Positions 1 through 43,957 of a stretch of 43,957 nt of DNA are shown here, piece by piece. Made by a program: the position numbers and the translations under genes. The notes under the pieces were generated by a model. The model was given only the letters and a program-made list of their open reading frames with translations. It did no database searches and had not been told where the DNA came from. Origin of the DNA: Parcubacteria group bacterium (GTDB lineage Bacteria; Patescibacteriota; Minisyncoccia; JACPHC01); the NCBI GenBank assembly GCA_016188775.1, contig JACPHC010000009.1, positions 1-43,957 on the forward strand, read 5' to 3'. Positions within the stretch are counted from its first letter, which is position 1; each line of letters opens with the position of its first letter.

Positions 1-1
1 G

Positions 2-271
2 GCTCCTCCCCCTGGAGCCTATTTCCCGCTCGGATATACCGATTGGCTGACTCCGCCCGGACCGGTGATTTTCGGACAGTTGGAATATTGGGGCGGACTT
101 ATTAAAGCCATTGATCCCTTTTCCGATTTTCTTTTTTATGACATCCAACTGCCAGATGGTAAAACATTTCAGGATTTGAAAGGCATCCAGTTTATCGGTT
201 GGTCTAACAAATTCGGAGACTGGAATCGAATCGAGATTCCTCCGATTTACACGGATTTTACGGTGAGGTAG
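2..271 (+). CDS. Hypothetical protein, 3' fragment truncated by the window edge
   Basis: Frame open from position 2 (APPPGAYFPLG...) to TAG at 269-271; no recognisable motif. Confidence 0.6.
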   Translation, partial: APPPGAYFPLGYTDWLTPPGPVIFGQLEYWGGLIKAIDPFSDFLFYDIQLPDGKTFQDLKGIQFIGWSNKFGDWNRIEIPPIYTDFTVR

Positions 272-300
272 ATTCTTACGAGGCTAAGCCTCGTAAGAAT
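272..300. repeat. REP-like hairpin ATTCTTACGAGGC-TAA-GCCTCGTAAGAAT
   Basis: Perfect 13-bp stem; the core TTACGAGGCTAAGCCTCGTAA recurs at ~29056-29076. Confidence 0.8.
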
Positions 301-384
301 TAATGAGTTGATTTATTGTAGTGAGGTAGGGGTTGACTATTTTTTATAAAACTTTTATTCTTATTAAATTAAGACGAATTCATT

Positions 385-633
385 ATGGGAGTACCAACGC
401 AAAGGCATACAAAATCAAGAAGAAACAAGGGCCGATCGCACATGGCTTTAAAACAGCCGGTTTTTTCTTATTGCGCCAAATGCCATGTCAAAAAAATGCC
501 GCATCAGATTTGCGAAAACTGCGGCTATTACGGCGGCAAAGAAGTTATTGACGTTTTGGCCAAGCTTGAGAAAAAGGAACGAAAGAAAAAGAAAAAAGAC
601 TTGGCGGTTCAAGAACAAAAAGCCGGAAAATAA
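385..633 (+). CDS. rpmF: 50S ribosomal protein L32 with Lys-rich C-terminal extension
   Basis: [23 protein letters not shown]...[11 protein letters not shown] zinc motif. Confidence 0.95.
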
Positions 634-644
634 ATTAACTATAT

Positions 645-783
645 TAAAAAGCGAAGGAAATGGATTTTTCAAATCGTCTCCCTGCGGGAGATCTCCCGTA
701 GGGATGACAGGCGGGGTCGGCCAAAATTCGCAAAGCGAATTTTGGGGTGAAGGCGATTTGAAAAATTCGTTTCTGGAGCTTTG
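645..783. repeat. ~108-bp palindromic element carrying a nested 31-bp hairpin (677-707); inverted partner at 1286-1393
   Basis: Reverse complement of 1286-1393 matches apart from the insert and about 2 substitutions. Confidence 0.9.
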
Positions 784-817
784 TTTAATTTTATTTATAA
801 ATTTAAACAAAATTGGT

Positions 818-1279
818 ATGTCTTCAAGGCATCTATCCAGATCTATAGCCATGCAAAGCCTCTACGAGTGGGATTTTAGGGGCAGTGGTCTTGATGATCT
901 TCAAAAAATCGTTCAAAGAAATATAGCTGAATTTGGACCGGGACTTGAAGACACGAATTTTGTCCATCAGCTTATTAGCGGCGTTTTGGAACACAAAGAA
1001 GAACTGGATAAAATCATTGAAAAAACGGCTCCGGAATGGCCAATCGGGCAGATTACCGCGGTTGACCGCAATGTTTTGCGTCTCGGTCTTTATGAGCTTT
1101 TATTTAGCAAGCGGGAGGAGGTGCCGGCCAAGGTGGCGATAAACGAAGCCATTGAATTGGCTAAAACTTTTGGCGGTGAAACTTCCGGCAAGTTTGTTAA
1201 CGGCGTTTTGGGGACTATTTATCGGGAAATAGGAGAGCCGGGAAAAGACGAGACTTCAAAATCTAAAAAAGAAGATTAA
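818..1279 (+). CDS. nusB: Transcription antitermination factor NusB
   Basis: [19 protein letters not shown]...VDRNVLRLG...[14 protein letters not shown]...FVNGVLG; start moved to ATG 818 from the ORF-track 485. Confidence 0.95.
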
Positions 1280-1285
1280 CTTTTT

Positions 1286-1393
1286 CAAAGCTTCGGAAAC
1301 GAATTTTTCAAATCGCCTTCACCCCAAAATTCGCTTTGCGAATTTTGGCCGACCCCGCCTGCGATTTGAAAAATCCATTTCCTTCGCTTTTTA
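1286..1393. repeat. Palindromic element, inverted copy of 645-783
   Basis: Internal stems TTTTTCAAATCG/CGATTTGAAAAA and CCAAAATTCGC/GCGAATTTTGG. Confidence 0.9.
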
Positions 1394-1400
1394 TTAATTC

Positions 1401-2096
1401 ATGGCGGAATTAAGCGAACTGGAAAAAAAAATTGGCGTTGAATTTAAAAATAAAGACCTGCTTTTACAGGCCTTGGTTCATCGTTCTTATTTAAATGAAA
1501 ACCCCAATTTTAAAGTCAAGCATAACGAGCGATTGGAATTTTTAGGGGACGCGGTTTTAGAGCTTGTCGTTTCCGATTATCTTTACGAGCAATATCCCCA
1601 AGAACCGGAAGGGCAGATGACCGCCTGGCGGGCCGCTTTAGTAAACGCTAATATGCTTTTTGATATAGCCGCGAAATTGGGATTGGGCAATTATCTTCTT
1701 CTTTCCCGAGGCGAGGCTAAAGACATAAATAAAGCTCGGATGTATCTTATCGCCAATGCTTTTGAGGCCTTGATCGGCGCTATTTATCTTGATCAGGGGA
1801 TAGAAGCGGCTCAAATTTTTATTGAAAAAAATGTCTTGGTTGAATTGGGGCGAGTCATTAAAGAAAAACTTTATCGGGATTCAAAGAGTTTATTTCAAGA
1901 AGAGGCGCAGGATAAAGCCGGCATTACTCCGATTTACGAAGTTTTGAGAGAATGGGGCCCGGATCACGCCAAACATTTCGTCATTGGCGTTTTTTTAGGC
2001 GATGAACTGGTGGCTCAAGGCGAAGGAATGTCAAAACAATCGGCCCAGCAGGAAGCGGCCAAAGAAGCGTTAAAGGTTAAAAATTGGGGCAGTTAA
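1401..2096 (+). CDS. rnc: Ribonuclease III
   Basis: NERLEFLGDAVL signature; C-terminal dsRBD (GPDHAKHF, GMSKQSAQQEAA). Confidence 0.97.
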   Translation: MAELSELEKKIGVEFKNKDLLLQALVHRSYLNENPNFKVKHNERLEFLGDAVLELVVSDYLYEQYPQEPEGQMTAWRAALVNANMLFDIAAKLGLGNYLLLSRGEAKDINKARMYLIANAFEALIGAIYLDQGIEAAQIFIEKNVLVELGRVIKEKLYRDSKSLFQEEAQDKAGITPIYEVLREWGPDHAKHFVIGVFLGDELVAQGEGMSKQSAQQEAAKEALKVKNWGS

Positions 2097-2099
2097 TTT

Positions 2100-4241
2100 A
2101 TGTTAAAGCGTCTTGAAATTTCAGGGTTTAAATCTTTTGCCAAAAAAATCTCTTTGGAATTTCCGGGCCGGGTTTCGGCTATTGTCGGACCGAACGGTTC
2201 GGGAAAATCCAATATCGCCGACGCAATTCGCTGGGTGATGGGAGAACAAAGCTTGAAAGCGCTGCGAACGAAAGACGGCGAAGATTTGATTTTTAGCGGA
2301 TCAAACGTTGCTTCTCGGATTGGCAAAGCCAGCGCCGAACTTATTTTTGACAATATCTCTCGCTGGTTTCCCGTTGATTTGGACGAGGTTGTGATTTCAA
2401 GGAAAAGTTATCGCGGCGGGGAGAATCAATATCTTATCAATAATTCTCCGGTTCGCCTGAAAGACGTCGTGGAGATGTTGGCCAAAGTCGGAGTGGGTTC
2501 AAAAGGGTACAGTATTATCGCTCAAGGCGCGGCTGATTCATTGCTGGCCGCCTCGGACAAAGAAAGACGCGAAATGATTGAAGAAGCGCTGGGATTGAAA
2601 GAATTCCGGCTCAAAAAAAACGAAACGGAGAGAAAATTGTCTGAAACCGACAATAATCTCGCACAGGCGAGAGTTTTGATCGATGAAATATCTCCGCGGC
2701 TCAAAACTCTTTCCCGTCTTGCTTTAAAAGTTAAAGAAAGGGAAGATAAGGCCGCCCGGCTTAAAATTTTAGAAACTCAATATTTCGCCGGCGAATTAAA
2801 TAAAATAAAATCAAAAAAACAAAGTATCGAGGAAAGGAAAAATCTTTTTGAAAAAGAATTGGCAGCGGCTAAAAATTCCATTTTTAAATTACGCGAGGAT
2901 CAAAACAAGGAAGAAGAAGTGGCGCCCGCTTCTTTAAACGATTTAAATCGGCTTAATTTGGAAACGGCGAAATTAGACGAAATTGAAACAAAATTGACTC
3001 GCGATTTGGGCCGTGTTGAAGGATTAATGGAGGCTGAACTGGAAACGGAAAAATTGGAATATCAGCCCGTCACTTTAAGTTATGCCAAGGCCAGTTTGGA
3101 AAACCTCCGGCAAATTCTCAAGGATGGAAAAGTTAGCGAGGCTCTTAATTTTTTGGACGAATTAATTCGGAAATTGATTTCCGGTAAAATTGTTTCCCAA
3201 CAAAAGACGAGCGTTGAGAAAAACCTTTTTTTAAAAAAACAGGAAAAAGACATTAAGAATCAACTGGCTGAAATTTTTCAAAAAAAAGATCAAATTAAGG
3301 AAGAAATAAACAAATTAAATTTCGCTATTGCCGGCTGGCGGGAAAGATTGGCCGGAATTAAACAAGGTCTTGCCCAAGAAGAAAAAAAATTTTCCGCCCA
3401 AGAAGAAATTTTTCGATCCGTTGTTTTGGAAGAAGATAAAATCGGACTGGAAGAAAATCAGGTCCTGCGATTTGCCGAAGAGGCTGGAATTGCCAAAGAC
3501 TCTCTGGCGATTTTACCGGCCGGTCCGGTTCCTGATTTTTATCAGATTCAAAAATTAAGAAGGGAAGTGGAGTCTATTATGAATGTTGATCCGGAGGTGC
3601 TGAAAGAACACGACGCGGTTTCATTGAGGCATCAATTTTTAACGACTCAAACCGGAGATTTGGAAAAAGCTTCGGCGAGCCTCCGTGATTTAATCCGAGA
3701 ATTAGATCAAAAAATCGATCGGGATTTTCGCGCGGGTTTGGCCGAAATATCCGAAGAATTTAATCGTTATTTTCGAATGATTTTTGGCGGCGGCCGAGCC
3801 AATCTTTATTTAGTTTCAGAAAAAAAAGAAAAATATAATTTGGAAGGCGAAAATAGTCAAAACGGAGATATAGCGGAAAATGACGCTTATGCCGGATGCG
3901 CGATTTCAGCGGAAATACCGGGTAAAAAAATCAAAGGACTAAACGCTCTTTCCGGCGGGGAGAGATCGCTGACGGCCTTGAGTCTTCTTTTTGGCATTGT
4001 GGCGGTCAACTCTCCGCCGTTTTTAGTTTTTGACGAGATTGACGCGGCTTTAGACGAGTCTAATTCGCGACGTTTCGCCAATATTTTTAAGGATTTATCC
4101 CAAAAAACGCAGTTTGTGATTATCACTCATAATCGCGAGACAATGTCCGAGGCCGATGTTCTCTACGGCGTGACTTTAGCCGAAGACGGATCGTCAAAAA
4201 TTATTTCGCTCAAATTTAGCGAGAAAACAACAGTTGCGTAA
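2100..4241 (+). CDS. smc: SMC-family ATPase, short form (713 aa)
   Basis: GFKSF, Walker A GPNGSGKSN, LSGGE signature, Walker B FDEIDAALD, IITHN. Confidence 0.9.
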   Translation: MLKRLEISGFKSFAKKISLEFPGRVSAIVGPNGSGKSNIADAIRWVMGEQSLKALRTKDGEDLIFSGSNVASRIGKASAELIFDNISRWFPVDLDEVVISRKSYRGGENQYLINNSPVRLKDVVEMLAKVGVGSKGYSIIAQGAADSLLAASDKERREMIEEALGLKEFRLKKNETERKLSETDNNLAQARVLIDEISPRLKTLSRLALKVKEREDKAARLKILETQYFAGELNKIKSKKQSIEERKNLFEKELAAAKNSIFKLREDQNKEEEVAPASLNDLNRLNLETAKLDEIETKLTRDLGRVEGLMEAELETEKLEYQPVTLSYAKASLENLRQILKDGKVSEALNFLDELIRKLISGKIVSQQKTSVEKNLFLKKQEKDIKNQLAEIFQKKDQIKEEINKLNFAIAGWRERLAGIKQGLAQEEKKFSAQEEIFRSVVLEEDKIGLEENQVLRFAEEAGIAKDSLAILPAGPVPDFYQIQKLRREVESIMNVDPEVLKEHDAVSLRHQFLTTQTGDLEKASASLRDLIRELDQKIDRDFRAGLAEISEEFNRYFRMIFGGGRANLYLVSEKKEKYNLEGENSQNGDIAENDAYAGCAISAEIPGKKIKGLNALSGGERSLTALSLLFGIVAVNSPPFLVFDEIDAALDESNSRRFANIFKDLSQKTQFVIITHNRETMSEADVLYGVTLAEDGSSKIISLKFSEKTTVA

Positions 4242-4268
4242 TTTTCATCTTTTGCTATTATAGAAGCA

Positions 4269-5876
4269 ATGGAAAACGAAACGGTGATTTTTCTTAAAAA
4301 AGAAGAAGATATCAGTCTGATTTTGAAAAGATTGGACGCGGCGCGCTCTAAATTTGTTATTTTTAATTTTCCTTCAAAATCGAAAATTTTCGAAATGAAA
4401 AGTTGGTTGAGAATTCTTAAAGAAGAGGCGGAGCATCTTGGGAAAAATATCGCCATTGAAACCGACGACGAAAAGGGGATTAAGCTTTGCCAAAATCTTG
4501 GCATTGAGACGTATTTTCCGAATCAGGGCGAAAACGAAGAGTCGGAGAATATTAGGAATGAGGCCGAATTGAAAATCCAGGAAGTTAAAAATGAAAATTG
4601 GCCCGAATCTCTTCGTTTAACCAATAATGACCAGCCGAGCGGCCATCTTGAAACTTGGTTTAAAAACGGCAAGAAAAAATCTCCGGATGGCGAGATGGAA
4701 GAAAAAAAATCGTGGATTTTAAGACCTTTGGCAACTCATTTTTTGCTTTCTATTTTTATTCTTTCCTTTTCCGTTTTTGTTTTGACTATTCTTTTTATTT
4801 TGCCGAGAGTTGATGTTAATCTCAAACTTAAAGAGGAAGTCATTGAAGATGATTTGAAAATTACGGCGAAAAAAGACAGCTTAATTGTTGATCAGACGGG
4901 ATTAGTCATTCCGGCCGTGGTTTTTTCTCAAGAATCTTCGAAAAAAATTGAATTTGAAGCCACCGGCAAAAAAGAAGCCGAAGAGAAGGCGAGCGGCAGA
5001 ATCGAAGTTTTTAACGCTTACAATTCCAAGCCGCAGACTTTGGTCGCCACCACCAGGTTTGAGTCCAAAGACGGAAAAATTTTTCGAATGATTAAAGCCG
5101 CGACCATTCCGGCCGCGACAATTAAAAACGGTCAGTTAACGCCTTCAAGCGTTTTTGTCGAAGTTCGGGCCGACAAACCGGGAGAAGAATATAATATCGG
5201 CCCGAGCGACTTTACGATTCCGGGATTTGCCGGCTCTGATAAATTTAAAGGATTTTACGGAAAATCTCGTCAGGCCATGGAAGGCGGAGCTCAAGGAAAA
5301 ATAAATTTCATTACCGAGGAAGATATTAAAAAAGCTTCAGAATTTTTAAAAAATGATTTAGCCAAAGAAGCGACAACTTCTTTAAAAAGTAAAATTTCTT
5401 CGCCTCTTGATTGGATTCCCGGCGCCGATGAAATTGTTGTTTCCGAATCTAATATTTCTCAGGCGGGGAAAATCGGGCCAAAAGGTTCGGCGTTTATGAA
5501 AATAGTTTTTCAAGCGATTGTTTTTGACCAAAACGATTTAAACCGTTTGGTTGACGAAAAATTAAAAAATAAAATTAAAAATAATGAACGCTTGGTCCCC
5601 GAAATCAGCGATTTGGCGTTTTCGGGCATCGCGAAGAATTTTGAGAAAGGAATTTTGACGTTTAGCGTCAACGTCAAGGCCAAAAAAACAAAATTAATTG
5701 ATCAGGACCGGCTGATTGAAGAATTAAAAGGCCAGAGCGAGGCCGACATAAAAAATTATTTTTCTTCCAAGTCCGATATTTTAGCCGCGGCCTCGGTGAA
5801 TTACTGGCCTTTTTGGGTCAGCCACATTCCCAAGTTTTCAAAAAGCATTAATTTAATAATCGAACCAAAGTATTGA
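4269..5876 (+). CDS. Single-pass membrane protein with a probable baseplate-J-like extracytoplasmic domain
   Basis: TM segment FLLSIFILSFSVFVLTILFIL, then ASGRIEVFN...TRF...VEVRADKPGEEYNI; family recalled from motif similarity only. Confidence 0.6.
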   Translation: MENETVIFLKKEEDISLILKRLDAARSKFVIFNFPSKSKIFEMKSWLRILKEEAEHLGKNIAIETDDEKGIKLCQNLGIETYFPNQGENEESENIRNEAELKIQEVKNENWPESLRLTNNDQPSGHLETWFKNGKKKSPDGEMEEKKSWILRPLATHFLLSIFILSFSVFVLTILFILPRVDVNLKLKEEVIEDDLKITAKKDSLIVDQTGLVIPAVVFSQESSKKIEFEATGKKEAEEKASGRIEVFNAYNSKPQTLVATTRFESKDGKIFRMIKAATIPAATIKNGQLTPSSVFVEVRADKPGEEYNIGPSDFTIPGFAGSDKFKGFYGKSRQAMEGGAQGKINFITEEDIKKASEFLKNDLAKEATTSLKSKISSPLDWIPGADEIVVSESNISQAGKIGPKGSAFMKIVFQAIVFDQNDLNRLVDEKLKNKIKNNERLVPEISDLAFSGIAKNFEKGILTFSVNVKAKKTKLIDQDRLIEELKGQSEADIKNYFSSKSDILAAASVNYWPFWVSHIPKFSKSINLIIEPKY

Positions 5877-5929
5877 CTTTTCATTATTTTATTTATAGAA
5901 TTCTTTTTAGCCTCTTTTGAGAGGAATAT

Positions 5930-6045
5930 TTTGTTTATTATGCAAACGAGTATGAATCGAGCGAGGCGAGTTGGTCGAGCCGAGCGAGAACCTTTCATAA
6001 CAAAGCATTATCACAATACCGCGCCGCTTGCGGCGCGGATGCTTT
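5930..6045. repeat. Structured intergenic region upstream of infA, including hairpin CCGCGCCGC-TT-GCGGCGCGG
   Basis: GC stem 6019-6038 enclosed by AAAGCAT/ATGCTTT, ending immediately before ATG 6046. Confidence 0.65.
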
Positions 6046-6297
6046 ATGGTCGAAAATAAAGATAAAGACCAACGTCAAAAAGTAATAAAAAAAACCGGTA
6101 TCGCTCTTGAAGCTCTTCCGGCCGCGACCTTTAAAGTTAAATTGGATTCGGGAGAAGAAATTTTAGCTCATCTTTCCGGAAGATTGCGGATGAATCATAT
6201 TCGTATTTTGCCCGGCGATCGGGTGACGGTTGAATTATCCCCTTATGATTTAACTAAAGGCAGAATAGTTTATAGGGGGCTAAAATCAATCGCTTGA
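6046..6297 (+). CDS. infA: Translation initiation factor IF-1
   Basis: [10 protein letters not shown]...[38 protein letters not shown]. Confidence 0.96.
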
Positions 6298-6327
6298 TTT
6301 TAGCGGGAAATTTTTTAAATATAATAA

Positions 6328-6441
6328 ATGAAAGTAAGATCTTCCATTAAAAAAATATGCGCCAAATGTAAAATTGTCCGCCGTCAAAGACGGCTTTATG
6401 TTGTTTGTTCCAATCCAAAACACAAACAACGGCAAGGTTAA
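6328..6441 (+). CDS. rpmJ: 50S ribosomal protein L36 (absent from the ORF track)
   Basis: Manual translation [37 protein letters not shown]. Confidence 0.97.
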
Positions 6442-6446
6442 ATTTA

Positions 6447-6612
6447 TAGACCTTTTGCAAAATAATCTTTTCTACTCCAATTCTCAAATTTCGGGTGTCA
6501 ACCCTACGGGTGATCTCCCGTAGGGAGACAAATTATTCAGAGCTTCTCAACGTATTTTGATTAAAATACGCTTCGTCGCTCTTCATAATTTTCGCTGAGA
6601 ATTTCCGGAGTA
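6447..6612. repeat. Palindromic element (RPE-1-like architecture) with nested hairpin 6496-6530; right arm merges with the rpsM 5' end
   Basis: Terminus TAGACCTTTTGCAAAATAAT; inner CGTATTTT/AAAATACG; TACTCCAATTCTCA is complementary to TGAGAATT(TCC)GGAGTA. Confidence 0.75.
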
Positions 6613-6981
6613 AATATACCTGATAATAAAAAAATAGTTATTTCTCTGTCTTATCTTTATGGGATTGGGATTCCTTTGGCCGAGAAGATTTTGGAAAAAC
6701 TAGCCATTGATCCAGCCATTAAAGCCAATCAGCTTTCTGCCCCAATGCAATCTCAATTAAAAGACGAGATTGAAAAAAATTATAAAGTGGAAGGCGAGCT
6801 AAGACGGGAAATAATGATGAATATTAAAAGATTGAAAGATATCGGCGTTTATCGAGGCTTGCGCCATTCCAGGGGTTTGCCGGTGCGGGGACAACGCACT
6901 AAAACTAATTCGAGAACCCGAAGAGGCAATGTCAGAAAAACAATGGGTTCCGGCCGGAAACAGTCGTCTGAAAAGACATAA
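6595..6981 (+). CDS. rpsM: 30S ribosomal protein S13, probable CTG start
   Basis: (M)[24 protein letters not shown]...[18 protein letters not shown]; in-frame TAA at 6586-6588 and no ATG before the conserved N-terminus. Confidence 0.93.
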
Positions 6982-6985
6982 AATT

Positions 6986-7429
6986 ATGGGTAAAAAGAGA
7001 ATAATTCAAAAAAACGAACCTCAATCCGAAGAAATTAAAAAAGACGGAGCGAGTAAAAAAGGGGAAAAAATAATAAGCGCTAAAATCAGCCGCGGCGTTG
7101 TTCATGTGTTTGCTACCTACAACAACACCATAATCAGCGCTACCGATCCGGCGGGCAATGTTTTGATTTGGGCTTCGGCCGGCAACATCGGTTTCAAGGG
7201 AACTAAAAAATCGACGCCCTTTGCCGCTTCCAAAACCGCGGAGGTTGTTTCGGAAAAAATAAAAAAAATTGGCATCACCGACATTGATATAATGATTAAA
7301 GGAATCGGAGCTGGCCGAGATTCAACTTTAAGATCGCTGGCCAACGCCGGTTTTAATATTAATCTTATCAGGGATATTACTTCAATTCCGCATAATGGCT
7401 GCCGTCCGCCCAAAGTAAGACGAGTTTAA
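6986..7429 (+). CDS. rpsK: 30S ribosomal protein S11
   Basis: ATYNNTII...GFKGTKKSTPFAA...IPHNGCRPPKVRRV. Confidence 0.96.
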   Translation: MGKKRIIQKNEPQSEEIKKDGASKKGEKIISAKISRGVVHVFATYNNTIISATDPAGNVLIWASAGNIGFKGTKKSTPFAASKTAEVVSEKIKKIGITDIDIMIKGIGAGRDSTLRSLANAGFNINLIRDITSIPHNGCRPPKVRRV

Positions 7430-7435
7430 TTTGTT

Positions 7436-8059
7436 ATGAAGAAACCGAAAGAGAAAATTTCCAGAAGAATCGGCGAAAATCTTTTTTTAAAGGGAGAACG
7501 TTCTTTTTCTCAAAAATCCGCCATGATCAGAAAGCCATATCCGCCCGGTCAGCATGGACAGAAAAGGAAAAGGGGAGCGGTTTCCGAGTTTGGCCGGCAG
7601 CTGGTTGAAAAACAAAAATTAAAGTTTATGTACGGTCTTCGAGACAGGCAGTTTAAGCGATATATCAAGGAATCAACAGCCGCTAAAGGCGAGACCGGCG
7701 ATAATCTTCTTAGAAAATTGGAAATGAGATTGGATAACGTTATTTATCGTTTGGGTTTTGCTTTTTCGCGAAGCATCGCTCGCCAACTGGTTGGTCATGG
7801 CCATTTTACTTTAAACGGAAAACGGGTGACTCTTCCCTCTCAAGAGGTTAAAATCGGCAATTTAATTAAAATTCGGCCCGCTTCGGAGACCAAACAGATG
7901 TTTTCGGATATAAAAACGGTTTTAAAAAAATATAAGACGCCTTCTTGGCTTTCTCTTGATAAAGATAAACTGGAAGGCAAAATAATAGGCCGGCCAGAAA
8001 AAGAAGAAATAGGTTTTTCCGGCAATCTCTCGGCCATAGTTGAATATTATTCAAGGTAG
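7436..8059 (+). CDS. rpsD: 30S ribosomal protein S4
   Basis: PPGQHG, LEMRLDNVIYRLGF, ARQLVGHGH, IVEYYSR. Confidence 0.97.
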   Translation: MKKPKEKISRRIGENLFLKGERSFSQKSAMIRKPYPPGQHGQKRKRGAVSEFGRQLVEKQKLKFMYGLRDRQFKRYIKESTAAKGETGDNLLRKLEMRLDNVIYRLGFAFSRSIARQLVGHGHFTLNGKRVTLPSQEVKIGNLIKIRPASETKQMFSDIKTVLKKYKTPSWLSLDKDKLEGKIIGRPEKEEIGFSGNLSAIVEYYSR

Positions 8060-8066
8060 TTTAAAA

Positions 8067-8146
8067 AAATAAAGGAGTGGGGTATATTTTGCCACCTCAC
8101 TGCTCCGCATGAGGATTCCGTCAAAATATGCCCCACTTCTTTATTT
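8067..8146. repeat. 80-bp hairpin element, copy 1 of 2 (other at 28141-28220)
   Basis: Identical 48-bp core GGTATATTTTGCCACCTCACTGCTCCGCATGAGGATTCCGTCAAAATA. Confidence 0.9.
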
Positions 8147-8176
8147 GCAATTAATTATATAATTAAAAATTTTTTT

Positions 8177-9109
8177 ATGATTCCATTACCGCAAAAAATA
8201 AAAATTATTAATAAAAAAGACAATCAGGCGACTTTTGAAATTGAAGGATTGTCTCCGGGTTACGGCATGACTGTCGGCAATAGCTTGAGGCGGGTTTTGC
8301 TTTCTTCGCTTGAAGGTTCGGCGGTTACACTCGTTAAAATTAAGGGCGCGGCTCATGAATTTTCAACCATTCCGGGTGTGCTGGAAAATGTCATTGATAT
8401 TTTGCTTAATCTCAAGCAAGTTCGTTTTAAACTTCATTCAAAAGAACCAAAAAGACTCTTTTTGAAAGTTAAAGGGGAAAAAGACATTAAGGCCGGAGAT
8501 TTTGAAAAATCGACCGATGTCGAGGTTATAACAAAAGATGTTCATATCGTTACTTTATCCGATCCAACCAGCCAGTTTGAAATGGAGATCGAGATTTCTC
8601 GGGGGCTGGGTTTCCAGCCGTCTGAATTTTTAAAAAGAGAAAAAATTGAAATCGGCGCTATTGCCGTTGACGCGATTTTTAGCCCGATCCGCAAAGTAAA
8701 TTATGAAGTTGAAGATATGCGCGTCGGCGAACGAACAGATTTTAATCGTTTGAGCCTTTTTGTTGAAACCGACGGCAGTATCAGTCCGGAAGAAGCTTTT
8801 ATCAGCGCCTCCAAAATTTTAGTTGACCATTTTTCTTTTTTGAAGGATTTTCAAGAGAGCGGCGGGAAAGAAAAAGAAAAAAAGGAAATGATTGAAATTG
8901 AAGATATTTTAAAAACCAAAGTTTCGGATCTTAATCTTTCAATCAGAACCTTAAACGCTCTGAATGAGTCAGGGATAAAGACGGTTGGAGGGTTAATTAA
9001 AAAAACCGAGTCTTCTTTGGGCGAGATAGGCGGGTTGGGAGAAAAGGGGATTAAAGAAATCAAAAAAGCGTTAGGGAAATTGAATTTAACTTTTAAAGAA
9101 GAAAAATGA
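8177..9109 (+). CDS. rpoA: RNA polymerase alpha subunit
   Basis: GYGMTVGNSLRRVLLSSL, HEFSTIPGV, alpha-CTD LSIRTLNAL. Confidence 0.97.
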   Translation: MIPLPQKIKIINKKDNQATFEIEGLSPGYGMTVGNSLRRVLLSSLEGSAVTLVKIKGAAHEFSTIPGVLENVIDILLNLKQVRFKLHSKEPKRLFLKVKGEKDIKAGDFEKSTDVEVITKDVHIVTLSDPTSQFEMEIEISRGLGFQPSEFLKREKIEIGAIAVDAIFSPIRKVNYEVEDMRVGERTDFNRLSLFVETDGSISPEEAFISASKILVDHFSFLKDFQESGGKEKEKKEMIEIEDILKTKVSDLNLSIRTLNALNESGIKTVGGLIKKTESSLGEIGGLGEKGIKEIKKALGKLNLTFKEEK

Positions 9110-9456
9110 GAAAACTTAAAAAAGGAAGGAAATTTGGTTTAAAGACGGGTCCCAGAAAAGCTCTTTTGCGCTCGTTGGCCGAAGCCCTGATTTTGCGCGA
9201 AAAGATTCGGACCACCGAGGCCAAGGCGAAAGAAATCGCCCCGATCGTTGAACGTTATGTGACGAAAGCTAAATCTAAAAACCTCGCTTCTTATCGGAAT
9301 TTTCTTAAAATTTTGCCAAAAGAATCGGCTAAAAAATTGTTCGATGAAATTGCCCCCCGCTATCAGGCGAGATCCGGAGGTTATACTCGGATTGTAAAAA
9401 CGGGTCGACGGTCCTCTGACGGCGGAAAAACCGCGATTTTAGAATTTGTTAAATAA
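9106..9456 (+). CDS. rplQ: 50S ribosomal protein L17
   Basis: KIRTTEAKAKE, RSGGYTRIVK. Confidence 0.96.
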   Translation: MRKLKKGRKFGLKTGPRKALLRSLAEALILREKIRTTEAKAKEIAPIVERYVTKAKSKNLASYRNFLKILPKESAKKLFDEIAPRYQARSGGYTRIVKTGRRSSDGGKTAILEFVK

Positions 9457-9463
9457 TAAAAAA

Positions 9464-9811
9464 ATGGAAAAAAAAGTTCACACCATTGACGCTTCTCGCA
9501 AAAAATTGGGCCGTTTGTCATCCGAAATTGCCATATTGCTTCGTGGAAAAAACAAAGCTTCTTTTCAGCCACACCTTGATGAAGGAAACGAGGTTCGGGT
9601 TATCAATATAGATAAAATGGAATTTTCCGGTAAAAAACTTGATCAAAAAATGTACTATCGCCATTCCGGATATTTGGGCGGATTAAAAACCGAATCTCTT
9701 CGCAAACTTTTGGCGAGAAAACCGGAAGATATTTTAAGGCAAGCTGTTTCCGGAATGCTGCCTAAAAATAAATTAAGACCCAAAATGTTAAAAAAACTTA
9801 TTATCAGATAA
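9464..9811 (+). CDS. rplM: 50S ribosomal protein L13
   Basis: IDASRKKLGRLSSEIA, YYRHSGYLGGLK, AVSGMLPKNKL. Confidence 0.96.
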   Translation: MEKKVHTIDASRKKLGRLSSEIAILLRGKNKASFQPHLDEGNEVRVINIDKMEFSGKKLDQKMYYRHSGYLGGLKTESLRKLLARKPEDILRQAVSGMLPKNKLRPKMLKKLIIR

Positions 9812-9830
9812 AAAGTTTTATAATTTTATT

Positions 9831-10295
9831 ATGGTTATTAAGTCAAAAGAGAAAAAAAAATCCGATTTGAAAGAGGTAAAAGAAAAGGCTCCAAAAGTTT
9901 TAAAAGATAAATACTTTGAAGCTGTTGGCCGGAGAAAAACAGCGGTGGCCCGAGTGCGGCTCTATCCGGGCAAAACTGAATATATCGTTAATGAAAAAAA
10001 ATTCAGCGATTATTTTCCGTTGATTCAATTGCAAAAGATCGTTGAAGATCCGATTAAAAGACTGAAAATTCAGGAGGAGAAAATCGGGATTTCGGCAAAA
10101 GTTGCCGGCGGGGGAATTCACGCTCAAGCCGAGGCGATCCGTCATGGCGTTTCTCGCGCTCTTTTGGATATTGATTCGGAATTTAGAAAACGGCTGAAAA
10201 AGGCCGGGTTTTTAACTCGCGATCCGCGAATGAAAGAGCGCAAAAAATACGGCCTCAAAGGCGCTCGCAAAGCTCCTCAGTGGGCGAAGCGGTAA
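9831..10295 (+). CDS. rpsI: 30S ribosomal protein S9
   Basis: GRRKTAVARVRL, LTRDPRMKERKKYGLKGARKAPQWAKR. Confidence 0.97.
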   Translation: MVIKSKEKKKSDLKEVKEKAPKVLKDKYFEAVGRRKTAVARVRLYPGKTEYIVNEKKFSDYFPLIQLQKIVEDPIKRLKIQEEKIGISAKVAGGGIHAQAEAIRHGVSRALLDIDSEFRKRLKKAGFLTRDPRMKERKKYGLKGARKAPQWAKR

Positions 10296-10301
10296 ACTAT
10301 A

Positions 10302-11300
10302 TCATATTTCAATCGCGAAGATGTTTTGTTCGTTTAAGAAATATAATTTTTTAGACCTCAAATCATAAAACAATTTTTTCGCCGGTTTGTCCGCGATATC
10401 ATAAGTATTCCTATTATCGCGGCCGTCAAGCTCGGCGATTTTTATTTTTCCGTTGACGCTGAAAATAACGTGTTCGTCAGTTTTGGCATACCAGACGGCG
10501 TCATCTATTTTCTCGGAATACCGGCCGATCAATTCTTTTTCGTCTTTTTTTCTTGGCGGTTGAGCGAGCGTTTCTTCAGGCCATAAAACCCAGATTTCTT
10601 TTTCTTTAAGAATCAAAAATTTTTCATTTTTAGAAGAAGGAATGATTTTTTTGACATCGCGATTGATTTCTTTAAAATTTTGTTCTTCCCTTTTTTTTTC
10701 AAGAAGTAACTCTTCTTTGGTGAGTATAAAAATAGAACCGGAGGTTTCAAGAATCTCGGCGTTTTTAATGCTTTCTTTCGCAATCGGCAAAGCATTGATC
10801 GCTGTTTTTTTTGAATCCAGTCCCTCTATTTTCCAAACTATTCCCGTCTCGTCAATCGCGTATTCGTTTTTTTTAATTTTAATTTCCGCGGAAATAATCG
10901 CGGAAAGATTTTTTTGATTTTCCAAGACAAGTTCCGATTTGATATTCTTGGGAATAAGGAAAATTGAAGTCGCTTCAGTCACCAGTTTTGGTTCGACCCT
11001 TAACGTTTTGGACCAGGCTTCAAATCCGTTTTTTTCGACTTTAACGTTCCAATTTTTTGGAAAAAGGCCGGAAATCAATATCGAATTTGAAAAAAACGAA
11101 GTTTTATGTTCTATCTTGTCGTTTAACAGAAGCTGAAAATCTCGTTGGGATGTTTTTAAATAAATTGCCCCGACCGTTACGATTTTCCTTTTTTTAAAAT
11201 CAAAACGCAGTCCCAATGACCATAAAATCACCGCGGGAACGACTATAATAAATAGAAGAAAAAATCCATAGAATAAAATTCGGCGGGTTAATTTAGTCAT
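10302..11300 (-). CDS. Membrane-anchored protein, probable PEGA-like domain plus beta-propeller-like C-terminus
   Basis: N-terminal TM helix; GAIYLKT...ISGLFPKNWNVKVEKNGFEAWSKTLRV. Confidence 0.65.
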   Translation of the reverse strand: MTKLTRRILFYGFFLLFIIVVPAVILWSLGLRFDFKKRKIVTVGAIYLKTSQRDFQLLLNDKIEHKTSFFSNSILISGLFPKNWNVKVEKNGFEAWSKTLRVEPKLVTEATSIFLIPKNIKSELVLENQKNLSAIISAEIKIKKNEYAIDETGIVWKIEGLDSKKTAINALPIAKESIKNAEILETSGSIFILTKEELLLEKKREEQNFKEINRDVKKIIPSSKNEKFLILKEKEIWVLWPEETLAQPPRKKDEKELIGRYSEKIDDAVWYAKTDEHVIFSVNGKIKIAELDGRDNRNTYDIADKPAKKLFYDLRSKKLYFLNEQNIFAIEI

Positions 11301-11367
11301 AAGAATAATAAAAACATTCGACGTTTATTTAATAACTTTTTTTAAAGAGTATAATATTTTCGTGAAC

Positions 11368-11397
11368 TTGCCAAGTAATCTGTTTTTTGCCTAAAAT
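11368..11397 (+). promoter_or_regulatory. Sigma70-type promoter of murA, likely leaderless
   Basis: TTGCCA-18 nt-TAAAAT, 6 nt before ATG 11404. Confidence 0.5.
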
Positions 11398-11403
11398 GAA
11401 ACA

Positions 11404-12687
11404 ATGGACGGTGAAAAGTTTATAATCCGCGGCGGGAAAAAATTAAGCGGCGAAATTAGGGTTCAGGGATCTAAAAACGCCGCTTTGCCTGTTTTAGCCG
11501 CCACTCTTCTAGTTCAAGAAACTTGCTCGCTCTCCAATATTCCTTTGATTCGGGATGTCGGGACTATTCTGGAAATTTTTAAATCTTTAGGGTCAAAAAT
11601 TACCTGGACGAGCGGCGATTTGACAATTGATAATTCCGATATTTCAAATTTCGCGCCGCAATCGGATTATGTTCGTTTGCTTCGGGGTTCGGTTTTGCTT
11701 CTTGGTCCATTGCTCGCGCGTTTTGGCGAAGTTTTAATGCCTTATCCGGGCGGAGACGCCATAGGCGCGCGGTCTATTGATTCGCATCTTGAAGGTTTTA
11801 GAGCTTTGGGCGCCGATGTAAGCGTGGGCGAGGATCATTTTTTAAAAATTAAAGCTCCGCGCCTGGCATCGGGCAAGCCAAAATTAATCGGGGCAAAAAT
11901 TGTTCTTTCCGAATCTTCAGTGACAACGACGGAGAATCTAATGCTGGCCGCGGTTTTAGCTGAAGGCGAGACGCGGCTTCGGCTTTGCGCGGCCGAACCT
12001 CATGTTCAAAATTTAGCGTTATTTTTGAATAAAATGGGAGCGAAAATTAATGGCGCCGGCACTCCTTCTATTGATATTAAAGGCGTGGTCAGGCTTAAAG
12101 GAGTCGAACATAAAATCATATCTGATTCTGATGAAGCGATGAATTTGACTCTTTTGGGCGCGGCCTCCAGGAGCGATTTTTATATCCGCGATATAAATCC
12201 TGATTTTTTAGAGGCGGGCATTCAAAAACTTAAAGAAATTGGAGTCGCCTTGGAGATTGGCAATGATTTTTTGCGCCTTAAGCCGCCCTCTTCAATTTAT
12301 CAATCTTTTAAAATTCAATCCGGCCTTTATCCGAAACTTCTGACCGATCAGATTCCGCCTTTTTCCGTGCTGGCCACTCAAGCCCAGGGAACAAGTTTAA
12401 TTCATGAATGGATGTATGAAGGCCGGCTTGGCTATATTAACGAATTGATTAAAATGGGAGCCAATGCCGTTATTATGGATCCGCACCGGGCCTTGATTGT
12501 CGGGCCGACTCCGTTTCACGGCGCGGAATTAAAAAGCTTGGATGTTAGAGCCGGCATGACTTCCATCATCGCCGCTTTAGTTGCGGAAGGCGAATCTATT
12601 TTGTATGATGCTTTTAATATTGATCGGGGCTTTGAAAAATTAGATGAACGGTTGAGAAAATTGGGAGCGGATATTACAAGAATGTAG
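11404..12687 (+). CDS. murA: UDP-N-acetylglucosamine 1-carboxyvinyltransferase, Cys-to-Asp active-site type
   Basis: GSKNAALPVLAATLL, PGGDAIGARSIDSH, AAEPHV, DVRAG, IDRGFE. Confidence 0.95.
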   Translation: MDGEKFIIRGGKKLSGEIRVQGSKNAALPVLAATLLVQETCSLSNIPLIRDVGTILEIFKSLGSKITWTSGDLTIDNSDISNFAPQSDYVRLLRGSVLLLGPLLARFGEVLMPYPGGDAIGARSIDSHLEGFRALGADVSVGEDHFLKIKAPRLASGKPKLIGAKIVLSESSVTTTENLMLAAVLAEGETRLRLCAAEPHVQNLALFLNKMGAKINGAGTPSIDIKGVVRLKGVEHKIISDSDEAMNLTLLGAASRSDFYIRDINPDFLEAGIQKLKEIGVALEIGNDFLRLKPPSSIYQSFKIQSGLYPKLLTDQIPPFSVLATQAQGTSLIHEWMYEGRLGYINELIKMGANAVIMDPHRALIVGPTPFHGAELKSLDVRAGMTSIIAALVAEGESILYDAFNIDRGFEKLDERLRKLGADITRM

Positions 12688-12725
12688 ATATTATAAATCT
12701 CCGTTTCCTTCGCTTGTAATGATTA

Positions 12726-12818
12726 AAGAAGTTATTCTAAAAATTTTTAAGGTCGAGGCGCTTTAATGAAATTATATAATCCGCCGAGGGTGCCTAAAAA
12801 ATTTTAGAATGACTTCTT
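12726..12818. repeat. ~93-bp hairpin element, copy 1 of 2 (other at 16297-16390)
   Basis: Shared core AGGTCGAGGCNCTTTAATGAAATTATATAATCCGCCGAGGGTRCCTAAAAA; locus-specific outer stems. Confidence 0.9.
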
Positions 12819-12855
12819 AGTTATTATTCAGAAAAATTATTTCGCAAAGAGTCTT

Positions 12856-13869
12856 ATGTTTGTAAAAAAAATTGGAATTGATTTGGGAACGGCCAATACT
12901 TTGGTTTTTTTGCCCAAAAAGGGCGTGATTATCAATGAGCCGACCGTAGTTGCTGTTTCGATTGACGATAATCGCGTTTTGGCCGTTGGCAATGAAGCTC
13001 GAGCGATGATCGGCCGGACGCCGGAAAATATTGTCGCTTATCGGCCGATGAAAGACGGTGTTATCGCCGATTACCGCATAACGCAGGCTATGCTTCGGCA
13101 TTTCATAGGAAAAGCGGCTGGCCGTTTTAAGTTTTTTAGGCCCGAGGTTATGATTTCGATTCCGGCCGGCGCCACTTCGACCGAAAGAAGAGCGGTTATT
13201 GACGCCGCTATGCAGGCTGGCGCCAAGGCGGCTTATGTCGTGAAACAACCGGTCTTGGCCGCTATTGGGGCCGGCGTGGCGATTAACGAACCGGTCGGTA
13301 GTATGATTATTGATATCGGCGGCGGAACATCGCAGGTAGCGGTAATATCTTTGGGAGGCATTGTGGCTTGGGCCGCGACCAGAATCGGCGGCAATAGATT
13401 TGATCAGGCCATCGCGGAGTATATTAAAAGGAAACATAATTTGGCGGTAGGAGACCGGACTGCCGAGGAAATAAAACTGGCTATCGGCACGGCAATGGTG
13501 AAGAAAGACGAACGATTAATGTCTTATGAAGTCAAAGGAAGAGATTTGATTTCCGGACTTCCAAAAACTATCACCATTACTTCTCCGGAGATAATTGAAG
13601 CGGTCTCCGCCGAGCTTCAGGAAGTGATTCGCGTCATCAGACAGGTTTTTGCCGACACTCCTCCCGAGCTTTCCGCGGATATCATCAATAATGGCATGGT
13701 GCTGACCGGCGGCGGCTGCCTTTTGAGAAATCTTGATGGCCTTCTTTCGAGAATAACCGGCGTTCCGGCTGTTGTCGCCGATGATCCGATGCTTTGCGTG
13801 GCTAAAGGCACGGGCGTTGTTTTAAGTCAACTTGACGCTTACAAAAAAACAATTATGACGAAAAAATGA
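12856..13869 (+). CDS. mreB: MreB/Mbl-family actin homologue (paralogue outside the mre operon)
   Basis: IGIDLGTANT, DIGGGTS, DTPPELSADI, LTGGG. Confidence 0.92.
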   Translation: MFVKKIGIDLGTANTLVFLPKKGVIINEPTVVAVSIDDNRVLAVGNEARAMIGRTPENIVAYRPMKDGVIADYRITQAMLRHFIGKAAGRFKFFRPEVMISIPAGATSTERRAVIDAAMQAGAKAAYVVKQPVLAAIGAGVAINEPVGSMIIDIGGGTSQVAVISLGGIVAWAATRIGGNRFDQAIAEYIKRKHNLAVGDRTAEEIKLAIGTAMVKKDERLMSYEVKGRDLISGLPKTITITSPEIIEAVSAELQEVIRVIRQVFADTPPELSADIINNGMVLTGGGCLLRNLDGLLSRITGVPAVVADDPMLCVAKGTGVVLSQLDAYKKTIMTKK

Positions 13870-14624
13870 ATACTATCGGCCATCAAAAAATAATTAATTT
13901 TTTTAAAAAAAGCCTTGCCAGCGGTAAAGTCGCTCACTCTTATTTTTTTTCCGGCGAGGCCAGTTCAGGCAAATTGACAATGGCGGAATTTTTCGCTCGA
14001 ACGCTTTTGAAATCGGAAAATCTTTCCAATAACCCGGATTTTAAAATTATTGACAAAAACAGCGTCGGTATAGACGATATTCGGGATTTAATTAATTTTT
14101 TAACTTTTAAAAGTTATCAAAATTTTAAAGTCGCCATTATTAATAACGCTGAATTGATGAGTCACGAAGCCCAGTCCGCTATTTTGAAAACCCTTGAGGA
14201 ACCCGCTCCAAAGACAGTTTTAATTTTAACAAGTTCGTCGCCGTCTGGGTTGTTGCCGACTATCTTGTCCCGGACTCTTCAAATTAATTTCCGGCCGGTT
14301 CCGGGGACAGTTAAAGACGAAAAAAAAATTGAAGTAAATCGGGAAGAGACAAGAGAGATGGAGAAAATTTTTAATTCAAGCCTTTTTGGCCGGTTTGAAT
14401 ATTTGGAAAAAAAATGCGTTGACGATAAAGAAAAGGCTGGAGATTTTTTGAATAAAATCCGCGTCTATTTTCGCCAAAAACTTTTAAAGGAAGTTGAGGC
14501 AGGCGAAACGGAGGCGGCTTTAAAAACAAAAAATTATTTGAAATTCATGAATGAAGTCGAAGAAGCCTTAAAATTTAATGTTAATTCCCAAAGGGCATTG
14601 GAAATCTTAATGGCTAAACTATAA
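13866..14624 (+). CDS. holB: DNA polymerase III delta-prime subunit-like
   Basis: HSYFFSG, AQSAILKTLEEP, LLPTILSR. Confidence 0.85.
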   Translation: MNTIGHQKIINFFKKSLASGKVAHSYFFSGEASSGKLTMAEFFARTLLKSENLSNNPDFKIIDKNSVGIDDIRDLINFLTFKSYQNFKVAIINNAELMSHEAQSAILKTLEEPAPKTVLILTSSSPSGLLPTILSRTLQINFRPVPGTVKDEKKIEVNREETREMEKIFNSSLFGRFEYLEKKCVDDKEKAGDFLNKIRVYFRQKLLKEVEAGETEAALKTKNYLKFMNEVEEALKFNVNSQRALEILMAKL

Positions 14625-14629
14625 GCTTT

Positions 14630-15721
14630 ATGTTAAAAGACATTCTTTTTATTCTTTTTGTCATCGCGCTGGTTATTTTTATCGTTATTTTCGCGCCCTT
14701 GATTTTGCAGGGAAGTTTTCGAGGGCAGACTTTAAGAGACGGCGGCGTTTTTATTTCTCGAGACAACGGCGATAATTGGATTCAGAAAAAAAATCTTCTT
14801 CCCAAAGGTGACATCAGCCGCGTGGAAGTTATTGATATAGCGATTGATCCGACCGATTCTAATCTTATTTTTTTGGGAACTAAAGAAGGCGGACTTTATA
14901 AAAGCCTTGACGCGGGCGAATCTTGGTTTGCTTTCCGTGATTTAATCGGTTTCCTTGGACCGCGGGACACGGTTGAAAAAATCGCTTATGACAAGACCAA
15001 TAAAGATCGTTTTTATTTGGCCATTTTTCAGGCGAGGAGAGGGAAGCTTCTTAAGACCGTTGATAACGGCCAGTCTTTCCGGGAAGTTTTTACCGTGGCT
15101 TCGGATAATTTTCTTATTTACGATATTGTCGTCGATCCTCAAAAGCCGTCCCGTCTTTATTTAGCCACGGGTCAGGGCGGATTTATAACTTCGGATGATT
15201 ACGGGGAATCCTGGAGAGTTCTTAAATGGTTTCCCGGTCCGGTTTGGCAAATCATTATTAATCCTTTTGACAGCAACGTAATTTACGCCGTGACTCGGAA
15301 TCAGGGATTATTCAAGACTCAAGATCGCGGCAAGAGCTGGACCGAACTTTCTTTGGAAATAGCTGAGAAATTTCCCGGCTCTTTAGCTGTTATGGATATG
15401 GCCATGAATCCGAACAATTCAAATATTTTATATCTGGCCACCAGCTTCGGGCTTCTTAAAAGTTCTAATGCCGGCTTGACTTTCGAGGCTGTCAAAAGTT
15501 TGGTTATTCCGCCGGAATCTTTGCCGGTGCTTTCGGTGGATTTAAGTCCTTTAAACAATAATTTGATATTTTTGAGCGCGGCTAATCATATTTATCGCTC
15601 CGAAGATAACGGAAAAAATTGGATCATCGCGACCCCGGCCACTTCGAAAAAAATTCGGGTTTTGAAAATTGATCCGAAAAATCCTAAAATTATATTAGCT
15701 GGCATGGAAAACCCGCAATGA
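14630..15721 (+). CDS. Membrane-anchored BNR/Asp-box beta-propeller protein
   Basis: Repeated SxDxGxxW motifs (SRDNGDNW, SLDAGESW, SDDYGESW, TQDRGKSW, SEDNGKNW). Confidence 0.85.
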   Translation: MLKDILFILFVIALVIFIVIFAPLILQGSFRGQTLRDGGVFISRDNGDNWIQKKNLLPKGDISRVEVIDIAIDPTDSNLIFLGTKEGGLYKSLDAGESWFAFRDLIGFLGPRDTVEKIAYDKTNKDRFYLAIFQARRGKLLKTVDNGQSFREVFTVASDNFLIYDIVVDPQKPSRLYLATGQGGFITSDDYGESWRVLKWFPGPVWQIIINPFDSNVIYAVTRNQGLFKTQDRGKSWTELSLEIAEKFPGSLAVMDMAMNPNNSNILYLATSFGLLKSSNAGLTFEAVKSLVIPPESLPVLSVDLSPLNNNLIFLSAANHIYRSEDNGKNWIIATPATSKKIRVLKIDPKNPKIILAGMENPQ

Positions 15722-16272
15722 TTCAAAATTATTTAGACAAAATAAAATCAAAATTTGAAAAAAGCGTTGAAACGTTTAAGTCTGAATTGCTTTCTTTGCG
15801 CGTCGGCCGGGCCAGTCCGGCTTTGATTGAGAATTTAGTCGTGGACGCTTATGATTCAAAAATGAAGCTTCAAGAGTTGGCTTCCATCAGCGCTCCGGAC
15901 GCTAAAATTTTGGAAATTTTACCTTGGGACAAAAATATTTTGAAAAATATCGAAGAAGCGATCAGGAAATCGCCGCTCGGATTGAATCCCAATATCGCCG
16001 GTGATAAAATCCGATTGGTTTTGCCGCCGCTGACCGATGAAAGAAAAAAGGAATTGTTTAAACTCATTAGCCGATTAGCCGAAGAAGCGCGTCAAATTAT
16101 CAGAAAAGAGCGGGAGGAAATTTTACGCGAAATCGGGCGTTTGAGCAAAGACGGAGAAATTTCCGAAGACGAATTTTTTAAATTCAAAGAGAATCTTCAA
16201 AAATTGGTCGATGAATTTAACGCTAAAATTAAGGATTTACAAAATAAAAAGGAAGATGAAATTAACAAATAA
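15718..16272 (+). CDS. frr: Ribosome recycling factor
   Basis: LRVGRASPALIE, PWDK, LGLNP, PPLTDERKKEL. Confidence 0.95.
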   Translation: MIQNYLDKIKSKFEKSVETFKSELLSLRVGRASPALIENLVVDAYDSKMKLQELASISAPDAKILEILPWDKNILKNIEEAIRKSPLGLNPNIAGDKIRLVLPPLTDERKKELFKLISRLAEEARQIIRKEREEILREIGRLSKDGEISEDEFFKFKENLQKLVDEFNAKIKDLQNKKEDEINK

Positions 16273-16296
16273 AAAATTTTTATCAAAACGAGTAAT

Positions 16297-16390
16297 AAAT
16301 ATGTATCCTAAAAAATTTTTGAGGTCGAGGCTCTTTAATGAAATTATATAATCCGCCGAGGGTACCTAAAAATTTTTAGGATACATATTT
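16297..16390. repeat. Hairpin element, copy 2
   Basis: Outer stem AAATATGTATCCTAAAAA/TTTTTAGGATACATATTT around the shared core. Confidence 0.9.
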
Positions 16391-16422
16391 TTGCGCTTTG
16401 TAATTATATTAATAAATTATCT

Positions 16423-17505
16423 ATGACTTTTATTTTATTTATTTTAGTTTTGGGAATCTTAGTGATTGTTCATGAATTTGGGCATTTTATTTTCGCGCGT
16501 TATTTCGGCGTCAAGGTCGATGAATTCGGATTTGGTTTTCCGCCAAGATTATTCGGCGTTAAAAAAGGCCAAACTCTTTTTTCTTTAAATTTGTTTCCTT
16601 TGGGCGGATTCGTGAAAATTTTCGGCGAAGAAGGAGAAGGGAAAGGCGATCCTTCAAGCTTTGTTTCAAATTCGGCTTTAAGGCGGGCTTTGATCATTTC
16701 GGCCGGCGTTATAATGAATTTGATTTTGGCTTGGTTTTTATTTTCCTTGATTCATTTTTTGGGAATTCCGCAAGCCGTTGAAAAAGATGATTTGAAAGCT
16801 AAGAATATTAAAATTCAGATTCTGGCGATTCAAAAAGATTCTCCGGCTGAAAAATCGGGGCTCAAAATTGGCGATGCTATTTTAATGCTTGAACAAAAAA
16901 ATGATGTTTTTAAAATTTCGGAAAACATCCCAACCGAGGATGTCATAAAATTTATTAAAGAGCGGGCCGGTCGAGAGTTGGTTCTTCAAATTTTAAGGGG
17001 CAAAGAGGTAATAATGATTAAAGCCGTTCCTAGGGAAAATCCTCCGCCGAGAGAAGGAGCTTTAGGCATTGCCATTGAACGAGTGGGAATCGCGGCTTCT
17101 CCTTGGTACTTGGCCCCTATTGATGGCCTCAAAACCACATTTAACACCGCGGCCCTTTTTCTTTATTCAATTTTCAATATTGTTAAAAATTTGATAATCG
17201 GCCAACATCAAGAGCTTGGCATTACCGGTCCGATCGGCATCGCGGTTTTGACCCGAGATATTTACAGGCTCGGTTTTATTTATTTTTTGCAGTTTATCGC
17301 TCTGATATCCATCAATCTGGCCGTGATTAATATTTTTCCTTTTCCGGCCCTGGACGGCGGCCGGCTTTTATTCATCGCTATTGAAAAAATCAAAGGTAGT
17401 CCGGTTTCTCAATCCGCGGAAAAAATCACCCACGCTATCGGCTTTGCTCTTTTGATATTTTTGATGATTTTTGTCACTTTTCGGGATATTCAAAGATTTT
17501 TTTAA
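16423..17505 (+). CDS. rseP: Site-2 (M50) membrane zinc metalloprotease with PDZ domain
   Basis: HEFGH, PLGGFVKI, AGVIMN, NIFPFPALDGGR. Confidence 0.93.
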   Translation: MTFILFILVLGILVIVHEFGHFIFARYFGVKVDEFGFGFPPRLFGVKKGQTLFSLNLFPLGGFVKIFGEEGEGKGDPSSFVSNSALRRALIISAGVIMNLILAWFLFSLIHFLGIPQAVEKDDLKAKNIKIQILAIQKDSPAEKSGLKIGDAILMLEQKNDVFKISENIPTEDVIKFIKERAGRELVLQILRGKEVIMIKAVPRENPPPREGALGIAIERVGIAASPWYLAPIDGLKTTFNTAALFLYSIFNIVKNLIIGQHQELGITGPIGIAVLTRDIYRLGFIYFLQFIALISINLAVINIFPFPALDGGRLLFIAIEKIKGSPVSQSAEKITHAIGFALLIFLMIFVTFRDIQRFF

Positions 17506-17514
17506 AAGATCTAA

Positions 17515-17607
17515 TGTCATTGCGAGGCGATGGAATCGCCGAAGTAATCTCATTTCTTGGTTAATTTTTGAGATTGCTTCGTCGGCTCAGGCCTCCTCGC
17601 AATGACA
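17515..17607. repeat. GTCATTGCGAG...CTCGCAATGAC palindromic element, copy 1 of 3
   Basis: Terminal inverted repeats plus GAAGYAATCTC/GAGATTGCTTC inner stem. Confidence 0.9.
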
Positions 17608-17644
17608 AACAAATTTGTTTTATATTGATGAATTTTACAATAAT

Positions 17645-18901
17645 ATGCGTCAATCTCAACTTTTTACCAAAATTTTAAAAGAGTCTCCCAAGGACGAAAT
17701 TTCGGCTAATGCTAAATTATTGGAGCGGGCCGGTTTTATTTTTAAAACCATGAGCGGCGTTTACGATTATTTGCCGCTGGGATGGCGCGTCCTTTCAAAA
17801 ATCAATCAAATTATCCGCGAAGAAATAAACGCGATTGGCGGACAGGAATTGCATCTTTCCGCTTTTCAATCAAAAGATTTGTGGGAAAAAACCGGCCGCT
17901 GGCAAACTCTGGCCGATATTATGTATCAATTTAAAGATCAATCCGGCCATGATGTCGGACTGGCCACCACCCACGAAGAAGCCGTCACCGATATTGCCAA
18001 ACGTTTTATTCGTTCTTATAAAGATTTGCCGGTTTTTGTCTATCAAATTCAAACTAAATTTCGGGACGAGCCCAGGGCTCGCTCCGGCCTTATCCGGGGC
18101 AAAGAATTTTTAATGAAAGATCTTTACAGCTTTCATCAAGATGAAAAAGATTTAGATTTATTTTATAAAAAAGTGGTCAAGGCTTACCTGAAAATTTTTA
18201 AACGCCTGGGTCTTTCAATATTCGTTACCGAAGCTTCCGGGGGCATTTTTTCCAAAGAGCCGTCTCACGAGTTTCAAGCTTTAACTTTGTCCGGCGAAGA
18301 TACGATATTTTATTGTCAAAAATGCCAATACGCCCAGAATCGGGAAATAGCGACTATGAAAGAAGGCGGGCAATGCCCAAAATGCTCCGGAAAAGTTTTT
18401 CAGTCCCGAGCCATTGAAGTCGGCAATATTTTTAAATTAGGAACTAGATTTTCCGAAGCGATTGGATTAAATTTTATTTCCAAAGACGGCCAGGCGCGTC
18501 CGGCGATTATGGGAAGCTACGGCATTGGCCCGGGTCGGGCGATGGGAACAATCGTCGAAGTCTCAAGCGATGAGCGCGGAATTATTTGGCCCGAGTCAGT
18601 CGCGCCTTACGGCATTCATTTAATTTTTCTTTTTCGGGAAAGCGTGAAAAAAACGCGACTGAAAAAATTAGCGGAAAAAATTTATCAGGATTTACAAAAG
18701 AAAAATATCGAGGTATTGTATGATGATCGAGAAGATAAATCAGCCGGTGAAAAATTCGCTGACGCGGATTTAATCGGCGCGCCGTTAAGAATCGTAGTTT
18801 CGGATAAAACAATGGCCAAAGACAGCGTTGAGATTAAAAAGAGAAACAGCAAGAAAATAGAAGTTGTAAAAATATCAAGATTTAATCAAATTAAAAAATA
18901 A
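17645..18901 (+). CDS. proS: Proline--tRNA ligase, short form without insertion editing domain
   Basis: MRQSQLF, THEE, KFRDEPRARSGLIRGKEF, IEVGNIFKLG, MGSYGIG. Confidence 0.95.
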   Translation: MRQSQLFTKILKESPKDEISANAKLLERAGFIFKTMSGVYDYLPLGWRVLSKINQIIREEINAIGGQELHLSAFQSKDLWEKTGRWQTLADIMYQFKDQSGHDVGLATTHEEAVTDIAKRFIRSYKDLPVFVYQIQTKFRDEPRARSGLIRGKEFLMKDLYSFHQDEKDLDLFYKKVVKAYLKIFKRLGLSIFVTEASGGIFSKEPSHEFQALTLSGEDTIFYCQKCQYAQNREIATMKEGGQCPKCSGKVFQSRAIEVGNIFKLGTRFSEAIGLNFISKDGQARPAIMGSYGIGPGRAMGTIVEVSSDERGIIWPESVAPYGIHLIFLFRESVKKTRLKKLAEKIYQDLQKKNIEVLYDDREDKSAGEKFADADLIGAPLRIVVSDKTMAKDSVEIKKRNSKKIEVVKISRFNQIKK

Positions 18902-18916
18902 AAAAAGTTGTTATAT

Positions 18917-18991
18917 TGTTATTGCGAGCGCAGCGAAGCAATCTCAATAGAATCAAGGGATTGCTTCGTCGCTTCGTTCCTCGCAATGACG
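18917..18991. repeat. GTCATTGCGAG-type palindromic element, copy 2
   Basis: GTTATTGCGAG...GAAGCAATC...GATTGCTTC...CTCGCAATGAC. Confidence 0.9.
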
Positions 18992-19031
18992 CCCCATTTG
19001 TTTCGTTTGCATTAATTCATAACAATGAAAA

Positions 19032-20084
19032 ATGTTGAATCGACTTTTTAAAATTTTTCCCAAAGATATCGGCATTGATTTAGGAACGGCCAATACTTTG
19101 GTTTATGTTAAAGGACGAGGGATTGTCATCAACGAGCCTTCGGTGGTGGCTATTAATCAAAAAACCGGCCAAGTTTTGGCCATTGGCAGTGAAGCGAAAA
19201 AAATGGTTGGCCGCACTCCCGCTCATATCGTGGCCGAGCGGCCCCTGGTCGCCGGAGTTATTTCCGATTTTGACGTCACCGAACAGATGCTTCGTTATCT
19301 GATTGATAAGGTTCATAAACAGACTTTTATCGTTTTTCCGCGTCCGCGCGTCGTTATCGGCATTCCTTCCGGAGTCACTGAAGTTGAAAAAAGAGCGGTG
19401 GAAGACGCGGCCAGAAATGCCGGAGCGGTTGAGGTTTATTTGATTGAGGAACCAATGGCCGCGGCTATCGGCATCAGATTGCCGGTTAATGAAGCGTGTG
19501 GCAATATGGTTGTTGATGTTGGCGGTGGAACTTGCGAGGTGGCGGTAATATCGCTTGGCGGAATAGTGGCTTCCCGAAGTTTGAGAATCGCCGGAGATAA
19601 ATTTAATCAGGATATCGTTCGATTTGCCAGAGACGAATATAAATTGTTTATTGGCGAGAAAACAGCCGAAGACATTAAAATCGCCATCGGCTCTATCCAT
19701 CCGGCCGAAGAAAACTTGACGCATAAAATGAGGGGTCGAGATTTGGTTACCGGTCTTCCTCGGGAGGTTGAAATTAATTCTCACGAAATCAGGCGAGCCC
19801 TTTTTCCTTCCATTAATATTTTAGTTAATGCCATTAAAATGACCATTGAGGAGACGCCGCCGGAATTAGTCGCCGACATTATGCAGAGAGGCATTTATAT
19901 AGTTGGCGGCGGTTCGCTTCTTCGCGGATTTTATCGCTTGGTGGCTGAAGAAACCCAGATGCCGACTCATTTAGTGGATGATCCTTTGACGGCCGTTGTT
20001 CGGGGGACCGGCGTGGTGCTTGAAGATATTGATTCTTTAAAACAAGTTTTAGTTTCAACTCAATATGAAGAGGTCCCGCGTTAA
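19032..20084 (+). CDS. mreB: Rod shape-determining protein MreB
   Basis: DIGIDLGTANT, LIEEPMAAAIG, ETPPELVADI; first gene of mreBCD-mrdA. Confidence 0.97.
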   Translation: MLNRLFKIFPKDIGIDLGTANTLVYVKGRGIVINEPSVVAINQKTGQVLAIGSEAKKMVGRTPAHIVAERPLVAGVISDFDVTEQMLRYLIDKVHKQTFIVFPRPRVVIGIPSGVTEVEKRAVEDAARNAGAVEVYLIEEPMAAAIGIRLPVNEACGNMVVDVGGGTCEVAVISLGGIVASRSLRIAGDKFNQDIVRFARDEYKLFIGEKTAEDIKIAIGSIHPAEENLTHKMRGRDLVTGLPREVEINSHEIRRALFPSINILVNAIKMTIEETPPELVADIMQRGIYIVGGGSLLRGFYRLVAEETQMPTHLVDDPLTAVVRGTGVVLEDIDSLKQVLVSTQYEEVPR

Positions 20085-20820
20085 ATTTTCGCCTTTAAAA
20101 ATTTTTGTAATTTTGGCGGTTTTTGCCGCTATTATTTTTTGGGGCAATTTTAAAAAAAGCGATTTTTTTAAAAATTTTATCATTCGATTAGTCTCTTATC
20201 CGATTGGTAAAATTGAAAAGCGGAAAAACTCTTCCACTAAAAAAATAACGGAAAAAGATATTATGAGTTTGGAGACGAAAATTAAGGAATTAGAACGAGA
20301 AAATGATAATTTGAAAAATTTATTGACGCTGGACAAGAAAGAAAATAAAAATCGATTTCTGCCGGCCAATTTTGTTTTAAAATTGGGACCGGAGAACGGA
20401 GCGATGATTATTATTAACGTCGGATCCAAAGAAGGCGTGGCCGAAAAAGACGCGGTCATGCAAGAAGGAAAATTTCTTGTCGGGAGAGTAGTAAAAGTCT
20501 GGCCGGATTTTTCAAGAGTTCGTTTAATCACCGACCCCGATGAAGTAATCGCCGTTCGGACTTTAAATTCAAAGATTCCCGGTACTTTGAGCGGCAGTTT
20601 CGGCTTGATCTTGAAAATGGAATTTTTATCCGATTCCAATCCCGAGAATAATGAAATTATTTTAACCTCCGGCGAAGACGGCTATGAGGCTGGTCTAATA
20701 GCGGGGAGAATTTCTCGAGTCAGGATTAAAGAGGGCGAGTCTATAAAAGAAGCGATAATTGAGCCGGCCTTTTCCGATTTTGACGAGCTGGCCGTTATCT
20801 TTAATCCGATAAAGCAATGA
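20065..20820 (+). CDS. mreC: Rod shape-determining protein MreC
   Basis: TM, coiled coil (ELERENDNLKNLL), INVGSKEGV, LVGRV, ILTSG; synteny. Confidence 0.88.
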   Translation: MKRSRVKFSPLKIFVILAVFAAIIFWGNFKKSDFFKNFIIRLVSYPIGKIEKRKNSSTKKITEKDIMSLETKIKELERENDNLKNLLTLDKKENKNRFLPANFVLKLGPENGAMIIINVGSKEGVAEKDAVMQEGKFLVGRVVKVWPDFSRVRLITDPDEVIAVRTLNSKIPGTLSGSFGLILKMEFLSDSNPENNEIILTSGEDGYEAGLIAGRISRVRIKEGESIKEAIIEPAFSDFDELAVIFNPIKQ

Positions 20821-21275
20821 GATTTTTTTTATTATCAATTTTTATTTTAATGTTTATTTTATTGGATTTTATTTTACTGGCGCTTAATTTTCCTTGGCCT
20901 GTTTATTTTGGACTGGCTTTTATTTCCGCCGCCGCTTTTTTTTTCGCGGTCAAAGAAATTTTACCCGCCTCGCTTTTAGGCGGTTTGATTTTTGACAGTC
21001 TTTCAGTCCGTTATTTCGGCTTTTATCTTTTAATTTTTTCTTTAATTGTGTTTTTAGCCGATTGGTTAAAGCCTCGTTTAACGCCGGAGGCCAAAAAATA
21101 TTTCGTTGTTTTTTTTACTCTTTCAGCCTTGTCCGTAATCTATTTTTTTTATTTCATTTTTCATCGGGATAATTTTATCCACCCGTCGTTTTTCATTTTT
21201 CTCGTTTTATTAAACGGTTTTGTTTCTTTTATTTTTGCCGTTATTTTAAAAAATGCTTGGTTTAAAAAAATATAA
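20817..21275 (+). CDS. mreD: MreD-like integral membrane protein
   Basis: Polytopic, GGLIFDSLS..FG motif, lies between mreC and mrdA. Confidence 0.75.
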   Translation: MRFFLLSIFILMFILLDFILLALNFPWPVYFGLAFISAAAFFFAVKEILPASLLGGLIFDSLSVRYFGFYLLIFSLIVFLADWLKPRLTPEAKKYFVVFFTLSALSVIYFFYFIFHRDNFIHPSFFIFLVLLNGFVSFIFAVILKNAWFKKI

Positions 21276-23184
21276 ATACAAAATTAATTTAAAAGATCGT
21301 CAGATGATTGAGCCAGACGAAATTTTTTTGGATTCAAAAAATCCTATGGGTTTTTCCAAAGAAACACTGGAAGGCGTTTTAGAATTTCCGATTAAGAGCC
21401 GTTATTTTTTTATTGAATTTGCCGTTGGAATTTTGATTTTGACTATTTTCGCTGCCCGTCTTTTTTTTCTTTCAATAATCAAAGGGGAGTATTTTTGGAA
21501 AATTTCAGAGTCTAACCATAGTTCCCGCGAACTGATCGCGCCGGAAAGGGGCATTATTTACGATCGCGATTTTGAGCTTTTAGTCGCCAACGTTCCTCGT
21601 TTTAGTTTGATTTTGAAAAATGGCGCTATGTTAGACGATGAAGAGATTTTGGATTTAGCTAAAAAACTTTCTCCGTTGATTCAGGCCGATGTCGCGGAAA
21701 TTTCCGATATTTTTAAAGAAGCGATAGCCGGCCTGGCCAGTCAAAAGAGCGATATTGTAATTTTTCCTAACGTTGACCCTGAAAAGGCCCTGATTTTAAA
21801 AAGCGTTTTGGAAAAAGACGGCCAATTAACATTGGCAAGTCAAAAAGGAAGAAATTATATTGACGGGGAAATTTTTAGCCATATTATCGGATATTTGGGG
21901 AAAATAGGACGGGAATTGGCGGATAAAAACGATTATTCTTATAATGATCTGATTGGGAAGGCCGGCCTGGAATTATTATTTGAGCCCTTGCTGCGCGGTC
22001 GAGCCGGCGAATTAAAAAGAGAATTCGATGCCAGAGGAAATTTGGTGGCTGAAAGAATAGTTAAACAGCCTTTTAATGGGCAAAATTTGGTTTTATCAAT
22101 CAATGCCGGTCTTCAAAGGAAGATGAAAGAATCGTTGGCGGCGAGATTAGAAAGAAGGGGATCTCGGGCCGGCGCGGCAGTTGCCATGGATCCGAGAAAT
22201 GGTGAAATTCTTGGCCTGGTCAGCCTTCCCGGCTTTGATAATAATCTTTTTCTCAAAACATCGAGCAAAGATCTTAAAAAAATTTTGTCAGATTCTCAAA
22301 AACCTCTTTTCAATCGGGCGGTGGCCGGCGAATATCCGCCCGGTTCAACGATCAAACCGTTGATGGCCACGGCCGCTTTGGAAGAAAAAATTATTGATCC
22401 GGCATTTCAGGTATTCGATCCCGGTTATATCAGCGTCCCCAGCCTATACGACGCCAGTATTATTTATACTTTTAAAGATTGGAAATATTTTGGCAATGTT
22501 AATATGAAACGCGCTATTGCCGAATCCGCTAATGTTTATTTTTATACTATCGGCGGCGGCTACGAAGGGTTTAAGGGATTGGGAATTGAAAAAATAAAAA
22601 CCTATTTTAAAAAATTCGGTTTAGGAAATTTGTTTGGCATTGATTTGAACGGCGAGAAATCGGGATTGGTGCCTGATCCGGATTGGAAATTAAACGTGAA
22701 GAAAGAGCTTTGGTTTATTGGCGATACCTATAACGTTTCGATCGGTCAGGGAGATTTACGGGTGACTCCTTTGCAGTTGGCTTCCGCTTACGCCGCGCTC
22801 GCCAACGGCGGCAAGCTTTTTAAACCAAGGATTTTACGGGAGATCGTGGATGGCGATAAAAATATTATTCAGAAATTTGAGCCGGAGATATTGAACGAAT
22901 CAATCGCCAGTTCTGAAAATATTGAAACGGTCAGGGAAGGAATGCGTGAGACCGTCCGGTCGGGATCGGCCACCTCGCTCTACAGTCTGCCGGTCCAAGT
23001 GGCCGGAAAAACCGGCACGGCTCAATTTGGCAACGGAAAAAAACACGCGTGGTTCGGCAGTTTCGCTCCTTATCAAAATCCCGAAATCGTCCTTATTGTT
23101 TTGGTCGAAGAAGGCGAGGGCGGCTCGGTGGACGCGGTGCCGGTAGCCAAAGATATTTTAACGTGGTATTTTTCAAAAAAGTAA
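21253..23184 (+). CDS. mrdA: Penicillin-binding protein 2
   Basis: ERGIIYDR, PGSTIK (SxxK), SAN (SxN), KTGTAQ. Confidence 0.94.
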   Translation: MLGLKKYKYKINLKDRQMIEPDEIFLDSKNPMGFSKETLEGVLEFPIKSRYFFIEFAVGILILTIFAARLFFLSIIKGEYFWKISESNHSSRELIAPERGIIYDRDFELLVANVPRFSLILKNGAMLDDEEILDLAKKLSPLIQADVAEISDIFKEAIAGLASQKSDIVIFPNVDPEKALILKSVLEKDGQLTLASQKGRNYIDGEIFSHIIGYLGKIGRELADKNDYSYNDLIGKAGLELLFEPLLRGRAGELKREFDARGNLVAERIVKQPFNGQNLVLSINAGLQRKMKESLAARLERRGSRAGAAVAMDPRNGEILGLVSLPGFDNNLFLKTSSKDLKKILSDSQKPLFNRAVAGEYPPGSTIKPLMATAALEEKIIDPAFQVFDPGYISVPSLYDASIIYTFKDWKYFGNVNMKRAIAESANVYFYTIGGGYEGFKGLGIEKIKTYFKKFGLGNLFGIDLNGEKSGLVPDPDWKLNVKKELWFIGDTYNVSIGQGDLRVTPLQLASAYAALANGGKLFKPRILREIVDGDKNIIQKFEPEILNESIASSENIETVREGMRETVRSGSATSLYSLPVQVAGKTGTAQFGNGKKHAWFGSFAPYQNPEIVLIVLVEEGEGGSVDAVPVAKDILTWYFSKK

Positions 23185-23245
23185 TTTACTATTATAATTA
23201 ATTAACCCGCTGAAATTTTAATAAAAAATTAGGCGGATAAAAAAT

Positions 23246-23707
23246 ATGACAAAACAAGAATATATTTCGGAAGAGGGTTTGGAAAAATTAAAAAAAGAGC
23301 TTCACGAGCTCAAGACCGCCAAGCGGCAGGAAATCGCTCAACGCTTGGAAGAGGCCAAGGCCTTGGGCGATCTTTCCGAAAACGCCGAATATATGGAGGC
23401 GAAAGAGACCCAAGCTTTTAATGAGGCCAAAATCGCCGAACTGGAAGAATTGATTAGAAACGCCGTGATTATAGAAGCGAATCATAAAAAAGGAATCGTG
23501 GATTTAGGATCCGAGGTTGAAGTTAAAAGCGATCACGGAAAAGAAGTTTTTACCGTTGTCGGCTCCGAAGAAGCGGATCCCGATCATGGTTTGATTTCCA
23601 ACGAGTCGCCTTTAGGCAAATCGTTTTTGGGCCGAAAATCCGGCGAGGTGATTGAAATTAAAACTCCGGCCGGAATTACGAAATATAAAATTATTTCTAT
23701 CGGATAA
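23246..23707 (+). CDS. greA: Transcription elongation factor GreA
   Basis: GDLSENAEY, ISNESPLGKS. Confidence 0.97.
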   Translation: MTKQEYISEEGLEKLKKELHELKTAKRQEIAQRLEEAKALGDLSENAEYMEAKETQAFNEAKIAELEELIRNAVIIEANHKKGIVDLGSEVEVKSDHGKEVFTVVGSEEADPDHGLISNESPLGKSFLGRKSGEVIEIKTPAGITKYKIISIG

Positions 23708-23710
23708 AAT

Positions 23711-25168
23711 ATGTCCGAAACTCAAATCAAGCAAGCCAGAATCAATAAACTAAACGCGATTAAAAAAGCGGGTATTAACGCTTATCCGTCAGATTCCCAA
23801 CGAACGCGCGCTATTGGCGATGTCTTGAAAGATTTTGATAAATTAGCCGAATCCGGAAGAAAGATTTTTTTAGTCGGCCGAATCAGAACCATTCGGGAAC
23901 ACGGCGGATCGACATTTTTTCATTTTGAAGACGAATCCGGCCGGATGCAGGCTTATTTAAAAAGAGATGAAATTGGCTCAAAAGATTATCAGTCTTTTTT
24001 GGATAATTTTGACATCGGCGATTTTATCGAAGCCAAGGGTTCGTTTTTCAAAACTAAAAAAGGAGAAAAAACAATTTTGATTTCCAGTTTTCGGATTTTG
24101 GCGAAAACTTTGGAGCCTTTGCCGGATAAATGGCACGGGCTTCAAGACATTGAAGAGCGGTTTCGCAAAAGATACCTTGATCTTTTAATGAATTCGGAGA
24201 TGAGAATGAAATTTAATTTAAGATCGAAAATTATCGACAGTTTGAGAGATTTTTTAAAAAAGGAAAAATTTTTGGAAGTGGAAACGCCGATGCTTCATCC
24301 GATTCCCGGCGGAGCTTTGGCCAAACCCTTTAAAACTCATCATAACGCTCTCGATGCTGATTTTTATCTTCGAATAGCTCCGGAACTTTATTTAAAAAGA
24401 TTAATTGTCGGCGGCTATGAGCGAGTTTTTGAAATTGGCCGCAACTTTCGGAACGAAGGCATGGATTCAACTCATAATCCGGAATTTACAATGCTGGAGC
24501 TTTACCGCGCTTATACCGATTATAAAGAGCTGATGAAATTTACTCGCCGGATGATTCTTTTCTCGTTAAAGAAAGTTTTAGATAAGACCGAAATCGGTTA
24601 TCAGGGAAAAACTATTGATTTTTTCGGTCCCTGGTCGACGCTTGATTACGGCAAATTGCTGGAAAAATATAATATTTCCTTGAAAGATTCTAAAGACGAA
24701 CTTATCAGCGCCGGCAAAAGACTCGGCGTGAATATTGAACCGAATCAGGACAAGTGGCATATTTTAGATGATATTTTTAAGAAAGCGATTCGTCCGGAAT
24801 TTATCCAGCCGACTTTTGTCATTAATCATCCGATTGAGATTTCTCCATTGGCTAAAAAATTATCAAAAGACGAATCCAGGACCGAGCGTTTTCAATTTTT
24901 CGTCGGCGGAATGGAATTAATTAATGGATTTTCCGAATTAAACGATCCGATTGATCAAAAAGCGCGTTTTCAGGAACAGGAAAAAACGAAAGAGGGAGGC
25001 AAGGAGGAAAGTCATCGCTATGACGCGGATTTTGTCGAAGCGCTGGAGCACGGTTTGCCGCCGACCGCCGGTCTGGGTTTGGGGCTTGACCGTTTTGCCG
25101 CTCTTTTGACCGATTCCCATTCAATTAAAGAAATTATTTTATTTCCAACCCTTAGGCCTAAAAAATAA
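23711..25168 (+). CDS. lysS: Lysine--tRNA ligase (class II)
   Basis: YLRIAPELYLKRL, FRNEG, HNPEFTMLE, GLPPTAGLGLGLDR. Confidence 0.97.
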   Translation: MSETQIKQARINKLNAIKKAGINAYPSDSQRTRAIGDVLKDFDKLAESGRKIFLVGRIRTIREHGGSTFFHFEDESGRMQAYLKRDEIGSKDYQSFLDNFDIGDFIEAKGSFFKTKKGEKTILISSFRILAKTLEPLPDKWHGLQDIEERFRKRYLDLLMNSEMRMKFNLRSKIIDSLRDFLKKEKFLEVETPMLHPIPGGALAKPFKTHHNALDADFYLRIAPELYLKRLIVGGYERVFEIGRNFRNEGMDSTHNPEFTMLELYRAYTDYKELMKFTRRMILFSLKKVLDKTEIGYQGKTIDFFGPWSTLDYGKLLEKYNISLKDSKDELISAGKRLGVNIEPNQDKWHILDDIFKKAIRPEFIQPTFVINHPIEISPLAKKLSKDESRTERFQFFVGGMELINGFSELNDPIDQKARFQEQEKTKEGGKEESHRYDADFVEALEHGLPPTAGLGLGLDRFAALLTDSHSIKEIILFPTLRPKK

Positions 25169-25171
25169 TTT

Positions 25172-26413
25172 ATGTTAGACATTAAATTTATCCGTGAAAA
25201 TCCGGAAAAAGTTAAAGAAGGCGTCGCTAAAAAGCGGGCCAATATTGATATTGACGAACTTTTGAAATTAGACAAAGAACATCGAGATTTGATTTTTAAA
25301 ATTGATTCTTTAAGGGCCGAGCAAAACCGGTTGAGCCAAAAAGCGCCGAATGAGGAAGAAAGAAAACACCTTTTGAATATTAAAAAAGAAATTGAATCGC
25401 TTGGCCAAGATTTAAAAATTGAAGAGGAGAAATTAAATAATTTTTTGCGGCAAATTCCGAATTTGCCTTTATTCGAGACGCCGGAAGGCGGGCCTGACGA
25501 TTTTGTCGTGTTGCGCGAAGTCGGCGAAAAACCGGCCATTGAAAAGCCGAAAGATTACATTGAAATTGCCCAAAATTTGGATTTGATTGACACTGAAAGA
25601 GCGACTAAGGTTTCCGGCTCCAGATTCGGCTACATAAAAAACGAAGCCGCTCTTTTGGAGATTGCCTTGATTCAATTTATTTTTGAGGCGGTTCGTCAAG
25701 AAAATTTTATTCCGATTATTCCGCCGGTCCTGATTAATAAAAAATCAATGCAAGGAATGGGATATTTGGATCGAGGCGGGGAAGAAGTGTACCATCTTGA
25801 AAAAGACGACCTTTATTTGGTCGGCACTTCCGAACAATCAATCGGCCCCATGCATCAGGATGAAATTTTTGACGAAAAAGATTTGCCTAAACGTTACGTT
25901 TCTTTTTCCAGCTGTTTTCGGCGGGAAGCCGGTTCGTACGGAAAAGACGTTCGGGGAATTTTGCGATCGCATCAGTTTGATAAAGTGGAGATGTTTAGTT
26001 TTACGAGACCGGCCGATTCGATAAAAGAGCATAATTTATTTTTATCTTTGGAAGAAAAATTAATGCGGGAGTTGGGTATTCCTTACAGGGTTTTAAAAAT
26101 CGCGGCTGGCGATTTGGGGGATCCGGCCGCGGCTAAATATGATATCGAGGCCTGGCTGCCCGGGCAAAATCAGTATCGGGAAACCCATTCAACTTCCAAC
26201 ACGACCGATTTTCAGGCCCGCCGGCTCAATATTAAATATCGAAATTCCATCACTCAAAAAACCGAATTTGTCCATATGATCAACGGGACGGCTTTTGCCA
26301 TCGGCCGCGCCATTATCGCTATTTTGGAAAATTATCAAACAAAAACCGGCAGCGTGATCGTGCCGGAAGTTTTGAGAAAATATTTGGGATTTTCGGAGAT
26401 TAAACGGGATTAA
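25172..26413 (+). CDS. serS: Serine--tRNA ligase
   Basis: MLDIKFIRENP, CFRREAGS, HQFDKVEMF, HMINGTA. Confidence 0.97.
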   Translation: MLDIKFIRENPEKVKEGVAKKRANIDIDELLKLDKEHRDLIFKIDSLRAEQNRLSQKAPNEEERKHLLNIKKEIESLGQDLKIEEEKLNNFLRQIPNLPLFETPEGGPDDFVVLREVGEKPAIEKPKDYIEIAQNLDLIDTERATKVSGSRFGYIKNEAALLEIALIQFIFEAVRQENFIPIIPPVLINKKSMQGMGYLDRGGEEVYHLEKDDLYLVGTSEQSIGPMHQDEIFDEKDLPKRYVSFSSCFRREAGSYGKDVRGILRSHQFDKVEMFSFTRPADSIKEHNLFLSLEEKLMRELGIPYRVLKIAAGDLGDPAAAKYDIEAWLPGQNQYRETHSTSNTTDFQARRLNIKYRNSITQKTEFVHMINGTAFAIGRAIIAILENYQTKTGSVIVPEVLRKYLGFSEIKRD

Positions 26414-26559
26414 TTTTTTGGTTTAATTACCCAATCAATTATTTCCATCATTATCCAGATAATTCCCGCGACAATCGCGAGGCCTAAAAATATTTCAATC
26501 AGAACGCCAAAAGATTGGGTTCGAGGAGTATGCAGAATAAAATTTATTTTTTGAAACAT
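26410..26559 (-). CDS. Small 49-aa single-TM protein (absent from the ORF track)
   Basis: MFQKINFILHTPRTQSFGVLIEIFLGLAIVAGIIWIMMEIIDWVIKPKN*, preceded by purine-rich AAGGAAGGGAA. Confidence 0.55.
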   Translation of the reverse strand: MFQKINFILHTPRTQSFGVLIEIFLGLAIVAGIIWIMMEIIDWVIKPKN

Positions 26560-26589
26560 TTCCCTTCCTTATTTTTTTACCCGCTCAGC

Positions 26590-26841
26590 TCAGTAAAGAA
26601 CTGTTCTTACCATTAAATAGCAAGACCAATAAGCGCCAGCCACGAATAAAAGCTTGTGATTGTAAGACGGCAATAATGGCCAAAGAACCGACAATAGTAT
26701 TGTTAGAAGGGTAAATATCGCGATTATTGTGAATAGGCTCAGTTGACTTAGTCGGTCTTTTTTTATATAGGATTTTTTAGCCAGTTTCCACCAAAAATAT
26801 TTTGCTGCTAAAATAGCAACGATCAGCGCGACTTTAATCAT
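26590..26841 (-). CDS. Small membrane protein, 83 aa
   Basis: Three hydrophobic segments; AGAGAGGG upstream of ATG. Confidence 0.6.
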   Translation of the reverse strand: MIKVALIVAILAAKYFWWKLAKKSYIKKDRLSQLSLFTIIAIFTLLTILLSVLWPLLPSYNHKLLFVAGAYWSCYLMVRTVLY

Positions 26842-26887
26842 TTTTTCCCTCTCTTTAATATAATTTTACTTATTTTTAAAGTTCTAT

Positions 26888-26922
26888 AGATCTTTTGTAA
26901 AAAATTATTTTACAAAAGATCT
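26888..26922. repeat. Perfect 15-bp-stem hairpin AGATCTTTTGTAAAA/TTTTACAAAAGATCT
   Basis: Resembles the terminus of the 6447 element, as if the interior had been deleted. Confidence 0.7.
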
Positions 26923-26943
26923 CAATTTAAATATTTGATATTT

Positions 26944-28122
26944 ATGCCAAAAAGTCAAGATTTGGGAAAATTTAAAACATGGGTGGAGATTGATAAAAAA
27001 GCGCTGATTAATAATATTAAAATTGTCCGGCGAATAATCGGCGATAATTCATCCGATCGTCAAGCAAGTAAAAAAATAATAGCCGTGGTCAAATCCAACG
27101 CTTATGGCCACGGCTTGGTTGAATGCTCAAAGATTTTTTTAAAAAACGGAGCCAATTGGCTGGGCGTTGATTCAATTGATGAAGCTGTCGCGCTCAAAAA
27201 GCGGGGGATTAAAGCGCCGATTTTAATTTTAGGCTTCACAACCGGAAATAATTTGATTGATATCGTAAAAAACGATTTGCGGCAAGTTGTTTATGATCTC
27301 GCGACTGTTAAAAAATTGGGAGAACTGGCCGGACGATTCAAAAAAATTATCAGAGTTCATTTAAAAATTGAAACCGGAACAAATCGTCAAGGTGTTCTCC
27401 CGGAAGAAATTCCCGGATTTATCAGTCTGTTTTCCGACTATCCGTTTTTGAAACTTGAGGGCGTTTTAACCCACTTTGCCAATATCGAAGATACGGATAA
27501 CCATAGTTTTGCCAATGAACAGTTTAGAAAATTTAATGAGGCGATTGATCTTTTTAACGTTTTAAAAATCAGGCCGTCTTTTTTTCATACCGCTTCTTCG
27601 GCCGCGGTTTTATTTTTTCCGGAAACTTATTTTAATTTAGTCAGACCGGGAATTATTCTTTATGGCTTATGGACTTCGGAGAGAAATCGTCTTTTCGCGG
27701 AAAAAAGAGGAATTAACATAGATTTGAAATCGGCTTTGACCTGGAAAACGCGCGTGGCCCAGATAAAAAAAGTTCCCAAAGGATCTTTTATCGGTTACGG
27801 ACTGACTGAAAAAGTCGAACGGGATTCAAAGATAGCCGTTTTGCCCGTCGGCTATTGGGATGGTTATGACCGAAAACTCTCAAGCGTCGGCGAAGTTTTA
27901 CTTAAAGGAAAACGCGCGAAAGTTTTGGGACGAATTTGCATGAATATGATAATGATTGACGTCACAGATATTCCCACAGTGAAAGCGGAAGACGAGATTG
28001 TACTTTTAGGCAAACAAGGCCAAGAAGAAATTAAGGCCGAAGAATTAGCCGGTAAAATCGGTACGATTAATTACGAAGTGGTGACGAGAATTAATCCGTT
28101 AATACCTCGAATTTATATTTGA
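26944..28122 (+). CDS. alr: Alanine racemase
   Basis: AVVKSNAYGHG (PLP lysine), HLKIETGTNRQG, VRPGI, GYWDG, GRICMN. Confidence 0.96.
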   Translation: MPKSQDLGKFKTWVEIDKKALINNIKIVRRIIGDNSSDRQASKKIIAVVKSNAYGHGLVECSKIFLKNGANWLGVDSIDEAVALKKRGIKAPILILGFTTGNNLIDIVKNDLRQVVYDLATVKKLGELAGRFKKIIRVHLKIETGTNRQGVLPEEIPGFISLFSDYPFLKLEGVLTHFANIEDTDNHSFANEQFRKFNEAIDLFNVLKIRPSFFHTASSAAVLFFPETYFNLVRPGIILYGLWTSERNRLFAEKRGINIDLKSALTWKTRVAQIKKVPKGSFIGYGLTEKVERDSKIAVLPVGYWDGYDRKLSSVGEVLLKGKRAKVLGRICMNMIMIDVTDIPTVKAEDEIVLLGKQGQEEIKAEELAGKIGTINYEVVTRINPLIPRIYI

Positions 28123-28140
28123 GGATTTTTTGAAAATAAA

Positions 28141-28220
28141 CAATAAAGAAGCGAGGTATATTTTGCCACCTCACTGCTCCGCATGAGGATTCCGTCAAAA
28201 TACACCTCGCTTCTTTATTG
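28141..28220. repeat. 80-bp hairpin element, copy 2
   Basis: Same 48-bp core as 8081-8128, compensatory changes in the outer stem. Confidence 0.9.
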
Positions 28221-28274
28221 AAATTCTACTACAAATACAAATTTCAAATTTTGCAACGGAAATTATTTTTTCAA

Positions 28275-29018
28275 ATGAAAATCAAATATTTTTTATTTAT
28301 AATTTTATTTTTTTTATTGGCTGGCAGCGCGGCTTATTTTATTTTTTTAACGAATTTTTTCGAGATTAAAAATTTTTCAATTGAGGGCAACAAATTTGTT
28401 GAAAAAAATAAAATAGAGGCGGAGATTTGGCGATATTTGGAACAAAAAAATTTTGTCATTAAAAACTCCAATTTTATTTTTTTAAACACAAAAAAATTAA
28501 GCGACAGTTTATTGGTTGACCTTCCGCGTTTAGAAGATATAGAAATTGATAAAATTTTTTTTAATTCTTTTATCGTTCAAATTAAAGAACGCGAGCCAAT
28601 CGGCGTTTGGTGTCAGCCGGAAATTTGTTTTTTAATAGATAAAAACGGCGTCATTTTTGAAAAAGCGCCGAAAATTGAAGGTTCTCTCGTGCTTAAAATT
28701 TCAAAAAATACGGACGAGGAGTATAAGATTAAAGATCAAGTCGTCTCCGCTTCTTTAATAAAATCAATTCTGGAATTTAAATTTCTTTTTGAAAGAAAAA
28801 CCGGAAAATTGATTCCGGAAATTAAAATCGGATCAAGCGGCGACATAACGATCAAAACAGCCCCCGGTTTTGAAATAATTTTTAAAAATAATTTTGACGC
28901 CAAAGAATTGACCGGTCGTCTTTTTATTTTTTTAGATCAGGAGATCAAAGAAAAAACCGCCAGCCTTCTTTACATAGATATACGCGAGTCGAGCAAAATT
29001 TATTATAAATTCAAATGA
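28275..29018 (+). CDS. ftsQ: FtsQ/DivIB-like cell division protein
   Basis: TM then POTRA-like FEIKNFSIEGN...IKEREP, LIDKNGVIF, C-terminal YIDIR. Confidence 0.75.
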   Translation: MKIKYFLFIILFFLLAGSAAYFIFLTNFFEIKNFSIEGNKFVEKNKIEAEIWRYLEQKNFVIKNSNFIFLNTKKLSDSLLVDLPRLEDIEIDKIFFNSFIVQIKEREPIGVWCQPEICFLIDKNGVIFEKAPKIEGSLVLKISKNTDEEYKIKDQVVSASLIKSILEFKFLFERKTGKLIPEIKIGSSGDITIKTAPGFEIIFKNNFDAKELTGRLFIFLDQEIKEKTASLLYIDIRESSKIYYKFK

Positions 29019-29022
29019 AAAT

Positions 29023-29048
29023 AAAATCCCTTTTTAAAAAGGGATTTT
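29023..29048. terminator. Perfect 26-bp palindrome AAAATCCCTTTTTAAAAAGGGATTTT, possible bidirectional terminator
   Basis: Lies just after the ftsQ stop, between convergent genes. Confidence 0.5.
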
Positions 29049-29116
29049 TACAAGTTTACGAGGCTAAGCCTCGTAAACTTGTAAGCCTCGTAAACTTGTA
29101 GCCTCGTAAACTTGTA
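29049..29116. repeat. REP-like hairpin with tandemly triplicated right arm
   Basis: TACAAGTTTACGAGGC-TAA-GCCTCGTAAACTTGTA followed by two more AGCCTCGTAAACTTGTA units. Confidence 0.9.
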
Positions 29117-29344
29117 TTTCTGTTTCTGGCGCAATTGCCATCGGAGTTCAAGATTTTTGAAATTTTTTTCAATGCCGGTATAGGCTAGTTCGATTCTTGA
29201 AGTTTGAGCGACTCCAAAGCCGGATTGTTCGGCCATAGAGTCGGATTTCATTATCGCTTTTTCGCGGTAACAGTTTCATTGATAAAGCAGGGCCGTTTTC
29301 AAATTAGCTCAAAATTTTTAGCAAAACAAGAAGGCACTGAATAG

Positions 29345-31369
29345 CTAAAATTTAAAAACCCAAATTGACTGTCCGATTTTAACGAATGGCTGGTAAGGCC
29401 TTAGCCAATCATAGCGATCTTCCGGTTTGATGATAAATCCGGGCGCGGGACTGCCCCAAGCGCCTTGCAAAAAAGTGGCGGAAATAGCGAACCATTCTCC
29501 CTCGTCGGGCTTTCCGCGGGCCGACCACCAAGGATTGAATTTTTCAGCCAGAAAGTATTCCGGCCCGCCTCCTCCGCCAAAATAATCCAGGTTGATTTTT
29601 GGGATATTATTTTTATCCATAAAATTTTTTAGCCGTTTTAAATCCTGGCCCCAGTCTAAGTTTGAATCTGTAACGTAAAGATATCCCTGTTTATATCCGC
29701 CTACTGCTTCGTTAAAATAGGCGAGAAAACTTGGCCAAACTCTGATGACGGAAATAAATTGGAACACAAGCAGGCCGATGATAAGAGTTTCAAAAATAGT
29801 TTTTGAATCGTATTTCGGCCGACTTACCCCGTTAGAAATTTGTTCTGCCGCAAACGCGATGTCAGTCGAAAGTGAAAGTTTATTTCTAGCGGGGCGCAGA
29901 AGTTTAACGATTTGCCCGGCCGTTAAAACAAAAGTAAAAGGCAAAATCGGTAAAAGATGCCGAACGCCGATATTGAGATTCGATCGGATTGAAGTGAACC
30001 AATAAAGAATGATAAAACTGACCATCGTGAATTCGGAAAAATGATTTTTTAACCATTCAATATTCTGCCCCGTTTTCAGTTTGCGAAATTCAACAATTTT
30101 TTTGAAAAAATTATCATTGGTTATTGAGTTCCAAGCCAGTCTTTTTTTATTGACGCGTTCAATGATAAAAATTAAAATCGCGGCCAGTGTAAATATATGA
30201 AGAGTGAGAGTTTCTTTAATGAAATAGACAACGGGGAAATAAATTCTGGAGCCGATGGCTGAAACTTCGCCTAAAAAATAGGCCGTATTGCCGCCCAGCG
30301 ATCTTTGCACCACCATTAAAAAACCCAAAAGATATTGAGCCATTGGCCGTAAAATCGGCTTATCAGTGGCCCAAATAATTAATTCCACCGGACAGCGCTT
30401 GATGAATTTTAAATCAAGACAGGCCGAGGCAACGGTTTTTTGTCCGTTGCCGAATGATTTAAGAATACAGGCCGTGTCCCGGAATTGGCTCGGCCCCATT
30501 TCCTTGATGCTTTGATCCGAGTCGCAATTGGCAGTTTCTAAAATCCGTTTTTGGGCGATTGGGTTTTCAGGTTTTGACGGATAATTCCAAACATGATAGC
30601 CGTAAACGCCCCAAATTACCGCGCTCGAGATCGCGAATATTAAAATCAATTTGCCAAAAACCCAGAGCAAATTTTTCAGCCAAGTTTCTTTTTCTTGTCC
30701 TAATATCCAAATAAAGGCCAGAAGCGAGAAAAGCGGAAAAAGAAGAAAAACGGAAAATTTAGCCAGTTGAGCCAGTCCTAAAGTAATTCCGGCCCAAATT
30801 AAATTTTTTCCGGTTTGATGACGAATAAATTTTACGAAAAAATAAGAGGCGATGAAAATTCCGGCTGCCGCGCCCGCGTCAGTGGTGACGAATCGGCCGT
30901 GAGCGATAATTGTTGGGGAAAGAGCGTAAAGAAATAAAGCGATTAGGCCGGCCTTGTCTCCGAAAAGTCCCCGCGTCCATTTAAAAACGAAAAACCCGAG
31001 CAGCAAAGTCAAAAGCATTATGGGCAGTCTTGACCAGAACAAAATTTTCTCCGCCGGATTGCCGATTTTATGGATAAATTCCGCGCCGAAAGTCCATTGA
31101 CCGTTAATGTCTTGAGTCCAAGAGGGATCGGTTTTTGGAAATTTTAAATCAAGAAAAAGCAAAGGCAGAGCGGCCAGGTCTTTAATCAGCGGCGGGTGTT
31201 CCGGATTGAGCCGCATATCTTTTCGCGTCAAATAAGAATAGCCGGCGCCGATGTGCGGCACCTCGTCAACAATCGCCGAATCGTTCCAGCTTGAACTCAA
31301 CATCAGAATAAGCATAAAGCCAAGAAGAGAAGCGGCGATAATGTTGATTTGTTTAGATGAAATTCGCAT
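29345..31369 (-). CDS. GT-C fold (ArnT/PMT-like) membrane glycosyltransferase
   Basis: VDEVPHIGAG, EHPPLIK, polytopic TM, GVRHLLP, DSNLDWGQDL. Confidence 0.85.
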   Translation of the reverse strand: MRISSKQINIIAASLLGFMLILMLSSSWNDSAIVDEVPHIGAGYSYLTRKDMRLNPEHPPLIKDLAALPLLFLDLKFPKTDPSWTQDINGQWTFGAEFIHKIGNPAEKILFWSRLPIMLLTLLLGFFVFKWTRGLFGDKAGLIALFLYALSPTIIAHGRFVTTDAGAAAGIFIASYFFVKFIRHQTGKNLIWAGITLGLAQLAKFSVFLLFPLFSLLAFIWILGQEKETWLKNLLWVFGKLILIFAISSAVIWGVYGYHVWNYPSKPENPIAQKRILETANCDSDQSIKEMGPSQFRDTACILKSFGNGQKTVASACLDLKFIKRCPVELIIWATDKPILRPMAQYLLGFLMVVQRSLGGNTAYFLGEVSAIGSRIYFPVVYFIKETLTLHIFTLAAILIFIIERVNKKRLAWNSITNDNFFKKIVEFRKLKTGQNIEWLKNHFSEFTMVSFIILYWFTSIRSNLNIGVRHLLPILPFTFVLTAGQIVKLLRPARNKLSLSTDIAFAAEQISNGVSRPKYDSKTIFETLIIGLLVFQFISVIRVWPSFLAYFNEAVGGYKQGYLYVTDSNLDWGQDLKRLKNFMDKNNIPKINLDYFGGGGGPEYFLAEKFNPWWSARGKPDEGEWFAISATFLQGAWGSPAPGFIIKPEDRYDWLRPYQPFVKIGQSIWVFKF
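29827..29894. repeat. CCCCGTTAGAAAT...ATTTCTAGCGGGG palindrome inside the CDS
   Basis: 13-bp inverted arms with 1 mismatch; reading frame preserved. Confidence 0.8.
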
Positions 31370-33007
31370 TTATTTTATGTTCATTATAATTGTTTTTTCG
31401 TCTCTGATAATTTTATCACGATTTTCGGGCAAAAGATAAGTGATGTTTTGCCCGGGTTTTTGTTTAGTGATAAACATAATTGTTTGCGCCGGCATCGGAA
31501 TACGATCAACTAAAACGCCCGAAGCCTCGACTATTACATATTTTTTAAAATTAATCGGCAAGCTATTGAGATATTTCGCTTGCTGGACGTAATTTTGAGC
31601 GAACGCGCCTTTAGTATTTAGATTATTCGCCCATTGAATAAAATATTTATCAAAAGTTTGATAGGCAAGACTGGAAAAAAATATCAGCCAAAGAACGGCG
31701 ATAATTTTCGGCTTCAGGGAAATTTTTTCAGCGGCTGTTTGAAATTGCTGGTAGACCAGTGAAAATCCCAATCCGGCGAAAATAAAAACAGGCGGAATCG
31801 CGCCGATGGAGCGCAAAGCGTGCGGCAGGCCTTCGTTGGACAAAATCGTTGGCAAAAGCATGATAAAAAACCAGCTAAGAAGAAAGAAATTTACGAATCT
31901 GGAATCAGAATTTTGAACCTCTTTTTTAATCGTTTTTTTAATAGAATAAATCAAGCCGATTAGAAATAAAATCCCAGCCGGCCAATAAAGTTGCGGCTGG
32001 CCGGAAAAATTATGCCGCCAGTTCCAGTCGCCGACAAAATTAAACATCGCCAAAGTTTTTCCAATATTTTTTAAAAGAGCTTTGATCGGGCTGGGATCGG
32101 CGAAAATGGAAACTTGGCCGGTTCGGCCCAAAAAATCTTGGGGATGGTTGAAAAAATAAAAACCGATGGGTAAAACGATAATAAAAGCGGTTAGAAAGAA
32201 TATTAGCCATTTAATTAATTTTAAACGGAAATACGCCCAAGACTCGCCCGCAAGAGAGGAACCCTTTTCATCTCTCCCAATTATATTTGGGCTTCGCCCT
32301 AAGGTAGACCCCTCTCTTGATGGCTCGCTTTGGGCGTGTTTCCATTTAATTAAATCGTATAAAAAAATCAATCCCACCAAGCCCGGGACAACGCGAAAGG
32401 CGATATAGGTATGAAAGCCGAGTCCGAAAAATAAACCCGCCAGAATTGAATAGAGCGCGTAAAAAGGCCATTGCGGAAGGCCATTTTTAGAGCTCTTAAT
32501 ACTCCCAGAATCTTTCAAATTATTTTCCCGGTCTTTTTTCTTATCTATAATTTTAAAGAGAAAATAGAAAAGCCAGGCCGTTAAAAACGGCACCGTAATG
32601 GCTCGAAAACCGACGCGGGAAAAATTAATGTGCCAAAAAGAAACAGCCAGAAAAAAAGCGGAAGCCAAAGAAATTACTTGGTTAACGAATAACTCCTTGG
32701 TTAAAAAATAAACTCCTAAAACAGTTAAGCTTCCAAGAACAGCGCTGACAATCCGGAGCGCCCAAGGCTCGGGCCCGAAAACAGCCAGCGATAAAGATTG
32801 GATATTAATAAATAATCCTTCCCGGCCGTTATTTTCCGGATAAAAGATTTTCCAGGATTTGTTTTGCCAAGCCTCATAAGCTTGATTGCCGTTAATGGCT
32901 TCGTCCGGATAAAGCCCCGGGGGAACAGCGGCGATTTTATAAAAACGAAAAAAAACCGCCAAGAGAATAATCAGAATTAAAAGAATATGATGAAAACGGA
33001 AATTCAT
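31370..33007 (-). CDS. GT-C fold (ArnT/PMT-like) membrane glycosyltransferase
   Basis: PPGLYPDEA, WALRIVSA, WHINFSRVGFR, polytopic TM. Confidence 0.85.
   Translation of the reverse strand: MNFRFHHILLILIILLAVFFRFYKIAAVPPGLYPDEAINGNQAYEAWQNKSWKIFYPENNGREGLFINIQSLSLAVFGPEPWALRIVSAVLGSLTVLGVYFLTKELFVNQVISLASAFFLAVSFWHINFSRVGFRAITVPFLTAWLFYFLFKIIDKKKDRENNLKDSGSIKSSKNGLPQWPFYALYSILAGLFFGLGFHTYIAFRVVPGLVGLIFLYDLIKWKHAQSEPSREGSTLGRSPNIIGRDEKGSSLAGESWAYFRLKLIKWLIFFLTAFIIVLPIGFYFFNHPQDFLGRTGQVSIFADPSPIKALLKNIGKTLAMFNFVGDWNWRHNFSGQPQLYWPAGILFLIGLIYSIKKTIKKEVQNSDSRFVNFFLLSWFFIMLLPTILSNEGLPHALRSIGAIPPVFIFAGLGFSLVYQQFQTAAEKISLKPKIIAVLWLIFFSSLAYQTFDKYFIQWANNLNTKGAFAQNYVQQAKYLNSLPINFKKYVIVEASGVLVDRIPMPAQTIMFITKQKPGQNITYLLPENRDKIIRDEKTIIMNIK
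32207..32353. mobile_element. In-frame palindromic insertion flanked by 12-bp direct repeats
   Basis: CCATTTAATTAA at 32207-32218 and 32342-32353; nested stems GGAAATACGCCCAA/TTGGGCGTGTTTCC and CAAGAGAGG/CCTCTCTTG. Confidence 0.75.
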
Positions 33008-33242
33008 AAGAGGCCTAATGCGTTATCAGGTAAATAATCGCGTAAACAACCGCTATAAAAACAGAAGATAAAATTAAAGCCAAGTAAATGATTTTTTTTG
33101 GCCATAGGATTAAATTCTTTTCGGCTTTTGATGAATATGACGACTGATAGGATGACGAATAAATCCAGAATTAAGAATTTTAGCATTGGATTCATAATTT
33201 CATTATGCATGACGTGAATTTCTTCGTTTAAATAATCCATTG

Positions 33243-33357
33243 CGTCATTGCGAGAAGCGTAGCGACGAAGCAATCTTTTTGAATATATTGCCTTGCTTCG
33301 TTCGTGATGACAAGGATTGCTTCGTCATTACGTCTTGCTTCATTCCTCGCAATGACA
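33243..33357. repeat. GTCATTGCGAG-type palindromic element, copy 3
   Basis: GTCATTGCGAG...GACGAAGCAATC...GATTGCTTCGTC...CTCGCAATGAC. Confidence 0.9.
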
Positions 33358-33443
33358 GGAAGAGAAATTTCGCATCACGCGTTAATTATACCGTTATTGT
33401 CTTTATTTTCAAAATTTTATATAATTAAAATAATCGTATTATT

Positions 33444-36400
33444 ATGGAACAATTTCCATTCCCACAACCAAATATAGGCGAGCCGGAAAAAAAAGAAGAA
33501 AATTTAGAGCCAAAACCCGGATTTTTGGAAACGGCCGAAGAAAAAGTCACTAGGCAATTTAAAGAAGAAGAAGCGGAGAAAACAGCGGAGGAAAAAAGGG
33601 TTGTTGAAGAAGGAGAGAAAAAACCATCGGGTCCGGAAATGAAAGAAGAAAAAAAGCCGGAGGAAAAACAAGAGCCCGGAGTCTCGGAGGAAGTAAAAAA
33701 ATCCATTGAGCAGGCTTACGGAATAGATAAAGGAGAAATGGAGAAGCCCGAAAAGTCCGAAACAGAGAAAGTAGAAGGAAAAAAGCCGGAGGCTAAAGCT
33801 CCTCGTGGTTGGAGCATTCAAGAAATAATTGATAAAACGCGAGGTTATGATGTTTTGCGTGAAGAAATGATGAAAGAACGCAAAGAACGCATGGAGAAAG
33901 CAAAAAAAGAGAAATACGCCGAACCTTTGTCAAAAGTTGAAAAAGCCGGAATTGGGGCGCTTCAAAAATTTGGTTTTGGCGAAGCAGGCGCCAAAGCTAT
34001 TTATCAAGTCGGCAAAGGCGGTTTAAATACGATCGGTTCCATTTTTGGCGCCCGACTGGCTTGGGAGGCGCCGAAACTGATTTATGATCATTATAAAAAG
34101 AAAGGCCAAAAAGAAAAATTAAGCGATTTGACAACGACTTTGCTTGAAAACGCTCAATTCAATAAAAAAGTTAAAATTGAAAAAGGCCAAGCGCTGACTG
34201 AAAAACAAAAAGCAGAGCGGGAAAAATTAGAAGCGAAAGCTGGGGCGGAAAGGCCGGTTTTGGCCGCGATTAAAGAATTAAACGCGAAATTAAAAGAAGC
34301 GAAAATGCCGCCGGAAGAGAAAAAGAAGATGCGTTCGGAGCTGGCCGTGATTTTACAAGAATATAAACATAAAGGAAAAGATTTGGAAAAAGCCAAAACG
34401 GAAAAGACCGGCAAACTATTGGATTTATATATTAATAATTCCGCGCAAAAAATGGTAGTGGCCAGAGAGGCGGTGAATACTTTATCAATTGCCACTTTTA
34501 CTCCTTGGTTAAGAACTGTTGGTTATGCGGCTTTTGCCGGTTTGGAAAAAGTGACTAAAGCCGGCCAAAATTACGAGAAAAAACATTTTAAAGAGACTGA
34601 AGGATGGAGAAAGGATTTTGGCAAATTCGGCGCGGTGGCCAAAAATTTAACCATTGACTCGGCTCGAGAAACTTTTAACGGCTTAACCTTTAATTATTTT
34701 AACAAAGAGAAAAAAGGAAAAATACAAACTGGCGCGGAATTTGCTTCGTCAATGTTTATGTTGATGAGAGTAGTGGGTTTATATGAATTTGAAAAAGCGA
34801 TGCAGTCCGGAAGTTTACCGATTCAAGAAGGAGCCAAGAAATTTTGGGAAAATTTTGAAAAAGGAGATTTAGAAGGGGCATTGAGGCAAGGCGGAGAAAA
34901 TATGCTCGCTAACGCCCAACGACTTTTATCTCACGTCGGTCTTGCGGAAAATCCGGATCAAGCGATGAAAAAATTAATGGAAGGAGGAAGGCCGCAGGGG
35001 AAAGGTTTATTTGAGACGATTCAAGAGGAAAGAAAAGGCGAAAAACAAGAAGGATTGGGCGCGGTTATATTGGAAAAAGCCAAAGGCGAATATCGAGAAA
35101 GATTGGGAAAGGAAATCGCTCTGGCCGGTTTAGCCACAATTCACCAGGGGGAAGGCATTGAGCACGGTCTTATTCGCCAGCTTGAATTTGATCCCGCGGC
35201 TCATGGTTTTAAGGGCGATTCTAATAATTTTGTTGAAGTCCATCGTTGGGCCCAAGGCGAGGCGCATAAAATCGCGGTGGAGAATAATTTTATTAATCCG
35301 GCAACCGGCGAAGAAACAAGAGTTATTTTTGACGCTAAACATCCGGCCGAATATATTTTAAAACCGGAGGGGTCGGTTGATGTTGTTAATCGCAATGAAT
35401 ATTCTTGGAAACCGGCGGAAGAAACGAAAAAAGTTTTGGAAAACGCGCGAAATCTTTCAATAAAAACTCCGGAGGAATTAATGAAAGAAAATCTTGAGCT
35501 TCAGGCGATGAGAGAAGAAAGCCAAAAAATTCTTGATTATAAAATTCAACATGACGCTTGGGGAAAATCAGATGAGGAGGTTAAAGATTTAATAAAACTA
35601 AAAGAAATGCAGGAAACTATGACTATGACCGAAGGTTCGGAAAAAGGCATGGAAATGCCGCCGGAACTTCGCGGAGAATCTATACCTCAATCAGTTGAAC
35701 AACCGAGAGTTGGAGAGTCTACTCCATCCTATTCAAAGGAAGAATTTGCTTCAGAAGGCTCTGAAAAAGGAATGGAAAATCCTCCTGAATTTAGAAAGGA
35801 ATCAGATGTTTTTCAAAGAGAATACGGTCCTAAAGCTGAAGTTCAACCGGAAATGACTTCCGAGGAAAAACTAAAAGAAATGCAGGAAACTATGACTATG
35901 ACCGAAGGTTCGGAAAAAGGCATGGAAATGCCGCCGGAATTAAGAGAAGAAAAAGTTGTTCTGACCGCGCCTGAAGCGGAGAAATTAAAAGAAGAATTAA
36001 AATTAGAAGAAGAGAGGATGGAACCCGTTCAAGAATCGACTATTTTTAAAGAAGAAGCGCCTTCTCAAGCGGAAATTCAGCCAGAACCGTCCGAAATGGA
36101 AAAGGCGATTAAAATGGAAAAAGAAAAAGGGGCGAGTGAATTTTCAGTTAATGTTCCAGGTGAAGAACGAGAAATTCCGCCAATAACGGAATTGGAAAAA
36201 GAAAGATTGAGAGAGACGGTTAATATTCCCGGAGAAGAAAGGGCGAGCGCTGTTAAACCGGAAGAAATAGAAAAAGCCGCGGAAGAATTTAAGGGATTGG
36301 GCAAAGAAGTATTAAAGGAAAATTGGCGTCAGGACGTAATGAATAAATTAGCTGGTAAAGGAAATACTAATCTTCATCTGAGTCGCATTGAAAACGCGGC

Positions 36401-36545
36401 CTTAAAAGTTATAGGTTATAAAAATGATTTGGCATTACTGGAGAAAGGTGGCAGAGGTTCTGGTCCGGAAGCGGAATCTTTGAAAAAAATGATTAAAAAC
36501 ACAGTTGATAAAATAGAAAAACAATACGGCGATGTGTTTAAATAA
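33444..36545 (+). CDS. Large Glu/Lys-rich hypothetical protein with internal repeats
   Basis: 1033-aa ORF; TTGTCT-17-TATAAT upstream; charged ends around an Ala/Gly-rich helical middle. Confidence 0.85.
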   Translation: MEQFPFPQPNIGEPEKKEENLEPKPGFLETAEEKVTRQFKEEEAEKTAEEKRVVEEGEKKPSGPEMKEEKKPEEKQEPGVSEEVKKSIEQAYGIDKGEMEKPEKSETEKVEGKKPEAKAPRGWSIQEIIDKTRGYDVLREEMMKERKERMEKAKKEKYAEPLSKVEKAGIGALQKFGFGEAGAKAIYQVGKGGLNTIGSIFGARLAWEAPKLIYDHYKKKGQKEKLSDLTTTLLENAQFNKKVKIEKGQALTEKQKAEREKLEAKAGAERPVLAAIKELNAKLKEAKMPPEEKKKMRSELAVILQEYKHKGKDLEKAKTEKTGKLLDLYINNSAQKMVVAREAVNTLSIATFTPWLRTVGYAAFAGLEKVTKAGQNYEKKHFKETEGWRKDFGKFGAVAKNLTIDSARETFNGLTFNYFNKEKKGKIQTGAEFASSMFMLMRVVGLYEFEKAMQSGSLPIQEGAKKFWENFEKGDLEGALRQGGENMLANAQRLLSHVGLAENPDQAMKKLMEGGRPQGKGLFETIQEERKGEKQEGLGAVILEKAKGEYRERLGKEIALAGLATIHQGEGIEHGLIRQLEFDPAAHGFKGDSNNFVEVHRWAQGEAHKIAVENNFINPATGEETRVIFDAKHPAEYILKPEGSVDVVNRNEYSWKPAEETKKVLENARNLSIKTPEELMKENLELQAMREESQKILDYKIQHDAWGKSDEEVKDLIKLKEMQETMTMTEGSEKGMEMPPELRGESIPQSVEQPRVGESTPSYSKEEFASEGSEKGMENPPEFRKESDVFQREYGPKAEVQPEMTSEEKLKEMQETMTMTEGSEKGMEMPPELREEKVVLTAPEAEKLKEELKLEEERMEPVQESTIFKEEAPSQAEIQPEPSEMEKAIKMEKEKGASEFSVNVPGEEREIPPITELEKERLRETVNIPGEERASAVKPEEIEKAAEEFKGLGKEVLKENWRQDVMNKLAGKGNTNLHLSRIENAALKVIGYKNDLALLEKGGRGSGPEAESLKKMIKNTVDKIEKQYGDVFK
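35594..35939 (+). repeat. Exact 73-bp in-frame direct repeat (35594-35666 and 35867-35939) with a degenerate copy between
   Basis: KLKEMQETMTMTEGSEKGMEMPPEL twice; EGSEKGMENPPEF once. Confidence 0.9.
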
Positions 36546-36557
36546 TTTAAATTAAAT

Positions 36558-36782
36558 ATGCCAAACACAAAAATTATTCACGGTTTTAAAGTGATGTTCG
36601 AAGAAAACGCCAGAGAAGGTGTCCAGTATTTGGAAGCCGATCTTGATTTAAACGAAGCCAAAGTGTTTTTTGATCAAGCCAAATTAAAAGGTTCGGCTCA
36701 ATTTGAGGACGATGAGGAACGGCAGTTCACCTTAATGCATCAAAGGAATGATCATAACTATGTTTTGATCAGAAGAACATAA
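36558..36782 (+). CDS. Small hypothetical protein, 74 aa
   Basis: Co-oriented, 12-nt gap, plausible composition. Confidence 0.75.
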   Translation: MPNTKIIHGFKVMFEENAREGVQYLEADLDLNEAKVFFDQAKLKGSAQFEDDEERQFTLMHQRNDHNYVLIRRT

Positions 36783-36808
36783 TAATCTTCAAAAAATAAT
36801 TAATAAAA

Positions 36809-37216
36809 ATGAAAAAAGTTAAAAAAATCGTTTTAAAAACGGTGAAGCAAGAAAAGAAAAGATTAAGCGAGGATGAAAAATTATTGGCTGATTTGTCCCG
36901 AGAACAGATTTTGGATTTGGCCGACGCTTCGGGCAGAAAATTAGGTTTTTTATTGGCTTTGTCTCCGCTTGAAGATAAAATTAAAGAATCGATAATGGAT
37001 ATTCTTGAATTGGCTACGCCCGCCCAACTTGATAAATTTTCCGAAATGCTCGAGTTGAGTTATTTGGAATCTGGCAACAAAGAATTGGAAGAAAGTTTCA
37101 AAAAAGAAGTGGAACAAATCAAAACGACATTTGATGAAAAAGAAAAAGCTCTGGAAGAAGAAACTTTGTTCATACTCGAGCAAATAGAAAATAAAACGCT
37201 TAAAATTAATGTTTGA
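36809..37216 (+). CDS. Acidic helical hypothetical protein, 135 aa
   Basis: Co-oriented, stop overlaps the start of the next gene. Confidence 0.75.
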   Translation: MKKVKKIVLKTVKQEKKRLSEDEKLLADLSREQILDLADASGRKLGFLLALSPLEDKIKESIMDILELATPAQLDKFSEMLELSYLESGNKELEESFKKEVEQIKTTFDEKEKALEEETLFILEQIENKTLKINV

Positions 37217-39680
37217 TCACGAGGAAAAAATAAAATTTTACGTTGATCTGGCTTTAAATCAGGGCTTGCGTAAAGTGATAGAAGAAATAAGGGGATTAAA
37301 TGATCCCCATTTTTTGGATGAATTTCATGACGCTCTAAGCGATATATATTACAAAAATTTGATTGAAAAAGGCGCCAAGCGCGAGCCGGCTTTTGAGGAG
37401 GCGCTTTTTTTAATCACTTTGCCCAAAGAACCGTTTAAAGAAGGGGATATCAAATCGCGGCTCAAAGAAGTCATCTCTCCGGCTGAACAATTTTTTCAAA
37501 GCTTGACCTCAATGAAAATGCCCGAACATTTGGGCGTTTCTCTGGAAATCGCCGTGCCTCACATTTCCGATCAGATCAGTTTTTATATTGCCGGGCCAAA
37601 AGAGCACGCCGATTTTATTGAAAAACACATTTCCAGTTTTTGGCCCAAAGCCCATATTGAAAAAATTGAAGATTATAATATTTTCGCGCCCAATTCCGTT
37701 GTAATCGGTTCTCTTTTAACTTTGGAAAAAAATTATGTTTTGCCGATTCAGGCCTACCCCATTTTTGATCACGATCCTCTCAATGCTTTAACCAATTCTC
37801 TTTCTACTCTCGATCGAGTCGAAGAGGGCGCGGCTATTCAAATAGTAATGCGGCCTAAAGAAAAGGGCTGGGAAAAATTGGGAGGGATGGTCGCCAAAAA
37901 GATGCGCGAAGGCGAAAATTTTAAAAAAGCTTTTGAATCAACGCAAATTAAAGGAGCCTTAAAAGAAGCTATTTTCGGTCGAAAAACGAAAGATGAGGGG
38001 AAAGAACCTCCCAATATCTCGGGGGAAGCGGAAGAACAAATAAAAGCCATTGATGCCAAAGCGGCCAAGTCCGGCTTTTCCGTTACCATTCGCTTATTGG
38101 CTTCGGCGGACGTTAAAGAACGTTCGGAAAATATTTTGCGCCAAATGGAGGGCGCGTTTTTGCAGTTCGGCTCGCCGATTTTAAATAATTTTAAGTTTAT
38201 TCGCCAGATGGAAAAAAATCTTGAACGATTGATTTATAATTACGCCTTTCGTTTTTTTGAGCCCAAAGAAGAAATGATTTTAAATATCGAAGAATTGGCG
38301 ACGATTTTTCATCTGCCTTCCGGTCTTTTGGAAACTCCGAAAATCCGGATGGCTTTGGCCAAATCCGCGCCTCCGCCCTCGGGAATTCCGCAGGAAGGAA
38401 TTATTTTGGGCCAAAATAATTATCGCGGTTCTTCAACTTCGATTCGAATGTCCAGAGACGATCGCCGACGTCATCTTTATGTCATTGGCCAGACCGGCAC
38501 GGGCAAATCCAGTTTTTTGCAGGAAATGATCAGGCAGGACGTTGAAGCCGGCGAGGGTTTGGCCGTTTTGGATCCTCACGGCGATTTGATTGATAAAATT
38601 TTAAGTTATATTCCGGACAGCCGTCTGGACGATGTGATTTTGCTTGACCCGGGAGATTTGGAACGGCCTTTTGGAATGAATATGCTGGAATATAATCCGA
38701 ATTTTCCCGAGCAGAAAACTTTTATTATCAACGACCTTATCGCGATTTTAGACAAATTATACGATCTTAAAACAACCGGCGGGCCGATGTTTGAACAATA
38801 CACCCGAAACGCTTTAATGCTTTTAATGGACGACTACGCGAGCGGCTGGACTATAATGGAAATTCCGCGAGTGTTAGCCGACGCCGAGTTTAGAAAATCT
38901 CTTTTGGCCAAAGAAACTAATCCTATTATTTATGATTTTTGGACCAAGGAAGCGGAAAAAGCCGGCGGCGAGGCGGCTTTGGCGAATATCGTTCCCTATA
39001 TCACTTCCAAATTCAATGTTTTTATCGCCAACGACTATATGCGGCCGATTATCGGGCAATCTCAAAGTTCGGTCAATTTTCGCGAAGCAATGGATAAGAA
39101 AAAAATTGTTCTGGTGAATTTAAGCAAAGGCCGCTTGGGCGATATTAACAGTTCGCTTTTAGGCCTGGTGATTATCGGCAAAATCGTTATGGCTTCGCTT
39201 TCCCGGGTGGATATTCCGGAAGATCAGCGCCAGGATTTTTATCTCTATATTGACGAGTTTCAAAATTTTACGACCGACAGCATCGCTACCATTCTATCCG
39301 AGGCCAGAAAATACAGGCTTTCTTTAATCGGCGCTCATCAATTTATCGCTCAATTGGGAGAAAAAATCAAAGACGCGGTTTTCGGCAATGTCGGCTCAAT
39401 GGCGGCTTTTCGGGTCGGACCTTTGGACGCCGATTTTCTGGAAAAATTATTTTTACCGACTTTTAGCAAGGAAGATTTGGCTAATGTCGCTAATTTTCAG
39501 GGCTTTATTCGTTTTCTTATTAAGGGGCAAGTGACGCCGCCGTTTAATTTTGCTATTATAAAACCAAAAGATTCGGACGCGGAGCGTATGAAGAAAACTC
39601 GTGAATATGTTAGAATAAAATATGGCAGACCAAGGGCGGAGGTGGAAGAAGAGATAAAAAAGAGATATACTGTTAAATAA
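37209..39680 (+). CDS. VirD4/TraD-like (FtsK-HerA superfamily) coupling ATPase
   Basis: DRRRHLYVIGQTGTGKS (Walker A), LDPHGDL, LYIDEFQNF (Walker B), LSEARKYRL, AHQFIAQL. Confidence 0.88.
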   Translation: MFDHEEKIKFYVDLALNQGLRKVIEEIRGLNDPHFLDEFHDALSDIYYKNLIEKGAKREPAFEEALFLITLPKEPFKEGDIKSRLKEVISPAEQFFQSLTSMKMPEHLGVSLEIAVPHISDQISFYIAGPKEHADFIEKHISSFWPKAHIEKIEDYNIFAPNSVVIGSLLTLEKNYVLPIQAYPIFDHDPLNALTNSLSTLDRVEEGAAIQIVMRPKEKGWEKLGGMVAKKMREGENFKKAFESTQIKGALKEAIFGRKTKDEGKEPPNISGEAEEQIKAIDAKAAKSGFSVTIRLLASADVKERSENILRQMEGAFLQFGSPILNNFKFIRQMEKNLERLIYNYAFRFFEPKEEMILNIEELATIFHLPSGLLETPKIRMALAKSAPPPSGIPQEGIILGQNNYRGSSTSIRMSRDDRRRHLYVIGQTGTGKSSFLQEMIRQDVEAGEGLAVLDPHGDLIDKILSYIPDSRLDDVILLDPGDLERPFGMNMLEYNPNFPEQKTFIINDLIAILDKLYDLKTTGGPMFEQYTRNALMLLMDDYASGWTIMEIPRVLADAEFRKSLLAKETNPIIYDFWTKEAEKAGGEAALANIVPYITSKFNVFIANDYMRPIIGQSQSSVNFREAMDKKKIVLVNLSKGRLGDINSSLLGLVIIGKIVMASLSRVDIPEDQRQDFYLYIDEFQNFTTDSIATILSEARKYRLSLIGAHQFIAQLGEKIKDAVFGNVGSMAAFRVGPLDADFLEKLFLPTFSKEDLANVANFQGFIRFLIKGQVTPPFNFAIIKPKDSDAERMKKTREYVRIKYGRPRAEVEEEIKKRYTVK

Positions 39681-39762
39681 TAATTTATAAATCTTTCGCG
39701 AAATAATTTTTTCTGTTTCAAACTATGGGAGTTCAACTCCAATAGTATATAATTGTTTAAAG

Positions 39763-39818
39763 ATTTTGAATTTAGAGTTTTGAATTTATTTAGTATTTCG
39801 GATTTAGAATTTAGTATT
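39763..39818. repeat. Degenerate heptamer tandem repeat
   Basis: GATTTTG AATTTAG AGTTTTG AATTTAT TTAGTAT TTCGGAT TTAGAAT TTAGTAT. Confidence 0.6.
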
Positions 39819-39837
39819 TATTTTTTTAAAGTAAAGC

Positions 39838-40497
39838 ATGAATCAAGAAACGGTTCAACAAAAATTTACCAGTCAAGACGGCGTGCCCAGCGTTATTTTG
39901 GGAATGATGGTTGGTTTTTTTTTGGCTGTCGTTTTGGCCAATATCGGATTGAATAATTTGCCGAATTTTGTTTTTAAATTCGGCAGCCGTTTTCCCAATT
40001 TATTTTTTATTTCCTTTTTATTGATTATTCCGATACTCGCCATTTCAGCTCTTTGGATTGCTTTCAGGCTCGGTAAAAAATATCCGGTTATTTTTCAATT
40101 CGGCAAGTTCGCCAATGTCGGTTTTGCCAATTTTTTCACGGACGCCGGCATTTATAATGTTTTAGTTTTTCTCTTCGGAATTGGCCTTTCCGGTTCGGTT
40201 TTTGTTCTTTTTAAAACTCTCGGGTTTTTAGCGGCTCTGACCAATAGTTTTTTTTGGAATAAATTCTGGACTTTTAAAGTTAAAGAAAAAGAAAATATCG
40301 CCAGTGAGTCTTTGCAGTTTATTTTGGTCACGTTTTTAAGTTTAGGAATTAATGTCGGCGTCGCTTTTTTGATTAATAGTTTCGCTCCGTCTTCCATCGA
40401 TCTCAAGCTTTGGTCTAATTTGGCGGTCGCCTCAGGCGCGGCCTCGTCGTTTATCTGGAACTTTTTGGGGTATAAATTTATCGTTTTTAAGAAATAG
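39838..40497 (+). CDS. GtrA-family membrane protein
   Basis: QFGKFANVG...D, NSFFWNKFWTF, WNFLGYKFIVF. Confidence 0.85.
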   Translation: MNQETVQQKFTSQDGVPSVILGMMVGFFLAVVLANIGLNNLPNFVFKFGSRFPNLFFISFLLIIPILAISALWIAFRLGKKYPVIFQFGKFANVGFANFFTDAGIYNVLVFLFGIGLSGSVFVLFKTLGFLAALTNSFFWNKFWTFKVKEKENIASESLQFILVTFLSLGINVGVAFLINSFAPSSIDLKLWSNLAVASGAASSFIWNFLGYKFIVFKK

Positions 40498-40665
40498 ACT
40501 GTTATTTGACGCGATAGTTATAACTCGTAAAAATTACTAATGAATCGATTCATTTTATATTTTTTAGCACTTATAAGCGATAGCAAGTAAGTGCTATAAT
40601 TTAATTTATTAAGTGGCATTATACGGCATCTTTCTTTTTTTTAAAAAAAATGATATAAACTGGGT

Positions 40666-41829
40666 ATGTCTTATCAGGTTTTATACCGAAAATACCGGCC
40701 AAAAAAGTTTTCCGAAATTATCGGCCAAAATCATATCGTTGGTACTTTAATGAATGCCGTAAAATCGGGAAGAGTCGGCCACGCTTATCTTTTTTCCGGG
40801 CCTCGGGGCACGGGAAAAACGACCATCGCGCGGATTTTGGCTAAGACGGTAAATTGCGCCAATTTGTCTAAAATTTCCGGAGGAAATATTGATGACAAAT
40901 TGAGCGTCCGCCGAAGCGAAGCAAAGGCGGACAGCTATTTTTTCGAGCCTTGCAATTCCTGCGAACTCTGCCTTGATTTTAACGAAAGTAGAAATCTTGA
41001 TTTGATTGAAATAGACGCGGCTTCTTCCAGGGGCATTGACGAGGTTCGGGAATTGCGGGAAGGAGCTCGTTTCAGTCCCTCGCGCTCTAAATTCAAAGTT
41101 TACATTATTGACGAAGTTCATATGATGACTAAAGAGGCTTTTAACGCTCTTTTGAAAACATTGGAAGAGCCGCCGGCTCACGCGATTTTTATTCTGGCCA
41201 CGACTGAACCGGATCGCTTGCCTTTGACAATCCGATCTCGCTGTCAGCATTTTCATTTTTGGCGGCCGAGCGTCAATCAAATCATTGAACGTTTAAAATT
41301 TATCAGCCGGGAAGAAAAAATTAAAGCCGAAGAATCGGCTCTTCGTTTGATAGCCAAATCGGCTTCGGGGTCAATGAGAGACGCCGAAAGCCTTTTTGGC
41401 CAGGTGATTACGCTCGAGGACAAAGAGATTAAAAAAGAAGAAGTGGAAGAAATTTTAGGCGTCGCTCCTTCGGAGTTTGTAAAAAATTTTCTCAGGCATG
41501 TTTCTGAAAAAGACGCGCGTTCGGCTATTCATTTGGTCGGCCGTATTTACGACGAAGGCTATGATTTGGGCGAGTTTAATAAAAATTTAATTACTGATTT
41601 AAGACACCTATTGCTTTTAAAAATTGATCCGAAATTTAAAACCGTTTTAAAAGAGGATTTAACTTCTGACGAAATTGAAGAGCTTGAAAAAATGGTTGTT
41701 GTTTTGGACGCGAAAAATTTGGAAAACGGCTTAAAAATTTTTCTTGAAGCTAATCAGAATATAAAAAAATTTGTTTATCCCCAGCTGGCCCTAGAAATGG
41801 CGGTTGTGGAATATTGCGGGATCGTCTAA
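40666..41829 (+). CDS. dnaX: DNA polymerase III subunit gamma/tau (short)
   Basis: LYRKYRP, GPRGTGKTT, EIDAAS, IIDEVHM, NALLKTLEEPP, SRC. Confidence 0.97.
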   Translation: MSYQVLYRKYRPKKFSEIIGQNHIVGTLMNAVKSGRVGHAYLFSGPRGTGKTTIARILAKTVNCANLSKISGGNIDDKLSVRRSEAKADSYFFEPCNSCELCLDFNESRNLDLIEIDAASSRGIDEVRELREGARFSPSRSKFKVYIIDEVHMMTKEAFNALLKTLEEPPAHAIFILATTEPDRLPLTIRSRCQHFHFWRPSVNQIIERLKFISREEKIKAEESALRLIAKSASGSMRDAESLFGQVITLEDKEIKKEEVEEILGVAPSEFVKNFLRHVSEKDARSAIHLVGRIYDEGYDLGEFNKNLITDLRHLLLLKIDPKFKTVLKEDLTSDEIEELEKMVVVLDAKNLENGLKIFLEANQNIKKFVYPQLALEMAVVEYCGIV

Positions 41830-43507
41830 TGGTAGGACATCGCCCTTTGAAGGCGAGTATCTTGGTTCGAGTCCAAGTCCCGCAGCTTCGGTCAGGAGTT
41901 AAAATGAATTTGGCGGGGTGAAGTAGGACATCGCCCTTCTTGCCCCGCCGTAGAGGCGGGGTGAAAAGGCGAGTATCTGGCTTGCCCCGAAGAAAGCGGG
42001 GGTTCGAGTCCAAGTCCCGCAGCCACATTGTATTAATCGGAAAGGGTGCCTCGCGGCTTCGCCACTCGGCATTGAATTCAGCGAGAATTTGCCAGTCATT
42101 TTTGAACGAAACCGAAACCGCTCGCTCCGCGAGCTGTGGGTTCGAGCCGACTTTTTCAAGATAATTTTTCTTTTCAGAAAAATTATCTCCCAAAGCGACA
42201 GAATTAGCTTGGTGAGCGGCTAAAATGAGATTCTTTGTCCGTTCGAGCCAGCGATTGCCCTTTCGCTCAAAATCTTTCAATTTCTGCTCAATATCAATTT
42301 TGCGTGCGAGGATTTTGTTTTTCTTGGCGGTATATTCCTCGCCAGTAATGGTCTTTTCCAAATGAGCGTCTAAAAGCGTGTCCAACTTCTCCTCGCACGC
42401 CTTTACCTCGTTTTTGAGATTTTGAGCGAACAGGGCATCAGATTGGGCGGTGCTCGCTTCATCTGTTTTTAATTGCGCGAGCATCGGTTCCGCCCAATCT
42501 TTCGGTAAAGAAACTTTTTGAAGTATGTCGGAAATCTGCGAGGCGAGAACTTCTTCGCGGATATAGGGTTGCGAACAAACATCTTTCTTTTTCGTACAGC
42601 GATAGTAGACATAGTGCCGACCACTCTTTTTAGTTTTGTCTTCGGCGGTAATGGCGCAACCACACTCTCCGCATTTCAATAATCCGCGAAAAATATATGT
42701 CTTCTCGCCTCGCTTCTTGGGTCGGGACTTTTCCGACATGACTTCTTGGACTTTATCAAAAAGTTTCTTTGTTATCGCTGGCTCATGCTTGCCTTCGTAT
42801 AGCTCGCCGTTGAACTTAAACGCGCCGTAGTAAAACGGATTACGAAGTATCATTTGGATATTGGAAACAGTCAGCCGTTTTCCGTTCCGGCTCACCAAGC
42901 CAATTTCGGTAATTTCATTTCGTAAATCTTTCAGAGAATAATTTTTGGTTGCGTACAATTCAAAAAGTTTTTGGACGAGGCGATAGCGTTCAGGGTCTTT
43001 CACCATTTTGTGATTCACTTTGTCGTTCAAGTATCCGGTAGGGGCAACGCCCGGATATTCGCCTCGTCTTACTTTTTGACGCAACCCTCGTTTTACATTC
43101 TCTGAAAGATTATCAATATAGTATTTGGATTGCCCAAAAGCGATATTCAACATGAATTTTCCTTGCGGCGTGGCATCAAACCAAAAAGTGGGAAATTTTA
43201 GCTCACGAATTTTGGTTGTATCAATCAAATAAATTACTCTGCCGCCATCGACACTGTTTCTAGCCAATCTATCAGGATGCCACGCCAAAATTCCTTGGGC
43301 AAATCCTTTCTCTACGAGCGAGAGCATTTGGTTAAAGATAGGTCGCCCCGGCTCTTTGGCGGTCTGACTTTCTATGAACTCCTGCACTATCTCCAAATGC
43401 TCTCGCTCACCGAACTCACGCAACTCGGTTATTTGCGCCTCAATACTCAAAATTTGCCTATCCGGTTCATCGGTTGATTTTCTTGCGTAGAGAAAGAATT
43501 TGCTCAT
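41750..43507 (-). CDS. Large serine recombinase/integrase; C-terminal ~90 aa is readthrough antisense to the tRNA copies and the end of dnaX
   Basis: YARKS catalytic Ser, DRLARN, recombinase domain, zinc ribbon CGECG...YYRC...C, coiled coil; WLRDLDSNP is the antisense of the tRNA T arm. Confidence 0.93.
41815..41885 (+). tRNA. tRNA-Gln(TTG), no encoded CCA, overlapping the last 15 nt of dnaX
   Basis: Acceptor TGCGGGA/TCCCGCA, D arm GTC/GAC, anticodon arm TCGCC-CTTTGAA-GGCGA, T arm CTTGG-TTCGAGT-CCAAG, discriminator G. Confidence 0.93.
41913..42025 (+). pseudogene. Second, interrupted copy of tRNA-Gln ending in CCA
   Basis: GTAGGACATCGCCCTT / GGCGAGTATCT / GGTTCGAGTCCAAGTCCCGCAGCCA blocks separated by two CTTGCCCCG...CGGGG hairpins. 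Confidence 0.8.
42020..42136. repeat. Left arm of perfect 117-bp inverted repeat (att-like junction at the tRNA 3' end)
   Basis: Base-by-base reverse complement of 43615-43731. Confidence 0.95.
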
Positions 43508-43524
43508 ATCGCTTTTGGGCTAAA

Positions 43525-43782
43525 AATTACTGTCGCTTTGGTTTCCGCCAAAGGCGGAAAAGAAAAAGTCGGCTCACAAATTTCATTTGTATTCCGCTTT
43601 GCGGAATGAACCCCCAGCTCGCGGAGCGAGCGGTTTCGGTTTCGTTCAAAAATGACTGGCAAATTCTCGCTGAATTCAATGCCGAGTGGCGAAGCCGCGA
43701 GGCACCCTTTCCGATTAATACAATGTGGCTGTGTCTCCTGAACAAAATCCGAACTTTTTACCAAACGAACCCCGACGAATGA
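43525..43782 (+). pseudogene. Inverted duplicate of the recombinase 3' end with alternative C-terminus [19 protein letters not shown]
   Basis: 43615-43731 identical to the left arm; interrupted homology blocks CTGTCGCTTTGG and GAAAAAGTCGGCTC extend to ~43525. Confidence 0.85.
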
Positions 43783-43783
43783 A

Positions 43784-43935
43784 GCCGCCCCGCCGCCGCT
43801 CGCTGACACTCGCCGTACCACAGAAAAATACTCTTTGCTCTTTTCATTTTGCGCGCGCCGGATTTCTTTTTCTCCTAATGAAAAGAGTATTTTTCTGTGG
43901 TGCTTTGCTTTGACAAGCAAGGCGGCGGGGCTGGC
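43784..43935. other. ~150-nt structured element immediately after the alternative recombinase stop
   Basis: GCCCCGCCGCC (43787-43797)/GGCGGCGGGGC (43921-43931); ACCACAGAAAAATACTCTT (43817-43835)/AAGAGTATTTTTCTGTGGT (43883-43901). Confidence 0.8.
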
Positions 43936-43957
43936 CTCTATTTTTTGAAAGGGAATG

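Follow-up and report, generated by a model that had tools for sequence, protein, structure and literature searches.

What are the small palindromes that crowd intergenic DNA in the genome of an uncultured groundwater member of the Parcubacteria, and does a single propagating system account for them? The window analysed here is 43,957 nt long and represents one entire contig of a 766,832-nt (767-kb) metagenome bin of 10 contigs. The original prediction held that several hairpin families nest within each other, enter reading frames and a tRNA copy, and are spread by one active process. The observation of a dense, multi-family hairpin population is confirmed, and the interpretation as a whole is partly supported. 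With a probability of roughly 60%, we favour a mixed community of small hairpin repeats that fills the intergenic DNA, rather than one system.

Genome-wide, repeats cover 43,092 of the 766,832 nt and 22,616 of the 87,576 nt (26%) that a crude ORF call, the gene map behind all genome-wide counts, leaves as intergenic. Hairpins with stems of at least 14 number 268 in the genome and 28 in a block-shuffled copy, an approximately 10-fold excess; among 245 long-hairpin loci, 102 belong to repeat families, and 88 of these are intergenic. As anticipated, many gaps in the window hold an element: dispersed repeats occupy at least 20 nt in 15 of the 21 gaps of at least 60 nt, and the folding z-score lies below -2.5 in 14 of the 21. 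Repeats make up 350 of the 450 nt of the last gap, and a hairpin scan locates a 24-bp stem in the repeated DNA at the contig end (43815–43903). Every multi-copy family that had been named was found in its place, and families A to F recur across the genome (for example, D with 18, C with 14 and B with 5 copies), as expected of dispersed families rather than private terminators.

A 10-contig metagenome bin with contigs that end in repeats raises the question of whether the repeats are assembly or binning artefacts, generated by chimeric joins at repeats shared within the community; the motif of family E is very abundant in the community, and the metagenome contigs display depth spikes at its copies. 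This explanation is extremely improbable. The pieces between the hairpins are identical in three runs (0–1 differing letters over 0.5–4.6 kb), hairpins reside within conserved gene orders such as rpsD-rpoA, and the bin has an estimated completeness of 100% and a contamination of 0.26%. Across four metagenome runs of a single study, contigs stop at each of the hairpin families and an empty site is never bridged, so that the supposed activity of the process is not borne out; rare variants cannot be seen in contigs of this kind. In RpoA, no relative that was found exceeds 59% identity.

Repeat families with a candidate enzyme

Judged from its sequence, family F is the REP of the single RAYT-type HUH tyrosine transposase of this genome, encoded on contig C6. 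The window copy at 272–300, the palindrome ATTCTTACGAGGCTaAGCCTCGTAAGAAT, directly follows the stop codon of the first ORF and was detected in a hairpin scan as a 14-bp stem with a 1-nt loop. A second copy (29048–29116; hairpin scan and motif search) is followed by two extra tandem half-arms; the two have TTACGAGGCTAAGCCTCGTAA in common. Genome-wide, the TACGAGGCT type comprises 9 full palindromes and 25 half sites. The core of the copy at 272 is the same as that of the palindromes on both sides of the RAYT gene (C6:5295-5939), which contains a further F palindrome in frame. The RAYT gene encodes HFHLLL and YIHLNP motifs, and the genome holds one match to Y1_Tnp (Pfam E = 4.2e-9, above the cut-off); against the NCBIfam REP-associated transposase model the protein scores 39.9 bits, with a cut-off of 80 bits. 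RAYTs act on their REPs as hairpins in single-stranded DNA, which they cut and rejoin, and family F would therefore most likely spread in the same way.

Family E probably represents the Ssn-related motif (SRM) of a candidate single-stranded DNA nuclease of the GIY-YIG type encoded on contig C7. Motif searches place three doublets in the window, with the arms GTCATTGCGAG...CTCGCAATGAC in common: two inverted SRM units upstream of an aminoacyl-tRNA synthetase gene (17515–17610), a doublet downstream of the same gene (18917–18995), and a doublet with an inner hairpin (33242–33362) that overlaps a spurious 89-aa ORF (33004–33273) without a Pfam match. The GTCATTGCGAG motif has 56 matches genome-wide. 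The nuclease gene (C7:5168-5458; 96 residues, PF01541 E = 3.5e-17) lies between E units in inverted orientation at 5141 and 5493, and a second gene-plus-motif unit elsewhere in the genome is decayed (81.5% identical over 357 nt, flanks included). Among 79 loci with GIY-YIG homologues from many phyla, the E core is present in 25 and on both flanks in 16; other lineages carry co-varying motif variants. Passages of PMC11893778 describe the same layout of a gene flanked by hairpins, with cleavage of single-stranded DNA by the nuclease; homologues of the C7 nuclease cut such DNA beside the motif. Paired E motifs without a gene may be deletion derivatives of the complete unit, i.e. gene plus flanking motifs.

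The notion that the mobilising enzyme is encoded elsewhere thus holds for families F and E, with a RAYT and a GIY-YIG nuclease on other contigs; no cognate gene was found for families A to D or the 6446 type. At least three unrelated enzyme/repeat systems and these five families together contradict a single hairpin-propagating process.

Families without a cognate gene

Family A is a composite hairpin. Copy 1 (642–796, plus strand), located between rpmF (L32) and nusB and delineated by inverted matches, folding and genome copies, consists of a 46-nt inner hairpin within 30-nt outer arms, with a fold of -72.4 kcal/mol. Copy 2 (1275–1396, minus strand; inverted matches and folding) lies between nusB and rnc in the inverted orientation; the inverted matches (645/1286) span 87 nt and 35 nt at 92–97% identity. 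A comparison of the two copies shows that they are colinear except for the 31-nt palindrome of family B (677–707), which is absent from copy 2, an empty site without target duplication; among families A to D, B is the only one for which target duplication is excluded. A further B palindrome (6499–6529; repeat search and empty-site comparison) sits in a MITE-like hairpin element of the 6446 type (6446–6600, plus strand; repeat search and repeat-component clustering) between rpmJ and rpsM, and a 6446-type copy at C6:7098-7263 without B provides the empty site inside the same genome. The element directly adjoins the beginning of the reading frame for S13 and, besides the window's own, yields seven matches of 46–68 nt on other contigs; the L36-S13 gap measures 153 nt here and reaches at least 100 nt in only 1 of 39 relatives. 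SRM doublets are enclosed by A arms at 3 loci, and an extra GC mini-hairpin at one locus. Nesting is real: the genome contains exact filled/empty pairs, A and the 6446 type each with and without B. The nested structures would arise because fresh hairpins tend to insert in the unpaired stretches of older ones.

Family D occurs twice in the window. The D1 hairpin (12726–12822) forms part of a conserved unit of ~160 nt (12688–12848, plus strand; alignment of D copies) that starts with an A-type arm remnant and is a component found at 8 places, while D2 (16297–16392, plus strand; repeat match) lies between frr and an M50 protease gene; the two match at 93%. The flanks of the D1 subfamily are conserved, and the D1 copies at 7 other loci are 97–98% identical, which points to recent copying.

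The two family C hairpins of the window are located between rpsD and rpoA (8064–8146, plus strand; repeat match and alignment) and between alr and an ftsQ-like gene (28141–28220, plus strand; repeat match), and match over 82 nt at 90% (8067/28141). At 8064 a 24-bp stem is topped by a near-invariant 40-nt apical core. A comparison between copies reveals that 20 of the 25 outer-stem pairs have changed on both sides; 91.9% of the cells of the stem alignment are paired, whereas shuffles give 69.5%, with none of 500 as high as the real stems, and sliding the partners gives 37–48%. The arms are still complementary though they have diverged to 40% identity between copies, a pattern that would come from selection on the hairpin or from templated correction between the arms.

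Families A, C, D and the 6446 type could alternatively be transcript or DNA structures selected by the host, such as mRNA 3'-end stabilisers, RNase III sites or protein-binding hairpins, that gave rise to a few copies and today are fixed rather than mobile. We regard this as unlikely, albeit worth serious consideration. The strong stem co-variation in C would fit, as would the position in gaps that separate co-directional genes, with stop and start codons a few to tens of nt away, and the A copy directly upstream of rnc. D is co-oriented with the flanking genes at 16 of 18 sites, and an RNA-level role would also fit this bias. At the rpsD-rpoA junction, many relatives have an unrelated hairpin of their own (16 of 62 gaps measure at least 100 nt), and the hairpin excess extends across the class, with 18.4 long-hairpin loci per 100 kb over 63 loci of related genomes compared with 31.9 here; together, these observations suggest that some hairpins may serve a host function. 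However, C occurs in either orientation relative to genes and GC skew (8 versus 6) with balanced G.T and A.C mismatches (14 versus 15), which argues against selection on one transcribed strand. The hairpin-plus-T-run pattern of terminators, present at 41 sites in positions 1–20000, coincides with none of A to F, and no Rfam family matches the orphan hairpins. The C core is found in 0 of 400 and D in 0 of 60 other genomes of the class, and the near-identity of the D1 copies likewise counts against this alternative. In the mixed community that we favour, A, B, C, D and the 6446 type would be non-autonomous hairpin elements that are moved in trans or no longer move; a search of the genome for classical transposases (rve, DDE_Tnp_1, TnpB zinc ribbon and IS110) produced no match.

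Hairpins in coding sequences and at tRNA-Gln

The element at 29822–29900, identified by its 13-nt inverted arms CCCCGTTAGAAAT / ATTTCTAGCGGGG in a motif search, occupies residues 490–516 of a PMT_2 glycosyltransferase and is an in-frame insertion, backed by a 29-residue gap in the single relative with a locus that extends across this position. The element has 20 half sites genome-wide; only the arms are common to the copies, and the interiors differ. A hairpin scan detects an imperfect 120-nt hairpin (32225–32345) in frame as residues 221–261 of a second PMT_2 protein, in a region that is variable in relatives (a 16-residue gap in the best one), with no second copy in the genome. Of the predicted entries of hairpins into ORFs, one in-frame case is supported. 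Of the hairpins previously taken for single copies, the one at 32227 remains so; the one at 29827 falls into the further family just described, and that at 39722 is CTATGGGAGTTcAACTCCAATAG (39716–39754), which follows the stop codon of an 823-aa ATPase gene and has 5 copies. As elements, 40903 and 43542 are unsupported, with no convincing copies elsewhere in the genome. Besides the 6446–6600 element, the palindrome TAGCACTTATAAGCGATAGCAAGTAAGTGCTA at 40556–40601 is an addition to the earlier list; two other members of its 7-copy family bracket a PaaX_M/Cas2-like gene (C3:50395-50955; PF20803, E = 3.8e-22).

The window had been described as free of transposases; it encodes a large serine recombinase (42144–43507, minus strand) with Resolvase, Recombinase and Zn_ribbon_recom domains, for which the nearest NCBIfam names, CcrB and XisF, are all below cut-off. 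Its function relates to an island at tRNA-Gln rather than to the hairpins. The integration target is the tRNA-Gln (UUG) gene (41815–41886, plus strand; tRNA/Rfam annotation), followed by the island junction motif ATGAATTTGGCGGGGTGAA and a partial tRNA-Gln copy (41905–42020, plus strand; alignment with the tRNA). In a self-comparison, the recombinase gene is flanked by an inverted repeat of 124 nt (99%), with arms at 42020–42143 and 43608–43731. The open frame of the recombinase continues as far as 41750, across the repeat arm, the copy of the tRNA and the antisense of the tRNA itself, and its homology to a C10 paralogue stops at about residue 464. GC hairpins do interrupt the anticodon loop and variable region of the tRNA copy, at 41939 and 41979; they have no dispersed copies in the genome and are not members of a dispersed family. 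They are local inverted copies of the adjacent 11-nt junction motif, which recurs on C3 at another broken copy of tRNA-Gln.

Such local copying might be widespread, and replication template switching (quasi-palindrome correction, inverted duplication) could generate much of the hairpin load without mobile units, perfect arms and nested structures included. The hairpins of the tRNA copy, the extra half-arms on the F copy at 29048, the complementary arms of diverged C copies and the unique sequence of 143 of the 245 long-hairpin loci are compatible with this view. It is nonetheless quite improbable as an account of the load: it cannot put near-identical sequences of 31 to 97 nt at 5 to 18 unlinked loci and does not explain why, across phyla, families flank a nuclease gene of their own, and exact 31-nt filled/empty pairs fit the insertion or excision of a defined unit.

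Comparison with known systems

The E system resembles the NTS/SRM repeats and SsnA of Neisseria and many phyla, as covered in parts of PMC11893778: it combines a 96-residue single-domain GIY-YIG protein with oriented hairpin repeats of ~35 nt that bracket the gene, start with YGTCATT, end with AATC, and are dispersed and often paired. It differs from the system outlined there in its stem, TGCGAG...GAAGCAATCTC here versus TCCCGCG...CGCGGGAATC in the NTS, in doublets that pair units with different inner parts, and in the decayed second gene copy. In Neisseria, SsnA acts in natural transformation.

Family F and its RAYT are organised like a REPtron (REP/BIME plus RAYT, or TnpA-REP, of E. coli and Pseudomonas), with a HUH-Y1 gene in single copy between inverted short palindromes of its own, which are also dispersed in intergenic DNA. 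Textbook REP systems have hundreds of copies, whereas the 9 full palindromes here are a very low number; the protein remains under the NCBIfam RAYT cut-off, and one F copy is in frame inside the RAYT gene. The F palindrome ends in TTAC/GTAA, unlike the REP consensus GT[AG]G in the excerpt of PMC6006769, and the host belongs to the Parcubacteria, a group without mention in that excerpt.

Families A, D and the 6446 type are comparable to bacterial MITEs and ERIC-, Correia- or RUP-type repeats: imperfect palindromes of 95–165 nt, intergenic only, in 4–18 copies between tightly packed genes. Unlike these, they have no parent insertion sequence or DDE transposase found in the genome, and a target duplication could not be defined; A combines constant arms with an exchangeable interior, C a constant interior with differing arms. 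The 29822–29900 hairpin, in frame within a protein-coding gene that stays unbroken, is akin in layout to Rickettsia palindromic elements; its own copies have only the 13-nt arms in common. Finally, the tRNA-Gln locus parallels the integrative islands that large serine recombinases form at tRNA genes, in which a gene with Resolvase, Recombinase and zinc-ribbon domains adjoins a tRNA and its partial duplicate, with two features of its own: the gene is enclosed by the 124-nt, 99% inverted repeat, and the tRNA duplicate is broken up by junction-motif hairpins.

Repeat load and hairpins of the window

The genome comprises 766,832 nt on 10 contigs (C1 to C10) with approximately 40% G+C, and the window represents the whole of contig C2. 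The genes in the window are housekeeping genes that are encoded almost exclusively on the plus strand, including rpmF, nusB, rnc, smc, infA, rpmJ, rpsM-K-D, rpoA, rplQ, two mreB genes, PBP2 and several aminoacyl-tRNA synthetases. The sequencing runs that contain the organism are groundwater metagenomes, and within the genome collection it is the sole representative of its family.

A self-comparison of the genome assigns 43,092 nt (5.6%) to repeats; on a crude ORF map, on which the split between intergenic and genic DNA rests, repeats account for 22,616 of 87,576 intergenic nt (26%). Single-linkage grouping resolves them into 150 components, and the majority of the 40 largest components displayed fold as hairpins and are located mainly between genes. 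Long hairpins (stem of at least 14, loop of at most 60) number 268 in the genome versus 28 in a block-shuffled genome. They collapse into 245 loci, 102 within repeat families (88 intergenic) and 143 unique (63 intergenic). The enrichment is seen throughout the class Minisyncoccia, with 18.4 loci per 100 kb in the loci of 63 relatives, 1.8 in shuffled sequence and 31.9 in this genome. Within the window, 15 of the 21 gaps of at least 60 nt contain dispersed-repeat sequence totalling at least 20 nt, and 14 of the 21 have a folding z-score below -2.5.

The original prediction described several hairpin families in the window, and every multi-copy family that it named is present at its coordinates and recurs on other contigs. 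Two single hairpins that it listed, at 40903 and 43542, have no convincing copies elsewhere in the genome and are not regarded as elements, while a seven-copy palindrome (40556-40601) and an element at 6446-6600 had been missed. The family hairpins have interiors of 30-50 nt and lack a T run, which sets them apart from terminators with their GC-rich stem, short loop and T run; none of the 41 sites in window 1-20000 that match a Rho-independent terminator pattern coincides with a hairpin of families A to F. In Rfam searches only tRNA-Gln reached the gathering score, and the permissive mode returned no match on the hairpins. A GC-rich dispersed repeat upstream of infA (5944-6047), belonging to components with nine places each, folds no better than its shuffles (z = +1.2) and contains the only strong terminator-like hairpin (6019-6038). 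The last bases of the window (43900-43957) and C8:1-60 carry the same repeat in reverse complement, at the end of one contig and the start of another, which places an assembly break inside a dispersed element.

Families A to D and the element at 6446

Family A flanks nusB (642-796 and 1275-1396) and combines constant 30-nt arms with an exchangeable interior, either a 46-nt inner hairpin (four copies) or approximately 140 nt with a doublet of the Ssn-related motif, SRM (three loci). Two of the inner-hairpin copies have received further inserts, namely the 31-nt palindrome of family B in the first window copy and an apical GC mini-hairpin at C6:27440. In window 634-1400, nusB lies between two inverted A copies that could pair in a transcript, and the second copy is located directly upstream of rnc, the gene for RNase III.

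Family B (677-707 and 6499-6529) has five copies genome-wide. It is the sole difference between the two A copies of the window, and copies of the 6446-type element occur both with and without it. Two filled and empty pairs reveal clean insertions of 31 nt with no duplicated bases, i.e. the target-site duplication of MITE-type elements is absent for B; in both hosts, A and the 6446 type, B occupies an unpaired linker beside the inner hairpin. Family D (subfamilies D1 at 12726 and D2 at 16297) has 18 copies, all of them intergenic, and 16 of the 18 are co-oriented with the flanking genes and the GC skew. The outer stem positions of D2 co-vary copy by copy, and D1 copies are 97-98% identical at seven other loci. 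Family D was found in none of 60 other genomes of the class, and its core had no matches in viral contigs.

That the copies of D1 and of B are nearly identical points to recent copying. A comparison of four groundwater metagenome runs from one study, two of which possibly supplied the assembly, with window 1-20000 yielded no contig that joins across an empty site; the metagenome contigs stop at each hairpin family and are uninformative on rare variants. The original prediction looked to empty sites in close relatives, and the collections searched held no relative close enough: the closest RpoA reaches 57% among 30 class relatives and 59% over the full length among 79 metagenome loci.

The 6446-type element lies in the gap between the genes for ribosomal proteins L36 and S13. 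The gap measures 153 nt here and is at least 100 nt in only one of 39 relatives, a difference that fits an insertion. The end of the element falls exactly at the start of the S13 frame. A standard start codon is absent from rpsM at 6586-6610: the frame opens after a TAA (6586-6588), the conserved RISGVNIP begins at 6598, and the first ATG, GTG or TTG follows only at 6676 (residue 27), so that CTG (6595) and ATT (6601) are the only possible starts.

A parent transposase for A to D and the 6446 type was sought, and the genome contains no match to rve, DDE_Tnp_1, IS110 or the TnpB zinc ribbon. The genes bracketed by these families are housekeeping genes only and include no candidate for a cognate enzyme.

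Family C (8064 and 28141 in the window) has 14 copies. The 40-nt apical core is well conserved (mean pairwise identity 0.90) and the 20-nt arms are not (0.40); nevertheless, 91.9% of arm cells are paired, and both sides change in 20 of the 25 outer pairs. None of 500 shuffles reaches the observed pairing, and slid partners pair at 37-48%. Selection at the RNA level would be one way of keeping the arms complementary; it is unsupported, since mismatches of the G.T type (14) are about as frequent as those of the A.C type (15) and the copies are of mixed orientation (eight versus six relative to the GC skew). Pairing, balanced mismatches and mixed orientation fit a DNA-level hairpin better than a one-strand RNA. 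Alternatively, the divergent arms might belong to unrelated, pre-existing terminator hairpins into which the conserved core was inserted. This is weakened by the arm co-variation and by a purine-rich 5' arm in 14 of 14 copies; furthermore, an alignment read by eye indicates that the inner stem shares one pattern.

The core of family C was found in none of 400 other class genomes and had no matches in viral contigs. The genes located between paired C copies (infC-like, smpB and an M23 peptidase) were considered as cognate genes and discarded. One inverted C pair encloses approximately 620 nt without an ORF between the infC-like fragment and smpB (C1:12369-12989). Another C site is the rpsD-rpoA gap, which in relatives is at least 100 nt long in 16 of 62 cases and then holds unrelated hairpins; many related genomes carry an unrelated long hairpin or tandem-repeat structure of their own there. 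A hairpin at the junction may accordingly be either needed or tolerated in a conserved manner.

Hairpins in reading frames and the tRNA-Gln island

Two hairpins lie within neighbouring PMT_2 paralogues. The first (29822-29900) carries the arms of another family, which has 20 half sites and differs in its interiors from copy to copy, and encodes residues 490-516; a 29-residue gap is found here in the single relative locus that spans the site, the other loci having ended short of it. The second, a 120-nt hairpin (32225-32345), encodes residues 221-261 within a loop that is variable in seven relatives, the best of which has a 16-residue gap. It is present as a single copy in the genome, and an insertion is plausible. 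The ORF at 33004-33273, which overlaps a family E doublet, has no Pfam match.

The minus-strand ORF 41750-43507 encodes a large serine recombinase with Resolvase, Recombinase and zinc-ribbon domains. Homology to a paralogue on C10, which likewise adjoins a tRNA gene (tRNA-Val), stops near residue 464; beyond that point, therefore, the frame stays open only by chance as it crosses a repeat arm, the tRNA copy and the antisense strand of the tRNA. An inverted repeat of 124 nt and 99% identity (42020-42143 and 43608-43731) surrounds the gene. Its left arm overlaps the 3' end of the recombinase gene, at residues 455-496 of the frame, and the arrangement might represent an attachment site in mirrored form or a segment capable of inversion. 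Downstream of tRNA-Gln (UUG), the motif ATGAATTTGGCGGGGTGAA is joined to a partial tRNA copy that has GC hairpins in the anticodon loop and the variable region, the first of which repeats ATGAATTTGGCGGGGTGAA in inverted form. On C3, a broken copy of the other tRNA-Gln ends in a near-identical junction motif that differs in the last bases.

The original prediction counted the tRNA-copy hairpins among the dispersed families. They have no dispersed copies in the genome and fall outside these families; they are part of the attachment-site architecture of the island. The three recombinase domains, the adjacent tRNA and its partial duplicate are those of a tRNA island, the far end of which lies beyond the contig. 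The 56-nt partial duplicate of tRNA-Gln (CUG) on C3, which ends in the junction motif of the window and has no recombinase nearby, looks like an island relic.

Small nuclease-like genes and their palindromes

The genome contains one Y1_Tnp gene (C6:5295-5939, 214 aa), which is the sole PF01797 match and scores above the cut-off; the HUH and catalytic tyrosine motifs, HFHLLL and YIHLNP, are visible in its RAYT-type translation. Its score of 39.9 bits lies below the threshold of the NCBIfam model for REP-associated tyrosine transposases (NF047646), which is set at 80, and the protein is a distant member. The gene is bracketed by the family F palindrome TTACGAGGCT(A/T)AGCCTCGTAA (C6:5280-5315 and 5949-5969), which is present in the window at 272-300 and 29048-29116 and genome-wide as nine full palindromes and 25 half sites on five contigs. 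A copy that lies within the reading frame encodes YEAKPRK.

The unit of family E consists of (T/C)GTCATTGCGAG, 6-18 variable nt and GAAGCAATCTC. Its 10-nt core occurs 56 times in the genome, mostly as inverted doublets of two different units. Inverted E units at C7:5141(+) and 5493(-) bracket a gene (C7:5168-5458) for a 96-aa, single-domain GIY-YIG protein, in which PF01541 covers residues 6-78 (E = 3.5e-17), and a decayed copy of the gene plus its flanks is found on C10 (81.5% identity across 357 nt). Among the loci of GIY-YIG homologues from many phyla, the E core is present in 25 of 79 and on both flanks in 16, and in other lineages the same positions are occupied by variants, for example TGTCATTCTGAG or GTCATCCTGAG. 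Metagenome depth is very high at the E copies of the window, which fits a motif common to many community members. A second intact small GIY-YIG gene (C3:106110-106657) lies approximately 100 nt from tRNA-Gln (CUG).

Each of three PaaX_M (Cas2-like) genes has a palindrome family of its own on both sides, and the window palindrome at 40556-40601 is a member of the family around one of them (C3:50395-50955). At C7:11158-12703, two tandem NYN-domain genes are located among SRM doublets and hairpins of the type found at 39722; within the class, 18 of 51 genomes have NYN homologues, an uneven distribution, and some of these homologues contain in-frame stops. The 39722-type hairpin was dismissed as the cognate repeat of these genes, with flank repeats scoring at least 14 at only four of 20 loci, two of them from this genome.

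Overall, the hairpin population is well supported and mostly of an ordinary type; what is unusual is the host. Bacteria of the candidate phyla radiation are regarded as streamlined, with little space for selfish DNA. Here, dispersed hairpin repeats of many families make up roughly a quarter of what lies between the genes of a 767-kb genome, and a single genome appears to hold both a RAYT-REP pair and the recently described Ssn-SRM pair. Among the papers listed by the literature searches, none connects repeats of the REP, RAYT or MITE type with Parcubacteria or the Candidate Phyla Radiation. The in-genome filled and empty pairs of the 31-nt palindrome, inserted into hairpin loops with no duplication, provide defined substrates for testing how very small elements move. 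The hairpins also matter in practice: they give rise to false ORFs and lengthen others, each copy interrupts short-read assembly, and one adjoins an essential ribosomal gene that is now without a standard start codon.

Small Parcubacteria genomes might even host a self-sustaining community of hairpin DNA, to which we give about one chance in five. Independent small nuclease-like genes would coexist, each with its own dispersed hairpins (RAYT with REP, Ssn with SRM, the PaaX/Cas2-like protein with its palindromes), and orphan hairpins would land in the unpaired loops of others. In this picture, a further DNA-level enzyme would recognise the family C hairpin, whose arms would be kept paired through templated arm-to-arm correction rather than selection on RNA.

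Families A, D and the 6446 type resemble MITE- or ERIC-type repeats, albeit with no parent element among the transposase types searched, and the less usual families are B and C. Family F and the C6 gene share the layout of a REPtron as described in passages of PMC6006769, i.e. a single HUH-Y1 gene flanked by its own dispersed palindromes, and judged from this arrangement family F is the REP of a candidate RAYT and a new member of the described system. In PMC11893778, SsnA is a single-domain GIY-YIG enzyme that cuts single-stranded DNA beside the NTS/SRM hairpin repeats flanking its gene, and the authors liken SsnA and SRM to RAYT and REP. Compared by eye with the NTS given there, the E unit resembles the NTS/SRM consensus, with an oriented head CGTCATT, a semi-palindrome and a tail AATC. 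The arrangement is also the same: a small GIY-YIG gene with inverted hairpin repeats of 20-50 nt on both flanks that are also dispersed. On this likeness, together with the gene-flanking layout and the homologue loci, family E is the Ssn-related motif of a candidate nuclease, and its window copies at 17515, 18917 and 33242 would be members of a known system, to which this genome adds a new representative.

Follow-up and report, generated by a model that had tools for sequence, protein, structure and literature searches.

A small integrative element of a large serine recombinase at the 3' end of a tRNA-Gln copy probably holds a spare, inverted attP

Introduction

Why should a large serine recombinase gene of a CPR bacterium lie between two inverted copies of its own 3' end? 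The question arises at the right-hand end of the window, the stretch of DNA analysed here, which is an entire contig (C2) of 43,957 nucleotides. An initial annotation, made from the letters of this stretch, had read the arrangement as an integrase gene that inverts itself and thereby exchanges its C-terminus at a tRNA attachment site. Serine integrases are leading tools of genome engineering, and their one-way behaviour and the separate factor that reverses it are central, actively studied questions. The mobile elements of CPR bacteria are little described. In open-access text neither a tRNA-located serine-recombinase element of CPR bacteria nor an inverted spare attP was found described.

Results and Discussion

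The recombinase gene and the flanking host genes

The left side of the locus consists of a host gene, a tRNA gene and a damaged copy of that tRNA, followed by the recombinase gene on the opposite strand:

40666–41829, + strand: ORF of dnaX (DNA polymerase III gamma/tau), a host gene whose last codons overlap the start of tRNA-Gln
41815–41886, + strand: intact tRNA-Gln (UUG)
41905–42025, + strand: degenerate second copy of tRNA-Gln with two GC-rich hairpin insertions
41750–43507, − strand: large serine recombinase ORF, 585 aa

The dnaX product matched the Pfam families DNA_pol3_delta2 (5e-42), DNAX_ATPase_lid and DNA_pol3_gamma3. The intact tRNA-Gln was called by ARAGORN and scored 63.7 bits with the Rfam tRNA model; the degenerate copy was not called by ARAGORN. 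A 23-nt direct repeat (41864–41886 and 42001–42023), together with the repeats D4 and D6, relates this pseudo-tRNA to the intact gene. In an Rfam scan of 41500–43957 tRNA alone passed the gathering score, and no family was returned for the hairpin region described below.

Within the recombinase ORF, residues 1–496 (43507–42020) represent int proper. The other 89 codons are readthrough, antisense to the pseudo-tRNA, to tRNA-Gln and to the end of dnaX. This extent of the ORF confirms the initial annotation, in which the left side encoded a stretch of ten residues and a long antisense readthrough. Pfam matched all three domains of a serine integrase: Resolvase (8.3e-22), Recombinase (6.7e-18) and Zn_ribbon_recom (4.2e-12). 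Homologues have lengths of 485–535 aa. In a structure model of one of them, P0006 (mean pLDDT 72.9), long helices (residues 331–449) follow the zinc ribbon. With 496 residues and integrase-type domains, int proper is not a small invertase; those have about 190 aa and end in a helix-turn-helix.

Inverted repeat 1

The int gene is enclosed by a 124-nt inverted repeat with a single mismatch (99% complementary) and a spacing of 1464 nt:

42020–42143: proximal arm of repeat 1, comprising the int 3' end (approximately the last 41 codons) and the core; with the tRNA half it forms the putative attL
42020–42025: core common to the sites, CAGCCA
43508–43607: spacer from the int start to the distal arm, with degenerate inverted copies of the int 3' end at 43525–43541 and 43562–43575
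43608–43731: distal arm of repeat 1, in which the int 3' end and the core recur in inverted orientation

The arms occur twice in the 766,832-bp genome, with no further copies. The perfect 117-bp repeat (42020–42136 and 43615–43731) noticed initially falls within this repeat, and its boundary, placed exactly at CAGCCA, was found at 42020–42025. The interrupted homology that had been traced back to about 43525 corresponds to two further pairings, of 43562–43575 with 42144–42157 and of 43525–43541 with 42190–42205. The spacer also holds a 32-nt hairpin-like insertion (43576–43607); a relative, L136, has the same spacer including this insertion.

The right arm lies only 226 nt from the contig end, and numerous related contigs terminate near the arms, as might be expected if the repeat were a palindromic or chimeric join made during assembly. 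The assembly itself argues otherwise. Its contig ends overlap by 141 nt, so the assembler worked with k = 141, and the 124-nt arm is shorter than that. Contigs built with k = 31 in public runs (4 of 20 runs, X1–X4), which can confirm single junctions and carry no linkage across the 124-nt arm, bridge the junction of spacer and right arm (43150–43731 and 43538–43648) and that of tRNA and left arm (41857–42116). Some of the stretch is left uncovered by contigs in X1, from which nothing is concluded. Repeat 1 is also present in a closed genome (L077, CP174360.1) and in contigs of 600–775 kb (L089, L112 and L116) from other assemblers. The degenerate homology past the arm is unlike the product of a chimera, and the contig stops 141 nt after the sole mismatch of a second repeat (see below), which is the mark of a break by repeat collapse. 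Inverted repeat 1 is neither a chance match nor a chimera. The chimeric right arm that the initial annotation had allowed for can be set aside, and we consider an assembly artefact extremely improbable.

The same layout in related loci

The design is not peculiar to this locus and belongs to a very large natural family of tiny, tRNA-inserting CPR elements. Relatives of the recombinase made up 7948 of 8000 scored candidates, and at least about 590 stretches were confirmed in each of two collections. Of 160 related loci taken from genome and metagenome collections, 132 carry repeat 1, as do 10 loci from genomes of relatives (L003–L012). In some rows picked by length (L069, L082, L089, L105, L110, L121 and L122) the repeat listed is repeat 2, not repeat 1. 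The recombinases of the surveyed loci are 49–95% identical to that of the window. Their arms measure 40–165 nt, mostly over 70 nt, and are mostly 95–100% identical. In every typical locus the identity between the two sites begins 5–7 nt before the tRNA end. Across 64 pairs of related loci, which are not independent of each other, 914 differences were concerted between the arms and 245 affected a single arm.

These observations bear on the fallback of the initial annotation, in which the right arm is what is left, in decay and with no present role, of another element in the opposite orientation. The homology outside the 124 nt is degenerate and broken by the 32-nt insertion, as such a relic would have it, and the genome does contain a decayed element on contig C7. 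In that element, however, the repeat has decayed as well (85.7% identity, with repeat 1 counted as lost), whereas the same layout recurs in the 132 loci with mostly near-identical arms that change together and with a boundary that is always at the tRNA end. A relic is thus very improbable, and the fallback fails on the co-evolution of the arms.

Three attachment-type sites

The outer side of the distal arm carries the following features, of which the last is one arm of a second inverted repeat:

43732–43782, + strand: P (attP-type) half-site, encoding a native tail of 16 residues, then a stop codon
43474–43782, + strand: right-arm ORF, for whose end 19 residues are listed
43783–43957, + strand: long, terminator-like hairpin with a U-run, directly after the native stop codon
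43728–43957: visible part of one arm of repeat 2, the reverse complement of positions 1–230 of contig C8 with one mismatch at 43816

The T-arm and acceptor end of the pseudo-tRNA (42001–42025) correspond to the B (attB-type) half of attL. In the distal outer half a T-loop-like motif (GTTCG) lies 23 nt from the identity boundary; in the tRNA half this distance is 18 nt. The same offset of +5 was found in 76 typed loci, with distances of 23/18, 21/16 or 22/17 nt (distal/tRNA). In this typing L080, L083 and L086 were assigned a P half on the tRNA side through a match to a second motif, at places where ARAGORN calls a tRNA, and the distal typing of L154, whose arm is cut by the contig end, is unreliable. 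In serine integrases the zinc-ribbon-domain motif is shifted by 5 bp between attP and attB, and it is the host site that has the outer motif 5 bp nearer the centre, according to passages of Rutherford 2013 (PMC3783163). Our loci show this shift in the outer halves only. The inner half-site, formed by the int 3' end, has no conserved zinc-ribbon-domain motif in a half-site consensus built from 53 dereplicated loci, and the site is for that reason less symmetric than a model attP. We also considered the int-side half as attB-type, as in a freely reversible system; it was rejected, with no T-loop-like motif at either spacing in the 53 loci. Judged from these sequence comparisons, the right site is an intact, inverted attP and the left site is an attL made of a tRNA 3' end and the int 3' end. 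The initial annotation had already taken the right arm for an intact attP-like site in inverted orientation, and the +5 offset in the 76 typed loci bears this out.

Contig C8 runs on into host genes after repeat 2, so its junction can be assigned as attR. The k = 31 contigs of run X1 show a loose end at 43728 that corresponds to this junction. Serine integrases cross over at a central dinucleotide, and attP and attB need little identity beyond it. Since the attR of C8 shares just the first 4 nt (CAGC) of the core with the other sites, the crossover should lie within these. The minimal core common to all three sites is accordingly 4 nt long, and likewise in relatives with both repeats. Repeat 1 is the portion common to attL and the inverted attP, and repeat 2 the portion common to the inverted attP and attR. 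The second inverted repeat, which covers the native tail region and the hairpin, was absent from the initial annotation, as were cargo and attR. Nested in this way, repeats 1 and 2 repeatedly cause contigs to break in the genome bins of CPR bacteria.

The full layout in relatives consists of attL, int, the inverted attP, 1–4 kb of cargo (often defence genes) and attR. Repeat 2 and attR were present in 12 of 31 long-flank loci, with 2 more cut by the locus edge. The remaining 17 had no second repeat within about 3.7 kb; they may have longer cargo or lack attR. Both repeats with the 4-nt minimal core are carried by 24 rows, and repeat 2 with attR also by G024 and L148; in L148, a relative with 92.6% identity, repeat 2 measures 298 nt. 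As in a tRNA-site island, a tRNA 3' end was found on one side and a junction that repeats the core, followed by host genes, on the other. Such ends were seen in this genome (contigs C2 and C8), in G024, L112 and L148, and in others. An empty site was sought with the first C8 protein in 61 relatives and not found; the best match had 37% identity, too distant for a gene-order comparison.

Cargo

The cargo between the inverted attP and attR was not assembled in this genome. Segments examined in relatives span 0.6–4.9 kb in elements of 3–6 kb and hold 1–4 unrelated genes, which run opposite to int in 11 of 12 elements. Families recognized among them were a C5 methylase, GmrSD, Mrr_N with Schlafen/AlbA_2, an N6_N4 methylase with T5orf172, NUDIX with HD, and a multicopper oxidase; the other scanned ORFs had no family. 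No virion or replication genes occurred among the scanned cargo ORFs, so the elements do not qualify as prophages. A viral collection contained only 14 contigs with a relative of the recombinase, 2 of them near full length and both of these at contig ends. Excision by serine integrases requires a directionality factor of its own; no obvious gene for one was seen in the elements of 3–6 kb. Small defence-gene islets of CPR bacteria (restriction, methylase, GmrSD) appear to travel mainly by this family.

The native tail and its terminator

A native tail with a stop codon is encoded in 82 of 98 distal sites, and 77 of these tails are 13–20 aa long, whereas the tails on the tRNA side vary from 1 to 132 aa. 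The initial annotation had asked whether the tail, given there with 13 residues, is the conserved native end in homologues, and these figures support it. The conservation could in part be a constraint on the DNA: the R and T codons form the T-loop mimic, FF an A-run and ENP a second motif. In the model of P0006, a homologue with a native tail, the tail is predicted as a helix (485–503) at a pLDDT of about 65, and residues 449–491 are below 50. Full-length proteins with a native tail are present in the protein collection (P0006, P0022, P0038, P0039 and P0044); we do not take them to establish a native int gene, since the assembly graph could have been walked from the int arm into the distal tail. 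The hairpin behind the stop codon folds with −73.5 kcal/mol (z = −5.5), and none of 200 shuffled sequences folded as well.

Could the distal copy be a gene of its own? It would encode a protein of about 60 aa, made of the last 45 residues of Int and the native tail, and might act as a regulator or directionality factor. The ATG at 43597 opens a frame of 62 codons to the native stop, relative L010 has an ATG at the arm edge, and the frame runs divergently from int and is followed by a terminator. In the region outside the arm, from the in-frame stop upstream of it to the arm edge, however, only 5 of 47 loci have an ATG and 19 have no ATG, GTG or TTG; a Pfam family match is lacking too. We therefore regard a separate small protein as unlikely.

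Orientation of the int module

If the 1.7-kb int module flipped between the arms, either through Int (attL x inverted attP) or through RecA (on the 124-nt arms), int would regain its native tail and terminator and point away from the tRNA. The flipped state would be short-lived, since active Int would excise the element or flip the module back. Inverted sites do flank the segment, as in a switch. The arms exceed the short attachment sites of the model integrases covered in parts of PMC3783163, and their near-identity is held by concerted change. In integrated copies the conserved native tail is found solely on a fragment that lacks a conserved start codon, and the terminator hairpin stands exactly behind the native stop. 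The distal attP appears to be active with tRNAs: in L186 and L136 the fragment arm abuts another tRNA, which differs from the first but has its isotype. In L068 and L183 the int end is joined to a different P half, as a tandem insertion into attL would give, and attP x attL recombination between elements thus seems to occur. Because the P halves differ, these two junctions are not those of the predicted circle.

Against these points, none of the loci readable on both sides was inverted, whereas 76 had the resting order; the coexistence of both orientations by which a switch is recognized in natural populations did not turn up among these loci. Five contigs (L064, L066, L073, L128 and L162) show an apparently inverted order, but all of them stop in or at the second arm, the int 3' arm, at which both branches are open to a de Bruijn assembler, and so they are ambiguous. 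At k = 141 the assembly of the window's contig passed both arms unbroken, and the resting order is therefore the dominant one in this population. According to PMC3783163, attL and attP are not recombined with each other by canonical serine integrases, which argues against flipping driven by Int. Nor is flipping needed to explain the tail, because excision alone would rebuild native int from attR. A self-inverting switch is consequently a doubtful reading of the locus, if a possible one. The initial annotation stands in its inverted attP, in its native tail and in preferring a functional site to a remnant; the self-inverting integrase at its centre has so far found no counterpart in the loci surveyed.

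Proposed mechanism

Based on the three sites and their conservation we propose that the window ends inside a small integrative element of a large serine recombinase, inserted at the 3' end of a tRNA-Gln copy. We give this reading, together with the free form and the route of integration outlined below, a probability of about 0.7. Site 1, attL (42001–42143), consists of the tRNA T-arm and acceptor end, the core and the int 3' end. Site 2, the inverted attP (43608–43782), combines the copy of the int 3' end and the core with an outer half that mimics the tRNA and encodes the native 16-aa tail. Site 3, attR at the start of C8, has the same outer half as site 2, then the core and host DNA.

The free form would be a circle with two inverted copies of one long, attP-bearing repeat, which set the int module apart from the cargo; a circular form was not seen among the loci examined. 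Integration would take place through the copy into which int reads, splitting it into attL and attR and leaving the other copy intact. The recombinase would read the tRNA T-loop as its zinc-ribbon-domain motif. In the same step int would lose its native tail and terminator in exchange for sequence antisense to the tRNA. The stable resting state would be that of an integrated element whose int reads into the tRNA, and the spare inverted attP would be kept active and identical to its partners.

What the spare attP is used for is a matter of conjecture. Our best guess, a tentative one, is that RecA or Int occasionally inverts the int module with the spare site as partner, which would rebuild the native int gene. 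It might then work as a resettable latch, in which integration silences int and a rare flip restores native int and drives excision; we think this possible, with the odds rather against it. If true, such a latch would control the directionality of a serine integrase with no directionality factor, and would do so across thousands of CPR elements by which defence genes are carried from one tRNA site to another. How directionality can follow from the state of the recombinase gene, with no partner protein to set it, becomes testable with simple plasmid assays. Four traits of the family are unusual: the tRNA T-loop, a universal feature of an RNA gene, as a DNA motif; an attachment site in the recombinase's own coding end; a spare, apparently active inverted site; and no obvious reversal factor in elements of 3–6 kb.

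Comparison with known systems

In the Hin, Gin and Cin switches a serine recombinase gene is likewise bracketed by inverted repeats, as hin is, and inversion here would swap a C-terminal end, as the Gin/Mu tail-fibre segment does. The enzymes of those switches are small invertases, their systems comprise 26-bp sites plus an enhancer, and the two orientations are found side by side. The recombinase described here is of the integrase type with about 500 aa, the arms reach 165 nt, and one orientation was seen.

Archaeal integrases of the SSV1 type also integrate at tRNAs through a site within the integrase ORF and alter the integrase gene in doing so. They belong to the tyrosine recombinases, and the integrase gene ends up in two pieces, whereas here just the last 13–20 codons are exchanged and a spare copy of those is kept. 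In mycobacteriophages with integration-dependent immunity attP lies in a coding region as well, and integration removes a C-terminal tail. The affected gene there is a repressor, the integrase is of the tyrosine type, and the behaviour of the protein changes; an inverted spare site like the present one is not known there. The proposed circle resembles the yeast 2-micron plasmid (FLP/FRT) in its two long, site-bearing inverted repeats and two unique segments. The 2-micron plasmid is eukaryotic, uses a tyrosine recombinase and is replicative rather than integrative.

Tn4451 and Tn5397 are, like the present family, small elements with cargo that depend on a large serine recombinase (TnpX and TndX) for movement. 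They move through a circle, and expression of the recombinase depends on the state of the element; a tRNA target, an inverted attP and a C-terminal swap are not known from them. Tycheposons and other tRNA-site islands share the small cargo or defence island at a tRNA gene. They mostly use tyrosine recombinases and have direct repeats at their ends; a large serine recombinase is given for 27 of 937 tycheposons, and in the text of the preprint available to us the word 'inverted' occurs only in the reference list (tycheposon preprint).

The phage-type serine integrases (Listeria A118/LI, phiC31 and Bxb1) are close in their three-domain protein, asymmetric half-sites and short common core. The present family differs from them in its scarcity among viral contigs (14 with a relative) and in having no evident directionality factor gene. 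It also targets the 3' ends of many different tRNAs with the T-loop as outer motif, places attP inside the last codons of its own recombinase, and keeps a second, inverted attP in the integrated element.

Structure of the recombinase locus

The window is an entire contig (C2); the genome (GCA_016188775.1) comprises 10 contigs with 766,832 bp. A repeat search of the window revealed a 124-nt inverted repeat with one mismatch (repeat 1), whose arms at 42020–42143 and 43608–43731 lie 1464 nt apart. A search of the 766,832-bp genome returned these two arms only. They bracket the recombinase gene int:

41750–43507, minus strand: recombinase gene with Resolvase, Recombinase and Zn_ribbon_recom domains
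41815–41886: intact tRNA-Gln

On the basis of its three domains int encodes a large serine recombinase. Over its last 89 codons the ORF is antisense to the intact tRNA-Gln, to a degenerate copy of this tRNA and to the end of dnaX. The right arm reads on into 16 residues followed by a stop. The tRNA copy ends in CAGCCA, which is exactly where identity between the two sites starts; inward of the arms degenerate homology extends to about 43525. The initial annotation had described the repeat, its arms, the CAGCCA boundary and the residual homology correctly in every element.

The degenerate tRNA-Gln copy beside the element (41905–42026) has received two short GC-rich insertions that form hairpins. 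The spacer upstream of int contains comparable small hairpins (43540–43560 and 43576–43607), one of them a 32-nt insertion interrupting the homology; together they may belong to one family of miniature palindromic repeats in this genome. Right at the arm's inner edge (42139–42149), the codons for the recombinase's invariant GSN motif read as a T-loop-like sequence on the tRNA strand. It lies 138 nt past the T-loop at 42001, itself 137 nt past that at 41864. This arrangement could be chance or a trace of past tRNA capture into the 3' end of int. An 823-aa ORF containing a P-loop motif occupies 37209–39680, just upstream of the dnaX region.

Several contig ends of the genome overlap by exactly 141 nt. 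The assembly k was therefore 141, which exceeds the 124-nt arm, so that the orientation of the contig is based on real words spanning an arm. Contigs of public groundwater runs, built independently at k = 31, bridge both the junction between upstream spacer and right arm and that between tRNA and left arm. Repeat 1 is not an artefact, and on both grounds the right-arm junction is not the assembly chimera that the initial annotation had considered. Related CPR-bin contigs often stop 0–250 nt outside the distal arm or within an arm; the nested inverted repeats of these elements look like a systematic source of assembly breaks. In the public runs, the summed contig depth over 43714–43900 (native tail and hairpin) is ~30 times that of dnaX, so this stretch is common to many related elements of the same communities at ≥93% identity.

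Conservation among relatives

Homologues are very abundant in CPR/Patescibacteria (7948 of 8000 scored candidates) and occur in 35 of 61 related genomes. Among loci from relatives, the ten best have int and a tRNA (Gln, Ala, Ile, Ser, Tyr, Pro, Leu and others) in convergent orientation, and a repeat of this type encloses the gene. It is 66–158 nt long with arms 95–100% identical, even though the recombinase proteins share only 45–92% identity. Repeat 1 was present in 132 of 160 further loci (80 from genome and 80 from metagenome contigs). A closed chromosome (L077) and contigs of 600–775 kb are among the carriers. The genome itself holds two additional elements of this design, one intact and one decayed, as well as a distant recombinase:

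C10:137–1883: intact element at tRNA-Val, repeat 114 nt (100%); the contig begins 136 nt outside the distal arm
C7:44027–48318: decayed element at tRNA-Ser, int broken, repeat 2 (see below) at 85.7%, repeat 1 lost
C4:12415–13857: 30%-identical recombinase

Attachment sites and native tail

In every typical locus identity begins 5–7 nt before the tRNA end. Outside this boundary the tRNA side carries its own T-loop, with GTTCG beginning 18 nt out, whereas on the distal side a T-loop-like GTTCG is found 23 nt out, after an A-run and a second related motif. This 5-bp shift is seen in all 76 loci typed as B on the tRNA side and P on the distal side, and a consensus built from 53 dereplicated loci shows it too. 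The same offset distinguishes the sites of the Listeria integrase, for which Rutherford et al. (2013, PMC3783163) showed the zinc-ribbon-domain motif to be 5 bp closer to the crossover in attB than in attP. The left site is accordingly attL, composed of an attB-type half and the int end, and the right site is a complete attP in inverted orientation, as the initial annotation had correctly inferred for the right arm.

Read in the frame of int, the distal outer half encodes W, then a motif of the type ..L.E[IV]RTFF.ENP... and then a stop in 82 of 98 sites; 77 of these 82 tails measure 13–20 aa. The actual int tails on the tRNA side range from 1 to 132 aa. Since the T-loop mimic, read antisense, supplies the RT codons, conservation of the tail is partly at the DNA level; the constant stop position speaks for a translated end. 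With that qualification, the earlier suggestion that the tail is the conserved native end holds. The distal frame might instead encode a separate small protein, which is unlikely as there is no conserved start. Directly behind the native stop follows a hairpin (−73.5 kcal/mol, z −5.5) and then a U-run.

Layout of the integrated element

The final 230 nt of the contig, comprising the outer half and hairpin, reappear inverted with one mismatch at the start of a second contig, C8 (repeat 2). C8 keeps the first four bases of the core (CAGC), beyond which lie a histidine-phosphatase-like ORF and a TypA-like ORF. This junction is attR; it was also seen as a loose end in one groundwater run (X1). The int contig stops 141 nt beyond the mismatch, so both contigs break where the repeat-2 arms become indistinguishable. 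The cargo between them is absent from the genome bin.

In relatives the full layout reads tRNA, core, int arm, int, spacer, inverted int arm, core, outer half with hairpin, cargo, inverted outer half, core, host. It was found in 12 of 31 long-flank loci, two more being cut by the locus edge. Both repeats are present in 24 entries, with a minimal common core of 4 nt. The locus L148, 92.6% identical to the element of the window, has a 298-nt repeat 2 and 3.8 kb of cargo (N6_N4 methylase, DUF4145 and T5orf172 proteins). The cargo of the related genome G024 (NUDIX and HD) is followed by the next host tRNA. Further cargos contain a C5 methylase, two GmrSD-type enzymes (one with Mrr_N and Schlafen/AlbA_2) and a multicopper oxidase. 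In the G024 locus, L034, the cargo ends beside the spare attP (5217–5293 and 6465–6493) carry a patchwork of perfect 20–29-nt inverted copies of scattered int-module pieces (3617–3643, 4820–4839, 4858–4886 and 4994–5021).

Orientation of int and state of the spare site

The initial annotation had proposed a self-inverting integrase switch, which is not supported so far. Among loci readable on both sides at contig level, 76 were in the resting and none in a bridged inverted state. The public runs were examined as k = 31 contigs, a level at which rare subpopulations go uncounted. Five contigs have a tRNA upstream of int; each stops in or at the int 3' arm, where the graph walk is ambiguous. Cargo orientation, too, is the same in 11 of 12 elements. 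Model serine integrases do not pair attL with attP (PMC3783163).

The arms of repeat 1 change in concert: a comparison of 64 pairs of related elements gave 914 differences common to both arms versus 245 in one arm, the pairs being non-independent and most single-arm differences coming from a few decayed loci. At loci L186 and L136 no attP-type half follows the fragment arm, which instead abuts a second, different tRNA of the same isotype. This places the int module between two inverted tRNAs (Ser GCT/TGA; Gln/Gln) without adjoining cargo, as though recombination between the internal attP and another tRNA had deleted the rest. At L068 and L183 the int end continues into another attP-type half, which has a native-type tail of its own; such junctions would be expected if a second element had inserted into attL.

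Proposed mechanism and comparison with known systems

The integrated element has three sites, and the crossover at integration has deprived int of its native end. We propose, with a probability of roughly 70%, that the free form would be circular and carry the same attP-bearing repeat twice, in inverted orientation. Crossover at the int-proximal copy would yield attL and attR, and the other copy would stay intact and inverted. The likeliest use of this spare copy, itself a doubtful one, would be as partner for a rare RecA- or Int-driven inversion rebuilding native int. Such a role agrees with the length of the arms, their concerted change and the lack of a stable inverted state; excision alone would likewise rebuild native int. 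Our literature search found no published account of such a design. The design is that of a serine-integrase integrative element with new features, and not a separate kind of system.
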